Origin: an uncultured archaeon
GTDB lineage: Archaea > Altiarchaeota > Altiarchaeia > IMC4 > QMZM01
NCBI GenBank assembly: GCA_964549685.1
Contig: CAZJVE010000003.1
Span: forward strand, 1 to 64,000
DNA: 64,000 nt
Reading direction: 5' to 3'
The notes beneath the pieces are model-generated. The model was not told the DNA's origin, ran no database searches, and saw only the letters and a program-made list of their open reading frames with translations. Shown in pieces: positions 1-64,000 of this stretch (positions within the stretch are counted from its first letter, which is position 1; each line of letters starts with the position of its first letter). The position numbers and the translations under genes are program-made.

Positions 1-64
1 GGGGTTACAAAACACTGTTATAAGATAACGATGTTATTGACCCCATAGACTACTGTCCTTTGAA

Positions 65-78
65 TTAACAATTGTTAA
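65..78. promoter_or_regulatory. Palindromic operator motif A (TTAACAATTGTTAA)
   Basis: Perfect 14-bp palindrome; identical copies at 3967 and 18850, variants at 1027 and 20947, all intergenic. Confidence 0.75.
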
Positions 79-150
79 TATATTAAAGCCCTGAGTCCTA
101 GTTTATAGTTATAGTAAGATTGCAATATTATATTAAGACTACGATTTAAT

Positions 151-510
151 ATGAAATTCCCGTGTGAATTAACGGTGTGGTATGTGCTTCCCGCAATAAG
201 GTCCGAGCTCGCCAAGGAGCTTGCAAGGCTGAAAATGTCGCAGAAGGATATCTCGGGAAAGCTTAACATAACGCAGGCTGCTGTATCCCAGTATATCAAT
301 GAGAAGAGAGGACACAAAATAAGATTCAGTAAGGCTGTGAAAAAGGAGATAAAGGGGCTGGCAAGAGACATTAAGGATGGAAAGGACTCAGGCATTGTAA
401 GCAAAGTATGCAAGATATGCAACATGGTGAAGGACGACAAGACTATATGTAAGGTTCACAGAAAACACGAGAACATTCCAAAAATGTGTGATGCTTGTTT
501 TGCTAATTAA
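151..510 (+). CDS. HTH transcriptional regulator (COG2522-like) with Cys-rich C-terminus
   Basis: PCE..V...LPAIRS N-terminus, SQKDISGKLNITQAAVSQY HTH, C-terminal CKIC..C..H..CDAC. Confidence 0.8.
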   Translation: MKFPCELTVWYVLPAIRSELAKELARLKMSQKDISGKLNITQAAVSQYINEKRGHKIRFSKAVKKEIKGLARDIKDGKDSGIVSKVCKICNMVKDDKTICKVHRKHENIPKMCDACFAN

Positions 511-987
511 TTATGCCCTCCTCAGCAGGACAAGGTTGTTCAGGCCCTTCCTCCTGCGCTCGAGCAGACCCTTGTTCTCCAGCCGGTCGAGGATTCTGCT
601 CACCTTTGCCTTCGGGAGTTCCGTTTCCTTTACCAGCTCGGCCTGGAAGATGACGCCATCGGCCCTATAGATTGTTTCGTAGATTTTCTTGTCATCCTCT
701 TCAAGGTTCTTTACCTGCTCCGCGAGTTTCTTTTCCTTTTCCGCGTATTCTCTTTCCATGCCTCGGGCAGTTAGAATGACATAGACGCCAAGGATACCCA
801 GAAGCAGGGCTATGAAGAATCCGAGATATGCATAGAGTGGCAGGTCATTGCTCATGGGACACTGGCCCGTGGGACATCCGCACGATGACTCGTTGCTGTG
901 GTTTATCTCATTCACGAACGAAGTCAGCACGAACAGGAATACTATGGATATCCCTATTAGTGCCGCCCCGATGATTTTTGTATTCAT
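511..987 (-). CDS. Membrane-anchored winged-HTH protein (2 TM + C-terminal wHTH)
   Basis: Two hydrophobic segments flanking a CGCPTGQC loop; QAELVKETELPKAKVSRILDRLENKGLLERRRKG wHTH; ATG at 987 preferred. Confidence 0.75.
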   Translation of the reverse strand: MNTKIIGAALIGISIVFLFVLTSFVNEINHSNESSCGCPTGQCPMSNDLPLYAYLGFFIALLLGILGVYVILTARGMEREYAEKEKKLAEQVKNLEEDDKKIYETIYRADGVIFQAELVKETELPKAKVSRILDRLENKGLLERRRKGLNNLVLLRRA

Positions 988-1026
988 CTTGCTACTATAC
1001 AAAATATACTGAATCTATATTTAATA

Positions 1027-1040
1027 ATAACGATTGTTAT
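1027..1040. promoter_or_regulatory. Operator motif A variant (ATAACGATTGTTAT)
   Basis: Near-palindromic AAC-N4-GTT core upstream of the membrane wHTH gene. Confidence 0.5.
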
Positions 1041-1898
1041 CTAAGCCCTTAGCTTTTGGATTAAATCACAGGCACTGCAGACAGCATTCCTGGAGGGCTC
1101 TCCACAAAGCTCGCAATGCACCAGCTTTTCTGTTGTTTTGTAGTGTTCTTTCAAGGCCGGCAGGATATCCAGAAGGTTATTGACCAGATTCTGCGTTATT
1201 CCAGGGGATTCTGTCTCGAGGTCGTTGAGTATGTCCCTTATGGATGACCTATATGTATCGGTAGAACAGGGACATTTATCATAGACTACGGGGAATTTCA
1301 TCATTTCCGAGTATTTTCTGATTTCATCTTCAGGGCAAAAGTATAGGGGCTTTATTCTTGGGACAAATTTCCTGTCGCTAATTCGGCCGGTTCTTGGCCC
1401 TAGTTTTGCAGATAGCCCCATGTTTCCCTGAATAAAGTTCATTAAGACTGTCTGTGCCTCATCGTCCAGGTTATGGCCAGTCACTAGTTTAGTGGCATTC
1501 AGCTCTCTGACTTTTTTATTCAGCAAAGCCCTTCTCAAAACCCCGCAGACCGTGCATGACTTGAGCTTATGCTTCGATTTGAGTACCGACCTCATGTAAC
1601 AGACGGAATGTCCGAATTCCTCCTTGAATGATACTACATGGAGTTTTATGTCGTTCTCCCTGCAAAAAAGTTTGGTATTCTCCAGATTTTCCAGGGAATA
1701 GTTTCCGATTAGAAGGTCTATTATTATTGCTTCTACCGAGTAGCCGAATTTGTTTAGCAGATGGAGCGCGGTGGTTGAATCCTTGCCTCCGGAACATGCC
1801 ACCATCACTCTGTCTTCTTTGTCTATTAGATTATATTTTTTGATGGTTTCCTTCGCCCTATCCTCAAATTCTTTAATGAACTGCTCTTCCCTCGGCAT
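1041..1898 (-). CDS. ttuA: tRNA 2-thiolation protein, TtuA/Ncs6 family
   Basis: PP-loop SGGKDS, CxxC (CTVC), TGHNLDD, CP, C-terminal Zn finger CELC..CSAC. Confidence 0.85.
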   Translation of the reverse strand: MPREEQFIKEFEDRAKETIKKYNLIDKEDRVMVACSGGKDSTTALHLLNKFGYSVEAIIIDLLIGNYSLENLENTKLFCRENDIKLHVVSFKEEFGHSVCYMRSVLKSKHKLKSCTVCGVLRRALLNKKVRELNATKLVTGHNLDDEAQTVLMNFIQGNMGLSAKLGPRTGRISDRKFVPRIKPLYFCPEDEIRKYSEMMKFPVVYDKCPCSTDTYRSSIRDILNDLETESPGITQNLVNNLLDILPALKEHYKTTEKLVHCELCGEPSRNAVCSACDLIQKLRA

Positions 1899-1899
1899 T

Positions 1900-2373
1900 T
1901 TATTCAGTCAGTAGGGGCCCGCTGCAGTAGGGGCATTTCTTGTCGCATTCTTCCAGCATAGGGCATATGGTCCTTGAGAGAACTGCCATCGGATGCCCCT
2001 TGCTCTTTATCTCGAATTCGTTGCTCCAGCCGAAGGGTACTCTTTTTACCTTGAAGCCCGATTCCTTCAGGGATGACTCGACCCCTTTCAGAATCTTCAG
2101 CGCAATCTCGGGGTGGGAAAGGCTCTGCGATAAATGGGCAAAGGGAAATACAACGATATTCTTTAATTTCATCTTATCTGCAACCTTGACAATCTCATCC
2201 CTGATGGAGTTTATCGTTTCATCGGGCTTGATTTCGTCGTATTTCTCAACACATGAAAAGGCCACGAGGCAGTCATTCATGCTACCTTCTTTCTCCGTTG
2301 TTTCCTCGGCGAATTTGGTCCCTCTCTTTGCCCTGTACCAAATCCTGTCCACGTGGATGAATAGCAGTTTCAT
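1900..2373 (-). CDS. Stand-alone archaeal-type ThrRS editing-domain protein
   Basis: MKLLFIHVD, VVFPFAHLS, RVPFGW, KSKGHPMA motifs; extra C-terminal C-x5-C-x3-CPYC. Confidence 0.8.
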   Translation of the reverse strand: MKLLFIHVDRIWYRAKRGTKFAEETTEKEGSMNDCLVAFSCVEKYDEIKPDETINSIRDEIVKVADKMKLKNIVVFPFAHLSQSLSHPEIALKILKGVESSLKESGFKVKRVPFGWSNEFEIKSKGHPMAVLSRTICPMLEECDKKCPYCSGPLLTE

Positions 2374-3164
2374 TCTAAAGGATTCATGCTCCCGGACCTG
2401 TAGCCCTGTAAATCGAGCGTAATATATTTGAATCCGAGTCTTTTTAAGCTATTTACGATACGGTCCTTGTTTTTCAGGATGCTGGAGAATTCGTTGGGGG
2501 GGACCTCGATTCGGGCGAGTTCGTTGTAGTGCCTAACTCTGGCCTGCCCAATGCCGGAATCCATCAAAAGCCCCTCCGCTTTTTCCACTATCCTGAGTTT
2601 TTCAGGAGTTATTTCCTCGCCATATGGGATTCTCGAGGAGAGGCACGCCATCTGGGGTTTATTGTAGTTCGATAGCTTCAATTCCCTGGCAAGCTCCCGG
2701 ACCTCGTCCTTAGTAAGGCCTGTATCAAGAAGGGGGGTGCATATGCCCCCCTCACTCAGTGCCCTGTGCCCGGGCCGGTGGTCCCCCAGATCGTCGCGAT
2801 TAACGCCGAAGAGAATGGAATTGAAACCAAATTCTTTAGAAATTTTTTTAAGGACAGATATTGATTCAAGTTTGCAGTAGTAACATCTATCTGGGGAATT
2901 TTTTCTGAATTCCTTGTTGTTCAATTCATCATGTCCTACAACGAGATGCCTGATTCCAATCTCATTCGCAATTGCCTTAGCGTTCTCAAGCTCTCTTCGC
3001 GGGAGGGTTGATGAGTCTATTGTAACCGCTATCGCATTATCCCCGAGGGCGTCGCTGGCGGCCTTTGCCAGCAGAGTGCTGTCGATGCCGCCCGAGAATG
3101 CGACCAGAGCGCTCCCCCCGGATTCAATCAGGTTACAGAGTCTCTGGTATTTAGGGTTCCACAT
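2370..3164 (-). CDS. larE: ATP-dependent sulfur transferase, LarE family
   Basis: AFSGGIDS PP-loop, RCYYCK, ACLSSRIPYG, DLQGYRSGSMN. Confidence 0.85.
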   Translation of the reverse strand: MWNPKYQRLCNLIESGGSALVAFSGGIDSTLLAKAASDALGDNAIAVTIDSSTLPRRELENAKAIANEIGIRHLVVGHDELNNKEFRKNSPDRCYYCKLESISVLKKISKEFGFNSILFGVNRDDLGDHRPGHRALSEGGICTPLLDTGLTKDEVRELARELKLSNYNKPQMACLSSRIPYGEEITPEKLRIVEKAEGLLMDSGIGQARVRHYNELARIEVPPNEFSSILKNKDRIVNSLKRLGFKYITLDLQGYRSGSMNPLE

Positions 3165-3963
3165 ATTTTACTTCTACCTCTGGTTTCTCTCCCAGAAGAT
3201 TTGATGCTATCTCTGCCGCTTTCTCCCCGGACAGTAGCATCCCGCCAAACGTGGGACCCATCCTCGGAAGTCCGAATGCCGTTGCGGCTGACATTCCAGT
3301 AACAATCAGACCGGGATAGATTTCCGTCGTGTTCTCGACTACCGCATCCTCTGAGCGCTCCACCCACATGGGACTAAAGCCCTCAGTCTTCAGAATTCCC
3401 CTGTCCTCGAGGGATTTTACAACGCATGCGTCATGGCCAGTTGCGTCAATAACCACCTTGGATTCTATGGCAACCGGGTCCACGCAGGTTATAGCTCTGG
3501 GTAATGCTGAAACAGCGTTCCAGTTTATAACGGCTCCTGAAACCCTGCCCTCCTTCAGAATCACGTCCTCGAACCGGGTGCAGTTTATTATCTTGACCCC
3601 AGCATCGCAGGCCGAAGAGATTAGCTTAGAGCATGCATGCGGGCCGTCGGCAACAAACAGGCCGTCATTCAATTTCTTGTACGGGGCGTTAATCTCGTCC
3701 AGAACCCTCTGCCCGGGGGCCCTTACAGTCAGCTTGTTCATCAGATAGCCGCCAATCCAGAATCCGCCTCCGAGGTAGTTGTTGCTTTCCACTATCACGG
3801 TCTTTATGTTTCTCTGGGCGAGCCTCATCCCTGCCACTAATCCAGAGGGGCCGCCGCCAACTATGATAACATCGCTCTCTACATGGTCCAGAAACTCCTC
3901 GGAAAACTCCGAGACAATCGCCTTTGTTATGTCACTCTCCTGGGTTGGTTGAAATATAGCCAT
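3151..3963 (-). CDS. thi4: Thiazole synthase Thi4 (Cys-type)
   Basis: GGGPSG, GGGFWIGG, TCVDP, DATGHDA, PRMGPTFGGMLLSG. Confidence 0.92.
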   Translation of the reverse strand: MAIFQPTQESDITKAIVSEFSEEFLDHVESDVIIVGGGPSGLVAGMRLAQRNIKTVIVESNNYLGGGFWIGGYLMNKLTVRAPGQRVLDEINAPYKKLNDGLFVADGPHACSKLISSACDAGVKIINCTRFEDVILKEGRVSGAVINWNAVSALPRAITCVDPVAIESKVVIDATGHDACVVKSLEDRGILKTEGFSPMWVERSEDAVVENTTEIYPGLIVTGMSAATAFGLPRMGPTFGGMLLSGEKAAEIASNLLGEKPEVEVKYVEP

Positions 3964-3966
3964 TTT

Positions 3967-3980
3967 TTAACAATTGTTAA
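3967..3980. promoter_or_regulatory. Operator motif A directly upstream of thi4
   Basis: TTAACAATTGTTAA 3 nt from the start codon, between it and a minus-strand TTTATATA box at 3997-4004. Confidence 0.8.
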
Positions 3981-4008
3981 TATATCCGGATGAGAATATA
4001 TAAATGGG

Positions 4009-5298
4009 CTACTTGCTCCCGGCAAATCCTTTTTCAGTCGCCTCTAATATCTTATCAATATCCTCCTTTGTATGGGCGTCTGAAATAAAGAGGGATTCGA
4101 ACTGGCTCGGAGGGAGCAGAATTCCCTCCCCCAGCATCCTGTTGAAGAACGCCGCATATTTTTTGGTGTCTGACTTTTTTGCGCTCTCATAGTCATGGAC
4201 AGCATCGGGTGTAAAGAAGATGCATGACATTGATTCGATTCCAGAGATGGAAGCATCCACGCCAGCTTCATCTGCAATTTCTCTGATGCCGTCTCTAAGT
4301 CTCTTGGAATTTTTATTTAGATGTTCATAGATGCTTCCATCCTTCAACAATTCCAAAGTGGTTAAACCTGCAGTCAGCGCTATCGGATTTCCTGACAAAG
4401 TTCCAGCCTGATAAACCGGCCCTTCTGGGGCTATCTGCTCCATTATGTCGGCCCGGCCGCCATATGCACCGACCGGAAAGCCGCCGCCTATGACCTTGCC
4501 AAGGCAGGTAATGTCCGGGCTGATTTTATAGTAATCCTGTGCCCCACCATAGCATAGCCTGAAGCCGGTGATGACCTCATCGAAGACCAGGAGGATGTCA
4601 TTATCCTCAGTAATCTCCCTCATGCCCTGGAGGAATCCGTCCTTGGGCGGGATTACACCCATGTTGCCCGCCACGGGCTCGACTATAAGACAGGAGATGT
4701 CCTCGGTATTTTTTATTGTTTTTTCAAGTTCATTCAGGTTGTTGTATGGGATGGAAATCGTATTCTCCACAGACTCGGGAGTCACTCCCTTGCTATCGGG
4801 CATGGATAAGGTCATGGCCCCTGAACCCGCCTTGACCAGCAACGGGTCGAAATGCCCGTGATAGCAGCCCTCGAATTTTATCACCTTCTTTTTCCCGGTG
4901 AATCCCCTAGCCAGTCTGATTGCCGACATCACGGCCTCTGTTCCCGAGTTCACCATCCTGACCCTTTCGATGGATGGGACTGCGCTGGTTATCTCCCTGG
5001 CTATCTTTATCTCAGCTTCATGTGAGAGGCCATAGCTCGTGCCATGATCCAAGGCCTTTTTAACCTCTCCAATCACCCGGGGATGGGAGTGCCCAAGGAT
5101 AAGCGCGCCCCACGAGCATATCAAATCTATGTACTCGTTATCATCAGCATCAAATATCTTCGAGCCAGCTGCCTTTTTTATGAAAAGCGGGCTCCTGTCA
5201 ACTGCCTTGAATGCCCTCACAGGGCTGTTTACTCCCCCGGGCATGTATTCCTTCGCCAAGTCAAATAGCTTCCCTGAAGTCGAATCTTTCGAGCTCAT
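4009..5298 (-). CDS. hemL: Glutamate-1-semialdehyde 2,1-aminomutase
   Basis: PGGVNSPVRAF, NSGTEA, FDEVITGFR, LGKVIGGG, YQAGTLSGNP. Confidence 0.95.
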   Translation of the reverse strand: MSSKDSTSGKLFDLAKEYMPGGVNSPVRAFKAVDRSPLFIKKAAGSKIFDADDNEYIDLICSWGALILGHSHPRVIGEVKKALDHGTSYGLSHEAEIKIAREITSAVPSIERVRMVNSGTEAVMSAIRLARGFTGKKKVIKFEGCYHGHFDPLLVKAGSGAMTLSMPDSKGVTPESVENTISIPYNNLNELEKTIKNTEDISCLIVEPVAGNMGVIPPKDGFLQGMREITEDNDILLVFDEVITGFRLCYGGAQDYYKISPDITCLGKVIGGGFPVGAYGGRADIMEQIAPEGPVYQAGTLSGNPIALTAGLTTLELLKDGSIYEHLNKNSKRLRDGIREIADEAGVDASISGIESMSCIFFTPDAVHDYESAKKSDTKKYAAFFNRMLGEGILLPPSQFESLFISDAHTKEDIDKILEATEKGFAGSK

Positions 5299-6166
5299 TC
5301 TGAATCATTAGTTCAACCTTCTTAATTTCCTCCTTCTTGGCCAGTAGATTTTCCTTGGCTATTGCCTCGAAAAAATCCAGGCGCACGACTTTGACATTCT
5401 TCAGCTTGTCCACCTCTTTCGAGGCGTCCGGTGGGACCGCCAGATCCACCAGCAGTATTTCCCTGTCCAGGGGAATCTTATCAGGAGTTATTACAGGATG
5501 GGGTGCACTGGTTGCTGAGAAGACTATATCAACCACACTTAATAATTCGGGCAGCCTGTCCAGGCCAAAGGCCTTTCCCCCCACCTTGTCGGCCAGAATT
5601 TGGGCCCTCTCTAGATGTCTGTTGGATAATAGAATATTCTCGGCGCCTTTATTTTTCAAAGCAGTTGCAAGTTTTCCAGATATCATGCCGGAGCCCAGAA
5701 TTAATACTTTATCCGGTCTGAATTCCGCAGTGCTGAAAACGTGGTCTACCGCCATGGAGGCTATAGAGGTTTTACCATGGGATATCCTAGTCTTTGCTCT
5801 GGCCCTCCTTCCGAGTCTAATGGCTGAATCAAAGAATGTAGATAGATGCTCAGAGCAGTGTTCTTTCTCTATTGCGCTGCGGTGGGCATTCTTTACTTGC
5901 GATAAAATCTCGTTCTCTCCAAGAACCATTGAGTCCAGACCACATGAGACCCGTAGTAGATGCTCCAGTGCTCCCCTTCCCCCTTCTACAGGCAGCCCGT
6001 CCAGGTTCATATATTGAGTTGAATAAAGCTCTGCCCTGTTGCAGGTGAATAACGGAACGTAGTCATTCAAATCAGAGTGCTGGATGTAATCCTCAAACTC
6101 ATTAAATTTTGACCCCAATCTTCCAATACCGGTATCCCTATAGGTTGTCTTTAGATTATATAACAT
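5261..6166 (-). CDS. hemA: Glutamyl-tRNA reductase (short form)
   Basis: TCNRAELY, GLDSMVLGENEILSQVK, DLAVP; ATG at 6166; C-terminal dimerisation region apparently short or absent. Confidence 0.88.
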   Translation of the reverse strand: MLYNLKTTYRDTGIGRLGSKFNEFEDYIQHSDLNDYVPLFTCNRAELYSTQYMNLDGLPVEGGRGALEHLLRVSCGLDSMVLGENEILSQVKNAHRSAIEKEHCSEHLSTFFDSAIRLGRRARAKTRISHGKTSIASMAVDHVFSTAEFRPDKVLILGSGMISGKLATALKNKGAENILLSNRHLERAQILADKVGGKAFGLDRLPELLSVVDIVFSATSAPHPVITPDKIPLDREILLVDLAVPPDASKEVDKLKNVKVVRLDFFEAIAKENLLAKKEEIKKVELMIQNELERFDFREAI

Positions 6167-7481
6167 CTTCGGTCGATAGTTGCCCAAGAGCTGGTTTTTC
6201 CAGCATGAAGTCTACGTGGAGGTTAAATCTCTTTGCCTCTGCAGCGGTCCTTGGCCCTATAGCCATGATGGTTTTATCGTAGAGGATGGTCGGATGCCCC
6301 TCCATAAGGCGCCTGGTTATCAGGGGGCTGCTTAGGAATATAACGTCTGCGGATTCAAGAGTTTTATCCAGGTTGTTGTGCTTGATTGGGATGGTGTCGT
6401 AAACCGCTATATTCGTGAATTCCCGTGCGTTGGATTTTTTGGATGAGAATATGGTTACGTCTTCTTTGGAATATTTCTTCTTTAGGTATGTTTCCATGCC
6501 CTTCACAGTTTCCATATCAGGGGTCTGCGATTTCACGCCATATCTGTCCAGCTCCTCCTTTGTTCTGGAGCCAACTGCAACGAACTCCCCATCTGGCTTG
6601 TATTTGTCAAATACCGAGCGGACTGAATTAACGCTCGTGAATGCATAAACCTTTGAATTGGGTAGAGGGAATTCCAGATATTTTATAGTAAAAAGAGGAT
6701 AATTTACAGGATTGGCGCCAAGGCCCCTGAAAAATTCTATGGTCTCCTCCCCACGGTCCTCTTGTCTGAAACTGAGGATTCTTCTGTTCTTTAGGCGGGG
6801 CTTTCTCATCTTCAGGACATCCCCAACCACGAGTATTGCAGGCGAGGTTATCTCGGCCTCTTCTGCAATCTGAGTTATATCCTTAAGTCTGCCATCAATC
6901 AGCCTGTAATTATCCATGAACGCATTCTCGGCTATAAGGCATCTGGTTTCCCTGTCCCGTTTTTTTAACAGAGCAGCGATTATCTTCTCAAGGTTGAGCA
7001 CAGGCATGTAATAGATGAGGGTGTCTGCATCCGCATCTCCTACAGTTCCGTCTTTTTTCGTTCCGGTGATGAATGCAACGGATGATGAGTGGGTTCTATG
7101 GGTCAAAGGGATACCAAGCTCAGATAGGATTGAGAAGGTGCTAAGGCCGGGTATTATTTTAACATTAATTCCCCTTCCGGTTAGATACTCGTACTCCTCA
7201 AATCCTCTGCTGAACAGTAATGGATTACCACTCTTCAATCTGGCTACGGTCTTGCCTTCTGAGGCCAAGGAATGCATCAGCTCGTTTATCCCCTCCTGCT
7301 TCTTGCTCTGGCCTGGCTTCTTACCGACATAAATCTTTTCTGCATTGTTTGATTCCAGGATTGACTCATCGATGAGTCTGTCATAGAGGAGGACACCTGC
7401 TTTACTTATGGCCTGCCTGGCTTCAGCAGTTAGATGCTTCTTGTGCATGCCGCAACCGATTAGATAAACCTGTGCTTCCAT
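6156..7481 (-). CDS. cobA-hemD: Uroporphyrinogen-III C-methyltransferase / uroporphyrinogen-III synthase fusion
   Basis: LYDRL, YVGKKPG, RLKSGNP, IPGLS (SUMT); C-terminal FTSVNSV, AIGPRTA (HemD). Confidence 0.85.
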   Translation of the reverse strand: MEAQVYLIGCGMHKKHLTAEARQAISKAGVLLYDRLIDESILESNNAEKIYVGKKPGQSKKQEGINELMHSLASEGKTVARLKSGNPLLFSRGFEEYEYLTGRGINVKIIPGLSTFSILSELGIPLTHRTHSSSVAFITGTKKDGTVGDADADTLIYYMPVLNLEKIIAALLKKRDRETRCLIAENAFMDNYRLIDGRLKDITQIAEEAEITSPAILVVGDVLKMRKPRLKNRRILSFRQEDRGEETIEFFRGLGANPVNYPLFTIKYLEFPLPNSKVYAFTSVNSVRSVFDKYKPDGEFVAVGSRTKEELDRYGVKSQTPDMETVKGMETYLKKKYSKEDVTIFSSKKSNAREFTNIAVYDTIPIKHNNLDKTLESADVIFLSSPLITRRLMEGHPTILYDKTIMAIGPRTAAEAKRFNLHVDFMLEKPALGQLSTEDVI

Positions 7482-8281
7482 TCCCTTATTTTTTTATTAA
7501 TTTCTTTGGGAGTACCGTCAAATCCTGGAATAATTCTTTTCCCGTCCCTGTAAATCAGCCCAGTGAGGTGATAGGTTCCATCACAAAATGTGCAGTATGT
7601 CCCCACAGGATTCCTGCACGCGCCAAGGCCCCTTATGAATTCCCTCTCCAGCATGCAACATGTGAATTCCTCGTCTTTGCCCAGGAAATCGAAATCGTCT
7701 CCCTTTCGTTTAACCACCGCTATTGCCCCCTGCCCCGCGGCAGGGACCATTTCCGAGATGTCGAATACCTGTGAGATTCTGCTTTGTAATCCCAACCTGT
7801 CAAGGGCGCACTTGGCTGTTATCATGGCATCATAGCTTTCATTATTGAGCTTCTCTAGTCTAGTTGGAATGTTACCTCTAATGCCCTCAACCTTCAGGTC
7901 ATTCCTCAAGGTTAGTAATTCTGCTTTTCTTCGTTCGCTGTCTGAGCCAACAACAGCTCCTGGTGGGAGCCCCGCCAGAGTGCCGGAGGAAACCAGGCAG
8001 TCCCTCACATCGGCTCTCTCACAGATTCCAAGGATTTCAAGCTCTGGCGGGATTTCAACGGGTATGTCCTTCAGGCTGTGAATTGCCAGGTCTATCTCGT
8101 GGTTCAGGAGGGCTTTATCCAGCTCCTTGGTGAATACTGCAGGGCCCAGTTCCTTGAGGGCTTCTACGGAGCGATCTCCTTGTGTCCTTATTATCTTGAA
8201 CTCTGGCTCCAGGTTTGTCTTCTTGCAAAATATTTCAGCCTGTTTCAGTGCCAGCTCGCTTCCCCTAGTGCCGATAATCAT
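7460..8281 (-). CDS. hemC: Hydroxymethylbilane synthase
   Basis: IGTRGSELALKQ, HSLKDIP, IRGNIPTRL, PAAGQGA; true start MIIGTRGS at 8281. Confidence 0.92.
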   Translation of the reverse strand: MIIGTRGSELALKQAEIFCKKTNLEPEFKIIRTQGDRSVEALKELGPAVFTKELDKALLNHEIDLAIHSLKDIPVEIPPELEILGICERADVRDCLVSSGTLAGLPPGAVVGSDSERRKAELLTLRNDLKVEGIRGNIPTRLEKLNNESYDAMITAKCALDRLGLQSRISQVFDISEMVPAAGQGAIAVVKRKGDDFDFLGKDEEFTCCMLEREFIRGLGACRNPVGTYCTFCDGTYHLTGLIYRDGKRIIPGFDGTPKEINKKIREWKHRFI

Positions 8282-9206
8282 CCAGACCCTCCATAATCTC
8301 AATTGCACCATAGCTGATGATGATATTTGCACCGGCCCTCTTGATTGCAACCAGCGATTCGTAGAGGGCCTGCCTGTCCAGTATCCCTGATTTAAGCAAC
8401 GCATATTCCCCACTCACCTGATATGCTGCAAGAGGCGTATCGAAATTTTTGCTGGCCTGGGAGATTATGTCGAGGTATGGGAGAGCCGGCTTGACCATGA
8501 CTATGTCAGCCCCTTCTTGGATATCCAGCTCTATCTCCTTTAGTGCCTGGCTCCCTGAATGAAAATCCAGCTGATATGTCCTCCTGTCCCCTTTAAACGA
8601 TGAGAGCACCGCCTCCCGGAATGGCGAATAGAGACTGGATGCGAATTTGGCAGAATAGCTCATTATCCCTGTATCCTTGAGGCCGTTGCCACCAAGTGCC
8701 TCTTTAATGGCGGCCACCTGGCCGTCCATCATCGCAGACGGGCAGACGAAATCTGCTCCGGCATTGGCGTGAGACAGGGCCGTCTTGGCCAGCAGGCTGA
8801 GGGTCTTGCCACAGTCTATTCCATCTCCAGAGAGTACGCCACAGTGTCCGTGCGATGTATAGTGGCAAAGGCAGACATCGGAGAATACAAGAAGATTGGA
8901 CGTGTCCTTTATCTGCCTGATTGCTTCCTGCACGATGCCTTTCCAGTCATAGGCTGAAGTTCCAGCGATATCCTTCTCCTTTGGAATTCCGAATAATAAT
9001 ATTTTGGGAATTCTAAGAGATTCGCATTTTTCAAGAATTTCACCAAGGTCGTTTAATGAGTAGTGGAACTGTCCCGGAAGGCTCTTGATGGGCTCCTTCT
9101 TTTTTATGCCCTCCCTGACAAAGATTGGATAGATAAAGTCATCACTTGAGAGGGAAGCCTCGCCAACTTGTTCCTTTACATCATCGTTCCGTCTTAGGTC
9201 TCTCAT
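8265..9206 (-). CDS. hemB: Porphobilinogen synthase
   Basis: DVCLCHYTSHGHCG Zn site, MVKPALPYLD, AYQVSGEY. Confidence 0.95.
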   Translation of the reverse strand: MRDLRRNDDVKEQVGEASLSSDDFIYPIFVREGIKKKEPIKSLPGQFHYSLNDLGEILEKCESLRIPKILLFGIPKEKDIAGTSAYDWKGIVQEAIRQIKDTSNLLVFSDVCLCHYTSHGHCGVLSGDGIDCGKTLSLLAKTALSHANAGADFVCPSAMMDGQVAAIKEALGGNGLKDTGIMSYSAKFASSLYSPFREAVLSSFKGDRRTYQLDFHSGSQALKEIELDIQEGADIVMVKPALPYLDIISQASKNFDTPLAAYQVSGEYALLKSGILDRQALYESLVAIKRAGANIIISYGAIEIMEGLDDYRH

Positions 9207-9243
9207 TCTTATTCCTTTATATCCTCGTTCCCTCTTAGCCCCC

Positions 9244-9699
9244 TCATTCCTGTTCCCTGGAACATTTTTCTATAATCTCTCTTATCTTTCTGGACAGGGC
9301 CGGGTCCTTTCCCAGCGTTGTAAAGGCTATAAGATTTCCTTCTATTTCAGATACAAGGGGGAATATTACGTTGCCTTCCCTGAAATTATCCGCCCTGTTG
9401 ACAAGAATTCCCTCGTTCATGGCGGCAGCAGAAATCTTTTCGTTTACCTCTTCATCATCTGTTGCAATAACAACCAGAAAATACTTGGACAAAGATATGC
9501 TCTCTCCCCTCAGGTCCTTTTCAACTAAATTTATATCTTTGTCCTTCAACTCTTTCGTAAATTTCTTAGAAATTACTGTGACCTGGGCGCCGTTTTTTAA
9601 CAGGGTTAATGCTCTCCTCGTGGCGATTTTACCGCCACCGACTACTAGAACATCCTTCCCGGCTAGATTAATAAAAAGTGGCAAATACATCGATCTCAT
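9244..9699 (-). CDS. sirC: Precorrin-2 dehydrogenase (SirC / CysG N-terminal type)
   Basis: YLPLFINL, VVGGGKIATRR, IATDD, VNRAD. Confidence 0.8.
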   Translation of the reverse strand: MRSMYLPLFINLAGKDVLVVGGGKIATRRALTLLKNGAQVTVISKKFTKELKDKDINLVEKDLRGESISLSKYFLVVIATDDEEVNEKISAAAMNEGILVNRADNFREGNVIFPLVSEIEGNLIAFTTLGKDPALSRKIREIIEKCSREQE

Positions 9700-9708
9700 C
9701 TCTGTTTC

Positions 9709-10710
9709 TCAATTAACCGCGTTTATCGGGTGTCCGTCTGTGTATGACCTAATGTCCTCTATCGTCGTGTCGAGTATTCTAATTAACGCCTCCTTGCTGT
9801 TGAATGCATTATGTGGCGTGAATACAACGTTATCCATCCTGAATATCCTGTGGTCTCTTACAATAATTTTCCACTTGTTGGGATTCCTGCTCTTATGAAG
9901 AAGTTCCTTTTCCTCTTTTATGAGCTCCTCGCCCTCGATTACATCAAGTCCCGCACCGGATAGATGCTTATCTTCCAAGGCATCGAGCAGTGCGTTCGTA
10001 TCAACTATCCCTCCCCTTGAGGTATTGACCAGGATAGAGCCCTTTTTCATCTTCCGGATATTCTTTTTATCCATCAACCTCTGTGTCTTCTCACTATAGG
10101 GGAGATGCAGGGATACAATATCCGATTTTTCAAGTAGGTTTTCCAAATCCGTGTAATCGAACCCCATCACCTCAGAAAGAAACTTTTGTTTATTTATGTC
10201 GTAAACAAGAACATTCATGCCGAAACTCTTTGCTATTCTTGCAACGTGTAATCCGATATGCCCTCCACCGACAATACCGATCGTCTTATCCTTCAGGTCG
10301 AATCCAGTGAGACCCTCAATGGAAAAATCATCCATCAGCGTTCTTAGATAGGATTTATGGACGTTTCTAGACAAAGACAAAATTAAAGCGAAGGTATGCT
10401 CAGCCACTGTGTTTTCCCCGTAATACGGCACGTTGCATACGGTTACCCCTTTCTTATTACATTCCTTTATGTCTATGTGGTCAAACCCGGTTGAGCGGGT
10501 TACTATGCTCTTCAATCTGGTAAATCTTTTCAGTACGTCTTTATTAATCTTTGAATAGATGAAGACTGAGATTATGTCGCTATCTTTCGCCTCGGACATG
10601 GTTTCATTGCTTACGGGTTCATCAAAAAACCTCAGTGAATTGCCCCTAAGTTTCCTTTTCAGGTAGGTTTTTTCCCAAGGTTTGACCTCGAAAAAGGCTA
10701 TGTTTGCCAT
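9709..10710 (-). CDS. D-isomer-specific 2-hydroxyacid dehydrogenase
   Basis: TRSTGFDHID, VAEH, GGGHIG, NTSRGG, TPHNAF. Confidence 0.88.
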   Translation of the reverse strand: MANIAFFEVKPWEKTYLKRKLRGNSLRFFDEPVSNETMSEAKDSDIISVFIYSKINKDVLKRFTRLKSIVTRSTGFDHIDIKECNKKGVTVCNVPYYGENTVAEHTFALILSLSRNVHKSYLRTLMDDFSIEGLTGFDLKDKTIGIVGGGHIGLHVARIAKSFGMNVLVYDINKQKFLSEVMGFDYTDLENLLEKSDIVSLHLPYSEKTQRLMDKKNIRKMKKGSILVNTSRGGIVDTNALLDALEDKHLSGAGLDVIEGEELIKEEKELLHKSRNPNKWKIIVRDHRIFRMDNVVFTPHNAFNSKEALIRILDTTIEDIRSYTDGHPINAVN

Positions 10711-10764
10711 TCTATTGCTTTTTATTTGTAATCTCCGGCTTTCAAAAAGTGAAGCAGCAGTATC

Positions 10765-11616
10765 CTATTCTATCTGTTCCTTGAACCACTCTAATCCAAC
10801 CCTATTGATGAACGTGCTCAGCCGTTCGCCCTCTTTGGCATGTTCTACCAGAACGTCCGTGCATTTCTGTATCGCATCGATAACCTCGGTTTCGGGAACA
10901 AAATTCATCACAAGTTCCCCGAGCTGTGCCTCGCCGCCCATCCTCCCGCCGACATAGATATCAAAACCTCTTTCCGTTGCCTTCCATGCCTTGAAAGGGC
11001 AGACATTGGGGCATTTGCCGCAGTAGTTACACTTCTCCCAGGTTATGGTCGCCTTTTCATCTATTACCTCGATTGCCTTCGGCTTGCATATTTCGGCGCA
11101 TAGACCGCAGCCGGTGCATTTAGTCTCATCGAATTCCATCTTGAGCCTTGCGATGAGTCCGATATCATGGGCCCTTGGCAGGGCGCAGGAATTCGGGCAG
11201 CCGGTCACGCTTATCTTGGTTTTGTGCTTGATCTTTTCCTTGCCGAAGAACGTATCATCCAATTTCTTCGCAATCTTGGTTGTGTCGAATATGCCATACT
11301 TGCAGAGGGTTGAGCCGGGACAGGACATTATCGTCCGGATTCTTGGGCCGCATGCGCCGTGCAGAATCCCGGCATCATCGAGCTCCTTCCTGACCTTGCT
11401 TATATCATCAAATCCTATCCAGGGTATCTCTATCCCCTGCATCGTTGTGCATCTTACATAACCCTTCCCGTATTTTTCCGCTATTTCCTTTATCTTTGCC
11501 AGGCTGTTGGAATCAACCCTGCCCGCGATATTACGAACGCGCAGTATAACATAATCGGAATCCCGCTGTTGGATGACTCCGCCCTTTTTCAGGTCGTCGT
11601 AATCAATCTTTGTCAT
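10765..11616 (-). CDS. Siroheme sulfite reductase, AsrC/Dsr-like protein with 2x[4Fe-4S] insert
   Basis: Siroheme-[4Fe-4S] ligands CPGSTLC and GCPNSC; CTGCGLCAEIC and CNYCGKCPNVC; VGGRMG. Confidence 0.85.
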   Translation of the reverse strand: MTKIDYDDLKKGGVIQQRDSDYVILRVRNIAGRVDSNSLAKIKEIAEKYGKGYVRCTTMQGIEIPWIGFDDISKVRKELDDAGILHGACGPRIRTIMSCPGSTLCKYGIFDTTKIAKKLDDTFFGKEKIKHKTKISVTGCPNSCALPRAHDIGLIARLKMEFDETKCTGCGLCAEICKPKAIEVIDEKATITWEKCNYCGKCPNVCPFKAWKATERGFDIYVGGRMGGEAQLGELVMNFVPETEVIDAIQKCTDVLVEHAKEGERLSTFINRVGLEWFKEQIE

Positions 11617-11843
11617 TTTCTCAGGGTCAGTTTCACGTGTTCGTTTATTCTTTCAAAATCAAATCTTAAATTATGCTTGAACGCTAGCTGACCTATCGTC
11701 TCTATCGCAGGGACGTAGTCTATGAGAATCTCCAGTGTCTCGCCTTCCTTAATCTGCTCTATCGGCTCCCTTACGTGAATAAGTGTGAAGGGACACTTCT
11801 CGCCCCTTAGGTCAAGGGTTTTTGGTTCGTCAGTCATTTTCAT
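11613..11843 (-). CDS. tusA: TusA/SirA-family sulfur carrier
   Basis: LDLRGEKCPFT motif. Confidence 0.85.
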   Translation of the reverse strand: MKMTDEPKTLDLRGEKCPFTLIHVREPIEQIKEGETLEILIDYVPAIETIGQLAFKHNLRFDFERINEHVKLTLRK

Positions 11844-12987
11844 CCCTCATCTCATCCAGCAATAGCTTGCACACCTCCGGCCTCGTGAATTCTTCCGGAG
11901 GGATATCGCCTTCCTTTAACATCTTCCTTACTTTGGTTCCGGAGAGGAAAACGTGTTCCTTTGAGTCATGGGGGCAGGTCTTCTTTGTTGCCATATGCTT
12001 GCACTGATTGCAAAAGAACGCGTGCTCGAACATCAAGGGTATTATGGTCAATTCAACCTCCTCGAATTCGTTGAAGATTTCCTGCGCCTCATAGGTGCCG
12101 TAGTAATTGCCCACGCCTGCATGGTCTCTCCCCACGATAAAGTGAGTGCAGCCATAGTTCTTCCTGACGATGGCATGGAATATTGCCTCCCTTGGGCCTG
12201 CATATCTCATGTAGGCGGGAAATACCGACAGGACTACACGGTCCTTGGGGTAATAATGCTCGATTATCTCTTCGTAGCATTTCATCCGGACATCGGCAGG
12301 GATGTCCCCCTCTTTTGTCTCTCCGACCAGCGGGTGAATTAACAAGCCGTCCACCATCTCAAGCGCGCATTTCTGTATATACTCATGCGCCCGGTGTATT
12401 GGGTTCCTTGTCTGGAATGCGACCACCCTCTCCCAGCCCTTTTTTGCGAATAGTTTCCTTGTTTCAACGGGAGTAAGATGGTATTCTGCAAAATTCTCGT
12501 GTTTGAGCAGTTTCAGCACGGTAATCTTTCCGCCGAGTAGGATATCCTTTTGCCCATATAACGCCGCAACGCCCGGATGCTCCGTATCTGTGGTCTTGTA
12601 CACCAGTTTCGCTTCCTTTTTCTTGTCATAGGGATATTTCTCCTCAAGGTGCAGAATTGCCAGGATTTCATCATTATGAGTTAAGGCAACATCTTCCCAC
12701 TCTTCCAGTCCATCCGCAATCTCTTTTGTTGTCGATAAAGTAATCGGGATGGTCCAAGGCAGTCCGCTGTACAGCCTCATGTTCTCCACGACATTGTCGT
12801 AGTCTTTTTTGACCATGAAGCCCTCCAGAGGACTAAGTGCCCCGGTAGCAATCATCTCCAGGTCAGATACCTCCTTTACACTAAGGGTAATCTTTTTTAA
12901 TTTCTCTGCTTTCTCTTTCAGGGCATCTTCCTGGTCCTTTGTAACCAGCCTGTTGACTAGTTTTCCGCCGTGAGGGGCTATGGTCAT
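11830..12987 (-). CDS. sat: Sulfate adenylyltransferase
   Basis: PHGGKL, FQTRNPIHRAHEY, YAGPREA, VGRDHAG, LSGTKVR. Confidence 0.96.
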   Translation of the reverse strand: MTIAPHGGKLVNRLVTKDQEDALKEKAEKLKKITLSVKEVSDLEMIATGALSPLEGFMVKKDYDNVVENMRLYSGLPWTIPITLSTTKEIADGLEEWEDVALTHNDEILAILHLEEKYPYDKKKEAKLVYKTTDTEHPGVAALYGQKDILLGGKITVLKLLKHENFAEYHLTPVETRKLFAKKGWERVVAFQTRNPIHRAHEYIQKCALEMVDGLLIHPLVGETKEGDIPADVRMKCYEEIIEHYYPKDRVVLSVFPAYMRYAGPREAIFHAIVRKNYGCTHFIVGRDHAGVGNYYGTYEAQEIFNEFEEVELTIIPLMFEHAFFCNQCKHMATKKTCPHDSKEHVFLSGTKVRKMLKEGDIPPEEFTRPEVCKLLLDEMRDEND

Positions 12988-12994
12988 TTTCTAC

Positions 12995-13693
12995 CTAATG
13001 ATGCAGTCCGCACTCCTTTTGCTCTGGGTTTTCCCACCACCATCTTCCGGCTCTTACGTCTTCCCCTTCCTTGATTGCTCTGGTGCATGGAGAACAACCG
13101 ATGCTGAGAAAGCCCTTGTCATGCAATGTGTTATAAGGAATATCATTTTCCTTGATATATTTCCAAACTTCCTCTTGCGTCCAGTCCGCAATTGGATTGA
13201 GCTTTATGATATTATTAGCCTCATCGTATTCAATCTTCTTAAGCTCGGTTCGTGTGACTGCCTGCTCCCTCCTAAGGCCGGTTATCCAGGCATCTAAGCC
13301 ACTCATTGCTCTTTTCAACAGCTGCACCTTCCTTATGTTACAACACTCCCGTCTTGCATCAATACTGTCACGAAAGGAATAAAATCCATTTTCCCTTTCA
13401 AGTTTTTCCACCGCATCCGTATCAGGGAAATATGACTTGATGGATATATTATATTTCTTTCTTATCCGTTCCATGACGTCATATGTTTCCTCATTGAGGC
13501 GTCCGGTATCCAGAGTAAATATTGTCGCGTCTGGCTTTATCTTAACAAGTATGTCAACCAAGACAACGTCTTCCGCTCCAAAGCTTGATGCTAATGCAAT
13601 CTTTGGATATTCACCGATAGCCCATTCCAATACTTCCTGAGCAGACTTTCCTTCAAGGTCGTCTGCAATTTTTTCAATATCTTCGTTTGTCAT
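12995..13693 (-). CDS. cysH: Thioredoxin-dependent APS reductase (CysH type)
   Basis: CCNIRKV and SIGCSPCT Fe-S ligands, RAGRWWWE, C-terminal ECGLH. Confidence 0.93.
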   Translation of the reverse strand: MTNEDIEKIADDLEGKSAQEVLEWAIGEYPKIALASSFGAEDVVLVDILVKIKPDATIFTLDTGRLNEETYDVMERIRKKYNISIKSYFPDTDAVEKLERENGFYSFRDSIDARRECCNIRKVQLLKRAMSGLDAWITGLRREQAVTRTELKKIEYDEANNIIKLNPIADWTQEEVWKYIKENDIPYNTLHDKGFLSIGCSPCTRAIKEGEDVRAGRWWWENPEQKECGLHH

Positions 13694-13709
13694 TTTTTGT
13701 AGGTATTAT

Positions 13710-14477
13710 TCATAAATGTAGAACAGTTATGACTGTAAAAATTCCCAAGATGATTGTAGCGATCCCTATAATTCTCCTCAATCCTTCACCATTCATAATT
13801 TTTACTGTAAATGTCGATAATGGTACTGAGAGTATTGAACCTATTAGCAAGTAAGGTACCAATGCCCATATTGCTTTTTCAGTAAAGGTGTACGCTATAA
13901 CGGCTACAATACATGTTAGGCCCTCTGCCAGAGCTGTAATAGCTATTGCGTTTTTTTCATTAGAACCCGACAATAACTGCCCCATCACTACGACAGGTCC
14001 ATAGCCGCCTCCAGTTAGCCCCTTATTGAATGCGGCGATAAATCCAAAACCAGTTATTTTTTTCCATGAGAATTTATACCTCCTATTGATTGTTATCAAT
14101 ACTATAATCCCTATGGCTATCACCAAAAAACCAATATATAATTTAAGGTATAATACGGGTATATTTACTGCAATAAACACCGATATTAATGTCCCTATTA
14201 CGCCACATAATGCAAGAATAATTGCCGTCTTTAGATGTTTTCCATTTCTAAAGTTTACGTTTCCGAATTTATGATGCAATAATCCAGCAAAAATTCCCGC
14301 CACAAACTGTGACAGCAAAACGGCTGGGACAATCTCCAATGGTTTGAAACCCAAGATGAGCAATATTGGCGTTAGGGTTGTCCCATATCCCATACCAATG
14401 CTCGAATCTACGTATTCGGCCAAAAGCGCCAGCAATGTAATGGTTAACCCGGTGGCAATCCCCAGCTCGAAAATCAT
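13710..14477 (-). CDS. TauE/SafE-family sulfite/sulfate permease
   Basis: Multi-TM; DSSIGMGYGTTLTP and GLTGGGYGP repeats. Confidence 0.82.
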   Translation of the reverse strand: MIFELGIATGLTITLLALLAEYVDSSIGMGYGTTLTPILLILGFKPLEIVPAVLLSQFVAGIFAGLLHHKFGNVNFRNGKHLKTAIILALCGVIGTLISVFIAVNIPVLYLKLYIGFLVIAIGIIVLITINRRYKFSWKKITGFGFIAAFNKGLTGGGYGPVVVMGQLLSGSNEKNAIAITALAEGLTCIVAVIAYTFTEKAIWALVPYLLIGSILSVPLSTFTVKIMNGEGLRRIIGIATIILGIFTVITVLHL

Positions 14478-15649
14478 TTTGTTTTATCTGCAATATCATG
14501 AAACGCGTCCCTGACCTTCCTGATTTCTTCGTTGTCCAAGCCATAGACCGAGAGTTTTATATGCTTCGTCAGACCTTTATGCACCCCGGTGATGTTTCTC
14601 TTTTCAAGCTCCTCGGCCAGGAAGAAGCCCTTCCTCTTATGTTTCTGGGAGATTTCCCAGAGCCCGGGAGTTTCAAAGTGCAATAGATGGTGATTGTGCG
14701 GATTCTGTCCAAGAAGCATAATCCCTCCCAGATTCTCCAGATCGTCTGCAAACCTCCTTGTTTTTTCCAGTTCTTTCTCCCATTTTTGAACCCTCTTTTT
14801 CACGTATGGGAAAGAGAGCATCGAGCTTATCAATGGAATGCCTCCAACGCTGCAGCCGAAGAGATTCGGAATCTTTTTTCCGAACGCTCTGCCGCTCCAG
14901 TCCGGTCTTTGCTTTGATGTCTGAAAAACCTTCTTGGAGTGCTCAAAGGTTGTTACCAGGTAACCTAACGGACCAAGAGAGGCCATTGACTTATGGGCTG
15001 ATAGAGTCAGAAAGTCAGCCTTCAATTCCTTGATGTTTATTGGCAAAATCCCCCCGGTATATGCGGCATTCACCATATACGGAATTTCATTCTCTTCAGA
15101 GATTTTACCAATCTCCTTTACCGGAGCCAGGTTGCCATAGTACGGGTCGGCGTGAGTGACGACAATCAGGGCCGGTAATTTCCCTGTGTCTTTCTTCACC
15201 TCGTCAATCTTATCAGCAAACGATTCAGCAGTGTAGTTATACTCGGGATAGCCCGAATGCGGAGGCTCAGCAACCTTTAAGCCGTTCATCTCCGCTGCAA
15301 TATTTGTCGTATAGTGGCTGTTTGGGTCCGCGATTATGGTATCTGAGTAAGAACCCTCCTTTGCCAATTCTTTGACAGTGTGCATCACCGCAAACTGGGC
15401 AGCTCTGCAGCCGAAGGTATGTTCAGCCACATCCCCACCGAAGAATTCCGCGATTTTTTGGAGGTGGTCCTTGATAGAGGGTTTCGTAACAAGACTTGAC
15501 CTCCCTTCCAGGCAGTTGAAACATAGGGAATAGCCAACTCTCAGCCACTCTTCATTGCATAGATTCTCCCGAACCTTCTCGGGCAGGATTCCACCCGTCA
15601 TTAGCGGATTTACTATCGCATGGCCCTTATATTTGTTTGTAAATTCCAT
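14474..15649 (-). CDS. pscS: O-phosphoseryl-tRNA:Cys-tRNA synthase (SepCysS)
   Basis: NPLMTGG, GYSLCFNC, PLP Lys in SAHKSMAS, third Cys in LFGCSVGG, KRKGFFL, KLSVYGL. Confidence 0.92.
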   Translation of the reverse strand: MEFTNKYKGHAIVNPLMTGGILPEKVRENLCNEEWLRVGYSLCFNCLEGRSSLVTKPSIKDHLQKIAEFFGGDVAEHTFGCRAAQFAVMHTVKELAKEGSYSDTIIADPNSHYTTNIAAEMNGLKVAEPPHSGYPEYNYTAESFADKIDEVKKDTGKLPALIVVTHADPYYGNLAPVKEIGKISEENEIPYMVNAAYTGGILPINIKELKADFLTLSAHKSMASLGPLGYLVTTFEHSKKVFQTSKQRPDWSGRAFGKKIPNLFGCSVGGIPLISSMLSFPYVKKRVQKWEKELEKTRRFADDLENLGGIMLLGQNPHNHHLLHFETPGLWEISQKHKRKGFFLAEELEKRNITGVHKGLTKHIKLSVYGLDNEEIRKVRDAFHDIADKTK

Positions 15650-15650
15650 C

Positions 15651-16565
15651 CTATCCTGCTTTGATATTCTTCTCTATCAGCCCCTTTATCGTTTCTTTCA
15701 GATTCTCGCCCGAATTTAGATTGACTCCAATCTCCTCGGGCTCAAAGGTCCCAGTGACATCCGACCAGTTGCCTCTCTTCCTCACTGTAAATGGTTTCTC
15801 TGCTCTCACTTCGCCCTTCACTGGCACATGAATAGTAATCCAATTGTATCTTCCCTCCTGGTCTTTATTGAGATAGATTCGGACATCCCAGTCATCAATC
15901 CTTCCGAAGAAGTAGTCCGTCCCCTTCTCAAAGCCATTGTCCTTAAGACTCAGGATTATCTGTTTGGGGATATCTGACGTAAGACAGCCACAGAGAGCGC
16001 CGCCCCTCTTTTCAAGAGCGGCTATCTTCTCAGCTATCTTCTTTGCGTCGTCATAAGGCAGTGATAGTATCAACTCGCTATCTTTATACTCTCCAAGGAT
16101 TCTTGCTCCGTTGCAGAGCACTGTGATATTTGGTTTCCCTTCCATGAAGACCTTTGCTGTTGCTTCCCCGCAGACTGCAATCTCTCCCTTAAACTCTGCA
16201 GAGATTCCGCCCTTTATCACTGCCAGGTCCATCAGCTGCTTGGGAGTTACTATCGCAAGGACTACATCAGCCCCTTCGACAGGGCCGAGCCTGACCGCCT
16301 TCGTATTTGATGGCTTGATCCTTGGCTCTACATCCACGTACTTTGGCTCTACAAAGCCCATAGCTAATTCAGCGTTGGGGCATGAGAGGTCCTTTGCATC
16401 ATAAGTGAAGGCCTTTCCAAGAGCAGCCTCTCTGACCATCTGGCAGTGGCGCAGGGGCTTCTTAGGCCTATTGAAATCCTTCGGAACCTCATTCAGGATT
16501 TTGATTCCGACCAGCCTGTACTTGCTCCCCAAATAGGACCTTATCGTGTTGTCTATGTCGACCAT
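15651..16565 (-). CDS. DUF169-family protein with C-terminal extension
   Basis: HCQMVREA, LSCPNAELAMG, AVCGEAT, LCNGAR Cys pattern. Confidence 0.7.
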   Translation of the reverse strand: MVDIDNTIRSYLGSKYRLVGIKILNEVPKDFNRPKKPLRHCQMVREAALGKAFTYDAKDLSCPNAELAMGFVEPKYVDVEPRIKPSNTKAVRLGPVEGADVVLAIVTPKQLMDLAVIKGGISAEFKGEIAVCGEATAKVFMEGKPNITVLCNGARILGEYKDSELILSLPYDDAKKIAEKIAALEKRGGALCGCLTSDIPKQIILSLKDNGFEKGTDYFFGRIDDWDVRIYLNKDQEGRYNWITIHVPVKGEVRAEKPFTVRKRGNWSDVTGTFEPEEIGVNLNSGENLKETIKGLIEKNIKAG

Positions 16566-16566
16566 C

Positions 16567-16878
16567 TTACAGATTCTTGTTAATTATCCCCCGTATATAT
16601 TCCGCAGGTACCATCCCTACACTCCTCTCAACCTCCTTGCCGTTCTTGAATAATACCAGAGTGGGAATACTCATAATTCCCAGCTCCGATGCGGTTTTTT
16701 TGTGCTCGTCTACATCAACCTTGGCGAATAGGATTTTGTCCTCATACTCTTTCGTTAAATGTTCCAGTTCCGGCTCCAGGAATTTACACGGATTACACCA
16801 CTCGGCCCAGAAGTCCACCAGGACAAGAGCATTGCCCCGGATAACTTCCTGAAAGGTCAGGTCGGTTATGTTCTTCAT
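16567..16878 (-). CDS. trxA: Thioredoxin
   Basis: DFWAEWCNPCK, IMSIPTL. Confidence 0.93.
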   Translation of the reverse strand: MKNITDLTFQEVIRGNALVLVDFWAEWCNPCKFLEPELEHLTKEYEDKILFAKVDVDEHKKTASELGIMSIPTLVLFKNGKEVERSVGMVPAEYIRGIINKNL

Positions 16879-16879
16879 T

Positions 16880-17113
16880 TTACCCTTTTTTTATCACGAG
16901 TCTCCAGTCTTTGTCATTAATCTTCTCTACCTCGATAACTTTGTTACCCTCGTTCTCCATGCTCCTGGGAACATTCTCCACTGCAGGGAGATGATTCAGC
17001 GTAATCTCCAGGACCTCCCCGGGATTCATATTTTCTATAGCCAGCTTTGACTTTACAAAGGTGTATGGGCATACCTCGCCCCTGATGTCTATCTTTTTGT
17101 TTAGGTTAACCAT
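16880..17113 (-). CDS. tusA: TusA/SirA-family sulfur carrier (second copy)
   Basis: IDIRGEVCPYTFVKSKL. Confidence 0.88.
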   Translation of the reverse strand: MVNLNKKIDIRGEVCPYTFVKSKLAIENMNPGEVLEITLNHLPAVENVPRSMENEGNKVIEVEKINDKDWRLVIKKG

Positions 17114-17727
17114 TCTAATTCCCTTATTGCTTCCTCCACCATTCCATCGAAATTCAGTTCGTTTTCACATTCGATAATCTCATCCAATCTCGCCTGGGTG
17201 GTGGGTTTCTTTGGGACCAGGCCACAACATATTCCTTTCTGTGTTGAGATATCATAGGTCCCTATGTCCCTGGCTATTTTTATGATTTCCTCCTTGTCGA
17301 ATCCTATCAGGGGCCTTAGGACAGGTATCCCAACGGCCCGGTCTATAATCTCCAGATTATAGAGGGTTTGGCTGGCTACCTGTGCAATGGCTTCCCCGGT
17401 CAGGAGCGCAGTGGCCTTTTCCTTCTCAGCCAATTTTTCCGCTACCCTATACATCAATCTCTTGCAGAGGACGCACTGCAATCTTCTGTTGCATTCCCTG
17501 GCAATCCTGAATCGTTTTTCGCCGATAGGTATGAATGCTGTCTTTATATCCCTGCCCGTAGCAGTCTGTAGCTGCTTGACTACCGACCTCACCCTTTCCA
17601 GGGCATTCTTGTCCGTGTAAGGCTCACCCCAGAAATGTAGTGCCGTTATCTCCACGTCCTTCTTTAACATGAGATGGGTCGCTACTGGGGAGTCTATCCC
17701 TCCGGATAAAAGTGAAATGAGTTTCAT
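17101..17727 (-). CDS. thiI: ThiI-type 4-thiouridine synthase, catalytic domain only
   Basis: LLSGGIDSPVA, CVLCKR, GEAIAQVASQT, RPLIGFDKEEI, CC; no THUMP or rhodanese domain. Confidence 0.82.
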   Translation of the reverse strand: MKLISLLSGGIDSPVATHLMLKKDVEITALHFWGEPYTDKNALERVRSVVKQLQTATGRDIKTAFIPIGEKRFRIARECNRRLQCVLCKRLMYRVAEKLAEKEKATALLTGEAIAQVASQTLYNLEIIDRAVGIPVLRPLIGFDKEEIIKIARDIGTYDISTQKGICCGLVPKKPTTQARLDEIIECENELNFDGMVEEAIRELEWLT

Positions 17728-17728
17728 T

Positions 17729-18535
17729 CTAAAAACCAACCTGACAGGATTCCTCGTAGTCGATTAATTCCTTGATGGTTGGATTTTCTCCGCAGACAGG
17801 GCAGTTTGGGTCTCTTTGGGTTCTGACCTCCCGAAAGCTCATCTCCAGAGCGTTATAAAGCAGGAGCCTATTTTTCAATAGGTCTCCTACACCGAGGATG
17901 TACTTGAGCGCTTCTGTCGCCTGTATCAAGCCGACAACCCCCGGCAGGACGCCAAGGACTCCGGCTTCCTGACAGCTGGGAACCATTCCAGGAGGAGGCG
18001 GTTCCGGGAAGAGGCACCTGTAGCATGCTCCTTCCTTTGGAATTATTGTGGTTGCCTGTCCCTCAAACCTGAACACGGAGCCATGAACCAGGGCCTTTCC
18101 TGCCAAAACTGCGGCATCATTAACCAGGTAGCGTGTCGGAAAATTATCGCAACCGTCTACGATTACGTCATAGTCCTTTACTATATCAAGTATATTCTCG
18201 GATGTCAGCCTCTCCTGATGCAGAATTACCTCTGTATCTGGATTAAGCAGCTCGATTTTTTCTTTTGCCGATATGGTCTTCTCCCCGTCAAGGTCCTTTA
18301 CTGTGTGGAGAATCTGCCTCTGGAGATTGCTAAGCTCTACCGTGTCAGAATCGACTATACCCAGCTTCCCTACCCCGGCAGCCGCGAGGTATATTGTTGA
18401 GGGGCATCCAAGCCCTCCCGCACCTATGGCAAGCACCCTGGCTTCGTTTATCTTCTTCTGTCCCTTCCCACCAACCTCTGGCAAGATTATATGCCTGCTA
18501 TATCTCTTTATCTGCTCCTCAGTAAATTCAACCAT
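17729..18535 (-). CDS. moeB: E1-like sulfur-carrier adenylyltransferase (MoeB/ThiF/UbaA)
   Basis: RYSRHIILPE, GAGGLG, SNLQRQ, CYRC, SCQEAGV, CPVC. Confidence 0.92.
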   Translation of the reverse strand: MVEFTEEQIKRYSRHIILPEVGGKGQKKINEARVLAIGAGGLGCPSTIYLAAAGVGKLGIVDSDTVELSNLQRQILHTVKDLDGEKTISAKEKIELLNPDTEVILHQERLTSENILDIVKDYDVIVDGCDNFPTRYLVNDAAVLAGKALVHGSVFRFEGQATTIIPKEGACYRCLFPEPPPPGMVPSCQEAGVLGVLPGVVGLIQATEALKYILGVGDLLKNRLLLYNALEMSFREVRTQRDPNCPVCGENPTIKELIDYEESCQVGF

Positions 18536-18556
18536 TTTGGGGATTCTCAACCAGTT

Positions 18557-18832
18557 TTAACCTCCTGCGATAGCAGGTACAATCGATACCTCACTGTCTT
18601 CATTCACCGAAGTATCAAGGCCTTCAGAGAACCTTATGTCTTCCCCGGCTACATAGATATTCACAAACCTTCTCACTTTTCCATCCTCATCGAGAAGCTT
18701 TTCCTTGATTCCAGCATATTGTTTATTCAGATTCTCTACCAGTTCCCTTACATTGCCGCCCTCAGAGTTCACCTCAAGTTCCCCCCCAGTCAGCTTGGTA
18801 AGGGGTGTCGGTATTCTAACTTTTATTGACAT
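18557..18832 (-). CDS. Ubiquitin-like sulfur carrier (SAMP/MoaD/CysO-like)
   Basis: IPTPL, RRFVNIYV, C-terminal PAIAGG; GGAGGTGA RBS before ATG at 18832. Confidence 0.9.
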   Translation of the reverse strand: MSIKVRIPTPLTKLTGGELEVNSEGGNVRELVENLNKQYAGIKEKLLDEDGKVRRFVNIYVAGEDIRFSEGLDTSVNEDSEVSIVPAIAGG

Positions 18833-18849
18833 GTTGTCACCTCCAATGA

Positions 18850-18863
18850 TTAACAATTGTTAA
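18850..18863. promoter_or_regulatory. Operator motif A upstream of the SAMP operon
   Basis: TTAACAATTGTTAA between minus-strand TTTATATA (18887-18894) and the RBS. Confidence 0.8.
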
Positions 18864-18909
18864 TATATTAATGATAGTGATATTTGTATATAAATATTAA
18901 TATGGTAAA

Positions 18910-18929
18910 AATATGCTAATATGCATAAT
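18910..18929. promoter_or_regulatory. Motif B (ATTATGC-N6-GCATAAT), one mismatch
   Basis: AATATGC-taatat-GCATAAT, 15 nt upstream of the TATA box. Confidence 0.65.
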
Positions 18930-18949
18930 TAATCCACTAAGGGCGTAAA

Positions 18950-19023
18950 AGCAGGGAGGGGGATTTGAACCCCCGATCGTCGGTCTGCAACCGACTGCCT
19001 TAACCGGGCTTGGCCACCCCTGC
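18950..19023 (-). tRNA. tRNA-Cys (GCA)
   Basis: Cloverleaf: GCAGGGG/UCCCUGC acceptor, GUCGG-UUGCAGA-CCGAC anticodon arm, GGGGG-UUCAAAU-CCCCC T arm, U73, G37; CCA not encoded. Confidence 0.93.
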
Positions 19024-19104
19024 ACCGGGTTAAATGCTGTTGGGATATCAAAACGTATAAGGGTAAAAACAAGGGTAAATGTAATCACTGCCGTACGTTG
19101 GCAG

Positions 19105-19623
19105 CTATTGCTCTATTTTACACCAGTTCTTGTTGAATATTTCGCTGAAGGACAGGCCCTTCTGCTTTAGTCTCACATACTCCTCTAACTCTCTGATGAA
19201 TCTTGTGGCCCATTTCTCAATCTCGGCCTTTACGTTCTCGTCGAGGTTGCTTCCCCGTCCGTATCCCGGGCATCCCCCGATTGCTTTCAATCTCAGTATG
19301 ATTTCATCCCCGTATGCTATGCCATTGAATTTGAACGGGAGCATCCTGCAGAACAGCGGCTGCTTGTCGATTTTATGCAGCTCGCAGGAATAATCGTCGT
19401 TCAGGAAGTGGCACTTTCCGTCATGCTCCCGGGTTTTGAGTCTGAACAACCCCGGCTTGTCCTCGCTGGAATGGATGAATTCCTCCGGCTTAAGCTTTGT
19501 GGCATCGGAAATTCTCTTTATGCTGCCTATCGTTATCAGCGGCGGTTCGCAGCAAAATGCCTTGCATTCCTTGTATGCGCATTCCCACCTCTCTATTCCG
19601 TCTTTGGATATTATTTCAATCAT
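19105..19623 (-). CDS. YkgJ-family Cys-cluster (CxxCxxCC-like) protein
   Basis: C..CKAFCC, CHFL....C..H, PLFCRMLPF, CPGYG. Confidence 0.8.
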   Translation of the reverse strand: MIEIISKDGIERWECAYKECKAFCCEPPLITIGSIKRISDATKLKPEEFIHSSEDKPGLFRLKTREHDGKCHFLNDDYSCELHKIDKQPLFCRMLPFKFNGIAYGDEIILRLKAIGGCPGYGRGSNLDENVKAEIEKWATRFIRELEEYVRLKQKGLSFSEIFNKNWCKIEQ

Positions 19624-20945
19624 TTTACCTCGTCCAGGAGTTGTTTAGCCTCGCTCTCGAATCCAAATTTTTTGCCGTATTCGAGTAAGTCGTCCTCTAT
19701 CCTTCCATTCCCCGAACCGGTGATGTTTGCAACCACGACGCTGCCCTCTTTTAGGTCTCCCTGCCGCACCCCCTTTACAATACCGGCCAGGGTTACCCCG
19801 CCAACGAATTGTGAAAATATTCCCTCCTTGAAATAGAGGTCAAGCGTGCTTTTGAGTATGTCTCCCTCACTGACGCCCCAGCCCCCTCCGTTGCTCTTTT
19901 TAATGACATCTAAAGTTTGATACCCACTGCCGGGATTTCCGATGGCTATGCTCTTTGCAACGGTCTTTGGATTCTTTATTGGAACTATCTCCCCTGTTGA
20001 TATTGCATCTATTATTGGAGAACAGTCCTCTGACTGGGCCCCCCACATCCTTACATCATTGTCGAACAGGCCAAGGTCTCTTAATTCCCCTATGCCCTTG
20101 TATGCGGAACAGAAGAGCGCGCCGCTTCCCAGAGGGTATACGATGTTTACAGCCCCGTCTTTTATCTGCTCCTTGAGCTGAAGCGCTATCTCTGTCCCCG
20201 AGGTTTTTGAGCCCTCCTTGTAGTATGGCCTGAAGCTGCTGTTCGGGACAAAGGATTTCTTTTTGCCGGTTTTTTTGAGTTCTTCCTCGTTTGCCTTCTC
20301 GCAATCGTTCATGGCCTTGATGTTTGTCTCGTCATAGCTTCCATCGTACTCTATCAAATCGTTTGGATGGGGAAGGTAGTGTCGTATGGCATCCTTTTTA
20401 ACCTCACCCAGGCTTTCAGGCACATAGGCCCTGCAGGTTATGCCAGTTTCCCTTGCTAAATATGCAGTAGCTACAGCCAGGTTTCCTGTCGATGCTACAT
20501 AGACAGTATTATAACCTGCTTCCAGGGCTTTGTTAAAGGCCAAAGTAACAGGCCTGTCCTTGAACGACCTTGTCGGGTTGGTTTCGGTTGAGTCTAATTT
20601 GAAGTACAGTTCTATGCCAAGCTCGTCTCCAATCTCCTTCGACTTTACAAGCGGGGTGTATGGGGTTTCCCCGGATACAGCTACTTCATCCACTGGAAGG
20701 AGTTCCTTCAGCTTCCAGAAGTTGTCCGGTCTTTTGTTTAATTCATCCTCCGTGAGCACATCCCTTAGTGCATTGTAGTCGTACTTCACATCCAGCGGGC
20801 CCATGCAGAGGTCATAGCATATGTTCACCATGGTCGTGCCCTGCTCCTCTTTGAGCTTCTCCAGGCTGTATTTCTCGCCGCAGTTCAGGCATTCCAGATG
20901 ACTTACATAGCCAAACCCCGAGGTCGTATTATCCACGCTTTCCAT
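19620..20945 (-). CDS. Threonine synthase-like PLP enzyme
   Basis: N-terminal CLNC Zn ribbon, PTRSFKDR PLP Lys, ASTGNLA, RPYYKEGSKT, AKSIAIGNP. Confidence 0.82.
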   Translation of the reverse strand: MESVDNTTSGFGYVSHLECLNCGEKYSLEKLKEEQGTTMVNICYDLCMGPLDVKYDYNALRDVLTEDELNKRPDNFWKLKELLPVDEVAVSGETPYTPLVKSKEIGDELGIELYFKLDSTETNPTRSFKDRPVTLAFNKALEAGYNTVYVASTGNLAVATAYLARETGITCRAYVPESLGEVKKDAIRHYLPHPNDLIEYDGSYDETNIKAMNDCEKANEEELKKTGKKKSFVPNSSFRPYYKEGSKTSGTEIALQLKEQIKDGAVNIVYPLGSGALFCSAYKGIGELRDLGLFDNDVRMWGAQSEDCSPIIDAISTGEIVPIKNPKTVAKSIAIGNPGSGYQTLDVIKKSNGGGWGVSEGDILKSTLDLYFKEGIFSQFVGGVTLAGIVKGVRQGDLKEGSVVVANITGSGNGRIEDDLLEYGKKFGFESEAKQLLDEVK

Positions 20946-20946
20946 G

Positions 20947-20960
20947 TTAACAATCGTTAA
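20947..20960. promoter_or_regulatory. Operator motif A upstream of the ThrC-like gene
   Basis: TTAACAATCGTTAA, 1 nt from the start codon; TTTAAATA box at 20982-20989 on minus strand. Confidence 0.75.
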
Positions 20961-21004
20961 TATTTATAATGTTGGTATTTTTATTTAAATATTAAGGGTA
21001 TAGA

Positions 21005-21024
21005 ATTATGCATATCAGCATAAT
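21005..21024. promoter_or_regulatory. Motif B
   Basis: ATTATGC-atatca-GCATAAT, 15 nt upstream of the TATA box. Confidence 0.7.
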
Positions 21025-21032
21025 ATCATATT

Positions 21033-21839
21033 TTATACGTGTTTCCCACGCTGCCGTAGAATATCCTTCGTGTAATCCAGCCAGTGTTTCTCGGCCCTGA
21101 CGAAATTCCTCAGTATTCCAATTTTCTCAATCTCAATTTCAACGGTGTCTCGGTCGCTCAGTTTTCCAACGCATGGAACAGTCCCGGTTGCAATTAAATC
21201 CCCCGTCTCAAGCTTCATGAATCTGCTAACGAACCTTACGCATTCATCGGGAGAATATATCATATCCGAGGTTTTTGCGTCCTGTCTTAATTTCCCATTA
21301 ACCCGGCAGCGTATTCTTAGGCTGTCTGGGTCCAGGTCGGTATTGACGTAAGGCCCCGTCGGGCAGAAGGTCGGGAAGCTCTTGGACGGGCTCCACTGAC
21401 CCATGTCGTGCTGGATGTCTCTTGCTGTCACGTCGTTGACGATAGTATAGCCTAGGACGTGCTCCTGCGGATTTTCGATCCTATAGCCATCTTTCCCGAT
21501 GATTATTCCAAGCTCTGCCTCGTGGTCGACCCTGTCCGAGATATCCGGTAGAAGTATATTCTGATTATGTCCCAGCAACGAGCTCGGCGCCTTTAGGGCT
21601 ATGGTTGGTTTTTTTGTCGCTATCTCCTTGAGTTGGATTGCATGCTTCCCGTAATTGAATCCTATGCAGGTTATTTTTCCCGGCTTTACGGGGGGTAGAA
21701 ATTCTACTTCCTCTTCCTTGTAAACTGCCCCGGTTTCCTTCCCGGGATTGAACAGATTTCCATCTATTTCCTTGATTTTACCAGGGGATGAAATCCCGAT
21801 TTTTTCTAAATTCTCGACTTTGAACCTGCAGAGTTTCAC
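21033..21839 (-). CDS. Fumarylacetoacetate hydrolase-family protein
   Basis: CIGFNY, DHEAELG, NDVTARD, KSFPTFCPTGP, GDLIATGT. Confidence 0.88.
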   Translation of the reverse strand: MKLCRFKVENLEKIGISSPGKIKEIDGNLFNPGKETGAVYKEEEVEFLPPVKPGKITCIGFNYGKHAIQLKEIATKKPTIALKAPSSLLGHNQNILLPDISDRVDHEAELGIIIGKDGYRIENPQEHVLGYTIVNDVTARDIQHDMGQWSPSKSFPTFCPTGPYVNTDLDPDSLRIRCRVNGKLRQDAKTSDMIYSPDECVRFVSRFMKLETGDLIATGTVPCVGKLSDRDTVEIEIEKIGILRNFVRAEKHWLDYTKDILRQRGKHV

Positions 21840-21898
21840 AGTCCTACCTCTTGGTTTAAGGATAGTTGATATTCTTGTTTAAATAGTATATACATAAA

Positions 21899-21918
21899 AT
21901 TATGCACGTGCGCATAAT
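21899..21918. promoter_or_regulatory. Motif B upstream of nadA-iscS-iscU
   Basis: ATTATGC-acgtgc-GCATAAT, 13 nt upstream of TTTATAT at 21932. Confidence 0.7.
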
Positions 21919-21952
21919 CATAACAATATTATTTATATGTCTCGGATGCACT

Positions 21953-22873
21953 ATGGATAACGGGATGGCTCAATCAGACATTGTGGGAAGGATCCAGAAT
22001 TTGAAGAAGGATAGAAATGCGATTATCCTTGCCCATAACTATCAGCCCGGCGAGGTGCAGGACGTTGCGGATTATCTGGGGGATTCCCTGGAGCTCAGCA
22101 GGATTGCTGCAAAGAGCGAAGCCGAGGTTATTGTATTCTGTGGAGTGCATTTCATGGCTGAGACTGCTTCCATTCTATCGCCGGACAAAAAGGTTCTGTT
22201 GCCTGACATAGACGCCAGATGCCCGATGGCCGACATGATTACCGCTGACGGCCTGAGGGAACTGAAGGCAAAACATCCCGACGCAAAGGTAGTCGGCTAT
22301 GTCAATACTACTGCAGATGTAAAGGCGGAGATGGATATCTGCTGTACATCAACCAATGCTATCAAGGTCATAAATTCTCTGGAGGGAGATGAGGTTATCT
22401 TCGTCCCAGACAAGTATCTGGCAGACTATGTCTCCAAGCACACTGACAAGAAGATTATACCATGGAACGGTTCCTGTCCAACCCATGTGAAGATAACGCC
22501 TGAAGACATAGAGAAACAGAGGGGGCTTCATCCGGAGGCAAAGGTGATTGTGCACCCGGAATGTACGCCCGCAGTAATAGAGGTTGCTGATGAGGCCTTG
22601 TCAACCGGCGGAATGTGTAAGTATGTGCGAGAGTCGAATGCCAGGGAATTCATCATCGGTACGGAGACCGGAATCATCCACAGACTCAAGAAGGAGAATC
22701 CGGATAAGGAATTCTATCCTGCCTCGGAGCTGGCTGTCTGTCCGAACATGAAGAAGATAAACCTCGAGAAGGTGCTCTGGGCGCTTGAGGATATGAAACA
22801 CGAGGTCAAGGTGCCTGAGGAAATCAGAATGAAGGCAAAACAAGCAGTCGACAGAATGCTTGAGATTGCATAG
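21953..22873 (+). CDS. nadA: Quinolinate synthase
   Basis: LAHNYQ, GDSLELS, FCGVHFMAETA, CPMAD, HPEC, CPNMKK; start likely 21953 or 21965. Confidence 0.95.
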   Translation: MDNGMAQSDIVGRIQNLKKDRNAIILAHNYQPGEVQDVADYLGDSLELSRIAAKSEAEVIVFCGVHFMAETASILSPDKKVLLPDIDARCPMADMITADGLRELKAKHPDAKVVGYVNTTADVKAEMDICCTSTNAIKVINSLEGDEVIFVPDKYLADYVSKHTDKKIIPWNGSCPTHVKITPEDIEKQRGLHPEAKVIVHPECTPAVIEVADEALSTGGMCKYVRESNAREFIIGTETGIIHRLKKENPDKEFYPASELAVCPNMKKINLEKVLWALEDMKHEVKVPEEIRMKAKQAVDRMLEIA

Positions 22874-22874
22874 A

Positions 22875-24029
22875 ATGAAAAGAATCTATCTGGACCATGC
22901 GGCAACCACTCCGGTGGACCCGGAGGTCAGGAAGGCGATGGAGCCCTTTCTTTCCGATAACTTCGGTAATGCCTCGTCACTGCACTCCTTTGGAAGGGAG
23001 ACGAAGCAGGCGCTGGAGGAGAGCAGGGGGAAGATAGCTGAGAGGCTGGGCGCCAGCCCTGATGAGATAGTCTTCACCTCCAGAGGGACCGAATCCAATA
23101 ACCTCGCGCTGAAGGGAGTCGCGTTCGCGAACAGGAAGAAGGGAAAGCACATTATAACATCAAAGATTGAGCACGACTGCGTCCTGAATTCCTGCAAGTG
23201 GCTGGAGAACGAGGGGTTCGAGGTGGAGTATCTGGATGTGGACAGGGAGGGATTTATTGACATGAGAAAGCTAGGGGATTCCATCAGAGACGATACGATT
23301 CTTGTCTCGATTATTCATGGAAATAATGAGATTGGAACAATTCAGAATCTCAAGGAAATAGGGAAAATCTGCTCGGAAAAGGACGTCTATTTCCATACCG
23401 ATGCCTGTCAGAGCTTCACAAAGGTTCCACTGGACGTCGGGAAACATAATCTCGACCTTGTCACGATAAATTCCCACAAGATTTACGGGCCAAAGGGGGT
23501 AGGAGCTCTGTTTGTCAGAAAGGGCACGAGAATCATCCCGTGGCAGCACGGCGGCGGCCATGAATTCAACAAGCGCAGCGGGACGGAAAATATTCCCGCC
23601 ATAGTTGGATTTGCGAAGGCGACTGATGTTACGGGGGAGAAGGAGATTCAGCACATGACCGGGTTGAGGGATAGGCTGATTGCTGAAATCCCTGGAGAAT
23701 TCCCTGACTCCTGGCTGAACGGCCCCAAGGAGAATAGATTGTGCAACAATGCAAACTTCTCATTCAAGCATATTGAAGGCGAGTCCATAGTCCTACGAAT
23801 GGACCAGAAGGGTATTGCGGTATCGACGGGTTCGGCCTGCTCATCCCACTCATTGGAGCCCAGTCACGTCATGATTGCAATAGGTCTCAAGCCGGAAGAA
23901 GCTCATGGAAGCGTCAGGATTACTGTGGGTAAGGAGAATACAATGGAGGAAATAGAGTTTGCGATAGAATCTCTCAGGGAGGTGACTGACGGGCTCAGGA
24001 AGATGAGCCCATTCGTGAAAAATGTATAG
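22875..24029 (+). CDS. iscS: Cysteine desulfurase
   Basis: YLDHAATT, NNEIGT, SHKIYGPKG, STGSACSS. Confidence 0.95.
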   Translation: MKRIYLDHAATTPVDPEVRKAMEPFLSDNFGNASSLHSFGRETKQALEESRGKIAERLGASPDEIVFTSRGTESNNLALKGVAFANRKKGKHIITSKIEHDCVLNSCKWLENEGFEVEYLDVDREGFIDMRKLGDSIRDDTILVSIIHGNNEIGTIQNLKEIGKICSEKDVYFHTDACQSFTKVPLDVGKHNLDLVTINSHKIYGPKGVGALFVRKGTRIIPWQHGGGHEFNKRSGTENIPAIVGFAKATDVTGEKEIQHMTGLRDRLIAEIPGEFPDSWLNGPKENRLCNNANFSFKHIEGESIVLRMDQKGIAVSTGSACSSHSLEPSHVMIAIGLKPEEAHGSVRITVGKENTMEEIEFAIESLREVTDGLRKMSPFVKNV

Positions 24030-24387
24030 CGACAAGGTCATAGACCACTTCAACAACCCCAGGAACATGGGCGAGATTCCGGACGCTGATGGGATTGGGA
24101 AGGTCGGAAACCCAGTCTGCGGAGATGTGATGTACATCTACATCAAGGTCAAGGACGACAGGATAACGGATATAAAGTTCAAGACCATGGGTTGCGCAGC
24201 AGCAATAGCAACCAGCAGCATAATAACCGAACTTGCCAAGGGAAAGACACTGGACGAGGCGATGAAGATTACAAAAGAAAGCGTCTCCGATGCTCTGGAA
24301 GGCCTGCCTCCAATAAAGCAGCACTGCTCCAATCTTGCTGCTGACGGCCTTCATAAGGCGATTGAAAACTATATAGGGAAAAAATAA
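24022..24387 (+). CDS. iscU: Fe-S scaffold protein
   Basis: YSDKVIDHF, NPVCGD, GCAAAIA, KQHCSNLA. Confidence 0.95.
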   Translation: MYSDKVIDHFNNPRNMGEIPDADGIGKVGNPVCGDVMYIYIKVKDDRITDIKFKTMGCAAAIATSSIITELAKGKTLDEAMKITKESVSDALEGLPPIKQHCSNLAADGLHKAIENYIGKK

Positions 24388-24406
24388 GGATTTATTAATC
24401 TGTTCC

Positions 24407-24493
24407 TATAGAATTCTATAATGATTTTTCATTATAGACCCGTTAGATAGAGAATGTATGTAGATGGATTAATAGATAGAGAATGTATGTAGA
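24407..24493. repeat. Inverted repeats and 21-bp direct repeat
   Basis: TATAGAATTCTATA (24407-24420); CTATAATGA-N4-TCATTATAG (24416-24437); TAGATAGAGAATGTATGTAGA at 24444 and 24473. Confidence 0.75.
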
Positions 24494-24875
24494 CTATATA
24501 AATCTTATTAACGGTAGCATACTGGTTGGCCTTATCCTCCTTGCAATGTATTTTGTAGTCATGAATATGCGCACCTTCCTTCTGCCGGAGCACGTGGGCC
24601 ACGTGGTTGCTTTCGGTCCCGGTGGTGAGGCTGACAACGTTCTCGGAATCTACAAAGACTGCAACTCCTGCCAGATATCCGAGAATTCGGGCAGGCTTGC
24701 CTTCCCTATCAAGATAAAGCTGGACGATAAATCGGTAGTTGACGCGGAGATAAGTCCCTGCTCCCTCTGCATGGATAAGGTAAAGGTGGGGGACAAGGTG
24801 GGGGTAACAACGGTCGGTTCCAGGTGCATTGCACAGAAGCTTGGTAAATTCACAATCCACCATAAGTCAGACTAA
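24483..24875 (+). CDS. Membrane-anchored protein with two CxxC motifs
   Basis: N-terminal TM; CNSC and CSLC; first gene of tightly spaced operon. Confidence 0.7.
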   Translation: MYVDYINLINGSILVGLILLAMYFVVMNMRTFLLPEHVGHVVAFGPGGEADNVLGIYKDCNSCQISENSGRLAFPIKIKLDDKSVVDAEISPCSLCMDKVKVGDKVGVTTVGSRCIAQKLGKFTIHHKSD

Positions 24876-24876
24876 A

Positions 24877-26241
24877 ATGATGCTCTTGGGCTTGGATGTG
24901 TTGGGTCTCATCGGACTGGTGATGTTTTTTGGAGTCCTGATAGCCTCTCTTAAGGGATGGATTCCACAGGACGTACTGCCCGTGCAGTCGGCACTTGTTC
25001 TGACCGCCCTTGTGCTGGTTATTGTCGCTTTCCTCTTCGGTAAGCCAATAGGGATTAAGGATTTGATGGCGAATATCTTCCTCCATCCGATTACAGCATT
25101 AATCGGCGGTTTTCTTGTTGCGGGGGCACTGGAGGCGTCCGGGGCCTTCAAGGCTGCCATTAATCTCCTGGAGAAACTGGCGAAAACGCCGCTCGGTTTA
25201 ACAGGGACTGTTGTTGTCCTGGTGAATATGCCCACAATCTTTGCGATGCCCTGTGGGAGAATTCTCGCTGCTGCATTAATGCCGGCGGCAATTCTGTTCG
25301 GCTTCACCCTCGCAAAGGTCAAAAAGGATACGCTTCTCGCGAGCATAGTTGTCTTTGGCTTTATTGTCAATGCTGCTGCCTCCTGTGGACCCTCGCCGCT
25401 TGGAGGCATCGGGATGATTGGCGAGGGGATGGGCGGCTACCCACTTGGTTCTTTCATAAATGCTCAGCAGATAGGCATTATGTTGATAACGGCAGTTGCA
25501 ATGATATCTGTAAGATTTGTCTATAAGATTCTTCCCAATGAGTCCATAACAGCAAAGCTCCTTGCGGAGGAGTCCGGAGAGGATGAGGGAGAGGAGAAGA
25601 ATAAGGGAGAAAAGAAGGTGGAGATTCCGAAGTCCGGTTATTTTTCATTTTTCTTCTTCATGGTCGGGATTGCCATCGTGTTTATAGCAAGGCCACCGAT
25701 TCCGATACAGACAATCCTCATGTTCTTCGTGCTGGTTATAATGTTAGCCAGCAGGGTATCGATAAAGGACCTGATAGGTGGGGTGATACTGCACCCGATA
25801 ATGGCCATGATATCCGGCTTTATAATTGCAGGGGCTCTTGTGGCCATCGGCAGCTTCGATGTCCTGATTCAGATTCTTATGGTCATAGCGGAAACTCCGC
25901 TTGGCTTTATAGGTGTTGTTGTCATCCTTGCGAATATCCCGACAATCCTGCCCATGCCCTGTGGAAGGATAATAGCCATGGCGTTGATGCCCGGCATACT
26001 TATGTTTGGTCTGAGGGTCAGTGAGATAACAGGGAATGTATGGATAGTTCCGCTGGTGCTGGTGGGGTTCATAATTAATGCTGCTGCCTCCTGCGGCCCT
26101 TCGCCGCTTGGAGGCATCGGCGGAATTGGCGAGGGCAACCTTGGAACGGCAATAGGAATCTCAGGACGGCCGCAGCAGGTCGGGATAATGATAGGGACAG
26201 GGACAGCGGTGCTGATAATAGGCATGGTGGGGTTTATCTAA
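24877..26241 (+). CDS. Polytopic membrane protein with internal duplication and four conserved Cys
   Basis: Two homologous halves, each with MPCGRI and NAAASCGPSPLGGIG; charged central linker. Confidence 0.8.
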   Translation: MMLLGLDVLGLIGLVMFFGVLIASLKGWIPQDVLPVQSALVLTALVLVIVAFLFGKPIGIKDLMANIFLHPITALIGGFLVAGALEASGAFKAAINLLEKLAKTPLGLTGTVVVLVNMPTIFAMPCGRILAAALMPAAILFGFTLAKVKKDTLLASIVVFGFIVNAAASCGPSPLGGIGMIGEGMGGYPLGSFINAQQIGIMLITAVAMISVRFVYKILPNESITAKLLAEESGEDEGEEKNKGEKKVEIPKSGYFSFFFFMVGIAIVFIARPPIPIQTILMFFVLVIMLASRVSIKDLIGGVILHPIMAMISGFIIAGALVAIGSFDVLIQILMVIAETPLGFIGVVVILANIPTILPMPCGRIIAMALMPGILMFGLRVSEITGNVWIVPLVLVGFIINAAASCGPSPLGGIGGIGEGNLGTAIGISGRPQQVGIMIGTGTAVLIIGMVGFI

Positions 26242-26244
26242 AAA

Positions 26245-26388
26245 ATGGCATTTGAACTATTCACGATATCGATAGGGGTAGGGATCTTATCTGGAGCCAT
26301 AATAAACATCTCCCTGGGATACAAATTTTACGACAAGGGTGGTCTGCTGGGAGGCCTTGCAGTGGGCCTTATGATGGCGGTACTCTAG
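26245..26388 (+). CDS. Small Gly-rich 2-TM membrane protein 1 (47 aa, not in ORF track)
   Basis: MAFELFTISIGVGILSGAIINISLGYKFYDKGGLLGGLAVGLMMAVL; fills operon gap with 3-nt and 1-nt spacing. Confidence 0.75.
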   Translation: MAFELFTISIGVGILSGAIINISLGYKFYDKGGLLGGLAVGLMMAVL

Positions 26389-26389
26389 A

Positions 26390-26545
26390 ATGGACAGTAC
26401 AGAATTAAAAGGACTCGGCCTGATGGTAGGGGCAGGAATACTGACAGGGATTATGTTCAATATAGGTATTATGAAGGACCCGTTTAACATGGGGGGAATC
26501 CTTGGTGGCTTTGTCACAGGGATTCTGATGTACATATTTTCATAA
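26390..26545 (+). CDS. Small Gly-rich 2-TM membrane protein 2 (51 aa, not in ORF track)
   Basis: MDSTELKGLGLMVGAGILTGIMFNIGIMKDPFNMGGILGGFVTGILMYIFS; aligns without gaps to the preceding ORF. Confidence 0.75.
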   Translation: MDSTELKGLGLMVGAGILTGIMFNIGIMKDPFNMGGILGGFVTGILMYIFS

Positions 26546-26547
26546 AA

Positions 26548-27027
26548 ATGGAAAAGAGACTAAGGCAATTCAACGTGGGGATGTTCATGATAGCGGCATT
26601 GATCCTGGGGGCTCTGGTCTTTACGGGCTTCATGTCGGGGCATCCATGGGCCCTGACCTGCTACCAGTGCAAGGCATGTAACCTCAAGTGCCCCTTGGGC
26701 TATGACGTTTCACTTTTTGTGGCGGCATCGGCAACGAACAATCCCAATCTTTATATGAGCGCAACGAATCTCCAGCTCACAGTGGAAGAGGCCTATGAAA
26801 CCGACAGGAATATGCTGGTGGAGGTTGAGGGGAAAAAGATGACGGCTGAGGAGGCCCATGGAGAATTCAAACCGGACATGGTGGTCTGGGCAAGGAAGCT
26901 CAGGGTTAAGGACGCTGCGAAATTCGACCCGATAGACGGGTACTGCGACAGCCTGTGTCCAATAGGCCTGCCGGTAACCAATGCGATAAGAGACCTCAAA
27001 TCGGACGGGGAATTCAACGGAAGATAA
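26548..27027 (+). CDS. Membrane-anchored Fe-S protein (HdrC-like Cys motif)
   Basis: N-terminal TM; CYQCKACNLKCP and a degenerate second motif DPIDGYCDSLCP. Confidence 0.7.
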   Translation: MEKRLRQFNVGMFMIAALILGALVFTGFMSGHPWALTCYQCKACNLKCPLGYDVSLFVAASATNNPNLYMSATNLQLTVEEAYETDRNMLVEVEGKKMTAEEAHGEFKPDMVVWARKLRVKDAAKFDPIDGYCDSLCPIGLPVTNAIRDLKSDGEFNGR

Positions 27028-27030
27028 AAA

Positions 27031-27636
27031 ATGGATAAGAAGAATCTCGTAATGTTTTTGGCGATAATGGGGGTCCTGGTGGCCCTCTCCTATGTAAACA
27101 TGCTCGGCGAGGGGGCTGAGTTAGTGAGAAAGGGAAAGCCGATAATCAGGGAGGCCTTCTCAGATGCCGATTATAAGATGGAAATAACCGACGGGAAGCT
27201 GTTAGTAAAATTTGCCTCATATGTTGCAAACGAGTACGAAGGCGAGTTCCTTGCAGTCTATGCCTATGACGCTGATGGAAACCACGTAATGAAGATGAAG
27301 AGGGTAGTCAATGGAAATATCGTCATAAACAAGGACGAGATTCCAAGCTTCGTGGCGAGCTTTGAAGGCAATGTGATAAAGGATATCGAAAAGGCCGAAC
27401 AGTCGCTCAGGTTCCTGGAGATATTGCAGGATGCAAAAAGGGAGGGTAGAAACCTCGGGGTTGAGAGGTGCCTCATGGGCAAGAGATGCATAGCCATCTG
27501 TCCTGCAGCAGCAATAGAGGTGCTGATAAGGGATGATGAAAGCAACGGCAGAATCATCCCAGACATAGATTACGATAAATGCATCGAGGGCGGTTTATGT
27601 GCCAGCAGGTGTCCAACCGATTTGATAGTAACATAG
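27031..27636 (+). CDS. Membrane-anchored protein with C-terminal ferredoxin domain
   Basis: N-terminal TM; CLMGKRCIAICP and CIEGGLCASRCP, each lacking one canonical Cys. Confidence 0.72.
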   Translation: MDKKNLVMFLAIMGVLVALSYVNMLGEGAELVRKGKPIIREAFSDADYKMEITDGKLLVKFASYVANEYEGEFLAVYAYDADGNHVMKMKRVVNGNIVINKDEIPSFVASFEGNVIKDIEKAEQSLRFLEILQDAKREGRNLGVERCLMGKRCIAICPAAAIEVLIRDDESNGRIIPDIDYDKCIEGGLCASRCPTDLIVT

Positions 27637-27637
27637 G

Positions 27638-27991
27638 ATGACAAGGATAACAGAAGTAACAAGAACTGGGAAGAGGGGAAAGATTGCGGTATTCTTCCTT
27701 ATAGCGGCAGTCCTGGGTCTTGGTCTCCTGCTGGTGGAAAAAGACGCCAGCAAATTCAATGCCCAGTGCCCGAGGGATTACTTCTGCGATAACAAATGCC
27801 CCGTGGATGCAATATCTCTCGACGAGCACGGGTTCCCCCAGATTGACAAGAGCGTATGCCTGTCATGGGTCCCCGAGAAAGATGAATTCGATTGGGATAA
27901 GTGCGGCCTGTGCCTGCAGGGGTGCCCTACAAGAGTCATAGATTTGCTGAACAGTGATTTTGAAGAAAGGGAAAAACACACGTTGAATTAA
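27638..27991 (+). CDS. Membrane-anchored ferredoxin
   Basis: TM; CPRDYFCDNKCP and C..CGLCLQGCP. Confidence 0.75.
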   Translation: MTRITEVTRTGKRGKIAVFFLIAAVLGLGLLLVEKDASKFNAQCPRDYFCDNKCPVDAISLDEHGFPQIDKSVCLSWVPEKDEFDWDKCGLCLQGCPTRVIDLLNSDFEEREKHTLN

Positions 27992-27992
27992 G

Positions 27993-28817
27993 ATGGATGA
28001 AAAGGAGGAAAACCCAAAGAAGGAGAATAATGGGGTGAATCAGAAGAAGCTCAGGAAGGCTAGCCAGGTCCTGGTGTTGATTCTAGTCCTGGTCCTAACT
28101 TATTTGGTATACAGCGTGGCATTCTCTGTCTGCTGGCTGGACCCGATGTGGCACCTACAGGCATTGTTCGCTAACAGGTTTGATACAGGTACGGATACGT
28201 ACTTCATGGAGGGGCTGACGAGAATTTTTGTCCCTTCCGTCCTCATCCTTGGGGCCTTCGTATTCCTTGCAATACTTTTCGGTAGGATATTCTGCGGCTG
28301 GTTCTGTCCGTTTGGAACCATGCTCGATTACATAGAGGGGATAAGCCCGTTCAGAGGGAAGCTTCATTTCCCAAGAGAGCTTAAAGACCCGGGCATAAAG
28401 TATTCAATACTCATAGGTTTCCTAATCCTTTCCCTTATGACGTCGCAGGAGGCCTTCTGCGAATTCTGTCCTGCAGGCACCGTATTAAAGGGGCTTACGG
28501 GGCATGTAATCTTCCTCTCGATTCCCGTCTTTATAGTGACCCTGTTTATCGTCCTCTTCTACGGAAGAAAGACGTGGTGCTCCTATCTCTGCCCCTTGGG
28601 GGCGTTCTTTGCACTCTTTACCAGATTCCACCTTTTCGGAATCAGAGCAAATAAGGAGGATTGCGTAAAATGCTTCATGTGCGACAAGGCATGCCCTATG
28701 GACGTCCTCGTAGTTGAGAAGTACATCCAAGAGGGTAAAAAAATAAACGACCCCGAATGCATCAAGTGCATGGATTGCGTTGATGCGTGCCCAAGAAAGA
28801 TACTAAAGTTTCCGTAA
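27993..28817 (+). CDS. NapH/RdxA-like membrane polyferredoxin
   Basis: GRIFCGWFCPFG, FCEFCPAG, WCSYLCPLG, CVKCFMCDKACP, CIKCMDCVDACP. Confidence 0.85.
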   Translation: MDEKEENPKKENNGVNQKKLRKASQVLVLILVLVLTYLVYSVAFSVCWLDPMWHLQALFANRFDTGTDTYFMEGLTRIFVPSVLILGAFVFLAILFGRIFCGWFCPFGTMLDYIEGISPFRGKLHFPRELKDPGIKYSILIGFLILSLMTSQEAFCEFCPAGTVLKGLTGHVIFLSIPVFIVTLFIVLFYGRKTWCSYLCPLGAFFALFTRFHLFGIRANKEDCVKCFMCDKACPMDVLVVEKYIQEGKKINDPECIKCMDCVDACPRKILKFP

Positions 28818-28818
28818 A

Positions 28819-29607
28819 ATGGTAGCATACCAGTTCATAACATCGGGAATAGCATCCATGTTGATACTGACTCCGTTAGCCATGATACTGTACATGGTTC
28901 TCAGGGACAAGGGGGCTGCCGTCCTCTGCATGGAGTGTCAGCAGTGCAGGGCCGTGTGTCCCGTAATTCGGGCCCATGACAGTTATGCAGGGCCGAAGGA
29001 CATAATGGTTGCCGTAAAATCCGGTAAATACGACCTGGCCCTGCAGGGAAACGCCGAATTATGCGCCTCCTGCGCCGCATGCACGGAGCGTTGTCCGAGA
29101 AAGCTGGGAGCAGACGAGGAAACAACAGGTATAGTATCAGCAGAAATGGAGGACATATTCGGCAGGGATACGATAAAATACATGGAGGGAATCCCCAACC
29201 CAAAGATGCAGCGAACCTATGAGGCGGTTATCAGAAGATTTGAGGGTAAGAAAACGGGCCTTCCATGGGACTGGGTAACCAAGAGTACACGGCTCAGGAA
29301 ATTTTATAATCCAATAGAGGACAAGCCGATGAAGGCCCAGATTAAGACACAGATTCCCGAGGCCGGGATGTCCCTTCTCACAGCAAAAGCAAATCTTTTC
29401 GGGGAAACTCCCCCCGAGCCGAAAGAGAGAGAAACTCCATCCGAAAGAGAGGCCGGGTTCGCAAAGCCGGATGGGGAGAAAACGTGTGAGATGGAAACGG
29501 AGAAGTCAAAACCTGCTGAACCCGTGGTGAAAGAAAAACCTGGTGAAGGGGAAGCAAAACCTGAGGAAAAATCTGAATCCAAAGAACAAAATGGCGGAGA
29601 AGTTTGA
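28819..29607 (+). CDS. Membrane-anchored HdrC-like 2x[4Fe-4S] protein with charged tail
   Basis: TM; CMECQQCRAVCP and CASCAACTERCP; E/K/P-rich C-terminus. Confidence 0.75.
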   Translation: MVAYQFITSGIASMLILTPLAMILYMVLRDKGAAVLCMECQQCRAVCPVIRAHDSYAGPKDIMVAVKSGKYDLALQGNAELCASCAACTERCPRKLGADEETTGIVSAEMEDIFGRDTIKYMEGIPNPKMQRTYEAVIRRFEGKKTGLPWDWVTKSTRLRKFYNPIEDKPMKAQIKTQIPEAGMSLLTAKANLFGETPPEPKERETPSEREAGFAKPDGEKTCEMETEKSKPAEPVVKEKPGEGEAKPEEKSESKEQNGGEV

Positions 29608-30364
29608 GATACCGGAACGGCTGATATTTTTCGAGGGATGCACGACCTCAAGGCTATTGAAGGAGATGAGACTCGCAACCTATGTAATCCTGGAGAGGGC
29701 AGTCGAGAAGGGAATCATAAAGGAGTACACGGTTCTCCCGAATGAGAGGTGCTGCGGTTATGCCTCGATGGTGATGGGGGACTTCAAGAACCAGAATAAA
29801 TGCCTTATCTTCAACCTGGACCAGATGACACGGCTCGGGATAAAGGATGTGTTCTTTACATGCGGGGCATGCACTCACTTCATGGGCGACTCTCCCGAAT
29901 TCAGGGCACGGGGTTTCAGGCCGATAAACATCATGGAGTTCCTGTATGCATTGATAAAGAACGGGCAGTTTGACAAGCTGATAGATAGGAAGCTCCCGAA
30001 AGGCTTCAAGATTACAGGCCATTATTCATGTCATCTGAGAAGGCTCTCAGGATTGAAGATGGATGAACTTTATAAGGAGATTGCAAACGCCCTGGGGGCA
30101 GAGTATGTTGAGATGCCCGATGCAACGGATTGTTGCGGGGCCGGCTCGGAGGGTAAGGTGGCAATAGAGATTGCAAAGAGGAAGGTTGAGAGCGCTGACA
30201 AAACCGATGCAGATATATGCCCACTGGCCTGTGCGGGCTGCGAAGCAATTCTAAGCATAGTCTCGAAGCAGAGTAAGAGCAAAACGAAATTTACCTCGCT
30301 GTCGACTGTAATCGCGAGTTGTATGACAGACCTTGATAAAAGGATTGAAAAACTAAATAAATAG
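29591..30364 (+). CDS. HdrB-like CCG-domain protein
   Basis: FEGC..RCCG..CGAC and HYSCH..DCCG..CAGC (two CCG domains); start ATG 29591. Confidence 0.8.
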   Translation: MAEKFEIPERLIFFEGCTTSRLLKEMRLATYVILERAVEKGIIKEYTVLPNERCCGYASMVMGDFKNQNKCLIFNLDQMTRLGIKDVFFTCGACTHFMGDSPEFRARGFRPINIMEFLYALIKNGQFDKLIDRKLPKGFKITGHYSCHLRRLSGLKMDELYKEIANALGAEYVEMPDATDCCGAGSEGKVAIEIAKRKVESADKTDADICPLACAGCEAILSIVSKQSKSKTKFTSLSTVIASCMTDLDKRIEKLNK

Positions 30365-30418
30365 GCTATGATGTAAATTCATACCAAAGTGAAAGCTATA
30401 GAATACCTAGTAAAGCTG

Positions 30419-31231
30419 ATGAAAAGTCAGGAGGGCGAGTGGAAGGTAGAGGAGTTGATGACGAAGGAGGTCATAACCATAGAGCCGGAAGCCACCGTCC
30501 ATGATGCCGTTGAGAAGATGAGGAAGTATGGAATCCATGGTATCATAGTTGCAAAAGATGATGATATGCTAGGTATTGTCAGCTATTATGACATTCTTCT
30601 CCTGATGGCAGGTAGGGAGCATGGGAAAAATGTCAGGGTGGAGGAGATAATGAATACTGACCTGATAACGGTTGATTCTGAAGAGGACATAATGGACTGC
30701 CTTGAGTTAATGCTGAAGAATCACGTCCTGAGATTGCCTGTTTTGGATAGTGGCAAATTAGTGGGGATTATAACAACTACGGATTTTGTAAACGTATTCG
30801 ACAAGGGCTTTGATGGTGAGGGGTCTTTCCATGCCAAAAAAAGTCCTGAATTGGTGGCTGAGAACATAATGCATAAGCCAGTTGTAATGATAGAGCCCAA
30901 CAAGAGTGTTTTTGAGGCGGCAAAGCTTATGACTGATAAGAACATCGGCTCTCTGGTTATAAACGACAACTGTAAGATTGGAATTGTTACGGAGAGTGAC
31001 ATCTTTAAGAGGGTCGTTGCCAAGGGCAAGGACAGCAGGAAGACAAAGGTGGGTGATGTTATGACCACCCCTTGCAAGACGGTGGGTCCAGATGCCGATA
31101 TAATCGAGGCCAGCAGGATATTCCACGACAACGACATAAGGAGGCTGCCTGTTGTTGAAGACTGCAAGGTTATCGGTATAATGGCAGTCGAGGACATCAT
31201 AGATACCATATCCCTGAGGAGAAGGTTCTAA
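30419..31231 (+). CDS. Tandem CBS-domain protein (4 CBS)
   Basis: Repeated LPV..GKLVGIIT..D and IM...V CBS signatures. Confidence 0.88.
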   Translation: MKSQEGEWKVEELMTKEVITIEPEATVHDAVEKMRKYGIHGIIVAKDDDMLGIVSYYDILLLMAGREHGKNVRVEEIMNTDLITVDSEEDIMDCLELMLKNHVLRLPVLDSGKLVGIITTTDFVNVFDKGFDGEGSFHAKKSPELVAENIMHKPVVMIEPNKSVFEAAKLMTDKNIGSLVINDNCKIGIVTESDIFKRVVAKGKDSRKTKVGDVMTTPCKTVGPDADIIEASRIFHDNDIRRLPVVEDCKVIGIMAVEDIIDTISLRRRF

Positions 31232-31233
31232 AT

Positions 31234-31977
31234 ATGCTCGAGACACTGTTTGAATTTCTGGGGTATGTAACCGAGAATGCCACGTCTTCCGTAACCTGGA
31301 GCTTCGTTGCAGGCTTCCTCTTCGGCCTGACATGCATCCAGTGCGTTCTTCCGATAGCGATTTACGGGGCCAAGGAGAAAAGCGGTAGAAAGGCCCTTCT
31401 CTTCGGGATTCTCTTCAATCTGCCCAGGATGCTCGTCTTTGTAGTTCTGGCAATTCTTGCGGCTGTCTCGATAGGAACAATCCAGAGTCTGGAGTCGACT
31501 TCCCCTACGCTCTTTGCTGCCACATGGGTAGTAACCGGTCTTGTCCTCATCATATTCGCCGCGGAGCTCTTTGGTTTATTCAATATCGACAGGGTTATCG
31601 GTGATAAGCTGGTTAATATGATGATGCCCCTGTTCAGGCAGAACTTCGAGTCCCACTCCCTCGGAGCGATTATTAGAGGGACTATGTTCAGCATCGCATG
31701 CGCCCTGGAATCCTCGCTGATACTTCTGGGCATATGGGGAATGGCCGTCCTCTCAACAGACAGTCTCTTTGCATTTCTTGCAGTTATGGCCTTTGGTCTG
31801 GGGAATATAACGTCCACGAGCCTTGCTGCTGCCTTCATGGGCTCGTCCACAAACCTCCTAGAGAACACGACAAAAATTAAAGTAAGAAAGTACGCGGCCT
31901 ATACAGGGAGCATAATAATCCTCTATCTCGGGCTGCAGTATCTGATTCTCGGCTCCCTTAGGCTTGGGATTCTGTAG
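31234..31977 (+). CDS. CcdA/DsbD-like transmembrane thiol protein
   Basis: 6-7 TM; GLTCIQCVLP in N-half and IACALES in C-half. Confidence 0.6.
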   Translation: MLETLFEFLGYVTENATSSVTWSFVAGFLFGLTCIQCVLPIAIYGAKEKSGRKALLFGILFNLPRMLVFVVLAILAAVSIGTIQSLESTSPTLFAATWVVTGLVLIIFAAELFGLFNIDRVIGDKLVNMMMPLFRQNFESHSLGAIIRGTMFSIACALESSLILLGIWGMAVLSTDSLFAFLAVMAFGLGNITSTSLAAAFMGSSTNLLENTTKIKVRKYAAYTGSIIILYLGLQYLILGSLRLGIL

Positions 31978-32007
31978 ATTGGTAAAAAAATAAGAAGAAA
32001 AAATAAT

Positions 32008-32184
32008 TTATTCTTCAGCCTCGTCAGGAACGACTAATGAGAGATTAACTCCCTTTATCTCGCCGCTTACAAACCTTGCAAGGGTCTGTATCGAGCCGGT
32101 ATAGAACATATCACCAACCCTGACGGTAAAGCCGTTGCCGGACTTTGTCTGGTTAATCCAGACATCTGACTTTTCTAAAGACAT
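32008..32184 (-). CDS. Small hypothetical protein (58 aa, not in ORF track)
   Basis: MSLEKSDVWINQTKSGNGFTVRVGDMFYTGSIQTLARFVSGEIKGVNLSLVVPDEAEE; GAGGTGG RBS, upstream TATA-like box, downstream T-rich tract. Confidence 0.7.
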   Translation of the reverse strand: MSLEKSDVWINQTKSGNGFTVRVGDMFYTGSIQTLARFVSGEIKGVNLSLVVPDEAEE

Positions 32185-32286
32185 ATTACCACCTCATTAT
32201 CTAATGGGTGTGGCCCTTATTATACAAATTCTGCGTTTATTTCGTATATTTAATGATTTTAATGCTGATTTCCAAGTATAGGTAGT

Positions 32287-33018
32287 ATGGAAATCAGGGT
32301 ACTGGAGTATAAGGGCGGGAAGCTGAGTGATGGAGAGCGCAGCGTTTCAGAGGAGAAACTGTTCCATATCCTTGTCAACGAAAAGCACCTCCTTTCCCTG
32401 TTCGCGCTTCCCAATAACCTAGAGGAGATGGTGACCGGTTTTCTTGTCTCAGAGGGAGTTACTGGCTATGAGAATGTCAAGGGGATAAGGAGGGCGAACT
32501 GCGAGCTGTGGGTAAAGACAAGGGAGGATATTCCTGAGTTGAAACCGGAGCTGAGAAGCTCGGGCTGCAGCGGAATTGCGATGTATAAGGCTCCAGAGCC
32601 GGTGGAATCAAAACAGGAATTTAATAGCAAGGTGATTGTGAATTCCCTGGAATATTTCAAAAAAGCTAAGGAGTGGAAAATCACTGGAGGTACTCACTTC
32701 GCGGCCTTAATCTCGGCGGATGGAAGATTTCTGCAGGGTTTTGAGGATGTGGGCAGGCACAATGCCCTGGACAAGGTCATAGGATGGGCCCTCATGAACA
32801 ATCATGGTCTGGCCGACAAATTCGTCCTCTTTACTGGAAGGCTCTCGACAGGGATGGTGATGAAGGCTGCGAGAGCGGGAATACCGCTGCTTGTCTCGAA
32901 TACCGCCGTGCTGTATCAAGCCATTCATCTTGCTGAGGAACTGAATATCACGCTGGTTGGATTCGCAAGGGGAGAGGAGTTCAATGTCTACAGCAACCTG
33001 TGGAGAATCGGGAAATAA
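32287..33018 (+). CDS. fdhD: Formate dehydrogenase accessory sulfurtransferase
   Basis: SSGC, TGGTH, EDVGRHNALDK, TGRLS, TLVGFAR. Confidence 0.9.
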   Translation: MEIRVLEYKGGKLSDGERSVSEEKLFHILVNEKHLLSLFALPNNLEEMVTGFLVSEGVTGYENVKGIRRANCELWVKTREDIPELKPELRSSGCSGIAMYKAPEPVESKQEFNSKVIVNSLEYFKKAKEWKITGGTHFAALISADGRFLQGFEDVGRHNALDKVIGWALMNNHGLADKFVLFTGRLSTGMVMKAARAGIPLLVSNTAVLYQAIHLAEELNITLVGFARGEEFNVYSNLWRIGK

Positions 33019-33019
33019 T

Positions 33020-34303
33020 TCAGCTCTCTATCTTCTTTATCTCTGCCAGGACCTGCTTCAGGGTGTCCACCGTGGACTTCGTCTCCTTTAACGGCGACTT
33101 GGCAAACTTTCTGACGCGTATCGGTACGTTGTCCATTCTGTAAAAGGTTCCCTCGCACTCCATCGCGTTCAGGACATCCGGGATGACAACGTTGCTGAGC
33201 ATGGTCGTGGGGCAGTGAGCAACCTCAACCGAGATTAGAGGTATGTCTGCGAGATGCTCTATGGCTTCTCTGGGAAGATGGGCCCCCAAATCGGCCCCTA
33301 CCACAAGGACCGCATCTACTTCGCCCCTCGCAAGCAGATCAACTGTTGTCGTTTCGCCGGGGTTGAAGCGGGGAATTCTCCTCGAATAGTCCACTCCGAA
33401 GGGATAGCCCGAGGTCCAGGTCATAATCTGATTGAAACCTGCAACGTTGCTGTGGCCCCTGTTTGCCAGAAGGATGAACCGTGAATAATTGTTTACGTTC
33501 TTCACGAGGCGCATCGCCTTCTCCAGGTTCCTATACTTTCCAACGGAGCTTGCTATTCCAAGGCCCACGAAAATGACACCGTACTTGCAGGACTTCATCA
33601 TCTCCGCGAGCTTCCTGACGGTTTTGGGTGGAACTCCCCCGACTGCCTTGTCTATGTCATGGCCGTTGATTACTGCACCTATGGCTGACATCAGCTCGAA
33701 GTCCTTGTTCGGCTCTATCTGTATGTGAAGGTCGGCAAGTTCCGCGGTTGGGGTCTTTCTTGGGTCCACCACTATGATGGTCCTCTCCTGACCACCGTGC
33801 TCCCTGAAGTAGCCCCGGGGGAACAATGAATAGCGGGATAACAGACGGGGATGCGATTCAATGGGGTTGCAGCCCCAGTATATCAGTAAATCGGCCCTGT
33901 TCTTGACCTCTCCGAGGGTTGCTGATGGGAGCCCGGCCTCCTGGATGCCGAGGACTGTCGGGCCGTGGCACATTGTCGAATTTCCATCCACCACTCCACC
34001 GAGGTATTCTGCCATTTCGATTCCGACTCTCATGGATTCCGTAGAAATCTCGCTGCCCATGAAGATTAGCGGCCTCTTTGCCTTGCCGAGAATTTCAGCA
34101 GTCTTTTTGATTGCATCCTTCCAGCCGGCTTTCTTTCCGTCTATTGTTGGAGTCAGGACTCTGTCCTTGTCCCTGAGCTTGTGGTACTTGGCCTCGCCCA
34201 TGCTGCATGCATTGTAGACCTTGATATCATCTCTTGTGAGTTCTATGTCTATGTCGTCGCATGCAAGCCCACAGACCGAGCAGGTTATGTCCTTATGCAG
34301 CAT
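33020..34303 (-). CDS. fwdB: Formylmethanofuran dehydrogenase subunit B
   Basis: CSVCGLACDDI, MCHGP (Cys ligand), WGCNP.ESHPR, RGHSNVAG, YRMDNVP. Confidence 0.93.
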   Translation of the reverse strand: MLHKDITCSVCGLACDDIDIELTRDDIKVYNACSMGEAKYHKLRDKDRVLTPTIDGKKAGWKDAIKKTAEILGKAKRPLIFMGSEISTESMRVGIEMAEYLGGVVDGNSTMCHGPTVLGIQEAGLPSATLGEVKNRADLLIYWGCNPIESHPRLLSRYSLFPRGYFREHGGQERTIIVVDPRKTPTAELADLHIQIEPNKDFELMSAIGAVINGHDIDKAVGGVPPKTVRKLAEMMKSCKYGVIFVGLGIASSVGKYRNLEKAMRLVKNVNNYSRFILLANRGHSNVAGFNQIMTWTSGYPFGVDYSRRIPRFNPGETTTVDLLARGEVDAVLVVGADLGAHLPREAIEHLADIPLISVEVAHCPTTMLSNVVIPDVLNAMECEGTFYRMDNVPIRVRKFAKSPLKETKSTVDTLKQVLAEIKKIES

Positions 34304-34805
34304 TCAGTTCACCCATGATTTTCTCAGCGAGCTGGTCTCTGTTCTCCTGGTTGATGATGAATTTCCTGAATTCTACGCCGGGGAATTTACTAGTGAATTC
34401 CTCAAGCATTTTCTTTCTGATTACGATGATTACGTCCTTCTCTGTTGCTATTGCCCTCTCGGCTTCTGGAGAGAGGCCGTCCCCTTTCCTTTCGAGAGGG
34501 CCTATCTCGTCGATGAAGACGAGGTCGGAGCCGTTTTCTATTGAGCAGTGAATTGCTTTTCTGCTAAGGGAAATTCCTTTTTTAGTTATAATATAATTTC
34601 CAACCGGAATCCCCTCTGCCTTTGAGTCCGTTGTTGCCATCTCCTCCTTTTCTCCCGTGGAGAGGTCAATGGCAGTGCTGCCCTCTCCAGCCCCAGGGCA
34701 GAGCACGCCGCCGCATTTCCTGCCGTTCTCTTCTGCAATCTCTACTATCCTTTCGCAGAGGGTTGTCTTCCCGACTCCCGAAATTCCCGATATGAGTATT
34801 TTCAT
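34293..34805 (-). CDS. THEP1-family NTPase
   Basis: Walker A GISGVGKTT, Walker B FIDEIGPLE. Confidence 0.8.
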   Translation of the reverse strand: MKILISGISGVGKTTLCERIVEIAEENGRKCGGVLCPGAGEGSTAIDLSTGEKEEMATTDSKAEGIPVGNYIITKKGISLSRKAIHCSIENGSDLVFIDEIGPLERKGDGLSPEAERAIATEKDVIIVIRKKMLEEFTSKFPGVEFRKFIINQENRDQLAEKIMGELNAA

Positions 34806-35461
34806 ATTCCTTTCACGCCCATGAGCCAGCAGAGCCCTGTGAGAAGGGCTGCAAGCTCGTAGAAGATTCCCGAGCGCACCGCCTTTTTCTGGATTAATGC
34901 CATTATGTCTCCCGCCCTGTAGCCGGCCATTACTGTAACCGCTGATAGCAGGGCGGCCTGCGTTCCGTCAGCCAGGATGAAATTCATCATGTCTGTCAGG
35001 GACATGTTCAGCCAGAATCTCGAGCCAATGCCCAGGTACTTGAAGACCATGCCGAAGCCCATATAGCTGAGGTAGGCGAAGCCCGCTCCTGTGGAGAGGT
35101 GGTTTATTATCGGTGCTTTTATCCTGTGCGTTACAGTAAGGACGGCGCCGAAGGCCATTGCCTCTATCAGTATGGAAATCATCGGCCTGAATACCATCGG
35201 GCTGGGGCCGACTATGAAGATGTCAAATCCTTTCAGGAGTGAGGCCACAGCACCAATGCCGAGCAGGAATCCTATCCTGTTACTCGGCCGGTATGTTCTC
35301 AGGGCCGCTGACATGAGGAACGCGCCGAGGGAGAACATTATCGCTCCCTTGAGCATGAAGTGAATCATGTGCAGGAATACGCCAAGCGTGGCCTCAAACA
35401 TTCCCCAGATTGAACCGAATAGTAGAATTCCAATCAGTATTTGTTTTTGTTTTTCATCCAT
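34802..35461 (-). CDS. Membrane protein, possible ECF S-component-like
   Basis: About 6-7 TM; GSIWGMFEATLG N-terminal motif. Confidence 0.55.
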   Translation of the reverse strand: MDEKQKQILIGILLFGSIWGMFEATLGVFLHMIHFMLKGAIMFSLGAFLMSAALRTYRPSNRIGFLLGIGAVASLLKGFDIFIVGPSPMVFRPMISILIEAMAFGAVLTVTHRIKAPIINHLSTGAGFAYLSYMGFGMVFKYLGIGSRFWLNMSLTDMMNFILADGTQAALLSAVTVMAGYRAGDIMALIQKKAVRSGIFYELAALLTGLCWLMGVKGI

Positions 35462-35462
35462 T

Positions 35463-35861
35463 TTAATCGCCTCTCAAAATTTGTTTTTTCATCAGGTTCT
35501 CGCAGTCCAGGACAGGGTCATCCGTGCCTTCAACCTTGGCCTCCATCCCCTTGTAGAACGGGGAGCCCGAGTCAAAGGTTTCGGAGCTGATGACCATATT
35601 GGCCCAGAGGCCCCTTGGAATAAAGGCATGGCCCTTCTTCACCCCGGGGTCTGATTTCGCATGGACAGTGACAGAGCCCGACTTTGTCTTTACCTTAACG
35701 TTCTCCAGGTAGGAACCCTTTCGGTACCATACTCTCTTGAAGTCTTCGGGGTTGAGGCTGCAGAAAGCCGCCTCCTTGGTGTATTGGGGAGTCATCTTCT
35801 TTCCGCCCTTCGTTACCTTGCCCTGATTTATGGTCGAGGCTGTATTCAGGATGACTTTCAT
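35463..35861 (-). CDS. fwdD: Formylmethanofuran dehydrogenase subunit D
   Basis: ILNTASTINQG, FIPRGLWAN, GSPFYKG; start MKVIL at 35861. Confidence 0.88.
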   Translation of the reverse strand: MKVILNTASTINQGKVTKGGKKMTPQYTKEAAFCSLNPEDFKRVWYRKGSYLENVKVKTKSGSVTVHAKSDPGVKKGHAFIPRGLWANMVISSETFDSGSPFYKGMEAKVEGTDDPVLDCENLMKKQILRGD

Positions 35862-36133
35862 TCTTCTTTTTCCTCCTCCGCAGGAATTTCCTCCCGGACA
35901 AGCTCGCCCTCGGCCAGAATTTTTATTGCCTCCAGGGGACATACCTCCATGCAGATTCCACAGCCGGTGCATGGGGCATCGAACTCCGCCATGGCCTTGA
36001 CTATCCTTATGACGCTACCGCTGTCGCCGATGCCATATCCTGCCTTGGTTGAGAGCGATGCTGAATTTGGACAGGCAACAACGCAGTTCGCGCATCCTAT
36101 GCAAAGGTCCTTGTCTATTTTAACCCTAAACAT
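35858..36133 (-). CDS. fwdG: Formylmethanofuran dehydrogenase ferredoxin subunit G
   Basis: CIGCANCVVACP and CTGCGICMEVCP in fwd context. Confidence 0.8.
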   Translation of the reverse strand: MFRVKIDKDLCIGCANCVVACPNSASLSTKAGYGIGDSGSVIRIVKAMAEFDAPCTGCGICMEVCPLEAIKILAEGELVREEIPAEEEKEE

Positions 36134-36954
36134 TTTTTTATCAGGCTTTCTGCACTTATCTGATGATACTGAACCCCCAACTCATTGGGATGGAAGCCAA
36201 ATGCAATTGCAATGAGCTCGGGGTAGTAAAAAACTGGGAGTTCCATCCCGAGTCTCTTCTGGGCCAGTTCGTACTGGAGGAAACATAGCGGACAGGGGGT
36301 GCAAAGTGCATCCGCCCCTGATTCCTTCAGCTCGTTGAGCTTTAATTCAACAAGGTCGTTTGCTACCTCCTGGTCGACTGCCGCAAGGGCTGAACCGCAG
36401 CATAAGTCCCTGTGAGGGTATTCGACAACCTCCAATCCTATCATTTTTACCAGGTCGTCCATCCGTTCAATGCAGTAATCCATTACCTTGGACGGCCTCT
36501 GGATGTGGCAGCCGTCATGGATTGCGACCTTCATCTTCATGGGGAACTGGATTAATTCTCTGGCCCTGTCAATGTTCTCGTGGATGAAATTCACTATGTG
36601 CCTGACATCGTTTTTGCCCTCGTAGCTCAGGCCTATCTTCTTGAGTTCCTTGTTGACCTCGTTCCTCTTCTTCTCGTCCTGGAGTAAATGCTTCGCATCC
36701 AGTAGTGTGCCGCTGCAGCCAGAGCAGAGCGCTATTATGTCGAGGTTCTCCTTCTCTGCGAGGGCGAGGTTCCTTGCCGCTATCGCAAGCCAGGTTTCCT
36801 CATCCATTGACTTCATGTGGGTGTTTGGGCAGCATGAAAACTCCAGGTATCTGGGTTCAACCCCCAGTTTCTTCAATACCTCTACCGATGCCTTTTCAAG
36901 CCATGGTAGCTTCGCAGGGATGAAGCATCCTGTGAATAGTGCATGGGGTTTCAT
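36115..36954 (-). CDS. hdrB: Heterodisulfide reductase subunit B
   Basis: FTGC, SCCP, AARNLALA, CSGC, HDGCH, CCGS, CPLCFLQY. Confidence 0.9.
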   Translation of the reverse strand: MKPHALFTGCFIPAKLPWLEKASVEVLKKLGVEPRYLEFSCCPNTHMKSMDEETWLAIAARNLALAEKENLDIIALCSGCSGTLLDAKHLLQDEKKRNEVNKELKKIGLSYEGKNDVRHIVNFIHENIDRARELIQFPMKMKVAIHDGCHIQRPSKVMDYCIERMDDLVKMIGLEVVEYPHRDLCCGSALAAVDQEVANDLVELKLNELKESGADALCTPCPLCFLQYELAQKRLGMELPVFYYPELIAIAFGFHPNELGVQYHQISAESLIKKCLGLK

Positions 36955-37415
36955 TCTGTCTTGATTTTGGATAGTTTCTTCAGGTCCTCGGGCCTTGGCT
37001 TCTTTATCTCCTCAAGCTTCAGTTCCTCCCTCCACCGGGCTGCCCGCCCTATTATCGGGAGGACAAGGCCGTCCTTCACTATTGTCGCTGCCAGGGATTT
37101 TATCCTGCCAGGACACTGATGGCCCGATTCACGGGCGTGATTCCTTGCTGCTATGAAGAGCTCGTCCGGGTCGACTCCCTTGGGGCACATCTCAGAGCAT
37201 GAATGGCATGTTGTGCATAACCATAGCTGGTCCGAGTCAAGGACTTCCTCATCTTCAATGAGGAGCCTATATATGGTCTTCCTCGGGGAGTGCTCCTCCC
37301 GGACATAACCTATCGGACAGACAGAGCCGCATTCCCCGCACTGGAGGCACTTGCCCATTATCTTCTCCGACTCCTCTTCTATGAGCTTCCTGAACTTACT
37401 CTTCCTTTTTTCCAT
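36951..37415 (-). CDS. hdrC: Heterodisulfide reductase subunit C
   Basis: CLQCGECGSVCP, LWLCTTCHSCSEMCPKGV. Confidence 0.88.
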   Translation of the reverse strand: MEKRKSKFRKLIEEESEKIMGKCLQCGECGSVCPIGYVREEHSPRKTIYRLLIEDEEVLDSDQLWLCTTCHSCSEMCPKGVDPDELFIAARNHARESGHQCPGRIKSLAATIVKDGLVLPIIGRAARWREELKLEEIKKPRPEDLKKLSKIKTE

Positions 37416-38001
37416 CCTTGTCGAAATTCTCAAGCTTTATCTCACCGAGGAACTTCTCCCTCAGCCTTTTCATTATCCTGGTTTCAGGGTCCTTTTTGCA
37501 GACAATCTTGATTCTCTTAAGCGCTATCGCACTGGAAGGGCATCCAAGAGCGCAGGCGCCGCAGTAGGTGCATTTGTCAAGGTCAATCTCCACCTCCTTG
37601 GTAATCTTTATCGCATCCTCCCTGCAGAGAACCTCACATACATCACAGAGCTTGGGGCATTTTTCCTGTTCGACTGAAATCTTGCCCTCGAATTCCATCT
37701 CCTTGGGAATTCCTTCGTTCTCGACTATAAGGATCCTCTCCTCGCCGTTTATCATTGTTTTGAATGCCTTTTTGATGCAGATTGCTGCGCAGACTCCGCA
37801 GAGAACGCACTTGTCCTTGTCGAATTTCAGGGGTGGTTCTGAAATGTCCTCTTTTACCGATGCGCCTATCGGGTTCAGCTCCAGGGCCTCTTTCGGACAC
37901 GCCTGAACGCAGAGAGCGCATCCGTTGCACTTCTCCCCGTCATAGAGCAGCTGGACCCTTTCCTGCCACATCTCGATTGACTTTAACTCCTCGTGGGTCA
38001 T
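37396..38001 (-). CDS. fwdF: Polyferredoxin, short FwdF-like
   Basis: Four ferredoxin-type Cys motifs; ATG overlaps hdrA stop. Confidence 0.72.
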
Positions 38002-40418
38002 TTTATCGCGCCCTCCTTTTTCAGCTTCTCCAAGGTGCTGGTTAATTCTTTCATGAGTCCTGCGAATTCCGCTCCCTCGGAGGCTGATATCCATGCGAGC
38101 CTGAATCTTCGTGAATCGATGCCCTTCTCCTCCAGGGCCTTTTCATACTTGTCTATTCTCTTCTCGCACTCGAAGTTTCCTGAAATATAATGGCAGTCGT
38201 GCAGGTGGCAACCAGTAAGTGCAACAATTCCGGCCCCCAGCTCCAATGCCCGGTCTATGAATTTGGTAGCTACCCTTCCGGAGCACATGACCCTTATTAC
38301 GCGAAGGTTCTCGGGGTATTTGAATCTGGAGACTCCTGCCGTGTCCGCTCCTCCATAGGAGCACCAGTTGCATAGGAATCCAAGGATTTTGTCCTGGGGA
38401 TTCTCTTTCAGTGCCGCCTCTATCTGGGAGAATATCTGCTCGTCGGTGAAGCCCCGCTGCTGCAATGCATCCTTGGGGCAGATGGCAACACAAGTGCCGC
38501 AGCCCTTGCAGGCGGCAGGGATTATCTCCACGGGCTTGCCCTTCTCGTGCCTTATTGCGCTGTAGGGACAGTACTTGGCGCATAAACCGCAGCTTATGCA
38601 GAGCTCCGGGTTTACCTCCGCTATGATTGAGTCGGGTTCAACGAAACCCCTGCTCATCGGGATTGCGGCTCCTGCTGCCGCGGCTCTTGCCTGTGATACC
38701 GATGCGGGAATGTCCTTGGGTCCCTGGGCAGCTCCGGCAAGGAATACGCCGTCCGTCGGAGTATCGACAGGCCTCAGCTTTGGGTGGGCCTCCATGAAGA
38801 ACCCGTCTCCTGTGCAGGAGATGTTCAGCTTTCTCTGGAGCTCCTTTGCGTCATCGGTTGGCTCAGCCCCTGAGGAGAGAATTACCATGTCCAGCTTCAT
38901 CTCCTTAATCTTTCCGGAGAGGGTGTCATCAACCCTGATTATAAGTTTGCCATCCATGTCCTGTATTACATTAGAGGGCCTTCCGCGGATGAATTTCACG
39001 CCCTTGTTCCTCAGCCGCTCATAGAACTCCTCGTAGTCCTTTCCGAATGAGCGGACGTCCATGTAGAATATGTAGATGTCCAGGTCGGGATACTTCTCCT
39101 TGAGCTGGGTTGCGTGCTTCATCGCATACATGCAGCAGAAGTTCGAACAGTAGGGGTTTTCCTCGTTCCTTGAGCCGACGCACTGGATGATGCCCACGCT
39201 CTTCGGCTTCTCACCGTTCTTCAGGGTTACCTTGCCCTGCGTTGGGCCTGAGGCGTTGATAATTCTCTCGAAGTCGATTCCTGTAAGGACGTTATCGTAT
39301 TTGCCGTAGCCGTATTCTCCCGTAGCATCGTGGTCCTTGAATCCAGTGGCGGCTATTATCGTTCCGACCTCCAGGTCTATTATCTCGTCCTCCTGGTCGA
39401 AATCCACGGCTTCCCTTTCGCAGACCTTCTCGCAGAGGCCACATTCTATGCACGAGTCCTTGTCTATCGTCGCTGTCAACGGAACCGCCTGAGGGAAAGA
39501 GATGTAGCAGGCCTTTCTTGGTCCCGTGCCCCTGTCGAATTCGTTCTTGCAGATTACGGGGCATACCTCCCAGCACTCGCCGCAGCCGTTGCAGTCCTCG
39601 TTGGTATAGCGGGCCTTCTTCCTCACCTTCACACTGAAATTCCCGATGTAGCCCTCGACGCTCTCCACCTCCGAATATGCCAGTAACTCTATGTTCGGGT
39701 GGTTGCCGACATCTGACATTTTAGGACCAAGGATGCAAATGGAACAATCTATTGTGGGGAAAGTCTTGTCCAGCATCGCCATGTGCCCTCCGATAGATGG
39801 GTTCTTCTCAACAAGGTATGTTTTGAATCCCATATCCGCCAAATCCAGTGCTGATTGAATCCCTGCAACTCCGGCCCCTATGACGAGGGCCTTCTTAGTT
39901 ACGGGGGAGCGTATCTTCGGCAGGGGCATGAGGTGCCTTGCCTTTGACACGGCCATGGCGACCAGGTCCTTTGCCTTCTCTGTTGCCTTGGCCTTGTCCT
40001 CATGGACCCATGAGCAATGCTCCCTGATGTTAGCCATCTCGAACATGTACCGGTTCAGGCCAGCCGCTTCTATGCACTTTCTGAAGGTCGGTTCATGAAG
40101 CCTTGGAGAGCATGATGCTACGACGACCCTGTCGAGGTCAAGCTCCTTTATGTCCTGCTTTATCTCCTCCTGTCCAGAGTCGGAGCAGGTGTATTTGTTT
40201 TCCCGGGCTATTACGACGCCGTTTAGCTTGGAGGCGAATTCAGTAACGGCCTTGCAGTCGACCACCGAGGCGATGTTAAGGCCGCAGTCGCAGACATAGA
40301 CGCCAATCTTTGGCTTCTCCTTGCCAGTGACAAGGTGTCCTTTATGTACGGGGATGTCCCCTATTGAGAGCTTCGGGCCCTTTTTAGCCTTCTTCGATGT
40401 AGATTTCGCCTTTGCCAT
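37998..40418 (-). CDS. hdrA: HdrA-MvhD fusion (flavin electron-bifurcating subunit)
   Basis: [48 protein letters not shown]; C-terminal [21 protein letters not shown] (MvhD). Confidence 0.95.
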
Positions 40419-41124
40419 TCTCGGACAGGTCACCTATATATTTATTGCCTTCCTTTTTGAAGGAGGGAAGCATTTCCTCCGCCTTGCCTTTTATCGTGAT
40501 TCTGCCGGCCTCCATCTCGGCCCCGGCTCTTGCTCCAGAATTCCCATCGACGATGATTTCACCGTCCTGCATCCTGAAGCCCAGGAACTGCCCGGCATTG
40601 CCATGAACGGAAATCTTCCCCCCAAGCATGCATGTTCCAAGGTTGTCTCCGACGTTGCCGTGGATTATTATCTCCCCGGCCTTCATGCCCTTCCAAGCGC
40701 CCCTGTAGGCGGAGCCGATGAAGTTTCGAGCGTTGCCTTTGATTTCTATCCTGCCGTCTTTCATCTCCATCCCGGCCCAGGAGTCGGCATTCCCTTCCAC
40801 CATGATTTTGCCGCCACTCATTCTGGAACCGAGGTGCATTCCCACATTGCCCTTGACCAGAATTTCCCCGCCAGTCATTGCCTGGCCGATTCTTTTGACC
40901 CTAGAGCAGTCACCCTCTATGACTATTTTTATTTCAGTGGATTTATCTGACTTTTCCCCATGGATGTCGAAGTACCTGCCCAGCTTCCCGGCCTGGTTGC
41001 CCGCATAGACGTTCATGTCTTCTATCTCCTTCATGGTCTTCCCTGCGAATTTATCGGGTGAGATGCAGTCGGCTTCCAGCCCCGTTGACGGGATTTCCTT
41101 TGCCCTCAGTATTATTTCAGCCAT
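40384..41124 (-). CDS. fwdC: Formylmethanofuran dehydrogenase subunit C
   Basis: GXGXG beta-helix repeats (GxxMxGGxIxVxGN), [10 protein letters not shown]. Confidence 0.93.
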
Positions 41125-42745
41125 TTGTCTTCACCTCCACCGGATTTGGGAGGTACTCCATGCCGACCCCATAGTTCCCAACGTTCACTGTATAGTATAG
41201 GAATCTCTTCCTGATGTCCTCTTCTATGTCGACCTTTACCTTTGGACAGACATAGTAGGTCTTTCCTATCGCTGAATCTACGACCTTTCCGCCCTTCACC
41301 ACAATCTTCCCGTCCTTTATCGTACACGATGCTGAGGAGAATGCCTTCTCTATCTTCTTGCCATCCCTCTCCCCCGGACCGATATCATATATTGCAATGT
41401 TTGCGGGGTTCCCCTCCTTCAGGGAGAGGTCAAGGCCCAGCCTCTTCGCGGGACCAGCTCTGGTCATTATTGCTATTTCCTCAAGAGTTAATTCCCTGTC
41501 CAGCGAACCGAGTCCAGTCCTGCTTGATGCCCACTTGTGGCTTCTTTCCATAGTTCCGTCCCTATACTTTTTACTCATCAGCCAGGCTATAATCTTTGGG
41601 TAATGGGTAAAGACCCCTGCATTTGGATTGTCCGTTGTTATGAAAGCCTGCCAGGGGTTCTTGATTCCTAGAGCGAGCTCGAGCCCGATGGTCCACTGTA
41701 CCGAGTTAACGCCGGATTTCCTGCTGTAGTAGTAAGGGACAACGCCGCCGCTGGTTTCATTCTCTACGTCTCCATTGCTCCACTTCTGCCTGTTTATCAG
41801 GGAGAGACCGAATTCAAACGGGGCGTCAGCCGTCATGGTCGTTACATCCCCGTAGACGACCTGACCCAGGTCAATGCTGATGTCCTTATTCCTGTTTACC
41901 GCCATTGCGAGTTTCTCCGCCCCTGAGCTGAACGTCTTCCATGAGTCCCCGCCATAGGAGCTGAACTGCAGATGCGTAATGTGCAGGGGGGAGAATTTCA
42001 TCGTCTTTATCGCTGTTTCAAAGTTCCCAGGATGCCCGAGGTTGTTCGTATGCAGATGCACCGGGTGGGGGAGCTTCAGTTCCCTGTTGATTCTGATTAG
42101 CTCCTTGATAATCTCGGCAGGAGTTACCTCAAAGTATGGTACAGGGTCATCAAGGGATTTGACGTTCTTGCCCCAGCCCCATGCGAAGGTTCCACCGGGG
42201 TTCGCCGCCTTTATACCATAGGTCTTTGTCCTTGAGAGCATCCATGCTATGAGCGATGTTGCCTTTTCCTTCTCTCCCTTGGAGATGTACTCTATGAGCT
42301 GGTGGTTATTGCCAAGGAGGAGGAGACCCAGCTTGTCTATTATTGGGGTATCGATGAATTCCTCATGGGTGTGGATGGCCGTTAATGGAGGAACCGCTGG
42401 CTCATTCACAGTAGTATAGCCCATCTCCGCATACTTATAGCCGGTTGCCCATGTGCTTGGAACGATAAAACCAGACCCGGCCCTGAATTTGCCCCTTGCC
42501 GGAATTTCGTTTCCCAGATGGTCCTCAGGCCGGAATAAGCGCCCCATGTTTACCTTGGCCCCTGCGAAATGGGAGTGTATGTCCACACCCCCTGGGAAGA
42601 CGGCCTTGCCTGATGCGTCTATTGTCTTTGCATTCTTCTGAGCCTTAGCTGCTATCTTCCCCCCGCTAATGAAGATGTCCTTCTCTTCCCCATTGAGTCC
42701 GTTGAGGGGGTCGAAGACCCGGCCGTTCCTGATTACGAGGTCCAT
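41117..42745 (-). CDS. fwdA: Formylmethanofuran dehydrogenase subunit A
   Basis: GGVDIHSH, RPEDH, HLHTNNLG, HITHLQF; TTDNPN in place of the usual TTDHPN. Confidence 0.93.
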   Translation of the reverse strand: MDLVIRNGRVFDPLNGLNGEEKDIFISGGKIAAKAQKNAKTIDASGKAVFPGGVDIHSHFAGAKVNMGRLFRPEDHLGNEIPARGKFRAGSGFIVPSTWATGYKYAEMGYTTVNEPAVPPLTAIHTHEEFIDTPIIDKLGLLLLGNNHQLIEYISKGEKEKATSLIAWMLSRTKTYGIKAANPGGTFAWGWGKNVKSLDDPVPYFEVTPAEIIKELIRINRELKLPHPVHLHTNNLGHPGNFETAIKTMKFSPLHITHLQFSSYGGDSWKTFSSGAEKLAMAVNRNKDISIDLGQVVYGDVTTMTADAPFEFGLSLINRQKWSNGDVENETSGGVVPYYYSRKSGVNSVQWTIGLELALGIKNPWQAFITTDNPNAGVFTHYPKIIAWLMSKKYRDGTMERSHKWASSRTGLGSLDRELTLEEIAIMTRAGPAKRLGLDLSLKEGNPANIAIYDIGPGERDGKKIEKAFSSASCTIKDGKIVVKGGKVVDSAIGKTYYVCPKVKVDIEEDIRKRFLYYTVNVGNYGVGMEYLPNPVEVKTNG

Positions 42746-42844
42746 GTTTTTGGCATGATTTTTCCATATAGATAGCAGAACCCAGGTTAAAATATAGGGT
42801 TAGATGCTTTATTTGAATAAGCATATCCGGAAAAAAACAAGGAC

Positions 42845-43258
42845 TTACTTGTGCTTCTCTATCTCGCCCTTCTGCCATTCAACTGCAGCTTCGCCCTTCA
42901 TGAGATTGTTCACATCATCAGGGCTGCTCATCTCAATCTTGAATACCCAGCCCTCTCCGTAGGGGTCCTTGTTGATGGTGGTGGGGTCATCATACAGCTT
43001 CTCATTCGTCGCGGAAACCTTTCCTGAGACCGGGGCAAACATCTTTCCAACCCACTTGCCTGTTTCTATCGTTCCGACCTCGCCGTCCTGGGAAACCTCA
43101 TCTCCATCAAAGGGCATCTCGACATAGCTAACGTCTCCCGCCATCTTCTGCGCAAAGTCCGTAAAGCCAATAGTAGCAACGTTTCCTTCAATCTTCGCCC
43201 ACATGTATTCCTTGTGATAATAAAGGTCATCGGGCATATTGTATCCTTCAACGTCCAT
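42845..43258 (-). CDS. Lipoyl-carrier protein, GcvH/LbpA-like
   Basis: GFTDFAQ, IETGKWVG lipoyl-Lys motif, INKDPYGEGW. Confidence 0.85.
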   Translation of the reverse strand: MDVEGYNMPDDLYYHKEYMWAKIEGNVATIGFTDFAQKMAGDVSYVEMPFDGDEVSQDGEVGTIETGKWVGKMFAPVSGKVSATNEKLYDDPTTINKDPYGEGWVFKIEMSSPDDVNNLMKGEAAVEWQKGEIEKHK

Positions 43259-43317
43259 TTTATCTCATCAGATCGTAATTATTATTAAGAACTGAGAATA
43301 AATAAAACTGAATCCAA

Positions 43318-43515
43318 ATGGCAGACATACCTCTAGCATCGGTAGAACGCCTGATGAGAAAGGCAGGAGCTGATAGGGTTAGCGTTGACGGGGCAAAGGA
43401 GCTGAGAGACACTCTGGAAGAGATTGGTAAGGGGATTAGCGAGAGAGCAGCAAAGTTCGCAAAGCACGCCGGCAGAAAGACGGTCAAGGCAGAGGACGTG
43501 AAGCTTGCAAAATAG
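43318..43515 (+). CDS. Archaeal histone (HMfA/B family)
   Basis: PLASVERLMRKAGADRVS, AKHAGRKTVKAEDV. Confidence 0.95.
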   Translation: MADIPLASVERLMRKAGADRVSVDGAKELRDTLEEIGKGISERAAKFAKHAGRKTVKAEDVKLAK

Positions 43516-43547
43516 ATTTAAAGTCCCGAATTCTAATCTCTAACAGG

Positions 43548-44012
43548 ATGCAATCAAATTCCGGAAAGGCCCAGTCATCTGTCGAATATTCAATAATCTA
43601 CAGCCTTGGTGTTGTGGTGATAATTCTTGCCATTATTATCGTGTGGCGGATGGATGCCTTCACTCCGGAGGCCCCGCTGAAGGGAAATGCCGGCTTCTCC
43701 CAGCTCGAGATTACGGATCAGGCAGCCTACGTGGACTCGAGCAGGCTTGTTCTTGCTGTGAGAAATGATGCAGGCAATGATATTAAGGTTACAAGGACTG
43801 ATGCCAACATCGAGAGTATATACTGCTACAACTCTTCCCCGATTACAATGACTCCGGGAATGAAAACGCTTGCAGACCTGAGGTGCTCAGATTTTCCAGA
43901 CGACTATGTTGGGGGATCTTACTACAGGGCCAATGTAACCATAAATTACACAAACCTTGAAACGGGGAATATCCACTACAGCAAGGGCATGGTGTGGGGT
44001 GGGGTTGAATAG
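43548..44012 (+). CDS. Pilin-like protein with class III signal peptide
   Basis: KA/QSSVEY followed by a hydrophobic helix; several N-x-S/T sequons. Confidence 0.7.
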   Translation: MQSNSGKAQSSVEYSIIYSLGVVVIILAIIIVWRMDAFTPEAPLKGNAGFSQLEITDQAAYVDSSRLVLAVRNDAGNDIKVTRTDANIESIYCYNSSPITMTPGMKTLADLRCSDFPDDYVGGSYYRANVTINYTNLETGNIHYSKGMVWGGVE

Positions 44013-44043
44013 ATTTAATAACATAAAACAAAAATAATACGAA

Positions 44044-45072
44044 ATGGTAAAAGTAACGGTTGTTGGGGCATCCGGCTATCTTGGGGGTGAACTCCTCCGG
44101 GTTCTTGTGAATCATCCAAAGGTCAATGAGATAGAGGCTGTCTCAAGGACACATGCGGGGAAGGCAGTCTCTACAATACACAGTAATCTGGCGGACGTCT
44201 TTGACGAAAAATTTATGGATTTTAAGGCCGAGAAGATTGGCTCAGACGTTGTGTTCTTTGCCTCTCCCCCGGGGGAGTGGCTGAAGAAGGTCTCCATGCT
44301 TCTGGACAAGGGCATGAAGGTAATTACGCTGGGGGGGAAGTTCAGGATTCAGGATGCCGAGTTGGACGAGAGAATCTACCCCGACTATAAGAACAAAAGG
44401 CTCCTGGAGGAAAGGGTCTACGGTTTGCCTGAGGTATACAGAAAGGAGATAAAGAATGCAAGATTTGTTACAAACCCCGGCTGCTATCCAACCTCCGTAA
44501 TCCTCGCCATGATGCCCCTGGCGAAGCTTGATGGGGATGTTGAGCTGGACAAGGTTGTGATAAACTCAGTCTCCGGAAGCTCCGGGGCCGGGGCAGACAC
44601 ATCCAAATTTTTACACCACCCGGAGGTCTCCGGGAATCTCAGGCCATACAAGCTATTTGTGCATAGACACAAACCGGAGATGGACTTCATCCTTGGGGAT
44701 GTGTTCAATGCAACGGTGAATGCCCTCTTCACCCCCTCGGTGGGGGACTTCGCGAGGGGAATTCTGAGCTATGTAACCGTCTTTTCGGCGGGAATCAATG
44801 AGAATTTAACAAAGCATTACAGGGAATTCTACGCCAAGGAGCCGTTCGTCAGGATTATCGACCAGGACATTGAGAACGTTCCAAATCTCAAGGACGTTAT
44901 TGGCACGAATTTCTGCGACGTTGGGGTGAATTTCAACTCTGACAGGATTATCATTCTGAGCGCGATAGACAACCTGCTGAAAGGGGGTTCAGGCCAGGCA
45001 GTCCAGAACATGAACCTGATGCTCGGCTTTGATGAAAAGGCGGGGCTGAACCTGGTCGGGGGGCGTCCCTAA
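44044..45072 (+). CDS. argC: N-acetyl-gamma-glutamyl-phosphate reductase
   Basis: GASGYLG, YGLPE, NPGCYPT, SGSSGAG, DNLLKGGSGQAVQN. Confidence 0.92.
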   Translation: MVKVTVVGASGYLGGELLRVLVNHPKVNEIEAVSRTHAGKAVSTIHSNLADVFDEKFMDFKAEKIGSDVVFFASPPGEWLKKVSMLLDKGMKVITLGGKFRIQDAELDERIYPDYKNKRLLEERVYGLPEVYRKEIKNARFVTNPGCYPTSVILAMMPLAKLDGDVELDKVVINSVSGSSGAGADTSKFLHHPEVSGNLRPYKLFVHRHKPEMDFILGDVFNATVNALFTPSVGDFARGILSYVTVFSAGINENLTKHYREFYAKEPFVRIIDQDIENVPNLKDVIGTNFCDVGVNFNSDRIIILSAIDNLLKGGSGQAVQNMNLMLGFDEKAGLNLVGGRP

Positions 45073-45113
45073 AGCATATTTTAACCCTTAATCGAATAAA
45101 TAAAAACTTTAAG

Positions 45114-45536
45114 ATGGCAATAGCAAACTTCAGGCTTGAGAAGATAGCCGGTGAGAGAAATGATAAGGATGCGAAGAACGTAGAAGTAGTCTCGAACTTT
45201 AAGATAAGGTCCATGAGTAAGGAGAAGAACAAACGGATGGGCGATTATCTCAGGGTGAATTTTGAGTTCGACATAAGCTACAAACCCTCTCTCGGCAAGA
45301 TTGAGATGGAGGGCGTCCTCTGGTATCAGGATTCTGACCTCAACAAGAACGTGAAGGACAAGGGGAAGAAGTTCGAGCTGGATTCCAAGGTAGTGAAGGA
45401 GATTTCCACCGCAATCATAAGGGAGTCGCTACTGGAGTCTCTTGACGTGTCGAAAAAGCTGAGGCTTCCAGCGCCGATAAGGCTGCCCAAGGTCAACGTG
45501 GAACCAAAGCAGGTGGAGTTTCTGAAGGCTTCGTGA
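45114..45536 (+). CDS. Conserved archaeal hypothetical protein
   Basis: Clean ORF with host-like codon usage; no recognised catalytic motif. Confidence 0.65.
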   Translation: MAIANFRLEKIAGERNDKDAKNVEVVSNFKIRSMSKEKNKRMGDYLRVNFEFDISYKPSLGKIEMEGVLWYQDSDLNKNVKDKGKKFELDSKVVKEISTAIIRESLLESLDVSKKLRLPAPIRLPKVNVEPKQVEFLKAS

Positions 45537-45631
45537 GTTTCCTGATGCACATCTAATTCTGGGGAATTCCTTTGTGTTAATGGACAATTCTTGCTAGTTA
45601 GTTATTTATTCCAGAAATAGTATATTATCAT

Positions 45632-45769
45632 ATGGTGGAGGGCCTGTGCGACATCTGCGGCGGGGCAGCAGCGATTCAAAGCTGCAAGCTCTGCGGAAAG
45701 AGGATATGTTCTTCGTGCATGACCGAGAGAGGGGTCTGTAAGGTCTGTCTGTCAGGGATGAAATACTAA
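45632..45769 (+). CDS. Small 8-Cys zinc-finger protein (45 aa, not in ORF track)
   Basis: MVEGLCDICGGAAAIQSCKLCGKRICSSCMTERGVCKVCLSGMKY; four CxxC; ends 1 nt before next ATG. Confidence 0.75.
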   Translation: MVEGLCDICGGAAAIQSCKLCGKRICSSCMTERGVCKVCLSGMKY

Positions 45770-45770
45770 A

Positions 45771-46760
45771 ATGAGAGTTTGTCTCTATCTTGAGCTTGAA
45801 TCGAAGATGAGGGGGAGCGGAATCGGAGCCGCCATAAAGAACCAGAGGAGAGGGTTGGAGCTGAATGATGTCGAATATACGAGCGACCTGAATGAAGAAT
45901 TCGACATCCTCCATACGAATTCTATCGGCCTGAACTCTCTCAGAGTGGCTAGAGGGATGAAGAAAAAGGGGAAGAAGGTCGTCATGCATGCCCATACAAC
46001 GGCAGATGATTTCAGGAACAGCTACAGGTTCAGCAATGTCATAGCGCCCTTTCTCAAAAAATATCTCAACTACTATTATAACCACGCCGACCTCGTTCTT
46101 TGCCCCTCAGAGTATACGAAGGGCGTGCTAGAGAAGGCGGGGGTTAAAGCCCCCATAATACCGATAAGCAACGGCATAGACATAGAGAGGTTTAAGTTCT
46201 CCAAGAAGAAGAGGAGGGAATTCAGAAAAGAGTTTGAACTGGAGGGAATTACTCCCCTCTCAGTTGGCCATGTATTCAGGAGGAAAGGTGTATCGACCTT
46301 CACCCGTCTCGCTGAAAGGCTTCCCAACAGATTCGTCTGGGTCGGCAGGAGATACAAGAGGATGGAGGACCCCTCAATTGCCAAGCTGATAAAGAACGCG
46401 CCCAGTAACTTCATACTCATACATTTCATCAAGGACATTGTCTCTGCCTATTCGGGCTCGGACATATTTCTGTTTCCCAGCCACTGCGAGAACCAGGGCA
46501 TAGTTATTCTGGAGGCGAGCTCCTGCAGGATGCCCATTATAGTAAGGGATTTGCCAGTCTATAAGGGCTGGTTGGAAGATGGAGTTAATTGTCTCAAGGC
46601 CAGGAACGAAGGGGATTTCAAGAAAAAACTGAAAATATTGATAGAGGACGAGAAACTAAGAGATAAACTGGCCAAGAACGCCTACAAGATGTCGAGGGAG
46701 CACTCCCTCCAGAAGGTAGGTAAAAAACTCAAGGAGATATACTCTGGGCTTCTGGAATAG
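45771..46760 (+). CDS. Glycosyltransferase family 4
   Basis: ISNGID, FPSHCENQGIVILEA. Confidence 0.88.
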   Translation: MRVCLYLELESKMRGSGIGAAIKNQRRGLELNDVEYTSDLNEEFDILHTNSIGLNSLRVARGMKKKGKKVVMHAHTTADDFRNSYRFSNVIAPFLKKYLNYYYNHADLVLCPSEYTKGVLEKAGVKAPIIPISNGIDIERFKFSKKKRREFRKEFELEGITPLSVGHVFRRKGVSTFTRLAERLPNRFVWVGRRYKRMEDPSIAKLIKNAPSNFILIHFIKDIVSAYSGSDIFLFPSHCENQGIVILEASSCRMPIIVRDLPVYKGWLEDGVNCLKARNEGDFKKKLKILIEDEKLRDKLAKNAYKMSREHSLQKVGKKLKEIYSGLLE

Positions 46761-48894
46761 TCAGCGGCTCTGGTACAGGGATAATCTCGGCCTCCAGGTT
46801 CTTTTTCTCGGTTATGTCCTCAACAATAGCCACCAGACCAGTAACCTTACCCTTCATATCCATTAGAGGAAACACCTTCAGCCTTGCAAAAATCCTCTTT
46901 CCCCAGTGGGATACGTACTCCTTCTCGAGGTCGAATTCCTTTCCCTCCATAAGGACCTTCTTGAATACCTTGTCCAGGCCAGCTTTCTTTATGGCAGCCA
47001 GTTTGAAGAGATTGAGGCTCTTTGTCTTCTCCTCAGAGGGACTTCCTAGGATTTGGATAATGGCAGGATTTGTATGTATTATATTCCCTTCTTTATCCCC
47101 TGTCAGAATCCCAAAAGGCGCGTTGTCTATAACGCTCCTTTTAAGCTCGTTGAGATATTTTATCCGGTTCTCGGCCCCTTTGCGCTCGGTTATGTCTTCA
47201 ACCATCCCAAGGACTGTTTTTTCACCGTTGATAGTGACTACTTTAGTCCGGACTTCAATGGACTTCGTAGTACCATCTTTCCTGCTTATCTCAAACTCAT
47301 CAGGACCCGTTGGCTTCCCCATTCTATTTAGGGTAAGTAGCTTTGTTGCCTTGAGGACGTCTTTTGAACTGAGAAGCTTAAGTTCCAGAAAGTTCTTGCC
47401 AACCAATTCGTTGGATTCATAACCCACTATTTCTTCAGCTTTTTTATTGCCATAAAGGAAGGCTCCATTCATGTCGTTATAATAGATTCCAATAGGTGCA
47501 TTCTCCGTAAGGATCCTGAACCTGTCCTCTGAATTCTTAAGTGCATCCTCCGCCTTCTTGCGCTCGGTGATGTCTCTGAATATCCCCTGAATCACTGGTT
47601 TTCCCCTGATTAAAGTAACGGATGCCGATATGTGAACCGGTTTTATCTTTCCTGACTTGGTTATTATCTCGGCCTCGTCGTCAACGGCCCCTTTTCGTTC
47701 TATATGCTCTTTGAACTGGTTGCTGTAATATTCCGATTTTTCCGGGGAATGGAGCTTTGTTTGATGTAGTCCAATAATCTCGTGCCTTTCTCTCTCCAAA
47801 AGGGTTTCTGCCGCCCTATTACAGTTGGTAATCAGGCCGGTCTTGGGGTCTGCCCAGAAGATTGCGTCCTTTGCATTCTCGAATGTTAGCCTGAATTCCT
47901 CCTCGCTCTCCCGCACTGCCTCCCTCGCCTCCTTGCGCTCGGTGATGTCCCGTGTAGTAGCAATAAAGGCATTTGGTTTCCCATTGGCATCTTTAATCAG
48001 TGCGGCGTTCAATTCACCGGTAAAGGTGGTTCCATCTTTCCTCAGTAAGGTATATTCCAACCCCCTTGAAACCCCTTCCGTGAGGGTTTTCTGGAGATTT
48101 GCAGCCGCATTTTCGTGGTCTTCTGGAGATATAAATTCAAAGGCGTTTTTTCCGATTAACTCCTTGGTCTTTTTGAAACCATGTATTTCAAGTGTTCGCT
48201 GGGATACGTAAGTAATATTCCCCTCCAAATCGGTTACAGTCACTGCCTCAGGGGAGGTTTTTACCAGCGTCTTATACATTTCCTCTGACCCCCGCATCGC
48301 CTCCTCCGCCCGTTTCATCTCGGTTATGTCCCTAACCATCTCAATGACGGACACGCTTCCGTCGGGGTTCTTCATTGGCGAAGCAATCAGGTCATATGAC
48401 TTGTCATCTTTGTCTGTTGCCTGGTATCTCATCGGGGCCAGGTTTCCTTTATGCAGAATTTCTGTGACCGGGCATTTTACGCATGGTTCGTCCCGCCCTA
48501 TAAAGGCCTTGTAGCACTTCTCTCCAACCCTGTTGCCAAATTTTTTGATAAGGGACTCGTTCATGAACTCAATCTCATAGTTTTCGTTCTCTACCACTAT
48601 GCCATCGGGCATTGTAGACAGGATATGCCCAAGGGTTGTTTTCAGGCCAGTGTCAACAATATCCTTTGATCCATTTGAAACGCCATGTAGTGGGGACTTC
48701 TCTATGAACCATATCTTCCCCATGCCTGCTCTCTTGAAGCCTATCTTACCCTCGGCATTCAGTATATTAAGATACTTGGCGAGGGTGTGCCGGTTGATTC
48801 CCAGCGCTTTTGAGATTTCGGTGGATGAGGCCCCGTGCAGGCCGTGCTCCTTTATGCAGCCGATAATCCTCTCCTCGATATCTGAAGATTTCAT
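46729..48894 (-). CDS. wHTH plus multi-PAS/PAC sensor protein without kinase domain
   Basis: N-terminal EISKALGINRHTLAKYL HTH; five PAS/PAC units ending DITE(R)K. Confidence 0.8.
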   Translation of the reverse strand: MKSSDIEERIIGCIKEHGLHGASSTEISKALGINRHTLAKYLNILNAEGKIGFKRAGMGKIWFIEKSPLHGVSNGSKDIVDTGLKTTLGHILSTMPDGIVVENENYEIEFMNESLIKKFGNRVGEKCYKAFIGRDEPCVKCPVTEILHKGNLAPMRYQATDKDDKSYDLIASPMKNPDGSVSVIEMVRDITEMKRAEEAMRGSEEMYKTLVKTSPEAVTVTDLEGNITYVSQRTLEIHGFKKTKELIGKNAFEFISPEDHENAAANLQKTLTEGVSRGLEYTLLRKDGTTFTGELNAALIKDANGKPNAFIATTRDITERKEAREAVRESEEEFRLTFENAKDAIFWADPKTGLITNCNRAAETLLERERHEIIGLHQTKLHSPEKSEYYSNQFKEHIERKGAVDDEAEIITKSGKIKPVHISASVTLIRGKPVIQGIFRDITERKKAEDALKNSEDRFRILTENAPIGIYYNDMNGAFLYGNKKAEEIVGYESNELVGKNFLELKLLSSKDVLKATKLLTLNRMGKPTGPDEFEISRKDGTTKSIEVRTKVVTINGEKTVLGMVEDITERKGAENRIKYLNELKRSVIDNAPFGILTGDKEGNIIHTNPAIIQILGSPSEEKTKSLNLFKLAAIKKAGLDKVFKKVLMEGKEFDLEKEYVSHWGKRIFARLKVFPLMDMKGKVTGLVAIVEDITEKKNLEAEIIPVPEPLTIPEAQSISP

Positions 48895-48935
48895 CTTCCC
48901 TTGGTTAGATTAATATTCCAATGAACATTAAAATC

Positions 48936-49193
48936 CTATCTATGTGATGCCCTGCGGTTCTTGAACCACAGTTTTGTGCCTCCCGAGGTCTCAATCCTTC
49001 TCGATGCTATGGCGTTCCTTATCCTGGGTTTCAGCTCATCGAGAACGCCATTATTGCTATCCTCGAGAGCAGTAAGAATAATGGATATCAACTCCTGAAA
49101 TTCATCATCGTCACTATATCTTTTTGAATAACCAGTGCATACCTCTTCCAGGCGCTCCGTCCTGTTCCTCTCCAAAAGGCTTAGCACGTCCAT
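48936..49193 (-). CDS. Hypothetical protein
   Basis: Probable start MDVLSLL at 49193; upstream of the PAS gene. Confidence 0.5.
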   Translation of the reverse strand: MDVLSLLERNRTERLEEVCTGYSKRYSDDDEFQELISIILTALEDSNNGVLDELKPRIRNAIASRRIETSGGTKLWFKNRRASHR

Positions 49194-49245
49194 GAAGATA
49201 TAGTGGCTTGCTAAGACCATTATAATGACCACCCACCCCATTGTA

Positions 49246-49269
49246 TTGGTTACCAATACTGGTAACCAA
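49246..49269. promoter_or_regulatory. Perfect inverted repeat in divergent promoter
   Basis: TTGGTTACCA-ATAC-TGGTAACCAA. Confidence 0.6.
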
Positions 49270-49322
49270 CAGAGTATATATGGATATACATATATAAAAG
49301 GGGGAAATTCCATTATTTAATA

Positions 49323-49979
49323 ATGGCAAAATTCGACAGAAGGGAATTTCCATCCCTGTTGCTGGTTATATTGATGTTTGTATTTGGTTTTGCCCTGTCA
49401 GCTGAATTCCCGTCCAGTGTCCCGACGCAGTGGAATGTGTGGGGCGAGATAATAGGCTACGGTTCAAGCAATCAGGCCCTCTTCGTTATACCGCTGATAA
49501 GCCTTATCACTTACATAATCCTGAGTGTCATCCCGAAGATAGCAGTGATGAAGACGAACATGGAGCTCTTCCTGGACTACATCTTCAGGATAAAGGCGGC
49601 CATAATTCTCTTCTTCTTCGGGCTGTACATGAGCAGCGTTCTGAATTCCCTTGGCTATGAATTCAACATGAGCTACTACATAATACCCTCGCTTGCCGTC
49701 CTCCTCTATTATATCGGCTGGATTCTGCAGTACTCGAAGAGGAACTTCTTCATAGGTATAAAGACCCCGTGGACGCTCTCGGATGACAGGGTATGGGAAA
49801 ACACCCACAGGATTGGGAGTATCACACTCAGGATAAACGCCGCGCTTCTCCTCCTTGCATTGCTTTTCCCGAACGTGATTCTCATAATATTCACTGTTCC
49901 GGTAATACTGAACTTTGTCTTCTTCTGGGTTTTCTCCTACTGGGAATATCGAAGGCTTGGCCTCAACAAGCATGCTTGA
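49323..49979 (+). CDS. SdpI/DUF1648-family membrane protein
   Basis: PSSVPTQWN, RNFFIGIKTPWTLSDDRVWENTHR. Confidence 0.88.
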   Translation: MAKFDRREFPSLLLVILMFVFGFALSAEFPSSVPTQWNVWGEIIGYGSSNQALFVIPLISLITYIILSVIPKIAVMKTNMELFLDYIFRIKAAIILFFFGLYMSSVLNSLGYEFNMSYYIIPSLAVLLYYIGWILQYSKRNFFIGIKTPWTLSDDRVWENTHRIGSITLRINAALLLLALLFPNVILIIFTVPVILNFVFFWVFSYWEYRRLGLNKHA

Positions 49980-50005
49980 TTCGGTGAAAACCGAAGAAAA
50001 CCGAA
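49980..50005. promoter_or_regulatory. Putative operator upstream of ArsR-type gene
   Basis: TTCGGT-GAAA-ACCGAA palindrome plus repeated GAAAACCGAA, just before TTTATATA at 50011. Confidence 0.55.
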
Positions 50006-50044
50006 ATCGCTTTATATATTCCTGGAGCATAGATTATTGGTAGA

Positions 50045-50743
50045 ATGCAAGACAAGATAACTCTGGACAGGGAGACCTTCAAGGCCCTTGCGATGGACAC
50101 CAGAGTCAAGATATTGAAGAGGCTGGACGAGAACTACCAGTACACGCTGACGGACCTGGCCAGTGAAATGGACATGGCCCCCTCCACCATCAAGGAGCAC
50201 CTGGACAAACTGCTCGAGGTGGGGCTGATTAAGCAGGTGGAAAGAGGGAAAAAATGGAAATATTACCGCCTTACTGACAAGGGGAAGAAGATTCTCAATC
50301 CGTATGAGAAAAGGGTGATGATAGTCCTTGCAGCAACGATGCTCTTCCTATTCGGCGTCGTCTACCGCCTTATCTACCTGATGGGCGGTCTTGTTAAGCC
50401 AGTAATTGTGCAGCAGGTTCCTGGCATACTTGCGGGGACTGCCAAGAAGGAGACAGCGCTCGACCTCACCAGGGGAGCCGAGAAGGCGCTGACTACTGTT
50501 CCTGCCGATAGTATGGAGTACGCCGACACTGCGCTTAGTGCCGCGGAGGAGGGCGCGGCGGAGACAACGACCACGGTAATTGCAACTGTTGAAGAAGCGG
50601 CGAGTACAATAATAGAAACAACGACCATACCGGCAGAATTCCCGGTCATGGAGCTTCCCTATGCCGAATTAGTCCTCGCACTGGTTCTTACCCTAATTGC
50701 AGGGATATGCATAGGATATTTAGTCAGGAGGAGAATAACTTAA
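50045..50743 (+). CDS. Membrane-anchored ArsR-family regulator
   Basis: FKALAMDTRVKIL..STIKEHLDKL..KWKYYRLT; TM, Thr/Ala/Glu-rich loop, C-terminal TM. Confidence 0.82.
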   Translation: MQDKITLDRETFKALAMDTRVKILKRLDENYQYTLTDLASEMDMAPSTIKEHLDKLLEVGLIKQVERGKKWKYYRLTDKGKKILNPYEKRVMIVLAATMLFLFGVVYRLIYLMGGLVKPVIVQQVPGILAGTAKKETALDLTRGAEKALTTVPADSMEYADTALSAAEEGAAETTTTVIATVEEAASTIIETTTIPAEFPVMELPYAELVLALVLTLIAGICIGYLVRRRIT

Positions 50744-50747
50744 TGTC

Positions 50748-51839
50748 ATGAAGATTGGGATATTCACGGACACCTATTTTCCGCAGATTAACGGCGTAAC
50801 CTTCACGGTAAAGGCCTGGAAGGATAGACTTAAGGAAACGCATGAGGTATCCATCTATTATCCAAAGGGGAAGTACAAGCCGGAACATGACGAATTTCCC
50901 TTCAAGTCCATGGAGTTCAAGTTCTACAAGGGCTACAAGGTTGCCTTTCCCGTTGACATATCAAGGAAGGCAAAGGACCTGGACATAGTCCACATCCACG
51001 GGCTGTTCTCGATGGCCCTGGCTGGGCTTTACGTCTCAAAAAGATACAAGCTGCCGAGAATTCTCACATACCATACACCTGCCGACCAGTACATCAGCTA
51101 CATGACCAAGAACAAGACCCTCCAGAGCAGCCTGATGAAACTCTATAACCTCTGGGAGAGAAAGCTGCTGAATTCCTGCGACTTTGTCACATGCCCGTCA
51201 AACCCCATCAGGAAGATGCTGCTGAAGAAGGGCGTGAAAGACGTAACCGTTCTCTCCAACGGCATAGACCTGGAATTCTTCAGGCCGACCGACCCGGCAC
51301 AGTTCAGGGAGAAATTCGGGGTTAAGGCTGAAAAGGTGATAGGATTCTGCGGCCGCTTCGGCTATGAAAAGCACCTGGAGGACCTGATAGGAATCGCTGA
51401 TAAATTCGACGGAGATATTCTGATTGCCGGAATGGGCCCTGCCGAGGCGCATTTCAAGAAACTCGGCAAGGGGAAGAAGAATGTGAAATTCATCGGCTTT
51501 CTTACAAGAGAGGAGCTGCTTGCGTTCTACTCCTGCCTTGACATCTTTGTGTTTCCGTCAACGGCAGAAACCCAGGGCCTTGTTGCCTTGGAGGCGATGG
51601 CCTGCGGAACTCCAGTTGTTGGAGCAGATGCAATGGCCCTGAAAGATACCATTCAGGAGGGGGTGAATGGCTATAGGTATAAACAGGGCGACCTGAAGAA
51701 ACTGATGCAGCTGATTGACAAGGCCTACAAGAACAAGGATGAGCTGGCCAGTAACGGCCTTGAGACGGTGAAGGAACACTCGCTACACAATACTGTCGAG
51801 AAACTGAACGAAATCTACGAGAAGTTAGCCAGTCGCTGA
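50748..51839 (+). CDS. Glycosyltransferase family 4
   Basis: IFTDTYFPQINGV, TYHT, FPSTAETQGLVALEAMACG. Confidence 0.9.
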   Translation: MKIGIFTDTYFPQINGVTFTVKAWKDRLKETHEVSIYYPKGKYKPEHDEFPFKSMEFKFYKGYKVAFPVDISRKAKDLDIVHIHGLFSMALAGLYVSKRYKLPRILTYHTPADQYISYMTKNKTLQSSLMKLYNLWERKLLNSCDFVTCPSNPIRKMLLKKGVKDVTVLSNGIDLEFFRPTDPAQFREKFGVKAEKVIGFCGRFGYEKHLEDLIGIADKFDGDILIAGMGPAEAHFKKLGKGKKNVKFIGFLTREELLAFYSCLDIFVFPSTAETQGLVALEAMACGTPVVGADAMALKDTIQEGVNGYRYKQGDLKKLMQLIDKAYKNKDELASNGLETVKEHSLHNTVEKLNEIYEKLASR

Positions 51840-53099
51840 ATCCAGCCCGAGGCTGTCCTTGACTATTGTCTTTATTTCCTGTGGAGGATAACCAAGCCTT
51901 ATCAGCCTTGTCGTGCCTCTTACTCCCTTACCTGACGCCCTCAGCGTAATCATACCCAGCATCTCTAATTCGTTCAGATAGTCTGAAAACTGCCTCATGG
52001 TCCTCGGGTTCCGCTCCAGTGAATTACAGTTGCCCTCATATGCCTCATACACCTCGCCGCTGAAGAGGTCGCCGTTATGTATCCCGGAAAGCCTCTTGTA
52101 CATGCCCCCCTGCGATGCAAGCGCCGCTATCGAGTACATGACAATCTGCTGGTGCTCTGGGAGGGTGCTTATCGCCTCGGCCATTATGTCTGTTTCAACT
52201 GCATTCTTCGCCTTCCCGACGTCATCGGCATTAACCTTCTTCCTCCCGGAGTCCTGCGCTATCTCCCCCGCCTTCTGCAGCAGCTTTAATGCATACCTGG
52301 CATCGCCGTCCTGGGCCGCAAACGCCGAAATCCTTGAGATGGCAGAATCATCCATAGTCTTCTTCTGGAATCCCGCCGCTACTCTCTGCTTTAGGATGCT
52401 CTTCAGCTGCATGGCGTTGTAGGGCTTGAACAGCCGCTCCTCCTCACACAGCGTGCTTTTGGTCCGTGGGTCCAGCCGTTTCTTAAACCTTGCATCGTTC
52501 GATATCCCTATTACCGAGAGTGAGCCGGATTTTATCTCGTCGTTTATCCTGGTTAAGAGGTAGACAACATCATTTAGGCCCTTGGTTATCATGTCAATCT
52601 CATCGAGAACGACTACGATGTTAAGGCCGTTGTCCTGGATAACCTTCAGGAGCCTTTCGTACAAATCCGCGGGGTCCATGCCCTTCAGCCCTTTATCAGA
52701 CCTGTCGGAGAGGGGAATGCTCTTCAGCCCCTCGGTGTTCAGGGCCTCGTCCTCCAGAATCTTCAGGAAAACCTGGTATTTCGAGTTCCTTACCTTGCAG
52801 TTCATATACACGACTCCCACTATAACGTTGTTGGAATTCTTATCCGGGTTTTGGACGAATTCCTCCAGTTTCCTGAGAACGTATTTTACCGATACTGTCT
52901 TTCCTGTGCCTGTCTTCCCATAGACGAAGATGTTGTCCGGCTTCTCGTTCCTCAGGACGTGGGCTATAATCCGCGTCAGGTCCCTTATCTCGTTCTCCCT
53001 GTGAGGAAGCTCCACTGGAACATAGTGCGGAGACAGGATTGAGACGTTCTTGAATATCTTTCTTTCCTTCAGCTCCTTTTCGAATAAATCGTCTACCAT
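51825..53099 (-). CDS. cdc6: Orc1/Cdc6 replication initiator
   Basis: LPHRE, YGKTGTGKT, VLDEID, GDARYAL, C-terminal wH. Confidence 0.93.
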   Translation of the reverse strand: MVDDLFEKELKERKIFKNVSILSPHYVPVELPHRENEIRDLTRIIAHVLRNEKPDNIFVYGKTGTGKTVSVKYVLRKLEEFVQNPDKNSNNVIVGVVYMNCKVRNSKYQVFLKILEDEALNTEGLKSIPLSDRSDKGLKGMDPADLYERLLKVIQDNGLNIVVVLDEIDMITKGLNDVVYLLTRINDEIKSGSLSVIGISNDARFKKRLDPRTKSTLCEEERLFKPYNAMQLKSILKQRVAAGFQKKTMDDSAISRISAFAAQDGDARYALKLLQKAGEIAQDSGRKKVNADDVGKAKNAVETDIMAEAISTLPEHQQIVMYSIAALASQGGMYKRLSGIHNGDLFSGEVYEAYEGNCNSLERNPRTMRQFSDYLNELEMLGMITLRASGKGVRGTTRLIRLGYPPQEIKTIVKDSLGLDSATG

Positions 53100-53177
53100 T
53101 TTCCTGGCTAGGTTGTTTTTTAACCAAAGAAGTATAATTTATTAAGTAATCCTTTTAATTAACTGGTGAGACTAAAA

Positions 53178-53546
53178 ATGGTGCTTAAGAAGATTTTAGG
53201 GCGTGGAGAAGAGGTGGAAGAGGAGGAGATAGACATAGAGGAGTATCTCAATGATCTAAGCATAAGGGAAGGCAAAATCATCGAAAGGGACGACATCACC
53301 TACGTAAAGCCAGTTGACCTTGACAGGGAGGGCGGAGGACTGGCCCAGGCCATGCAGGAGCTGGAGAAGGACAACATAGTCGTCCTGAACGTAAGAACCC
53401 TTATGGACAACAAGCTGCTCCTGAGGAAGATAGTCAAGGAGTTGAGGGATGCCTGCCTCGATGCAGATGGAGATATAGGTAAAATATCAGACGAGAAGAT
53501 TCTGATAGTCCCCAGCGGAATGAGAATAGTCCATAGGGGAAGCTAA
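53178..53546 (+). CDS. sepF: Cell division protein SepF (archaeal)
   Basis: Amphipathic N-terminus, acidic linker, NIVVLNV..GDIGKI...ILIVPSG. Confidence 0.82.
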   Translation: MVLKKILGRGEEVEEEEIDIEEYLNDLSIREGKIIERDDITYVKPVDLDREGGGLAQAMQELEKDNIVVLNVRTLMDNKLLLRKIVKELRDACLDADGDIGKISDEKILIVPSGMRIVHRGS

Positions 53547-53554
53547 CCCGTAGG

Positions 53555-54157
53555 ATGAGAGTTTTTGGAACGAATGTTGGCTTCATTGAGTCTGTAATTG
53601 CAGTATGTTTTCTCGCCTTTATGGCCATCCAGATAGGGGGCAGGGCGGTCATTGCACTTATCGTATTGAGCCCCAGCACTGTTGCGATTTTTCCATGGAC
53701 AGTTGTAAGCAGCATATTCGCCCACGCCGGAGTAACGCATCTCATATTCAACATGCTCGGGATGTACCTCTGGGGGAGCTATTTGCAGTCGATTATAGGT
53801 GAAAAGAGGCTGATAAGGGTTTTCTTTGCCGGCGGTCTTCTGGGAAGCGTCTTAAGCGTCATAATCTATTCAATCTCTAATCCCACAGTCTTTGTTCTCG
53901 GGGCTTCTGGAGCCATATTCGCAATCGCAGCAACCCTTGCAATGTTGAGGCCAAATATGAGGGTTATGATGATTCCAGTTCCTATCCCCATGCAGCTATG
54001 GAAGGCGGTATTTGGATTCATGCTGCTTCTCTCATTCATTCCCGGAACTGCGTGGCCGGGCCATCTTGGAGGGCTTGTAGCAGGGGCATTGATGGGACAC
54101 TTCTACAAGAAAAAAGGCATCGGCAAGGCGCCGGCTCATGGCTTCAGATTCTACTAA
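53555..54157 (+). CDS. Rhomboid intramembrane serine protease
   Basis: HLIFNM, GASGA, HLGG. Confidence 0.9.
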   Translation: MRVFGTNVGFIESVIAVCFLAFMAIQIGGRAVIALIVLSPSTVAIFPWTVVSSIFAHAGVTHLIFNMLGMYLWGSYLQSIIGEKRLIRVFFAGGLLGSVLSVIIYSISNPTVFVLGASGAIFAIAATLAMLRPNMRVMMIPVPIPMQLWKAVFGFMLLLSFIPGTAWPGHLGGLVAGALMGHFYKKKGIGKAPAHGFRFY

Positions 54158-54159
54158 AA

Positions 54160-55944
54160 CTACCTCCCGAAATAATCATTCCAGGACTTTACCTCCATCT
54201 CCCTGTGCCTTACCAGGTCGATGGCATTGGCAGCAGCCAGAGCCCCTGCCACGGTCGTTATATAGGGGACATCCAAATCCACGGCGCTGCATCTAATCTT
54301 ATAGCCATCTCTCTTCGGCTTCTTTCCGATGGTGGGTGTGTTTATTATGAGGTCTATGCTTTTTTCCCTCATCAAGTCGAGAACATTGGGGCTTCCCTCA
54401 CTTATCTTCAGGACCTTCCGGTTATCCACCCCATTCTTTGTCAGGAAATCGGAGGTTCCGGTCGTAGCGATTATCTCAAAACCCATATCCGAAAATTTCT
54501 TGGCTATTGGAAGAAGCACTGGCTGATGCTTCGTGTTAACACTCATGAATATCTTTCCTTGCAATGGCAACTCGTTGCCTGCTGCAATCTGAGACTTGTA
54601 ATAGGCCATTGCAAAGTCACGGTCTATACCCATAACCTCTCCAGTCGATTTCATCTCAGGGCCGAGGACCGGGTCGACATTCGGCAGTTTTATGAATGGA
54701 AAAACGACCTCCTTTACCGAAACGTGCTTGATCTTCCCCATTGGATTAAAATCAGTAACTATGTCCTTCAGCTTCATCCCAATCATTGCCTTGGCCGCTA
54801 TCTTTGCCAATGGAATCCCGACCGATTTGCCGACAAACGGAACGGTTCTTGATGATCTTGGATTGGCTTCCAGTGCATAGACCTTTCCGTCCCTTACAGC
54901 GTACTGTATATTCAGCAGGCCGACGACGTTCAGTTCAAGAGCAAGCTTCTTCGAATACTCCTCTATTGTCTTGATTATCCCCTTCTCCAGAGTCTGTGGC
55001 GGAATTACGCATGCTGAATCTCCGGAATGGATTCCCGCCTCTTCGATGTGCTCCATTATAGCTCCTATAAGAACGTCCTTTCCGTCAGAGACGACATCGA
55101 CATCAACCTCAACAGCATCCTGAAGGAACTTGTCCACCAGAATCGGGTGCTTCGGCGACACCCTGACTGCCTCCTGGATGTAGTCCTCAAGTTCATCCTC
55201 GTCATGAACTATCTCCATTGCTCTCCCACCAAGAACATAGCTCGGCCTTACGAGGACCGGGTATCCGATTCTCGAGGCAATCTCTTTTGCCTCCTTGAAG
55301 CTGTGAGCCGTGCCCCAGTCAGCAGAGGGTATCTTCAGTTTATCCAGAACCTTCCCGAAGAGGTCCCTGTTCTCTGCCCGGTCTATGTCCTCCGGCCTTG
55401 TGCCGAGAATCTTTACGCCGTTCTCATTTAATGAATGCACGAGATTTATTGCCGTCTGGCCCCCGAACTGGACCATCACTCCAAGCAGGTTTTTGGACTC
55501 CTCCTCAACGATATCCATAACATTCTCGAGTGTTATTGGCTCGAAGTACAGCTTGTCGGATATATCAAAATCCGTAGAAACCGTCTCAGGGTTGTTGTTA
55601 ACAACAACAGTCTCAATCCCTACCTCCCCTAATGCGAATACTGCATGCACCGTGCAGCAATCGAATTCTATCCCCTGGCCAATCCTTATTGGACCGGAGC
55701 CGAGAATTATGACCTTCTTCTTGTCTGAAACCTCGGATTCATCCTCGTGCTCATAGGTCGAATAGTAGTAGGGCGTTTCTGCATCGAATTCGGCTGCACA
55801 CGTATCGACCATCTTATAGGTGGTTTCTATGGAACTCTTCCTTCTCAATTCCCTCAGCTTTTTCTCATCCCCCAACTGACTGTCCAGAAAGCCCATTCTC
55901 TTCAGCTTCTTTAGTTCCTCTGCATCAATCTTGACCATATCCAT
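54160..55944 (-). CDS. carB: Carbamoyl-phosphate synthase large subunit, C-terminal half (split CarB)
   Basis: VDTCAAEF, GSGPIRIGQGIEFD, RPSYVLGG, EANPRSSRT, MGS domain; N-terminal synthetase half absent. Confidence 0.9.
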   Translation of the reverse strand: MDMVKIDAEELKKLKRMGFLDSQLGDEKKLRELRRKSSIETTYKMVDTCAAEFDAETPYYYSTYEHEDESEVSDKKKVIILGSGPIRIGQGIEFDCCTVHAVFALGEVGIETVVVNNNPETVSTDFDISDKLYFEPITLENVMDIVEEESKNLLGVMVQFGGQTAINLVHSLNENGVKILGTRPEDIDRAENRDLFGKVLDKLKIPSADWGTAHSFKEAKEIASRIGYPVLVRPSYVLGGRAMEIVHDEDELEDYIQEAVRVSPKHPILVDKFLQDAVEVDVDVVSDGKDVLIGAIMEHIEEAGIHSGDSACVIPPQTLEKGIIKTIEEYSKKLALELNVVGLLNIQYAVRDGKVYALEANPRSSRTVPFVGKSVGIPLAKIAAKAMIGMKLKDIVTDFNPMGKIKHVSVKEVVFPFIKLPNVDPVLGPEMKSTGEVMGIDRDFAMAYYKSQIAAGNELPLQGKIFMSVNTKHQPVLLPIAKKFSDMGFEIIATTGTSDFLTKNGVDNRKVLKISEGSPNVLDLMREKSIDLIINTPTIGKKPKRDGYKIRCSAVDLDVPYITTVAGALAAANAIDLVRHREMEVKSWNDYFGR

Positions 55945-55978
55945 ATATATTTAAATTCATTCAATATATTCAGTATCC

Positions 55979-56860
55979 ATGAAAACCGATAGGATAAAGG
56001 AATGGTTAAAGGCGCTCATTGATATTCTGAGGCTAAGAAACGGCATTATGTCATTCTTCGGCGTTTTGATTGCAGCCGAGATAGCGCTCTATGGCGGCCA
56101 TCTTATGCTACCTGTCAGGGTAATAATCGCAGGAATCTCTGCAGCCATGATAACCAGTGCCGGAAATATAATCAACGACTACTTCGACGTTGAGATAGAC
56201 AAGATTAACAAGCCGGACAGGCCCATCCCATCAGGGAGGATATCCAGGAGCGACGCCCTCATGCTGTCGTTCGCTCTCTTCATGATAGGGCTCGGCTTGG
56301 CAAAATATGTGAACGTCTACTGTCTCGCCCTTGCGGGACTGAACTCCGTTCTCCTGATAATATACGGCAGATACTCAAAGAAGATGTTCATCATCTCGAA
56401 TCTCATAGTGAGTTACCTTGTTGCCTCAATATTTATCTTTGGAGCGCTGTCCGTGATAAATATGGCTGATTTCGGTTCGATGGGTTTGAGGCTCGTGGCT
56501 TTATTGTCCTCCTGCGCGTTCCTTATAACCCTCTCAAGGGAGATTGTAAAGGACGTTGAGGACATTGAGGGCGATAAAAAGAACTACTGCAGCACGCTGC
56601 CCATATGCATAGGCCCGGATAATGCAAAGAACCTGGCAAAGATCTTCATTGCCTTCGCCATAGTCCTGAGCCTTGTGCCGTTTGTAACGCAACCAGTTAG
56701 ATTCGACCTTTTGTCCTATGCTCTCCCGATAATAGCTGCGGACCTCATCTTCATCATATCACTGACAATGAGCCCGACAATCGCGCAGAGGATTATGGTT
56801 TTCGCCATGTTTCTTGCATTAGTTGGCTTCTCCCTCGGTGCAATAATGCCAAAGGTATAA
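55979..56860 (+). CDS. Digeranylgeranylglyceryl phosphate synthase (UbiA family)
   Basis: NDYFDVEIDKINKPDRPIPSG, REIVKDVEDIEGD. Confidence 0.88.
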   Translation: MKTDRIKEWLKALIDILRLRNGIMSFFGVLIAAEIALYGGHLMLPVRVIIAGISAAMITSAGNIINDYFDVEIDKINKPDRPIPSGRISRSDALMLSFALFMIGLGLAKYVNVYCLALAGLNSVLLIIYGRYSKKMFIISNLIVSYLVASIFIFGALSVINMADFGSMGLRLVALLSSCAFLITLSREIVKDVEDIEGDKKNYCSTLPICIGPDNAKNLAKIFIAFAIVLSLVPFVTQPVRFDLLSYALPIIAADLIFIISLTMSPTIAQRIMVFAMFLALVGFSLGAIMPKV

Positions 56861-56897
56861 CTTAAATTCTGAATCTAATTATTAGAATATCTATTCG

Positions 56898-57009
56898 GCC
56901 TCAGTAGCTCAGTAGGTAGAGCGTTGCCTTGGTATCGCGACCTCGTCGCGATGACGGAGCGTAAGCGACAGAAAGGCAAAGGTCGTGGGTTCGATTCCCA
57001 CCTGAGGCT
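56898..57009 (+). tRNA. tRNA-Thr (GGU) with 39-nt intron at 37/38 (56935-56973)
   Basis: GCCTCAG/CTGAGGC acceptor, TTGCC/GGCAA anticodon stem, GTGGG-TTCGATT-CCCAC T arm, U73. Confidence 0.88.
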
Positions 57010-57018
57010 TATTTCTGC

Positions 57019-58758
57019 TCAGTATTTCTCAAGTGTTGAAGTGTCTCCCAAGGGAAGGCCTAACTCCTGCGCCTTGAGAAGCCGCCTCATTATTTTCCCG
57101 CTTCTTGTTTTCGGCAAGGACTTCCTGAACTCTATCTCCCTTGGATATGCGTGGCCTGCAAGCCGTGTCTTGACGAACTTCTGGACATCCTTCATCAGCT
57201 TGTCCGTGGGCTTGTATCTCTCCCTCAGAACAACGAAGGCCTTTACTATCTCCCCCCTCATCTTGTCAGGTTTTCCTATCACTCCGGCTTCCACTATTGC
57301 GGGATGCTCCACAAGAGCTGATTCTACTTCAAAGGGCCCAACCCTCTCCCCTGCTGTCTTGATAACATCATCAGCACGACCTATAAACCAGAAATAACCG
57401 TCCTCGTCCATCCATGCCTTATCTCCTGAGATGTACCACTTCTTCCTAAAATATGACTTATACTTCTGGGGATTCCCCCATATCTCCCTCATCATTGATG
57501 GCCACCCAGGCTTCAGGGCCAGGTCTCCCTCGGTTCCGGGCGGAAGCTCCTTCCCATTGTCATCGATTATAGCAGCGCTAACCCCGGGAAAAGGCTTGCC
57601 CATGGACCCCGGTTTGATGGGCATGCAAGCATAATTTGCAATGAGAATTCCGCCGCCCTCGGTCTGCCACCAGTTGTCGTGAAACGGAAGCCCGAACACC
57701 TTTAAACTCCAGCGTATCGGCTCAGGGTTTAATGGTTCTCCAACTGAGCATAAATGCCTCAGGGTTGAGAGGTCGTATTTTTTCGGGAGCCTGTTGCCGG
57801 CCTTCATCAGCATCCGTATGGCAGTAGGAGCAGTATACCATATGCTGACCTTATATTTCTCAATCAATGAATACCACTTCTCTGGATTGAACCTCCCTGC
57901 GTAGACAACCTGGGAAACGCCACTGGACCAGGAGCCAAGGATTTCATAGGCGACACCCGTGACCCATCCCGGGTCTGCGGTGCACCAGTAGACATCATCG
58001 TCATTCAAATCGAGAACCCATTTTGCAGTTATGTGCTCCTGAATTATGGAGTAATGGGCGTGCATCACGCCCTTCGGCTTTCCTGTTGTTCCTGACGTAT
58101 AGAGCATGAAGGCATGGTCTTCGGGGTCCATCTCCCTCGTTTTGAAATTCCTGCTCGCCCGGTCCATCTCCTTTTCATAGCATACCTCGTTGTGATGGAA
58201 GTTTTTGTCCCCCACAAGAATAATCTTCTCAAGCTCAGGCAGCTCCTTCTCGATCTGGTAGGCCCTGTGCTTCAGTTCGGAATTAGTTATAAGAAATTTC
58301 GCCCCGGAATTCTCCAGCCTGTCCTTGATTCCCTGCGGACCAAATGCGGAGAACATAGTGCCAGCGATGGCTCCGGTCTTCACAATGCCCAGAAAGCTTA
58401 TATACAGCTCCGGAATCCTCGGCAGGAATATGAATACTCTGTCACCTTTCCTGACACCCATCTTCTTCAGGACGTTGGCGAATTTATTGGACAGATTCTT
58501 AAGGTCCTGGAACGTGTATTTCTCCTCCTCCCCGTCGGCTCCCTCCCAGTAGAGCGCTACCTTGTTCTTTCTCCACCCGTTTGCGTGCCTGTCAATCGCG
58601 TTATGGGCGACATTAATCTTTCTTCCCTTGAAGAACTCAATCTCCTTCTCCATATCCTTCCATCTGAAATCATTTACTGCATCATCATAGTCCCTAAAGT
58701 TGGGCTCCTTCTTTAGTTTTTTCTTATGAACAAGTTTAGAAGACTGCATTTTTATCAT
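57019..58758 (-). CDS. acsA: AMP-forming acetyl-CoA synthetase
   Basis: YTSGTTGKPKG, TADPGWVTG, SVGEPLNPE, WWQTE, LPKTRSGKIMRR. Confidence 0.93.
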   Translation of the reverse strand: MIKMQSSKLVHKKKLKKEPNFRDYDDAVNDFRWKDMEKEIEFFKGRKINVAHNAIDRHANGWRKNKVALYWEGADGEEEKYTFQDLKNLSNKFANVLKKMGVRKGDRVFIFLPRIPELYISFLGIVKTGAIAGTMFSAFGPQGIKDRLENSGAKFLITNSELKHRAYQIEKELPELEKIILVGDKNFHHNEVCYEKEMDRASRNFKTREMDPEDHAFMLYTSGTTGKPKGVMHAHYSIIQEHITAKWVLDLNDDDVYWCTADPGWVTGVAYEILGSWSSGVSQVVYAGRFNPEKWYSLIEKYKVSIWYTAPTAIRMLMKAGNRLPKKYDLSTLRHLCSVGEPLNPEPIRWSLKVFGLPFHDNWWQTEGGGILIANYACMPIKPGSMGKPFPGVSAAIIDDNGKELPPGTEGDLALKPGWPSMMREIWGNPQKYKSYFRKKWYISGDKAWMDEDGYFWFIGRADDVIKTAGERVGPFEVESALVEHPAIVEAGVIGKPDKMRGEIVKAFVVLRERYKPTDKLMKDVQKFVKTRLAGHAYPREIEFRKSLPKTRSGKIMRRLLKAQELGLPLGDTSTLEKY

Positions 58759-58788
58759 TAGACTATTTCTCGCAGAAGTTAAAAAGAT

Positions 58789-59592
58789 TCATTTTCCTTT
58801 TGATTGGATAATGACGGAGTTTATAAGAGCCCCGAGCAAAAGGAGAACCGCTGTGATGTAAACCCATGTGAGTAGAACTATTATCCCCCCTATGGAGCCG
58901 TAGATTACGCTATATCTTCCAAAATTCCTTACATAGAATCTGAAGACATAGGTTGCAAGAATCCAGACGAAGGAGAAGAACGCTGCTCCAGGTAAAAGCC
59001 TGTGGAAGGGCCGGTTTATGTTTGGCACGAACCTGTTCAGGAGCAGTATATTCAGGGTTACAAGAACGAATGTTCCGGCCACCTGGAGCAGCTCCAAAGG
59101 CAGATTACCTCCGCCCGCCCATCCGAGAATCGTGTCCCCGATGAAGACAAACATTGTTGAAAGCATGAAGAGAGAAACAGCAACGATGAGCAGAACCATC
59201 GAGAATATCTTCCTCCTGAGGAATGACCTGCTCTCCTCCACCTCGTAAATCCTGTCGAATGCCTTTATCGTAGAGTCCATTACTGTCGAGCCGGCCCATA
59301 GGGTAATCAGTAAGCTCAGGCCGAATATACCTATTGAATTGGAGCCAATCATGTCCACAATTGCACTGTTTATGAAATCTATCGCCATTGGGGGTGCAAA
59401 GTCATAGATGAGGACAAAAAACTGGGCCTGTATACCGGAGTATTTAGACAGAAGGCCAACAATGGAAACTAGAAGGAGGAGGAATGGGAACATAGAGAAC
59501 AGGCTCTGGTACGATATTTCAGCAGATAAACCGAAACAGTCGTGCCTGTTGAATTTTTCATATATCCTTTTTACAAATTCCATTAATTTCAT
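58789..59592 (-). CDS. YihY/BrkB-family membrane protein
   Basis: FSMFPFLL, YSVIYGSIGGIIVLLTWVY. Confidence 0.85.
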   Translation of the reverse strand: MKLMEFVKRIYEKFNRHDCFGLSAEISYQSLFSMFPFLLLLVSIVGLLSKYSGIQAQFFVLIYDFAPPMAIDFINSAIVDMIGSNSIGIFGLSLLITLWAGSTVMDSTIKAFDRIYEVEESRSFLRRKIFSMVLLIVAVSLFMLSTMFVFIGDTILGWAGGGNLPLELLQVAGTFVLVTLNILLLNRFVPNINRPFHRLLPGAAFFSFVWILATYVFRFYVRNFGRYSVIYGSIGGIIVLLTWVYITAVLLLLGALINSVIIQSKGK

Positions 59593-59628
59593 CTTGTTAA
59601 TTATATTAGATAAAACACAATAGATAAC

Positions 59629-60213
59629 ATGCCTGTCAAAAAAGCGATGCTCGAGGTTGTGAGGCACGTTGAGGACATAGTAGAGGGACTTAATGAGAAG
59701 CAGATAGCCGCCATGATAGAGGCCATAGAGGGGGCCGATAAGGTTTTCATGATTGGTGCGGGAAGGTCGGGAATGGCTTCAAGGGCTTTTGCGATGCGTC
59801 TCGTGCAGCTGGGTCTTACAGCCTATGTTGTCGGCGAATCAGTGACCCCTGCAATGACTGACAGAGACCTGCTAATAGCCGTCTCCGGCTCCGGAGAAAC
59901 GAAATCCATCGTTTCTGCTGCCAGGACCGCAAAGGGTGTAGGGTCGACGATTCTTGCTGTTACATCATATCCAAGCTCAAGGCTCGGCAGGATTGCTGAC
60001 ATGAGGGTCACGATAAAGGGTAGAACCAAGATAGACGTTGAGAAGGACCACCTGAAGCACCAGATTGTGGGCACGCACTCGACTCTAACCCCACTGGGAA
60101 CCCTCTTCGAGGACACTGTCATGATATTCTTCGACGGGATAATAGCAAAGCTGATGTCGGACCTGAAAAAGGATGAGTTAGAGATGAAGAACAGGCACGC
60201 GACGCTTGAGTGA
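59629..60213 (+). CDS. hxlB: 6-phospho-3-hexuloisomerase
   Basis: GAGRSG, FAMRL, SGSGET, PLGTLFE, RHATLE. Confidence 0.93.
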   Translation: MPVKKAMLEVVRHVEDIVEGLNEKQIAAMIEAIEGADKVFMIGAGRSGMASRAFAMRLVQLGLTAYVVGESVTPAMTDRDLLIAVSGSGETKSIVSAARTAKGVGSTILAVTSYPSSRLGRIADMRVTIKGRTKIDVEKDHLKHQIVGTHSTLTPLGTLFEDTVMIFFDGIIAKLMSDLKKDELEMKNRHATLE

Positions 60214-60228
60214 AACAGGTATATCATA

Positions 60229-60792
60229 TTACTGCAACATTCCAAACCTCTTGTTTTTTGCAGTCATTTTGAGGAAGTATATCAAGCGCTTCTCAAAAAC
60301 AGGTGGGCGATTTCTCGCCATTTCTATCCATCCTATTCGAATTCTTTTGTAGGATTCGGGAAATTTCTGAAAATTCTCCCATGTATTTTTATCTTGTTTC
60401 AAAGCCGTCAATATATCGGGCGCGATTTCTAATTCTTCTCGTTTTGAAGAAGAGTCAAAAGCGTGTTTTATCGCTTTCAGACCGTGGGAGGTCATCCTCT
60501 TTTGTTCGATCATTCGGAAAATGCGTTCCTTATTCATCTCGGAAAGAACACTACCCTTTCTGCGTGGAGTAAATCGCTGTGCGAATCTCTCTTCATCAAT
60601 CTTTTTTACAGTGCTGTCAATCCATCCGTAGCATAATGCCTCTTCCACCGCATCATTATACGGAATCCTTGGTTTACCGGTATGTTTTTTATAGTAAACT
60701 AACCAAATTTCAGTTTCAGTATCATGATGTTTTTTCAACCAAGAACGCCATGCCTTTCTGTCAGTTACATAAAGTGTTTTTCCTATTTCCAT
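60229..60792 (-). CDS. YdeI/OmpD-associated family protein
   Basis: WLVYYKK, AVEEALCYGWIDS, FTPRR. Confidence 0.85.
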   Translation of the reverse strand: MEIGKTLYVTDRKAWRSWLKKHHDTETEIWLVYYKKHTGKPRIPYNDAVEEALCYGWIDSTVKKIDEERFAQRFTPRRKGSVLSEMNKERIFRMIEQKRMTSHGLKAIKHAFDSSSKREELEIAPDILTALKQDKNTWENFQKFPESYKRIRIGWIEMARNRPPVFEKRLIYFLKMTAKNKRFGMLQ

Positions 60793-60794
60793 GT

Positions 60795-61859
60795 CTAGTT
60801 CATCTTAAACCTGAGAACCGCCCCGATTCCGCCCAACGAATGCAGCTGCTTTCCGGCCTCCTCCTCGTGGTTCATTAGATGGAATTTTCCGCTGGTTGAC
60901 TCTACCGCCTTCATCATCGGCTCTATCCTCCCTCTTTCCTCAAGGAACAGGTTGTCGCATATCAGAAGGACATCAACAGCGCCAATATTCGCGGCCCGCT
61001 CCACCTCGTCCAGGCCGTAAACAGCAAGGCCTGTTTCCCTGCCTATCTCGGCAAGGAGCTTGCTAAGGAGCCTTATATCCCTGGCGGAGCTTATGTCACT
61101 GCTTATCTTATTTACTGCGTCCCTCTTCATGACCTCTGCTATTCCATTGGCCCCATGGGAACCGATGTGTTCCAGCACAAGCCTGTCCTTCAGCTCGGGG
61201 TGCTTCTCCTGCATGAACCGGAAGAAATTCTCAGGCTCGAACCCCGCCCCCGCCACGATTATGGTAGATATCTTCTCCCTTTTTTCCGTGTCAAGAATGA
61301 ATTGCGAGCTATGGTGGTAGAATTCCTCCTTTCTCTTTTCCCTCCCCTTGGTTTCGTACTTGCCACCTATTATGTCGGAGAGGGAGTAGTGCTCAATCTT
61401 TGATTCCCTTACAAGGCCGAAATTCGCATCGCCCTCGTCGATTATCGCGATGAGGAGCTTTGGTCTGACGGATGCCTTTTCTGCAGTCCTTAACCTGTCA
61501 AGGTCAAGCTTGGACCAGCCCTCCTTCTGTATCTTAATTGTCGTTCCCTCAACGACGTTGAACGTGTGATGCGAGCCCATTGGGATAAGGTCTTCGGGGC
61601 CTTCCTCGATAACCCCTGTAATCCTCAACGTGTCAGAGATGGAGCTGAATTCCACCTTCTCCAGCCTGATTCCCATGGTTACCTTGACCCTGCTGCTCTT
61701 CTCCCGCGCCATGTCGTCCTTTGCCTTTATCCGCCTGTCTGTCTTTGTTTTAACGAGGTCTCCGGCAGCGAGAACGCTGCTCAGATACCAGAGGTCGTCC
61801 AGGTTCTCTACCTTGAGCTTTACCATGCCGGTCTTCCTGTCAGTGTAGAAGATTTTCAT
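60795..61859 (-). CDS. pelA: mRNA surveillance protein Pelota
   Basis: ENLDDLWYL, GSHHT, LGGIGAVLRF. Confidence 0.93.
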   Translation of the reverse strand: MKIFYTDRKTGMVKLKVENLDDLWYLSSVLAAGDLVKTKTDRRIKAKDDMAREKSSRVKVTMGIRLEKVEFSSISDTLRITGVIEEGPEDLIPMGSHHTFNVVEGTTIKIQKEGWSKLDLDRLRTAEKASVRPKLLIAIIDEGDANFGLVRESKIEHYSLSDIIGGKYETKGREKRKEEFYHHSSQFILDTEKREKISTIIVAGAGFEPENFFRFMQEKHPELKDRLVLEHIGSHGANGIAEVMKRDAVNKISSDISSARDIRLLSKLLAEIGRETGLAVYGLDEVERAANIGAVDVLLICDNLFLEERGRIEPMMKAVESTSGKFHLMNHEEEAGKQLHSLGGIGAVLRFKMN

Positions 61860-61904
61860 GCTATTAGTTATTGATATATCTGTCTGCCTTCAAATAAGGT
61901 TACG

Positions 61905-62177
61905 ATGAAACGTTTGAAAAGAGTCAGAAAATCCGCAATTACAAGGGAGGAGCTCATTGCCGATGCAATATTCCTGTTTATCTCCGCATTCATTTCGTTC
62001 GGCATAGTTTTCCTGTTCGACATACACCGCAGTTTTTATAAGTGGCCCATCTTTCCGCTGAGGTTTATATTCAAGACATATCAACCCTACGTCCTCTTTA
62101 CGTTCATCGGTACGGTTCTCGTGTTCTTTATAATCAAGCTGTTTATCTTTGGTATAAGGGAGGAAGAGGGCGAATAA
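61905..62177 (+). CDS. Small 2-TM hypothetical protein
   Basis: Two hydrophobic segments; clean ORF. Confidence 0.6.
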   Translation: MKRLKRVRKSAITREELIADAIFLFISAFISFGIVFLFDIHRSFYKWPIFPLRFIFKTYQPYVLFTFIGTVLVFFIIKLFIFGIREEEGE

Positions 62178-62278
62178 GTGCTCCCGTCAGAAACGCCTGG
62201 AATACTATATCCTCCAGGATAGTGAGTTTCTTTTCAGATACTATCGTGTTTTTAACGATGGCCTGCGTAATCTTACGT

Positions 62279-63133
62279 ATGGACAAATTGTTCGTATTCT
62301 TTTTGGCCATTGTATTGGTTGTTGCAGCATACGCCATGTATGCAGGCATTAGCGATGTTGCTGAGACCACGTATGAGACCACGTCAACCATTCCTTCTCC
62401 CCCAGACGCATCTGAGGCAGTATCTTCCACGACCACTACGACAACGTCGAGTACCACTAGCACCGTGCCCAGATACGTGGAGGTTGATGTATTTTATGTT
62501 GAGGACTGCAAAAACACTATTTTAGGGAGAATGAATAACATCCTGGTTAATGTTTCAGGCAATAATGTAAATGGTACATGGGGAACTGAACCCAAGCCCA
62601 GGTTTTATTTCTCATGCAATGGTGGTGAATTAACAGAATTTGACAAGGTCCTGGTCAGGGGGGGATCAAGCATCAAGCCGGAAAGTTCTGTCGAGGGGCT
62701 CTACAGGCTTTCAGAAAAATGCGGCCTGACTAAGAAGTTGAAGGATTTTGACAGCTGCTCTGATTTGCAGGTCTTTATAGATTTGGCGTACTTTGACGTC
62801 TCTTCAATTAACTCTTCCAAAGTGACGCAAACATCGTGGGGCATTCCCACAACCACAACAACTACAATCCTGTCAGACAATCCATATCTTGATAAATTCC
62901 GGGGTATGGGCTATCGTAGGCTTGACGTGCATGTTGCCTGGATATGCCCAACGTGCGTTCCGACAGTCAATAAACTGGTCAGGGAGCAGGAGGGCGTCAA
63001 GTCCAGGAGTCTATCCTACGGGCAAGAGGCCAGCTACGTCATATATGACCCCACCCTAGTATCCCAGGAACAGATTCTGAGGTTGATTAACGCAGGGGCC
63101 ACGGCCACCGTCCTCAACGATACCGAGATGTAG
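62279..63133 (+). CDS. Membrane-anchored Thr-rich surface protein with C-terminal HMA-like domain
   Basis: N-terminal TM, poly-Thr linkers, ICPTCVPTV...GV...YDP; start at 62279. Confidence 0.65.
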   Translation: MDKLFVFFLAIVLVVAAYAMYAGISDVAETTYETTSTIPSPPDASEAVSSTTTTTTSSTTSTVPRYVEVDVFYVEDCKNTILGRMNNILVNVSGNNVNGTWGTEPKPRFYFSCNGGELTEFDKVLVRGGSSIKPESSVEGLYRLSEKCGLTKKLKDFDSCSDLQVFIDLAYFDVSSINSSKVTQTSWGIPTTTTTTILSDNPYLDKFRGMGYRRLDVHVAWICPTCVPTVNKLVREQEGVKSRSLSYGQEASYVIYDPTLVSQEQILRLINAGATATVLNDTEM

Positions 63134-63134
63134 T

Positions 63135-63482
63135 ATGAAATTCAGGGACTTGTTTGCTGGCATTAAAGCGAGCATTATCGCCTCGAGCTGCTGCAGCCTT
63201 CCGCTCGCGCTCGCGTTCCTCTTCATGGCAACGGGCGTTGGAAATGTCGTGCTCGCTCTCCATATAGCAAAATATAAGGATTATTTCATCGGGCTGGGGA
63301 CGGCATTCCTGTTCGCTTCCCTTTACGTGCTGATAAAAGAGAAGTCGGGCGGCACGTGCAATGTTTGCGACATGAAGAAAAACTGGAAGATTATCCTGAT
63401 TAACATACTGACGTATGCCGTATTAACGGCAGCAATAGTCTACGGCGTCCTTCCCATTCTGGCTGAGGAGCTATTCAGATAA
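63135..63482 (+). CDS. MerT/MerF-like 3-TM metal transporter
   Basis: ASSCCSLPL in first TM, CNVC loop. Confidence 0.65.
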   Translation: MKFRDLFAGIKASIIASSCCSLPLALAFLFMATGVGNVVLALHIAKYKDYFIGLGTAFLFASLYVLIKEKSGGTCNVCDMKKNWKIILINILTYAVLTAAIVYGVLPILAEELFR

Positions 63483-64000
63483 CTCGCCTTTTACCCCAAC
63501 AACGACCTGTTTAAAGAGTATATTCTTACCAGATGCATCAAGTGCATCCTTTGCGATTTTATACAGGCCAAAACAGCAAGGGACTTCCATATTTGCAACG
63601 GTTAAACTCTTTATCTCGTTGTTCTTCAGTATATGGGTAATCTTCTCCCTGTACAGTTCAGCATCGTCCAGTTTAGGACATCCTATCAGCAAACTCTTTC
63701 CCTTTAATAGTTCATCATGAAAATTGGCGTGGGCGAATGGAACGCAATCTGCTGCTATTAACAAATCTGCCCCGTTCAGATAGGGGGCATTTGGTGGAAC
63801 GAGCATTAGCTGTACTGGCCATTGCCTCAGCTGAGATGCGGCTTTGGTAACGGGTTTGTCATCTCCAGCAGGCCCCTCATCCTTTTCCCTGAAATCCATC
63901 ACCTTTGAGCCAGGGCATCCACAGAGCAGGTCTGTATGTTCATGGCCTTGCGAGGGTTCTTCATCCAGCGGGACTTCAATGCTCTTTTCCTTCAGGAAGT
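63471..64000 (-). CDS. Fe-S cluster-binding protein, C-terminal part (5' end outside window)
   Basis: Frame open to window edge; CGCPGS, QWPVQL, AADC, GCPKLD, MEVPCC. Confidence 0.8.
   Translation of the reverse strand, partial: FLKEKSIEVPLDEEPSQGHEHTDLLCGCPGSKVMDFREKDEGPAGDDKPVTKAASQLRQWPVQLMLVPPNAPYLNGADLLIAADCVPFAHANFHDELLKGKSLLIGCPKLDDAELYREKITHILKNNEIKSLTVANMEVPCCFGLYKIAKDALDASGKNILFKQVVVGVKGELSE

Follow-up and report, generated by a model that had tools for sequence, protein, structure and literature searches.

The question raised by this locus is whether the sulfur genes gathered between positions 511 and 20945 of the window (the whole stretch of 64,000 nucleotides that was analysed) belong together, and what they could do for their host. 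An earlier note, made from the sequence alone, had read them as the equipment of an archaeon that reduces sulfate for biosynthesis and passes sulfur on through protein carriers, and all the parts of this interpretation that can be tested on sequence hold. We consider it fairly likely that a small marine Altiarchaeota genome carries here an accessory island for sulfur assimilation, and we propose a mechanism for it: sulfate appears to be reduced to sulfide, and the sulfide to be fed into the synthesis of methionine and of tRNA-bound cysteine, in part at least by way of a small carrier protein. The organism is indeed an archaeon, placed with Altiarchaeota, and DNA of the stretch is present in sequencing runs labelled marine or seawater metagenome. 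Its genome is 85% complete, so every genome-wide absence reported here is provisional.

The region contains 26 protein genes and one tRNA gene, a tRNA-Cys(GCA) that is the only tRNA of the window, and all of them lie on the minus strand. Each gene listed in the earlier note was recovered with Pfam and NCBIfam, and we can add a DUF169 protein, a Cys-rich protein of 172 aa, a 2-hydroxyacid dehydrogenase, a free-standing ThrRS editing domain and a membrane winged-helix (wHTH) protein. From the carrier gene to the sulfite reductase gene (Sir), 12 consecutive genes overlap or are separated by gaps of at most 16 nt in ORF coordinates, which is an operon-like packing; within this run, an AT-rich TATA-like stretch is found only upstream of the carrier gene. 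In G030, an independent assembly from the same genus, 25 of the 26 protein genes are found in the same order, with 74-96% amino acid identity (82-96% for most), and sub-modules of the island recur in 5 more genomes of the phylum and in metagenome contigs. Because of this tight packing, conserved order and recurrence, the grouping is more than chance, and since the order is the same in G030, a chimeric contig is an unlikely explanation for it. The PGDH-like D-2-hydroxyacid dehydrogenase gene (9709..10710; PF02826 and PF00389, below cut-offs) is, by the same comparison, an insertion specific to this genome, since G030 has no such gene between Sir and SirC. The membrane-anchored winged-helix protein (511..1002; DUF7343, MarR_2), whose gene is kept at the island end in G030, is a possible regulator.

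Judged by its gene content, the region is indeed an island for assimilatory sulfate reduction, and the full APS route that had been claimed is present, with Sat, an Fe-S CysH, a thioredoxin, a sulfite reductase and siroheme genes. The ATP sulfurylase Sat (11830..12987; NF003166, 591 bits against a cut-off of 387) has its only orthologue among the phylum genomes in G030, and a paralogue (46%) lies at C9. The next step belongs to the Fe-S APS reductase CysH (12995..13693; TIGR02055, 269 bits against 235), in which the motifs CC...CxxC and ECGLH could be read directly, and whose reductant is likely the island thioredoxin (16567..16878; TIGR01068, 121 bits against 96.8), a second thioredoxin being found at C20. 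The last step belongs to Sir (10765..11616; PF01077, PF03460), a small sulfite reductase of 283 aa and of the group IIId Dsr-LP type, that is, a NIR_SIR protein with a ferredoxin insert, which combines a siroheme-[4Fe-4S] site with two ferredoxin clusters (Cx5C...Cx3C and two CxxCxxCxxxC motifs). A TusA-like protein (11613..11843; PF01206, 49.9 bits) is encoded immediately upstream of it, and this TusA-Sir pair is also seen in G044, a genome from the host's order, and in G046, L112, L136, L161, L163 and L190.

Other readings of this route have to be weighed. The reductase could have been a nitrite reductase; however, its R26, R94, K132 and K134 align with the full set of four R/K residues that bind sulfite in MjFsr, and the conservation of these Fsr residues bears out the sulfite reductase identity. 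With regard to a dissimilatory role, the search for aprAB, cysC and dsrAB in the 85% complete genome found neither AprA nor CysC, nor McrA, and no DsrAB, since Sir is the sole NIR_SIR gene. These absences, together with the single NIR_SIR gene, argue for the assimilatory reading, and the claim that sulfate is reduced for biosynthesis is thus upheld. As for import, the TauE/SafE-family (TSUP) anion permease (13710..14477; PF01925, 103.5 bits) is a candidate importer of sulfate or sulfite and the only transporter of the island, but the family is described in Pfam as a sulfite exporter, which counts against the import reading.

The cofactor of Sir would be provided by the island itself. The siroheme branch (4009..9699; NCBIfam matches) is composed of SirC (9244-9699, 151 aa), HemB (8265-9206), HemC (7460-8413), a CobA-HemD fusion (6156-7481), HemA (5261-6187) and HemL (4009-5298). 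G030 and G011 have this block, in the same order, beside Sir, and G033 has a similar one. No Hem paralogues were found elsewhere in the genome, and the island thus seems to hold its only tetrapyrrole genes, predicted to lead from glutamyl-tRNA to sirohydrochlorin and siroheme. Two facts count against a complete siroheme route, both at its last step, namely that no CbiX-type chelatase was found in the 85% complete genome and that SirC has just 151 aa.

At the other end of the island, a ThrC-family PLP enzyme of 441 aa with an N-terminal Zn ribbon (19620..20945; PALP, 188 bits) is encoded close to a ThiS/MoaD-fold sulfur carrier of the MetO/CysO type (18557..18856; PF02597, 53.8 bits). The enzyme is not the threonine synthase of the genome, because a canonical ThrC lies at C12 (273.5 bits); the island protein is a second ThrC paralogue and scores 143.9 with the thrC model TIGR00260, below the cut-off of 167.1. 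The carrier, which had been called a SAMP, scores 57.4 with the SAMP1 model (cut-off 60) and ends in a free GG. We rather propose the enzyme as a MetM-like candidate, a homocysteine synthase that would depend on a carrier thiocarboxylate, and the two proteins as a putative MetM/MetO-like pair, arranged as in the homocysteine route of MetM and MetO. MetM, which is homologous to ThrC, takes MetO-thiocarboxylate and O-phosphohomoserine as substrates (PMC13759103, Table 2, text S1D), and cyanobacterial homologues adjoin metO-like genes (PMC12172450). The ThrC-like gene is followed by a carrier and an E1 in all 5 phylum genomes that have it, and the pair with the carrier is found in 71 of 80 bacterial loci, whose carriers are 45-63% identical to that of the island; one such locus, from Nitrospirota, runs on into ThrC, a proposed homoserine kinase and aspartate kinase. 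The Actinomycetota locus L112 is a bacterial analogue that follows the same logic (SirC-Sir-TusA-CysH-JAMM-CysK/M-MetM-like-[carrier-E1 fusion]-CobA). Some results speak against this reading. In a quick tree, which included no sequence of the characterised Streptomyces MetM, the clade of the island protein groups next to the MetM-like clade as its sister and does not fall within it (SH-aLRT of the join, 83). No homoserine kinase match above the TIGR00191 cut-off was found in the genome as a source of O-phosphohomoserine. A sulfide-type homocysteine route (COG1900-CBS and NIL-ferredoxin) exists in this genome and in all 4 others that encode the ThrC-like protein, and these genomes thus have another way to homocysteine than the MetM-like enzyme.

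Several proteins could load this carrier. The E1-type adenylyltransferase of the ThiF/MoeB/UbaA family (17729..18550, 273 aa; PF00899, 280 bits), is the sole E1 found in the genome; its lack of a rhodanese domain counts against the proposed loading of the carrier. It is followed by an Fe-S protein made up of a ThiI PP-loop domain alone (17101..17739, 212 aa; PF02568, 213 bits; PRK08349), with CxxC and CC motifs and without THUMP, a full-length ThiI with an N-terminal extension being found at C2, and then by another TusA-like carrier (16880..17113; PF01206, 82 bits). The Cys-rich protein (19105..19623) has no Pfam or NCBIfam match, and its likeness to YkgJ/CxxCxxCC proteins (0.92 to PF03692 clusters in the protein atlas) is a lead only; its gene adjoins the ThrC-like, carrier and E1 genes in G030, G044, L128 and L166. 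Gene linkage is the sole basis on which we suggest that sulfur may be channelled through protein carriers.

Cysteine is the second probable outlet. The island copy of SepCysS (14474..15649; TIGR02539, 386.8 bits against 365), with C43, C46, C266 and K220 invariant, is a second paralogue beside the housekeeping one at C14 (557 bits). It is paired with a DUF169 protein of 304 aa (15651..16565; PF02596), in which six cysteines are conserved (C151, C192 and C194 invariant, C41, C62 and C132 nearly so) and which adjoins SepCysS in 21 of 80 metagenome loci; E1, carrier, TusA, DUF169 and sulfite reductase all recur as SepCysS neighbours in relatives and metagenomes. The tRNA-Cys (18950..19023, with G37 and U73; ARAGORN and sequence) is the second of the genome, the other copy, at C4, having A37. 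The free-standing ThrRS editing domain (1900..2373; PF08915, 163 bits) has a Cys-rich C-terminal tail, and such a tRNA-Thr-ED has been linked to clade VII SepCysS (PMC5424206); the ThrRS of the genome carries its own editing domain. The earlier note had seen neither CysE nor CysK in the window, and the search of the 85% complete genome agrees: SepRS is present (531 bits) and CysRS, CysK/M and CysE were not found, so tRNA-dependent cysteine synthesis is the only predicted route.

Most of the sulfur-inserting enzymes of the island are second copies of housekeeping genes. The TtuA/NcsA-like PP-loop tRNA thiolase (1041..1898; PF01171) scores 192 as TtuA and 167 as NcsA, with cut-offs of 450 and 500, and has a paralogue at C8; the LarE-family PP-loop sulfur transferase (2370..3164; TIGR00268, 320 bits against 150) has one at C10. 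The second Thi4 thiazole synthase (3151..3963; TIGR00292, 250 bits against 148) is of the non-Cys, catalytic and sulfide-using type, with T at the position of the donor Cys of Arabidopsis THI1. Both it and its paralogue at C12 are of this type, so free sulfide is probably used as well. Housekeeping copies lie elsewhere in the genome for 8 functions: SepCysS, tRNA-Cys, ThiI, TtuA, LarE, Thi4, Trx and Sat. By its distribution, the region behaves as an accessory island that is rare in the phylum: out of 61 genomes, the Sir orthologue is found in 3, CysH in 5, the island-type Sat in 2, clade A of the ThrC-like proteins in 5 and E1 in 7, and DUF169 and the island-type SepCysS in the same 3, against 50 for the housekeeping SepCysS.

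In the mechanism that we propose, sulfate would be imported and activated to APS. Thioredoxin would support the reduction of APS to sulfite, and the siroheme enzyme would carry the sulfite on to sulfide. The carrier would be adenylated by E1 and converted to a thiocarboxylate, with sulfur coming from sulfide or bound to TusA or ThiI, and the MetM-like enzyme would make homocysteine from this thiocarboxylate and O-phosphohomoserine. The Sep-tRNA-Cys made by the SepRS of the genome would be turned into Cys-tRNA-Cys by the island SepCysS, and Ser-tRNA-Cys would be cleared by the editing domain. That the carrier thiocarboxylate also serves as sulfur donor of SepCysS is a tentative idea, which we hold to be rather improbable, and the island makes the long-standing question of this donor testable. 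The island would enable a lineage that is otherwise dependent on free sulfide to make its sulfur compounds from sulfate.

The island (window 511-20945) holds 26 protein-coding ORFs and one tRNA gene, every one of them on the minus strand. In the order of transcription, it begins with a ThrC-like PLP enzyme (20945-19620), a Cys-rich protein of 172 aa (19623-19105), a tRNA-Cys(GCA) gene (19023-18950), a carrier of the ThiS/MoaD fold (18856-18557), an adenylyltransferase E1 (18550-17729), a ThiI PP-loop domain (17739-17101), a TusA (17113-16880), a thioredoxin (16878-16567), a DUF169 protein (16565-15651) and SepCysS (15649-14474). These are followed by a TauE-family permease (14477-13710), CysH (13693-12995), Sat (12987-11830), a TusA-like protein (11843-11613), a sulfite reductase of 283 aa (11616-10765), a 2-hydroxyacid dehydrogenase (10710-9709) and the set SirC, HemB, HemC, CobA-HemD, HemA and HemL (9699-4009). 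Thi4 (3963-3151), LarE (3164-2370), a free ThrRS editing domain (2373-1900), a TtuA-like protein (1898-1041) and a membrane winged-helix protein (1002-511) come last. The packing is tight: from the carrier to the reductase, 12 genes overlap or lie at most 16 nt from their neighbors, and the largest intergenic gaps of the whole island, 81 and 93 nt, flank the tRNA, with a T-run after it and an AT-rich gap containing a TATA-like run upstream of the carrier gene. A familyless ORF of 91 aa (14269-14544), inside TauE/SepCysS, was taken as spurious. Family assignments bear out all the genes that an earlier note on this DNA had named, except that its ThiI proved to be the PP-loop domain alone and not a full ThiI; the DUF169 protein, the 172-aa protein, the dehydrogenase, the editing domain and the winged-helix protein were absent from its list.

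The source genome (G000) is a metagenome bin of 1.17 Mb in 27 contigs, 85% complete, and the window is contig 3 of it. Close homologues of the ThrC-like and DUF169 proteins include proteins named Altarchaeaceae or Altiarchaeales, and the DNA is present in runs labeled marine or seawater metagenome from several studies. A chimeric contig, which the earlier note had raised as a danger, is unlikely: G030, a separate assembly from the same genus, keeps 25 of the 26 protein genes in order, lacking the dehydrogenase and with about 1.4 kb inserted before Thi4; the GC content is 0.44-0.49 along the island; and the stretch is covered without joints, at 99-100% identity, by four further runs of three studies, on contigs of 0.3-1.3 kb, too short to bridge the island. 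In run X5, one contig diverges from the window at position 18950, precisely where the tRNA-Cys gene has its 3' end, with a loose end of 71 letters, which may be a strain variant or the other tRNA-Cys locus of the genome. The 2-hydroxyacid dehydrogenase (9709-10710, minus strand), between Sir and SirC and not there in G030, is phosphoglycerate-dehydrogenase-like (216 bits, cut-off 454) and might contribute to the phosphoserine supply. At the island end, the winged-helix protein (511-1002), kept in G030, has a hydrophobic segment at its N-terminus and, ahead of a second such segment, a CGCPxxxCP motif, features that make it a candidate membrane-bound sensor-regulator.

As regards sulfate reduction, Sat scores 590.7 bits on NF003166 (cut-off 387) and CysH 269.4 bits on the APS-reductase model TIGR02055 (cut-off 235.3), with the CC...CxxC and ECGLH motifs of an Fe-S APS reductase. 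Of cysC, aprAB and dsrAB, which the earlier note had proposed to seek in the rest of the genome, none was found above cut-off in the 85%-complete assembly: APS kinase (apsK) gave nothing at cut-off genome-wide, AprA was the subunit searched and gave none, and the island reductase is the only NIR_SIR gene, hence there is no DsrAB. McrA was not found in this genome either. Since the genome is 85% complete, all the gene absences that we report are provisional.

The reductase carries the siroheme-cluster motif Cx5C...Cx3C and two CxxCxxCxxxC motifs inserted in the NIR_SIR domain. Group III Dsr-like proteins (Dsr-LPs) have a coupled siroheme-[4Fe-4S] site and peripheral and additional [4Fe-4S] clusters (Susanti and Mukhopadhyay 2012, PMC3448663), and their subgroup d retains all four R/K residues (PMC3448663). 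The motif set of the reductase fits this definition, and we therefore assign it to group III. Among solved structures, the C-terminal half of the F420-dependent sulfite reductase, Fsr, is its best match (7np8, 5e-47), and R26, R94, K132 and K134 of the island enzyme align to the sulfite-binding R355, R423, K460 and K462 of MjFsr; with all four R/K residues kept, it falls in subgroup d. A preprint on Fsr reports that group II Fsr has other residues at two of the four sulfite-binding positions, suggesting another substrate specificity, and that the free group III Dsr-LPs are biochemically uncharacterized. A nitrite reductase had been suggested as a possible pitfall; all four sulfite-binding residues are kept here, and because Sat and CysH share the gene string, a sulfite reductase appears to be the better reading. 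The siroheme genes of the island encode HemA, HemL, HemB, HemC, CobA-HemD and SirC, and CbiX was not found in the 85%-complete genome. Two of these proteins are short: HemA (5261-6187) has 308 aa and covers model positions 82-330 of 416, a length kept in G030 and in another genome of the phylum, G011, and SirC (9244-9699) has 151 aa, its N-terminal domain only, a length kept in G030. The sole transporter of the island is the TauE/SafE-family permease, a putative sulfate importer of a family that Pfam describes as a sulfite exporter.

Another Sat lies outside the window (G000:C9:30776-33025, equal to L116:6777-9026), where the ATP sulfurylase is fused to a pyruvate-kinase barrel and a PUA domain in a protein of 749 aa; it shares 46% identity with the island Sat. 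An AAA_33/KTI12-like P-loop kinase and a PHP-domain protein come next, and the neighbors include a nucleotidyl-transferase, EamA, a phosphodiesterase and a methyltransferase. Because of this kinase and PHP protein, set among glycan genes, the fusion is probably a PAPS/sulfation module, of which the ~50% identical Sat genes in G029 (same genus), G015, G016 and G018 are possibly counterparts.

The formation of cysteine on tRNA is represented in this genome. For the genes sepS, cysS, cysK and cysE, also on the list of the earlier note, the result is that SepRS is present (531 bits, cut-off 381) and that CysRS, CysK/M and CysE give nothing above cut-off in the 85%-complete genome. There are two SepCysS copies above cut-off and two tRNA-Cys genes. 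The island SepCysS scores 387 bits and the housekeeping copy, which adjoins a full-length ThrRS with its own editing domain on contig C14, scores 557. Across 13 sequences, C43, C46, C266 and K220 of the island copy are invariant, and we take these three cysteines and this PLP lysine to be the catalytic residues. Both tRNA-Cys(GCA) genes have U73 and the same acceptor stem, with G37 in the window (18950-19023) and A37 in the other (G000:C4:59230-59303); G37 is the archaeal, SepRS-type identity base (PMC5424206). The editing domain, which has a Cys-rich tail in the window as described for methanogens, has been proposed to remove Ser-tRNA-Cys (Mukai et al. 2017, PMC5424206; also PMC8762117).

As for the sulfur, a 2008 review states that the in vivo donor of SepCysS "awaits further investigation" (PMC2330236). 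In literature searches whose ranking may hide some papers, and with subscription papers outside their scope, we found none joining SepCysS to a thiocarboxylate or a sulfur carrier. Later work on persulfides touches on the donor question. The DUF169 subfamily, at 45-64% identity, extends across Altiarchaeales, Hydrothermarchaeales and bacteria, and has three invariant and three nearly invariant cysteines. Its fold is predicted with a mean pLDDT of 88.7; it has no sequence match in the PDB and no Foldseek match at E <= 0.001, and its top VIA-align Z of 7.0, which is below the meaningful level of the tool, covers residues ~195-304 only (T3SS-chaperone, YbjN and UEV/E2-like folds). A complex prediction of two copies of SepCysS with the carrier, made without controls, gave a score of 0.02 and a mark of 0.32 and speaks neither for nor against.

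The ThrC-like enzyme scores 143.9 bits on TIGR00260, below the cut-off of 167.1, whereas the canonical threonine synthase elsewhere in the genome scores 273.5; the two are therefore distinct. The carrier has a free C-terminal GG and scores slightly below the SAMP1 and MoaD cut-offs, and E1 has no rhodanese domain. The "SAMP with its E1" of the earlier note stands as a carrier and an E1, with scores below cut-off on the SAMP1 model (57.4, cut-off 60) and the UbaA model (NF047750; 354.7, cut-off 450). No JAMM gene lies within the island. The ThrC-like gene, an adjoining carrier and E1 are found together in all five of the phylum genomes that have the ThrC-like gene. Beyond the phylum, we compared 80 genome loci with ThrC-like relatives at 36-54% identity, from Cyanobacteriota, Nitrospirota, Chloroflexota, Actinomycetota and others: a carrier homologue (45-63% identity), GG-ended in some and with extensions in others, lies directly downstream in 71, and E1 is found in 8, a Sir-like gene in 4, CysH in 3 and Sat in 2. 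One Nitrospirota locus goes on with ThrC, a proposed homoserine kinase and aspartate kinase, and an Actinomycetota locus, L112, reads SirC-Sir-TusA-CysH-JAMM-CysK/M-MetM-like-[carrier-E1]-CobA.

MetM, homologous to ThrC and "often misannotated as such", makes homocysteine from O-phosphohomoserine and MetO thiocarboxylate (PMC13759103), and its cyanobacterial homologues adjoin metO-like genes (PMC12172450). In a quick maximum-likelihood tree of the ThrC family, rooted on TrpB and with SH-aLRT supports, the canonical ThrCs form one clade (97), and the window protein falls in an 18-row clade (99) that is sister (83) to a 22-row clade (97) of carrier-linked bacterial homologues, cyanobacterial and actinobacterial ones among them. 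As it stands outside this carrier-linked clade, being only sister to it, we name it MetM-like and not MetM. Judged by family and gene order, the ThrC-like/carrier/E1 set appears to be the arrangement of the MetM/MetO route. It is ruled out as the sole homocysteine route, as COG1900 with a NIL-ferredoxin, an alternative route, is also in the genome; homoserine kinase has no match above cut-off in the 85%-complete genome. The enzyme was rejected as a cysteate synthase given its weak match (TIGR03844, 45.6 bits, cut-off 324.9).

Among the remaining sulfur proteins, the island ThiI, hereafter ThiI(PP), has 212 aa that match only positions 174-368 of TIGR00342, without the THUMP/NFLD part, and the ThiI on contig C2 is a 368-aa open frame with an N-terminal part before the PP-loop, its THUMP call being read from sequence. 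The TtuA-like protein scores low on TtuA (192 bits, cut-off 450) and NcsA (167, cut-off 500), and has a PP-loop, CxxC...C and a C-terminal Zn ribbon. We rejected a Cys-type island Thi4 fed by the carrier, as opposed to a sulfide-using housekeeping Thi4, because both copies are without the donor Cys. The 172-aa protein has no Pfam match even at E 5, and the only lead, that it is YkgJ-like, comes from language-model features.

Across the 61 genomes of the phylum, the genes of the island are found in few. A full-length reductase orthologue is present in three (G000, G030, G011; three more have other NIR_SIR types), island-type Sat in two (G000, G030), CysH in five (G000, G030, G033, G044, G046), the ThrC-like gene of clade A in five (G000, G030, G011, G044, G046) and any E1 in seven (the latter five, G020 and G042). 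DUF169 is present in G000, G030 and G044, the last of the same order, with a fragment in G002, and these same three of the 61 have the island-type SepCysS (at least 72% identity). Any SepCysS (E <= 1e-30) is found in 50, with the 37-46% housekeeping type in all but G044. The congeneric G029 misses the reductase, the ThrC-like gene, E1 and DUF169 altogether. G011 has ThrC-like-carrier-E1-Sir-SirC-HemB-HemC-CobA/HemD-HemA-HemL-TusA, without Sat or CysH; G046 has Thi4-TtuA-ThrC-like-carrier-E1-TusA-ThiI(PP)-Trx; G044 has 172-aa protein-ThrC-like-carrier-E1-TusA-Trx-DUF169-SepCysS-DUF169; and G020 has ThrC-like-carrier-E1-SepCysS-ThiI(PP). In G042, an 18-kb locus (L122, G042:C7:314000-332000) reads CysK-CysE-CysRS-E1-SepCysS-ThiS-like-ThiI(PP), so that the genes of both cysteine routes, direct and tRNA-dependent, adjoin those of a carrier system; no ThrC-like gene is in this stretch, and none is matched genome-wide at E <= 1e-30. 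Its ThiS-like protein has 92 aa and a GG end, and two radical-SAM/BATS proteins are in the same string. Thus, each E1 of the phylum (seven of seven) adjoins a ThrC-like or a SepCysS gene. Two further loci, L033 (G046:C35) and L034 (G044:C136), have CysH and then a distant second PAPS-reductase-like gene, a TusA-like gene and a Sir-like gene whose identity to the window reductase is only 24-25%, so that a module of this kind here holds a reductase of another lineage.

Within G000, paralogues at 41-46% identity exist outside the island for its SepCysS, ThiI, TtuA-like protein, LarE, Thi4, thioredoxin and Sat, and no paralogue was found in the genome for E1, the carrier, both TusA, DUF169, the reductase, CysH, TauE, the Hem proteins and the 172-aa protein. 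The island is thus a rare add-on with second copies of sulfur-inserting enzymes, which is new.

The neighborhood of SepCysS was surveyed in 80 metagenome loci with relatives at 40-70% identity. DUF169 and tRNA-Cys are each nearby in 21 loci, E1 in 13, NadA in 11, ThrC-like and TusA in 10 each, the carrier in 9, ThiI(PP) in 8, a Sir-like gene in 6, LarE and Thi4 in 5 each, Sat and the 172-aa protein in 2 each and CysH in 1; no counted relay or assimilation gene is near SepCysS in 48. When at least 3 kb is available on both sides (n=24), at least one counted gene is found in 13 and none in 11. Among the layouts, L166 and L128 have LarE-ThrC-like-carrier-172-aa protein-E1-TusA-DUF169-SepCysS, L164 has ThrC-like-carrier-E1-TusA-SepCysS-DUF169, and L136 has CysH-Sat-DUF169-SepCysS-Sir-Sir-TusA. 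NadA is downstream of SepCysS in its 11 loci; in the window, NadA and a NifS/IscS-type cysteine desulfurase (21902-24029, plus strand; NifS/IscS at 22860-24029) diverge from the upstream edge of the island, a desulfurase thus being beside it though no free-cysteine synthase was found in the 85%-complete genome.

Several known systems resemble parts of the island. MetM/MetO/MoeZ/Mec is a thiocarboxylate route to homocysteine in Streptomyces albulus (Hasebe et al. 2024, as summarized in PMC13759103). It shares with the window a ThrC-family PLP enzyme misannotated as threonine synthase and adjoining an E1-served, ThiS-fold carrier. Unlike in S. albulus, the window enzyme is in the sister clade, 36-40% identical to the MetM-like clade (S. 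albulus MetM itself being compared by description only), E1 is devoid of rhodanese domain, the GG of the carrier is already free, so that Mec/JAMM would not be needed, and the pair is embedded in an island of sulfate reduction and SepCysS. In the CysO-CysM-MoeZ-Mec system of Mycobacterium tuberculosis, a protein thiocarboxylate is reportedly the sulfur donor for a cysteine-making PLP enzyme. By analogy, both systems would pair a thiocarboxylate donor with a PLP enzyme acting on a phosphoserine moiety, in connection with sulfate assimilation, SepCysS and its substrate Sep-tRNA-Cys taking the place of CysM with a putative use of thiocarboxylate; the actinomycetotal L112 is organized on the same principle, CysM standing in for the archaeal SepCysS.

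The likeness to the clade VII SepCysS loci (Mukai et al. 2017, PMC5424206) is one of locus content: DUF169 and thiF are drawn there too, and an editing domain with a Cys-rich tail is reported in methanogens, as in the window. In the passages on these loci the neighbors are given no function, neither sulfate reduction nor a carrier/ThrC-like module appears, and "sulfate" occurs zero times in the main text. In contrast to those loci, SepCysS is here part of a 26-gene island and a second copy besides the housekeeping one. Methanothermococcus thermolithotrophicus (PMC10322725) and ANME (PMC6286981) are also sulfate-assimilating archaea with an ATP sulfurylase and a Dsr-like/Fsr-type siroheme reductase, the pathway of the former passing via PAPS with atypical enzymes (PMC10322725). 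Unlike M. thermolithotrophicus, the island combines an Fe-S APS reductase of bacterial type with a free group III Dsr-LP, APS kinase and McrA not being found in the 85%-complete genome. In M. thermolithotrophicus, the assimilatory reductase is said to be Fsr. Thi4 neighborhoods with ThiS, ThiF, ThiI, CysI and LarE (10.1101/2025.09.23.678117) show the same clustering with carrier, E1, ThiI, sulfite reductase and LarE, but what is surveyed there is the Cys-type ("suicide") Thi4, and the island Thi4 is without donor Cys. Compared with the archaeal SAMP/UbaA conjugation system, the island falls below both model cut-offs and has no JAMM within it; compared with the ThiI tRNA 4-thiouridine synthase, ThiI(PP) is without the tRNA-binding THUMP/NFLD domains.

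On this basis, we propose the following as the most likely course. Sulfate would enter through the TauE-family permease, a candidate transporter; Sat would activate it, CysH with thioredoxin would carry out the first reduction and the siroheme reductase the next, whose cofactor the adjacent Hem/Sir genes would make. E1 would adenylate the carrier, and sulfide or TusA/ThiI-bound sulfur would turn it into a thiocarboxylate, from which the MetM-like enzyme would make homocysteine. The island SepCysS would form Cys-tRNA-Cys on the tRNA that the island encodes; DUF169 would be its partner, and the editing domain would proofread. Such an ATP-driven carrier could catch sulfide at low concentration, which would suit a life on sulfate rather than in sulfidic water. 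It is also conceivable, though we hold this tentatively and on the doubtful side, that in the cell a dedicated SepCysS paralogue receives its sulfur from the thiocarboxylate of this ubiquitin-fold carrier; the thiocarboxylate would then be produced by the rhodanese-less E1 with the help of ThiI(PP), TusA and the YkgJ-like protein, and the six-cysteine DUF169 would be a new SepCysS accessory factor.

These proposals have to be weighed against other ways of reading the same genes. A serious contender, to which we grant somewhat less than an even chance, is that the genes form one co-regulated sulfur regulon, in which free sulfide circulates as the shared sulfur source and the carrier and E1 serve the ThrC-like enzyme only; SepCysS, Thi4, LarE and the TtuA-like protein would use the sulfide released by the reductase, and clustering would reflect shared regulation and not a hand-over of sulfur. 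In vitro, sulfide is enough for SepCysS (PMC2330236), the two copies of Thi4 belong to the sulfide-using type, 11 of the 24 long metagenome SepCysS loci are without a nearby relay gene, and 63 of all 80 have neither E1, nor carrier, nor ThrC-like gene. Such a regulon leaves unexplained, however, the second SepCysS, the second tRNA-Cys and the DUF169 that travel with the carrier genes, the G042 string E1-SepCysS-ThiS-like-ThiI(PP), in 18 kb without ThrC-like, and the fact that 54 of the 61 genomes, most of them with SepCysS, have no E1, all seven E1 adjoining ThrC-like or SepCysS. It is unlikely, in our view, that the ThrC-like enzyme makes free cysteine, and not homocysteine, from O-phosphoserine and the carrier thiocarboxylate in the manner of CysM/CysO, thereby supplying what an organism with SepRS/SepCysS only would lack, for example for the neighboring NifS-type desulfurase, whose gene lies at 22860-24029. 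The genome already has a homocysteine route and no free-cysteine synthase was found in it; cysteate synthase, a ThrC relative, uses O-phosphoserine, and TIGR03844 is weakly matched; the clade of the window protein is separate from the MetM-like one, and in G011 a MetY/MetB-type gene lies 2 kb from the ThrC-like gene. Yet sister-clade operons carry ThrC, a proposed homoserine kinase and aspartate kinase, the characterized member of the family uses O-phosphohomoserine, and L112 has both CysK/M and MetM-like, which implies that their products differ.

We consider it improbable that the island SepCysS is a sulfur-mobilizing PLP enzyme, similar to a desulfurase or persulfide carrier, that loads the E1-activated carrier in place of the missing rhodanese. 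It shares the fold family of the cysteine desulfurases (NCBIfam side matches, 1e-13 to 1e-8), E1 is rhodanese-free, CysRS, CysK and CysE are directly beside E1-SepCysS-ThiS-like in G042, and the island copy has the lower score on the SepCysS model (387 against 557 bits); but this copy is above the SepCysS equivalog cut-off with its three Cys and PLP Lys kept, and the tRNA-Cys in the island and in 21 of the 80 related loci, together with the tRNA editing domain of the island, points to a tRNA-bound substrate. Little credit can be given to a carrier and E1 serving tRNA thiolation, molybdopterin synthesis or sampylation, with the ThrC-like enzyme a threonine synthase isozyme and its position incidental. 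E1 does resemble UbaA/MoeB (NF047750, 355 bits), a TtuA-like gene is in the island, and Thermus TtuA uses the TtuB thiocarboxylate (PMC7138817). Against this, SAMP1 (57.4 < 60) and UbaA (355 < 450) are missed, 54 of the 61 phylum genomes do without E1, which the phylum therefore does not need for housekeeping, the carrier shares 45-63% identity with those following ThrC-like genes in 71 of the 80 bacterial loci, and a canonical ThrC is present elsewhere in the genome. Lastly, an assembly artifact (chimeric contig), or a reductase detoxifying sulfite or nitrite instead of assimilating, is hardly credible: the genome was indeed binned from a metagenome and consists of 27 contigs, the description of TauE is that of a sulfite exporter and the free group III Dsr-LPs are biochemically uncharacterized (Fsr preprint), but the gene order recurs in the separate assembly G030, GC stays at 0.44-0.49, four other runs from three studies match at 99-100% without joints, sulfite-making Sat and CysH are in the same gene string, and the four sulfite-binding residues are kept.

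The modules themselves are already known, namely the APS route, the group III Dsr-LP, Cys/Met synthesis that depends on a carrier, SepCysS loci that also hold tRNA-Cys and the editing domain, and clusters of Thi4 with ThiS and ThiF. What is new is that all of them are fused into one archaeal island, and that SepCysS is repeatedly adjacent to the E1/carrier set. Together with the simpler operons of G042 and G020, the island names a short list of candidate donor proteins for SepCysS. Its operon with Sat and CysH gives a physiological context to the free group III Dsr-like sulfite reductases, and its MetM-like enzyme, of the sister clade, would extend the MetM/MetO homocysteine route to archaea. 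Should the carrier indeed feed SepCysS, tRNA-dependent cysteine synthesis would have a carrier-fed mode parallel to CysO-CysM, and the island would be a plug-in second toolkit (SepCysS, tRNA-Cys, editing domain, ThiI, TtuA, LarE and Thi4) with which an archaeon dependent on sulfide could live on the sulfate of seawater. The island suggests a way in which a lineage mostly without such genes may gain its independence from ambient sulfide in sulfate-rich seawater.
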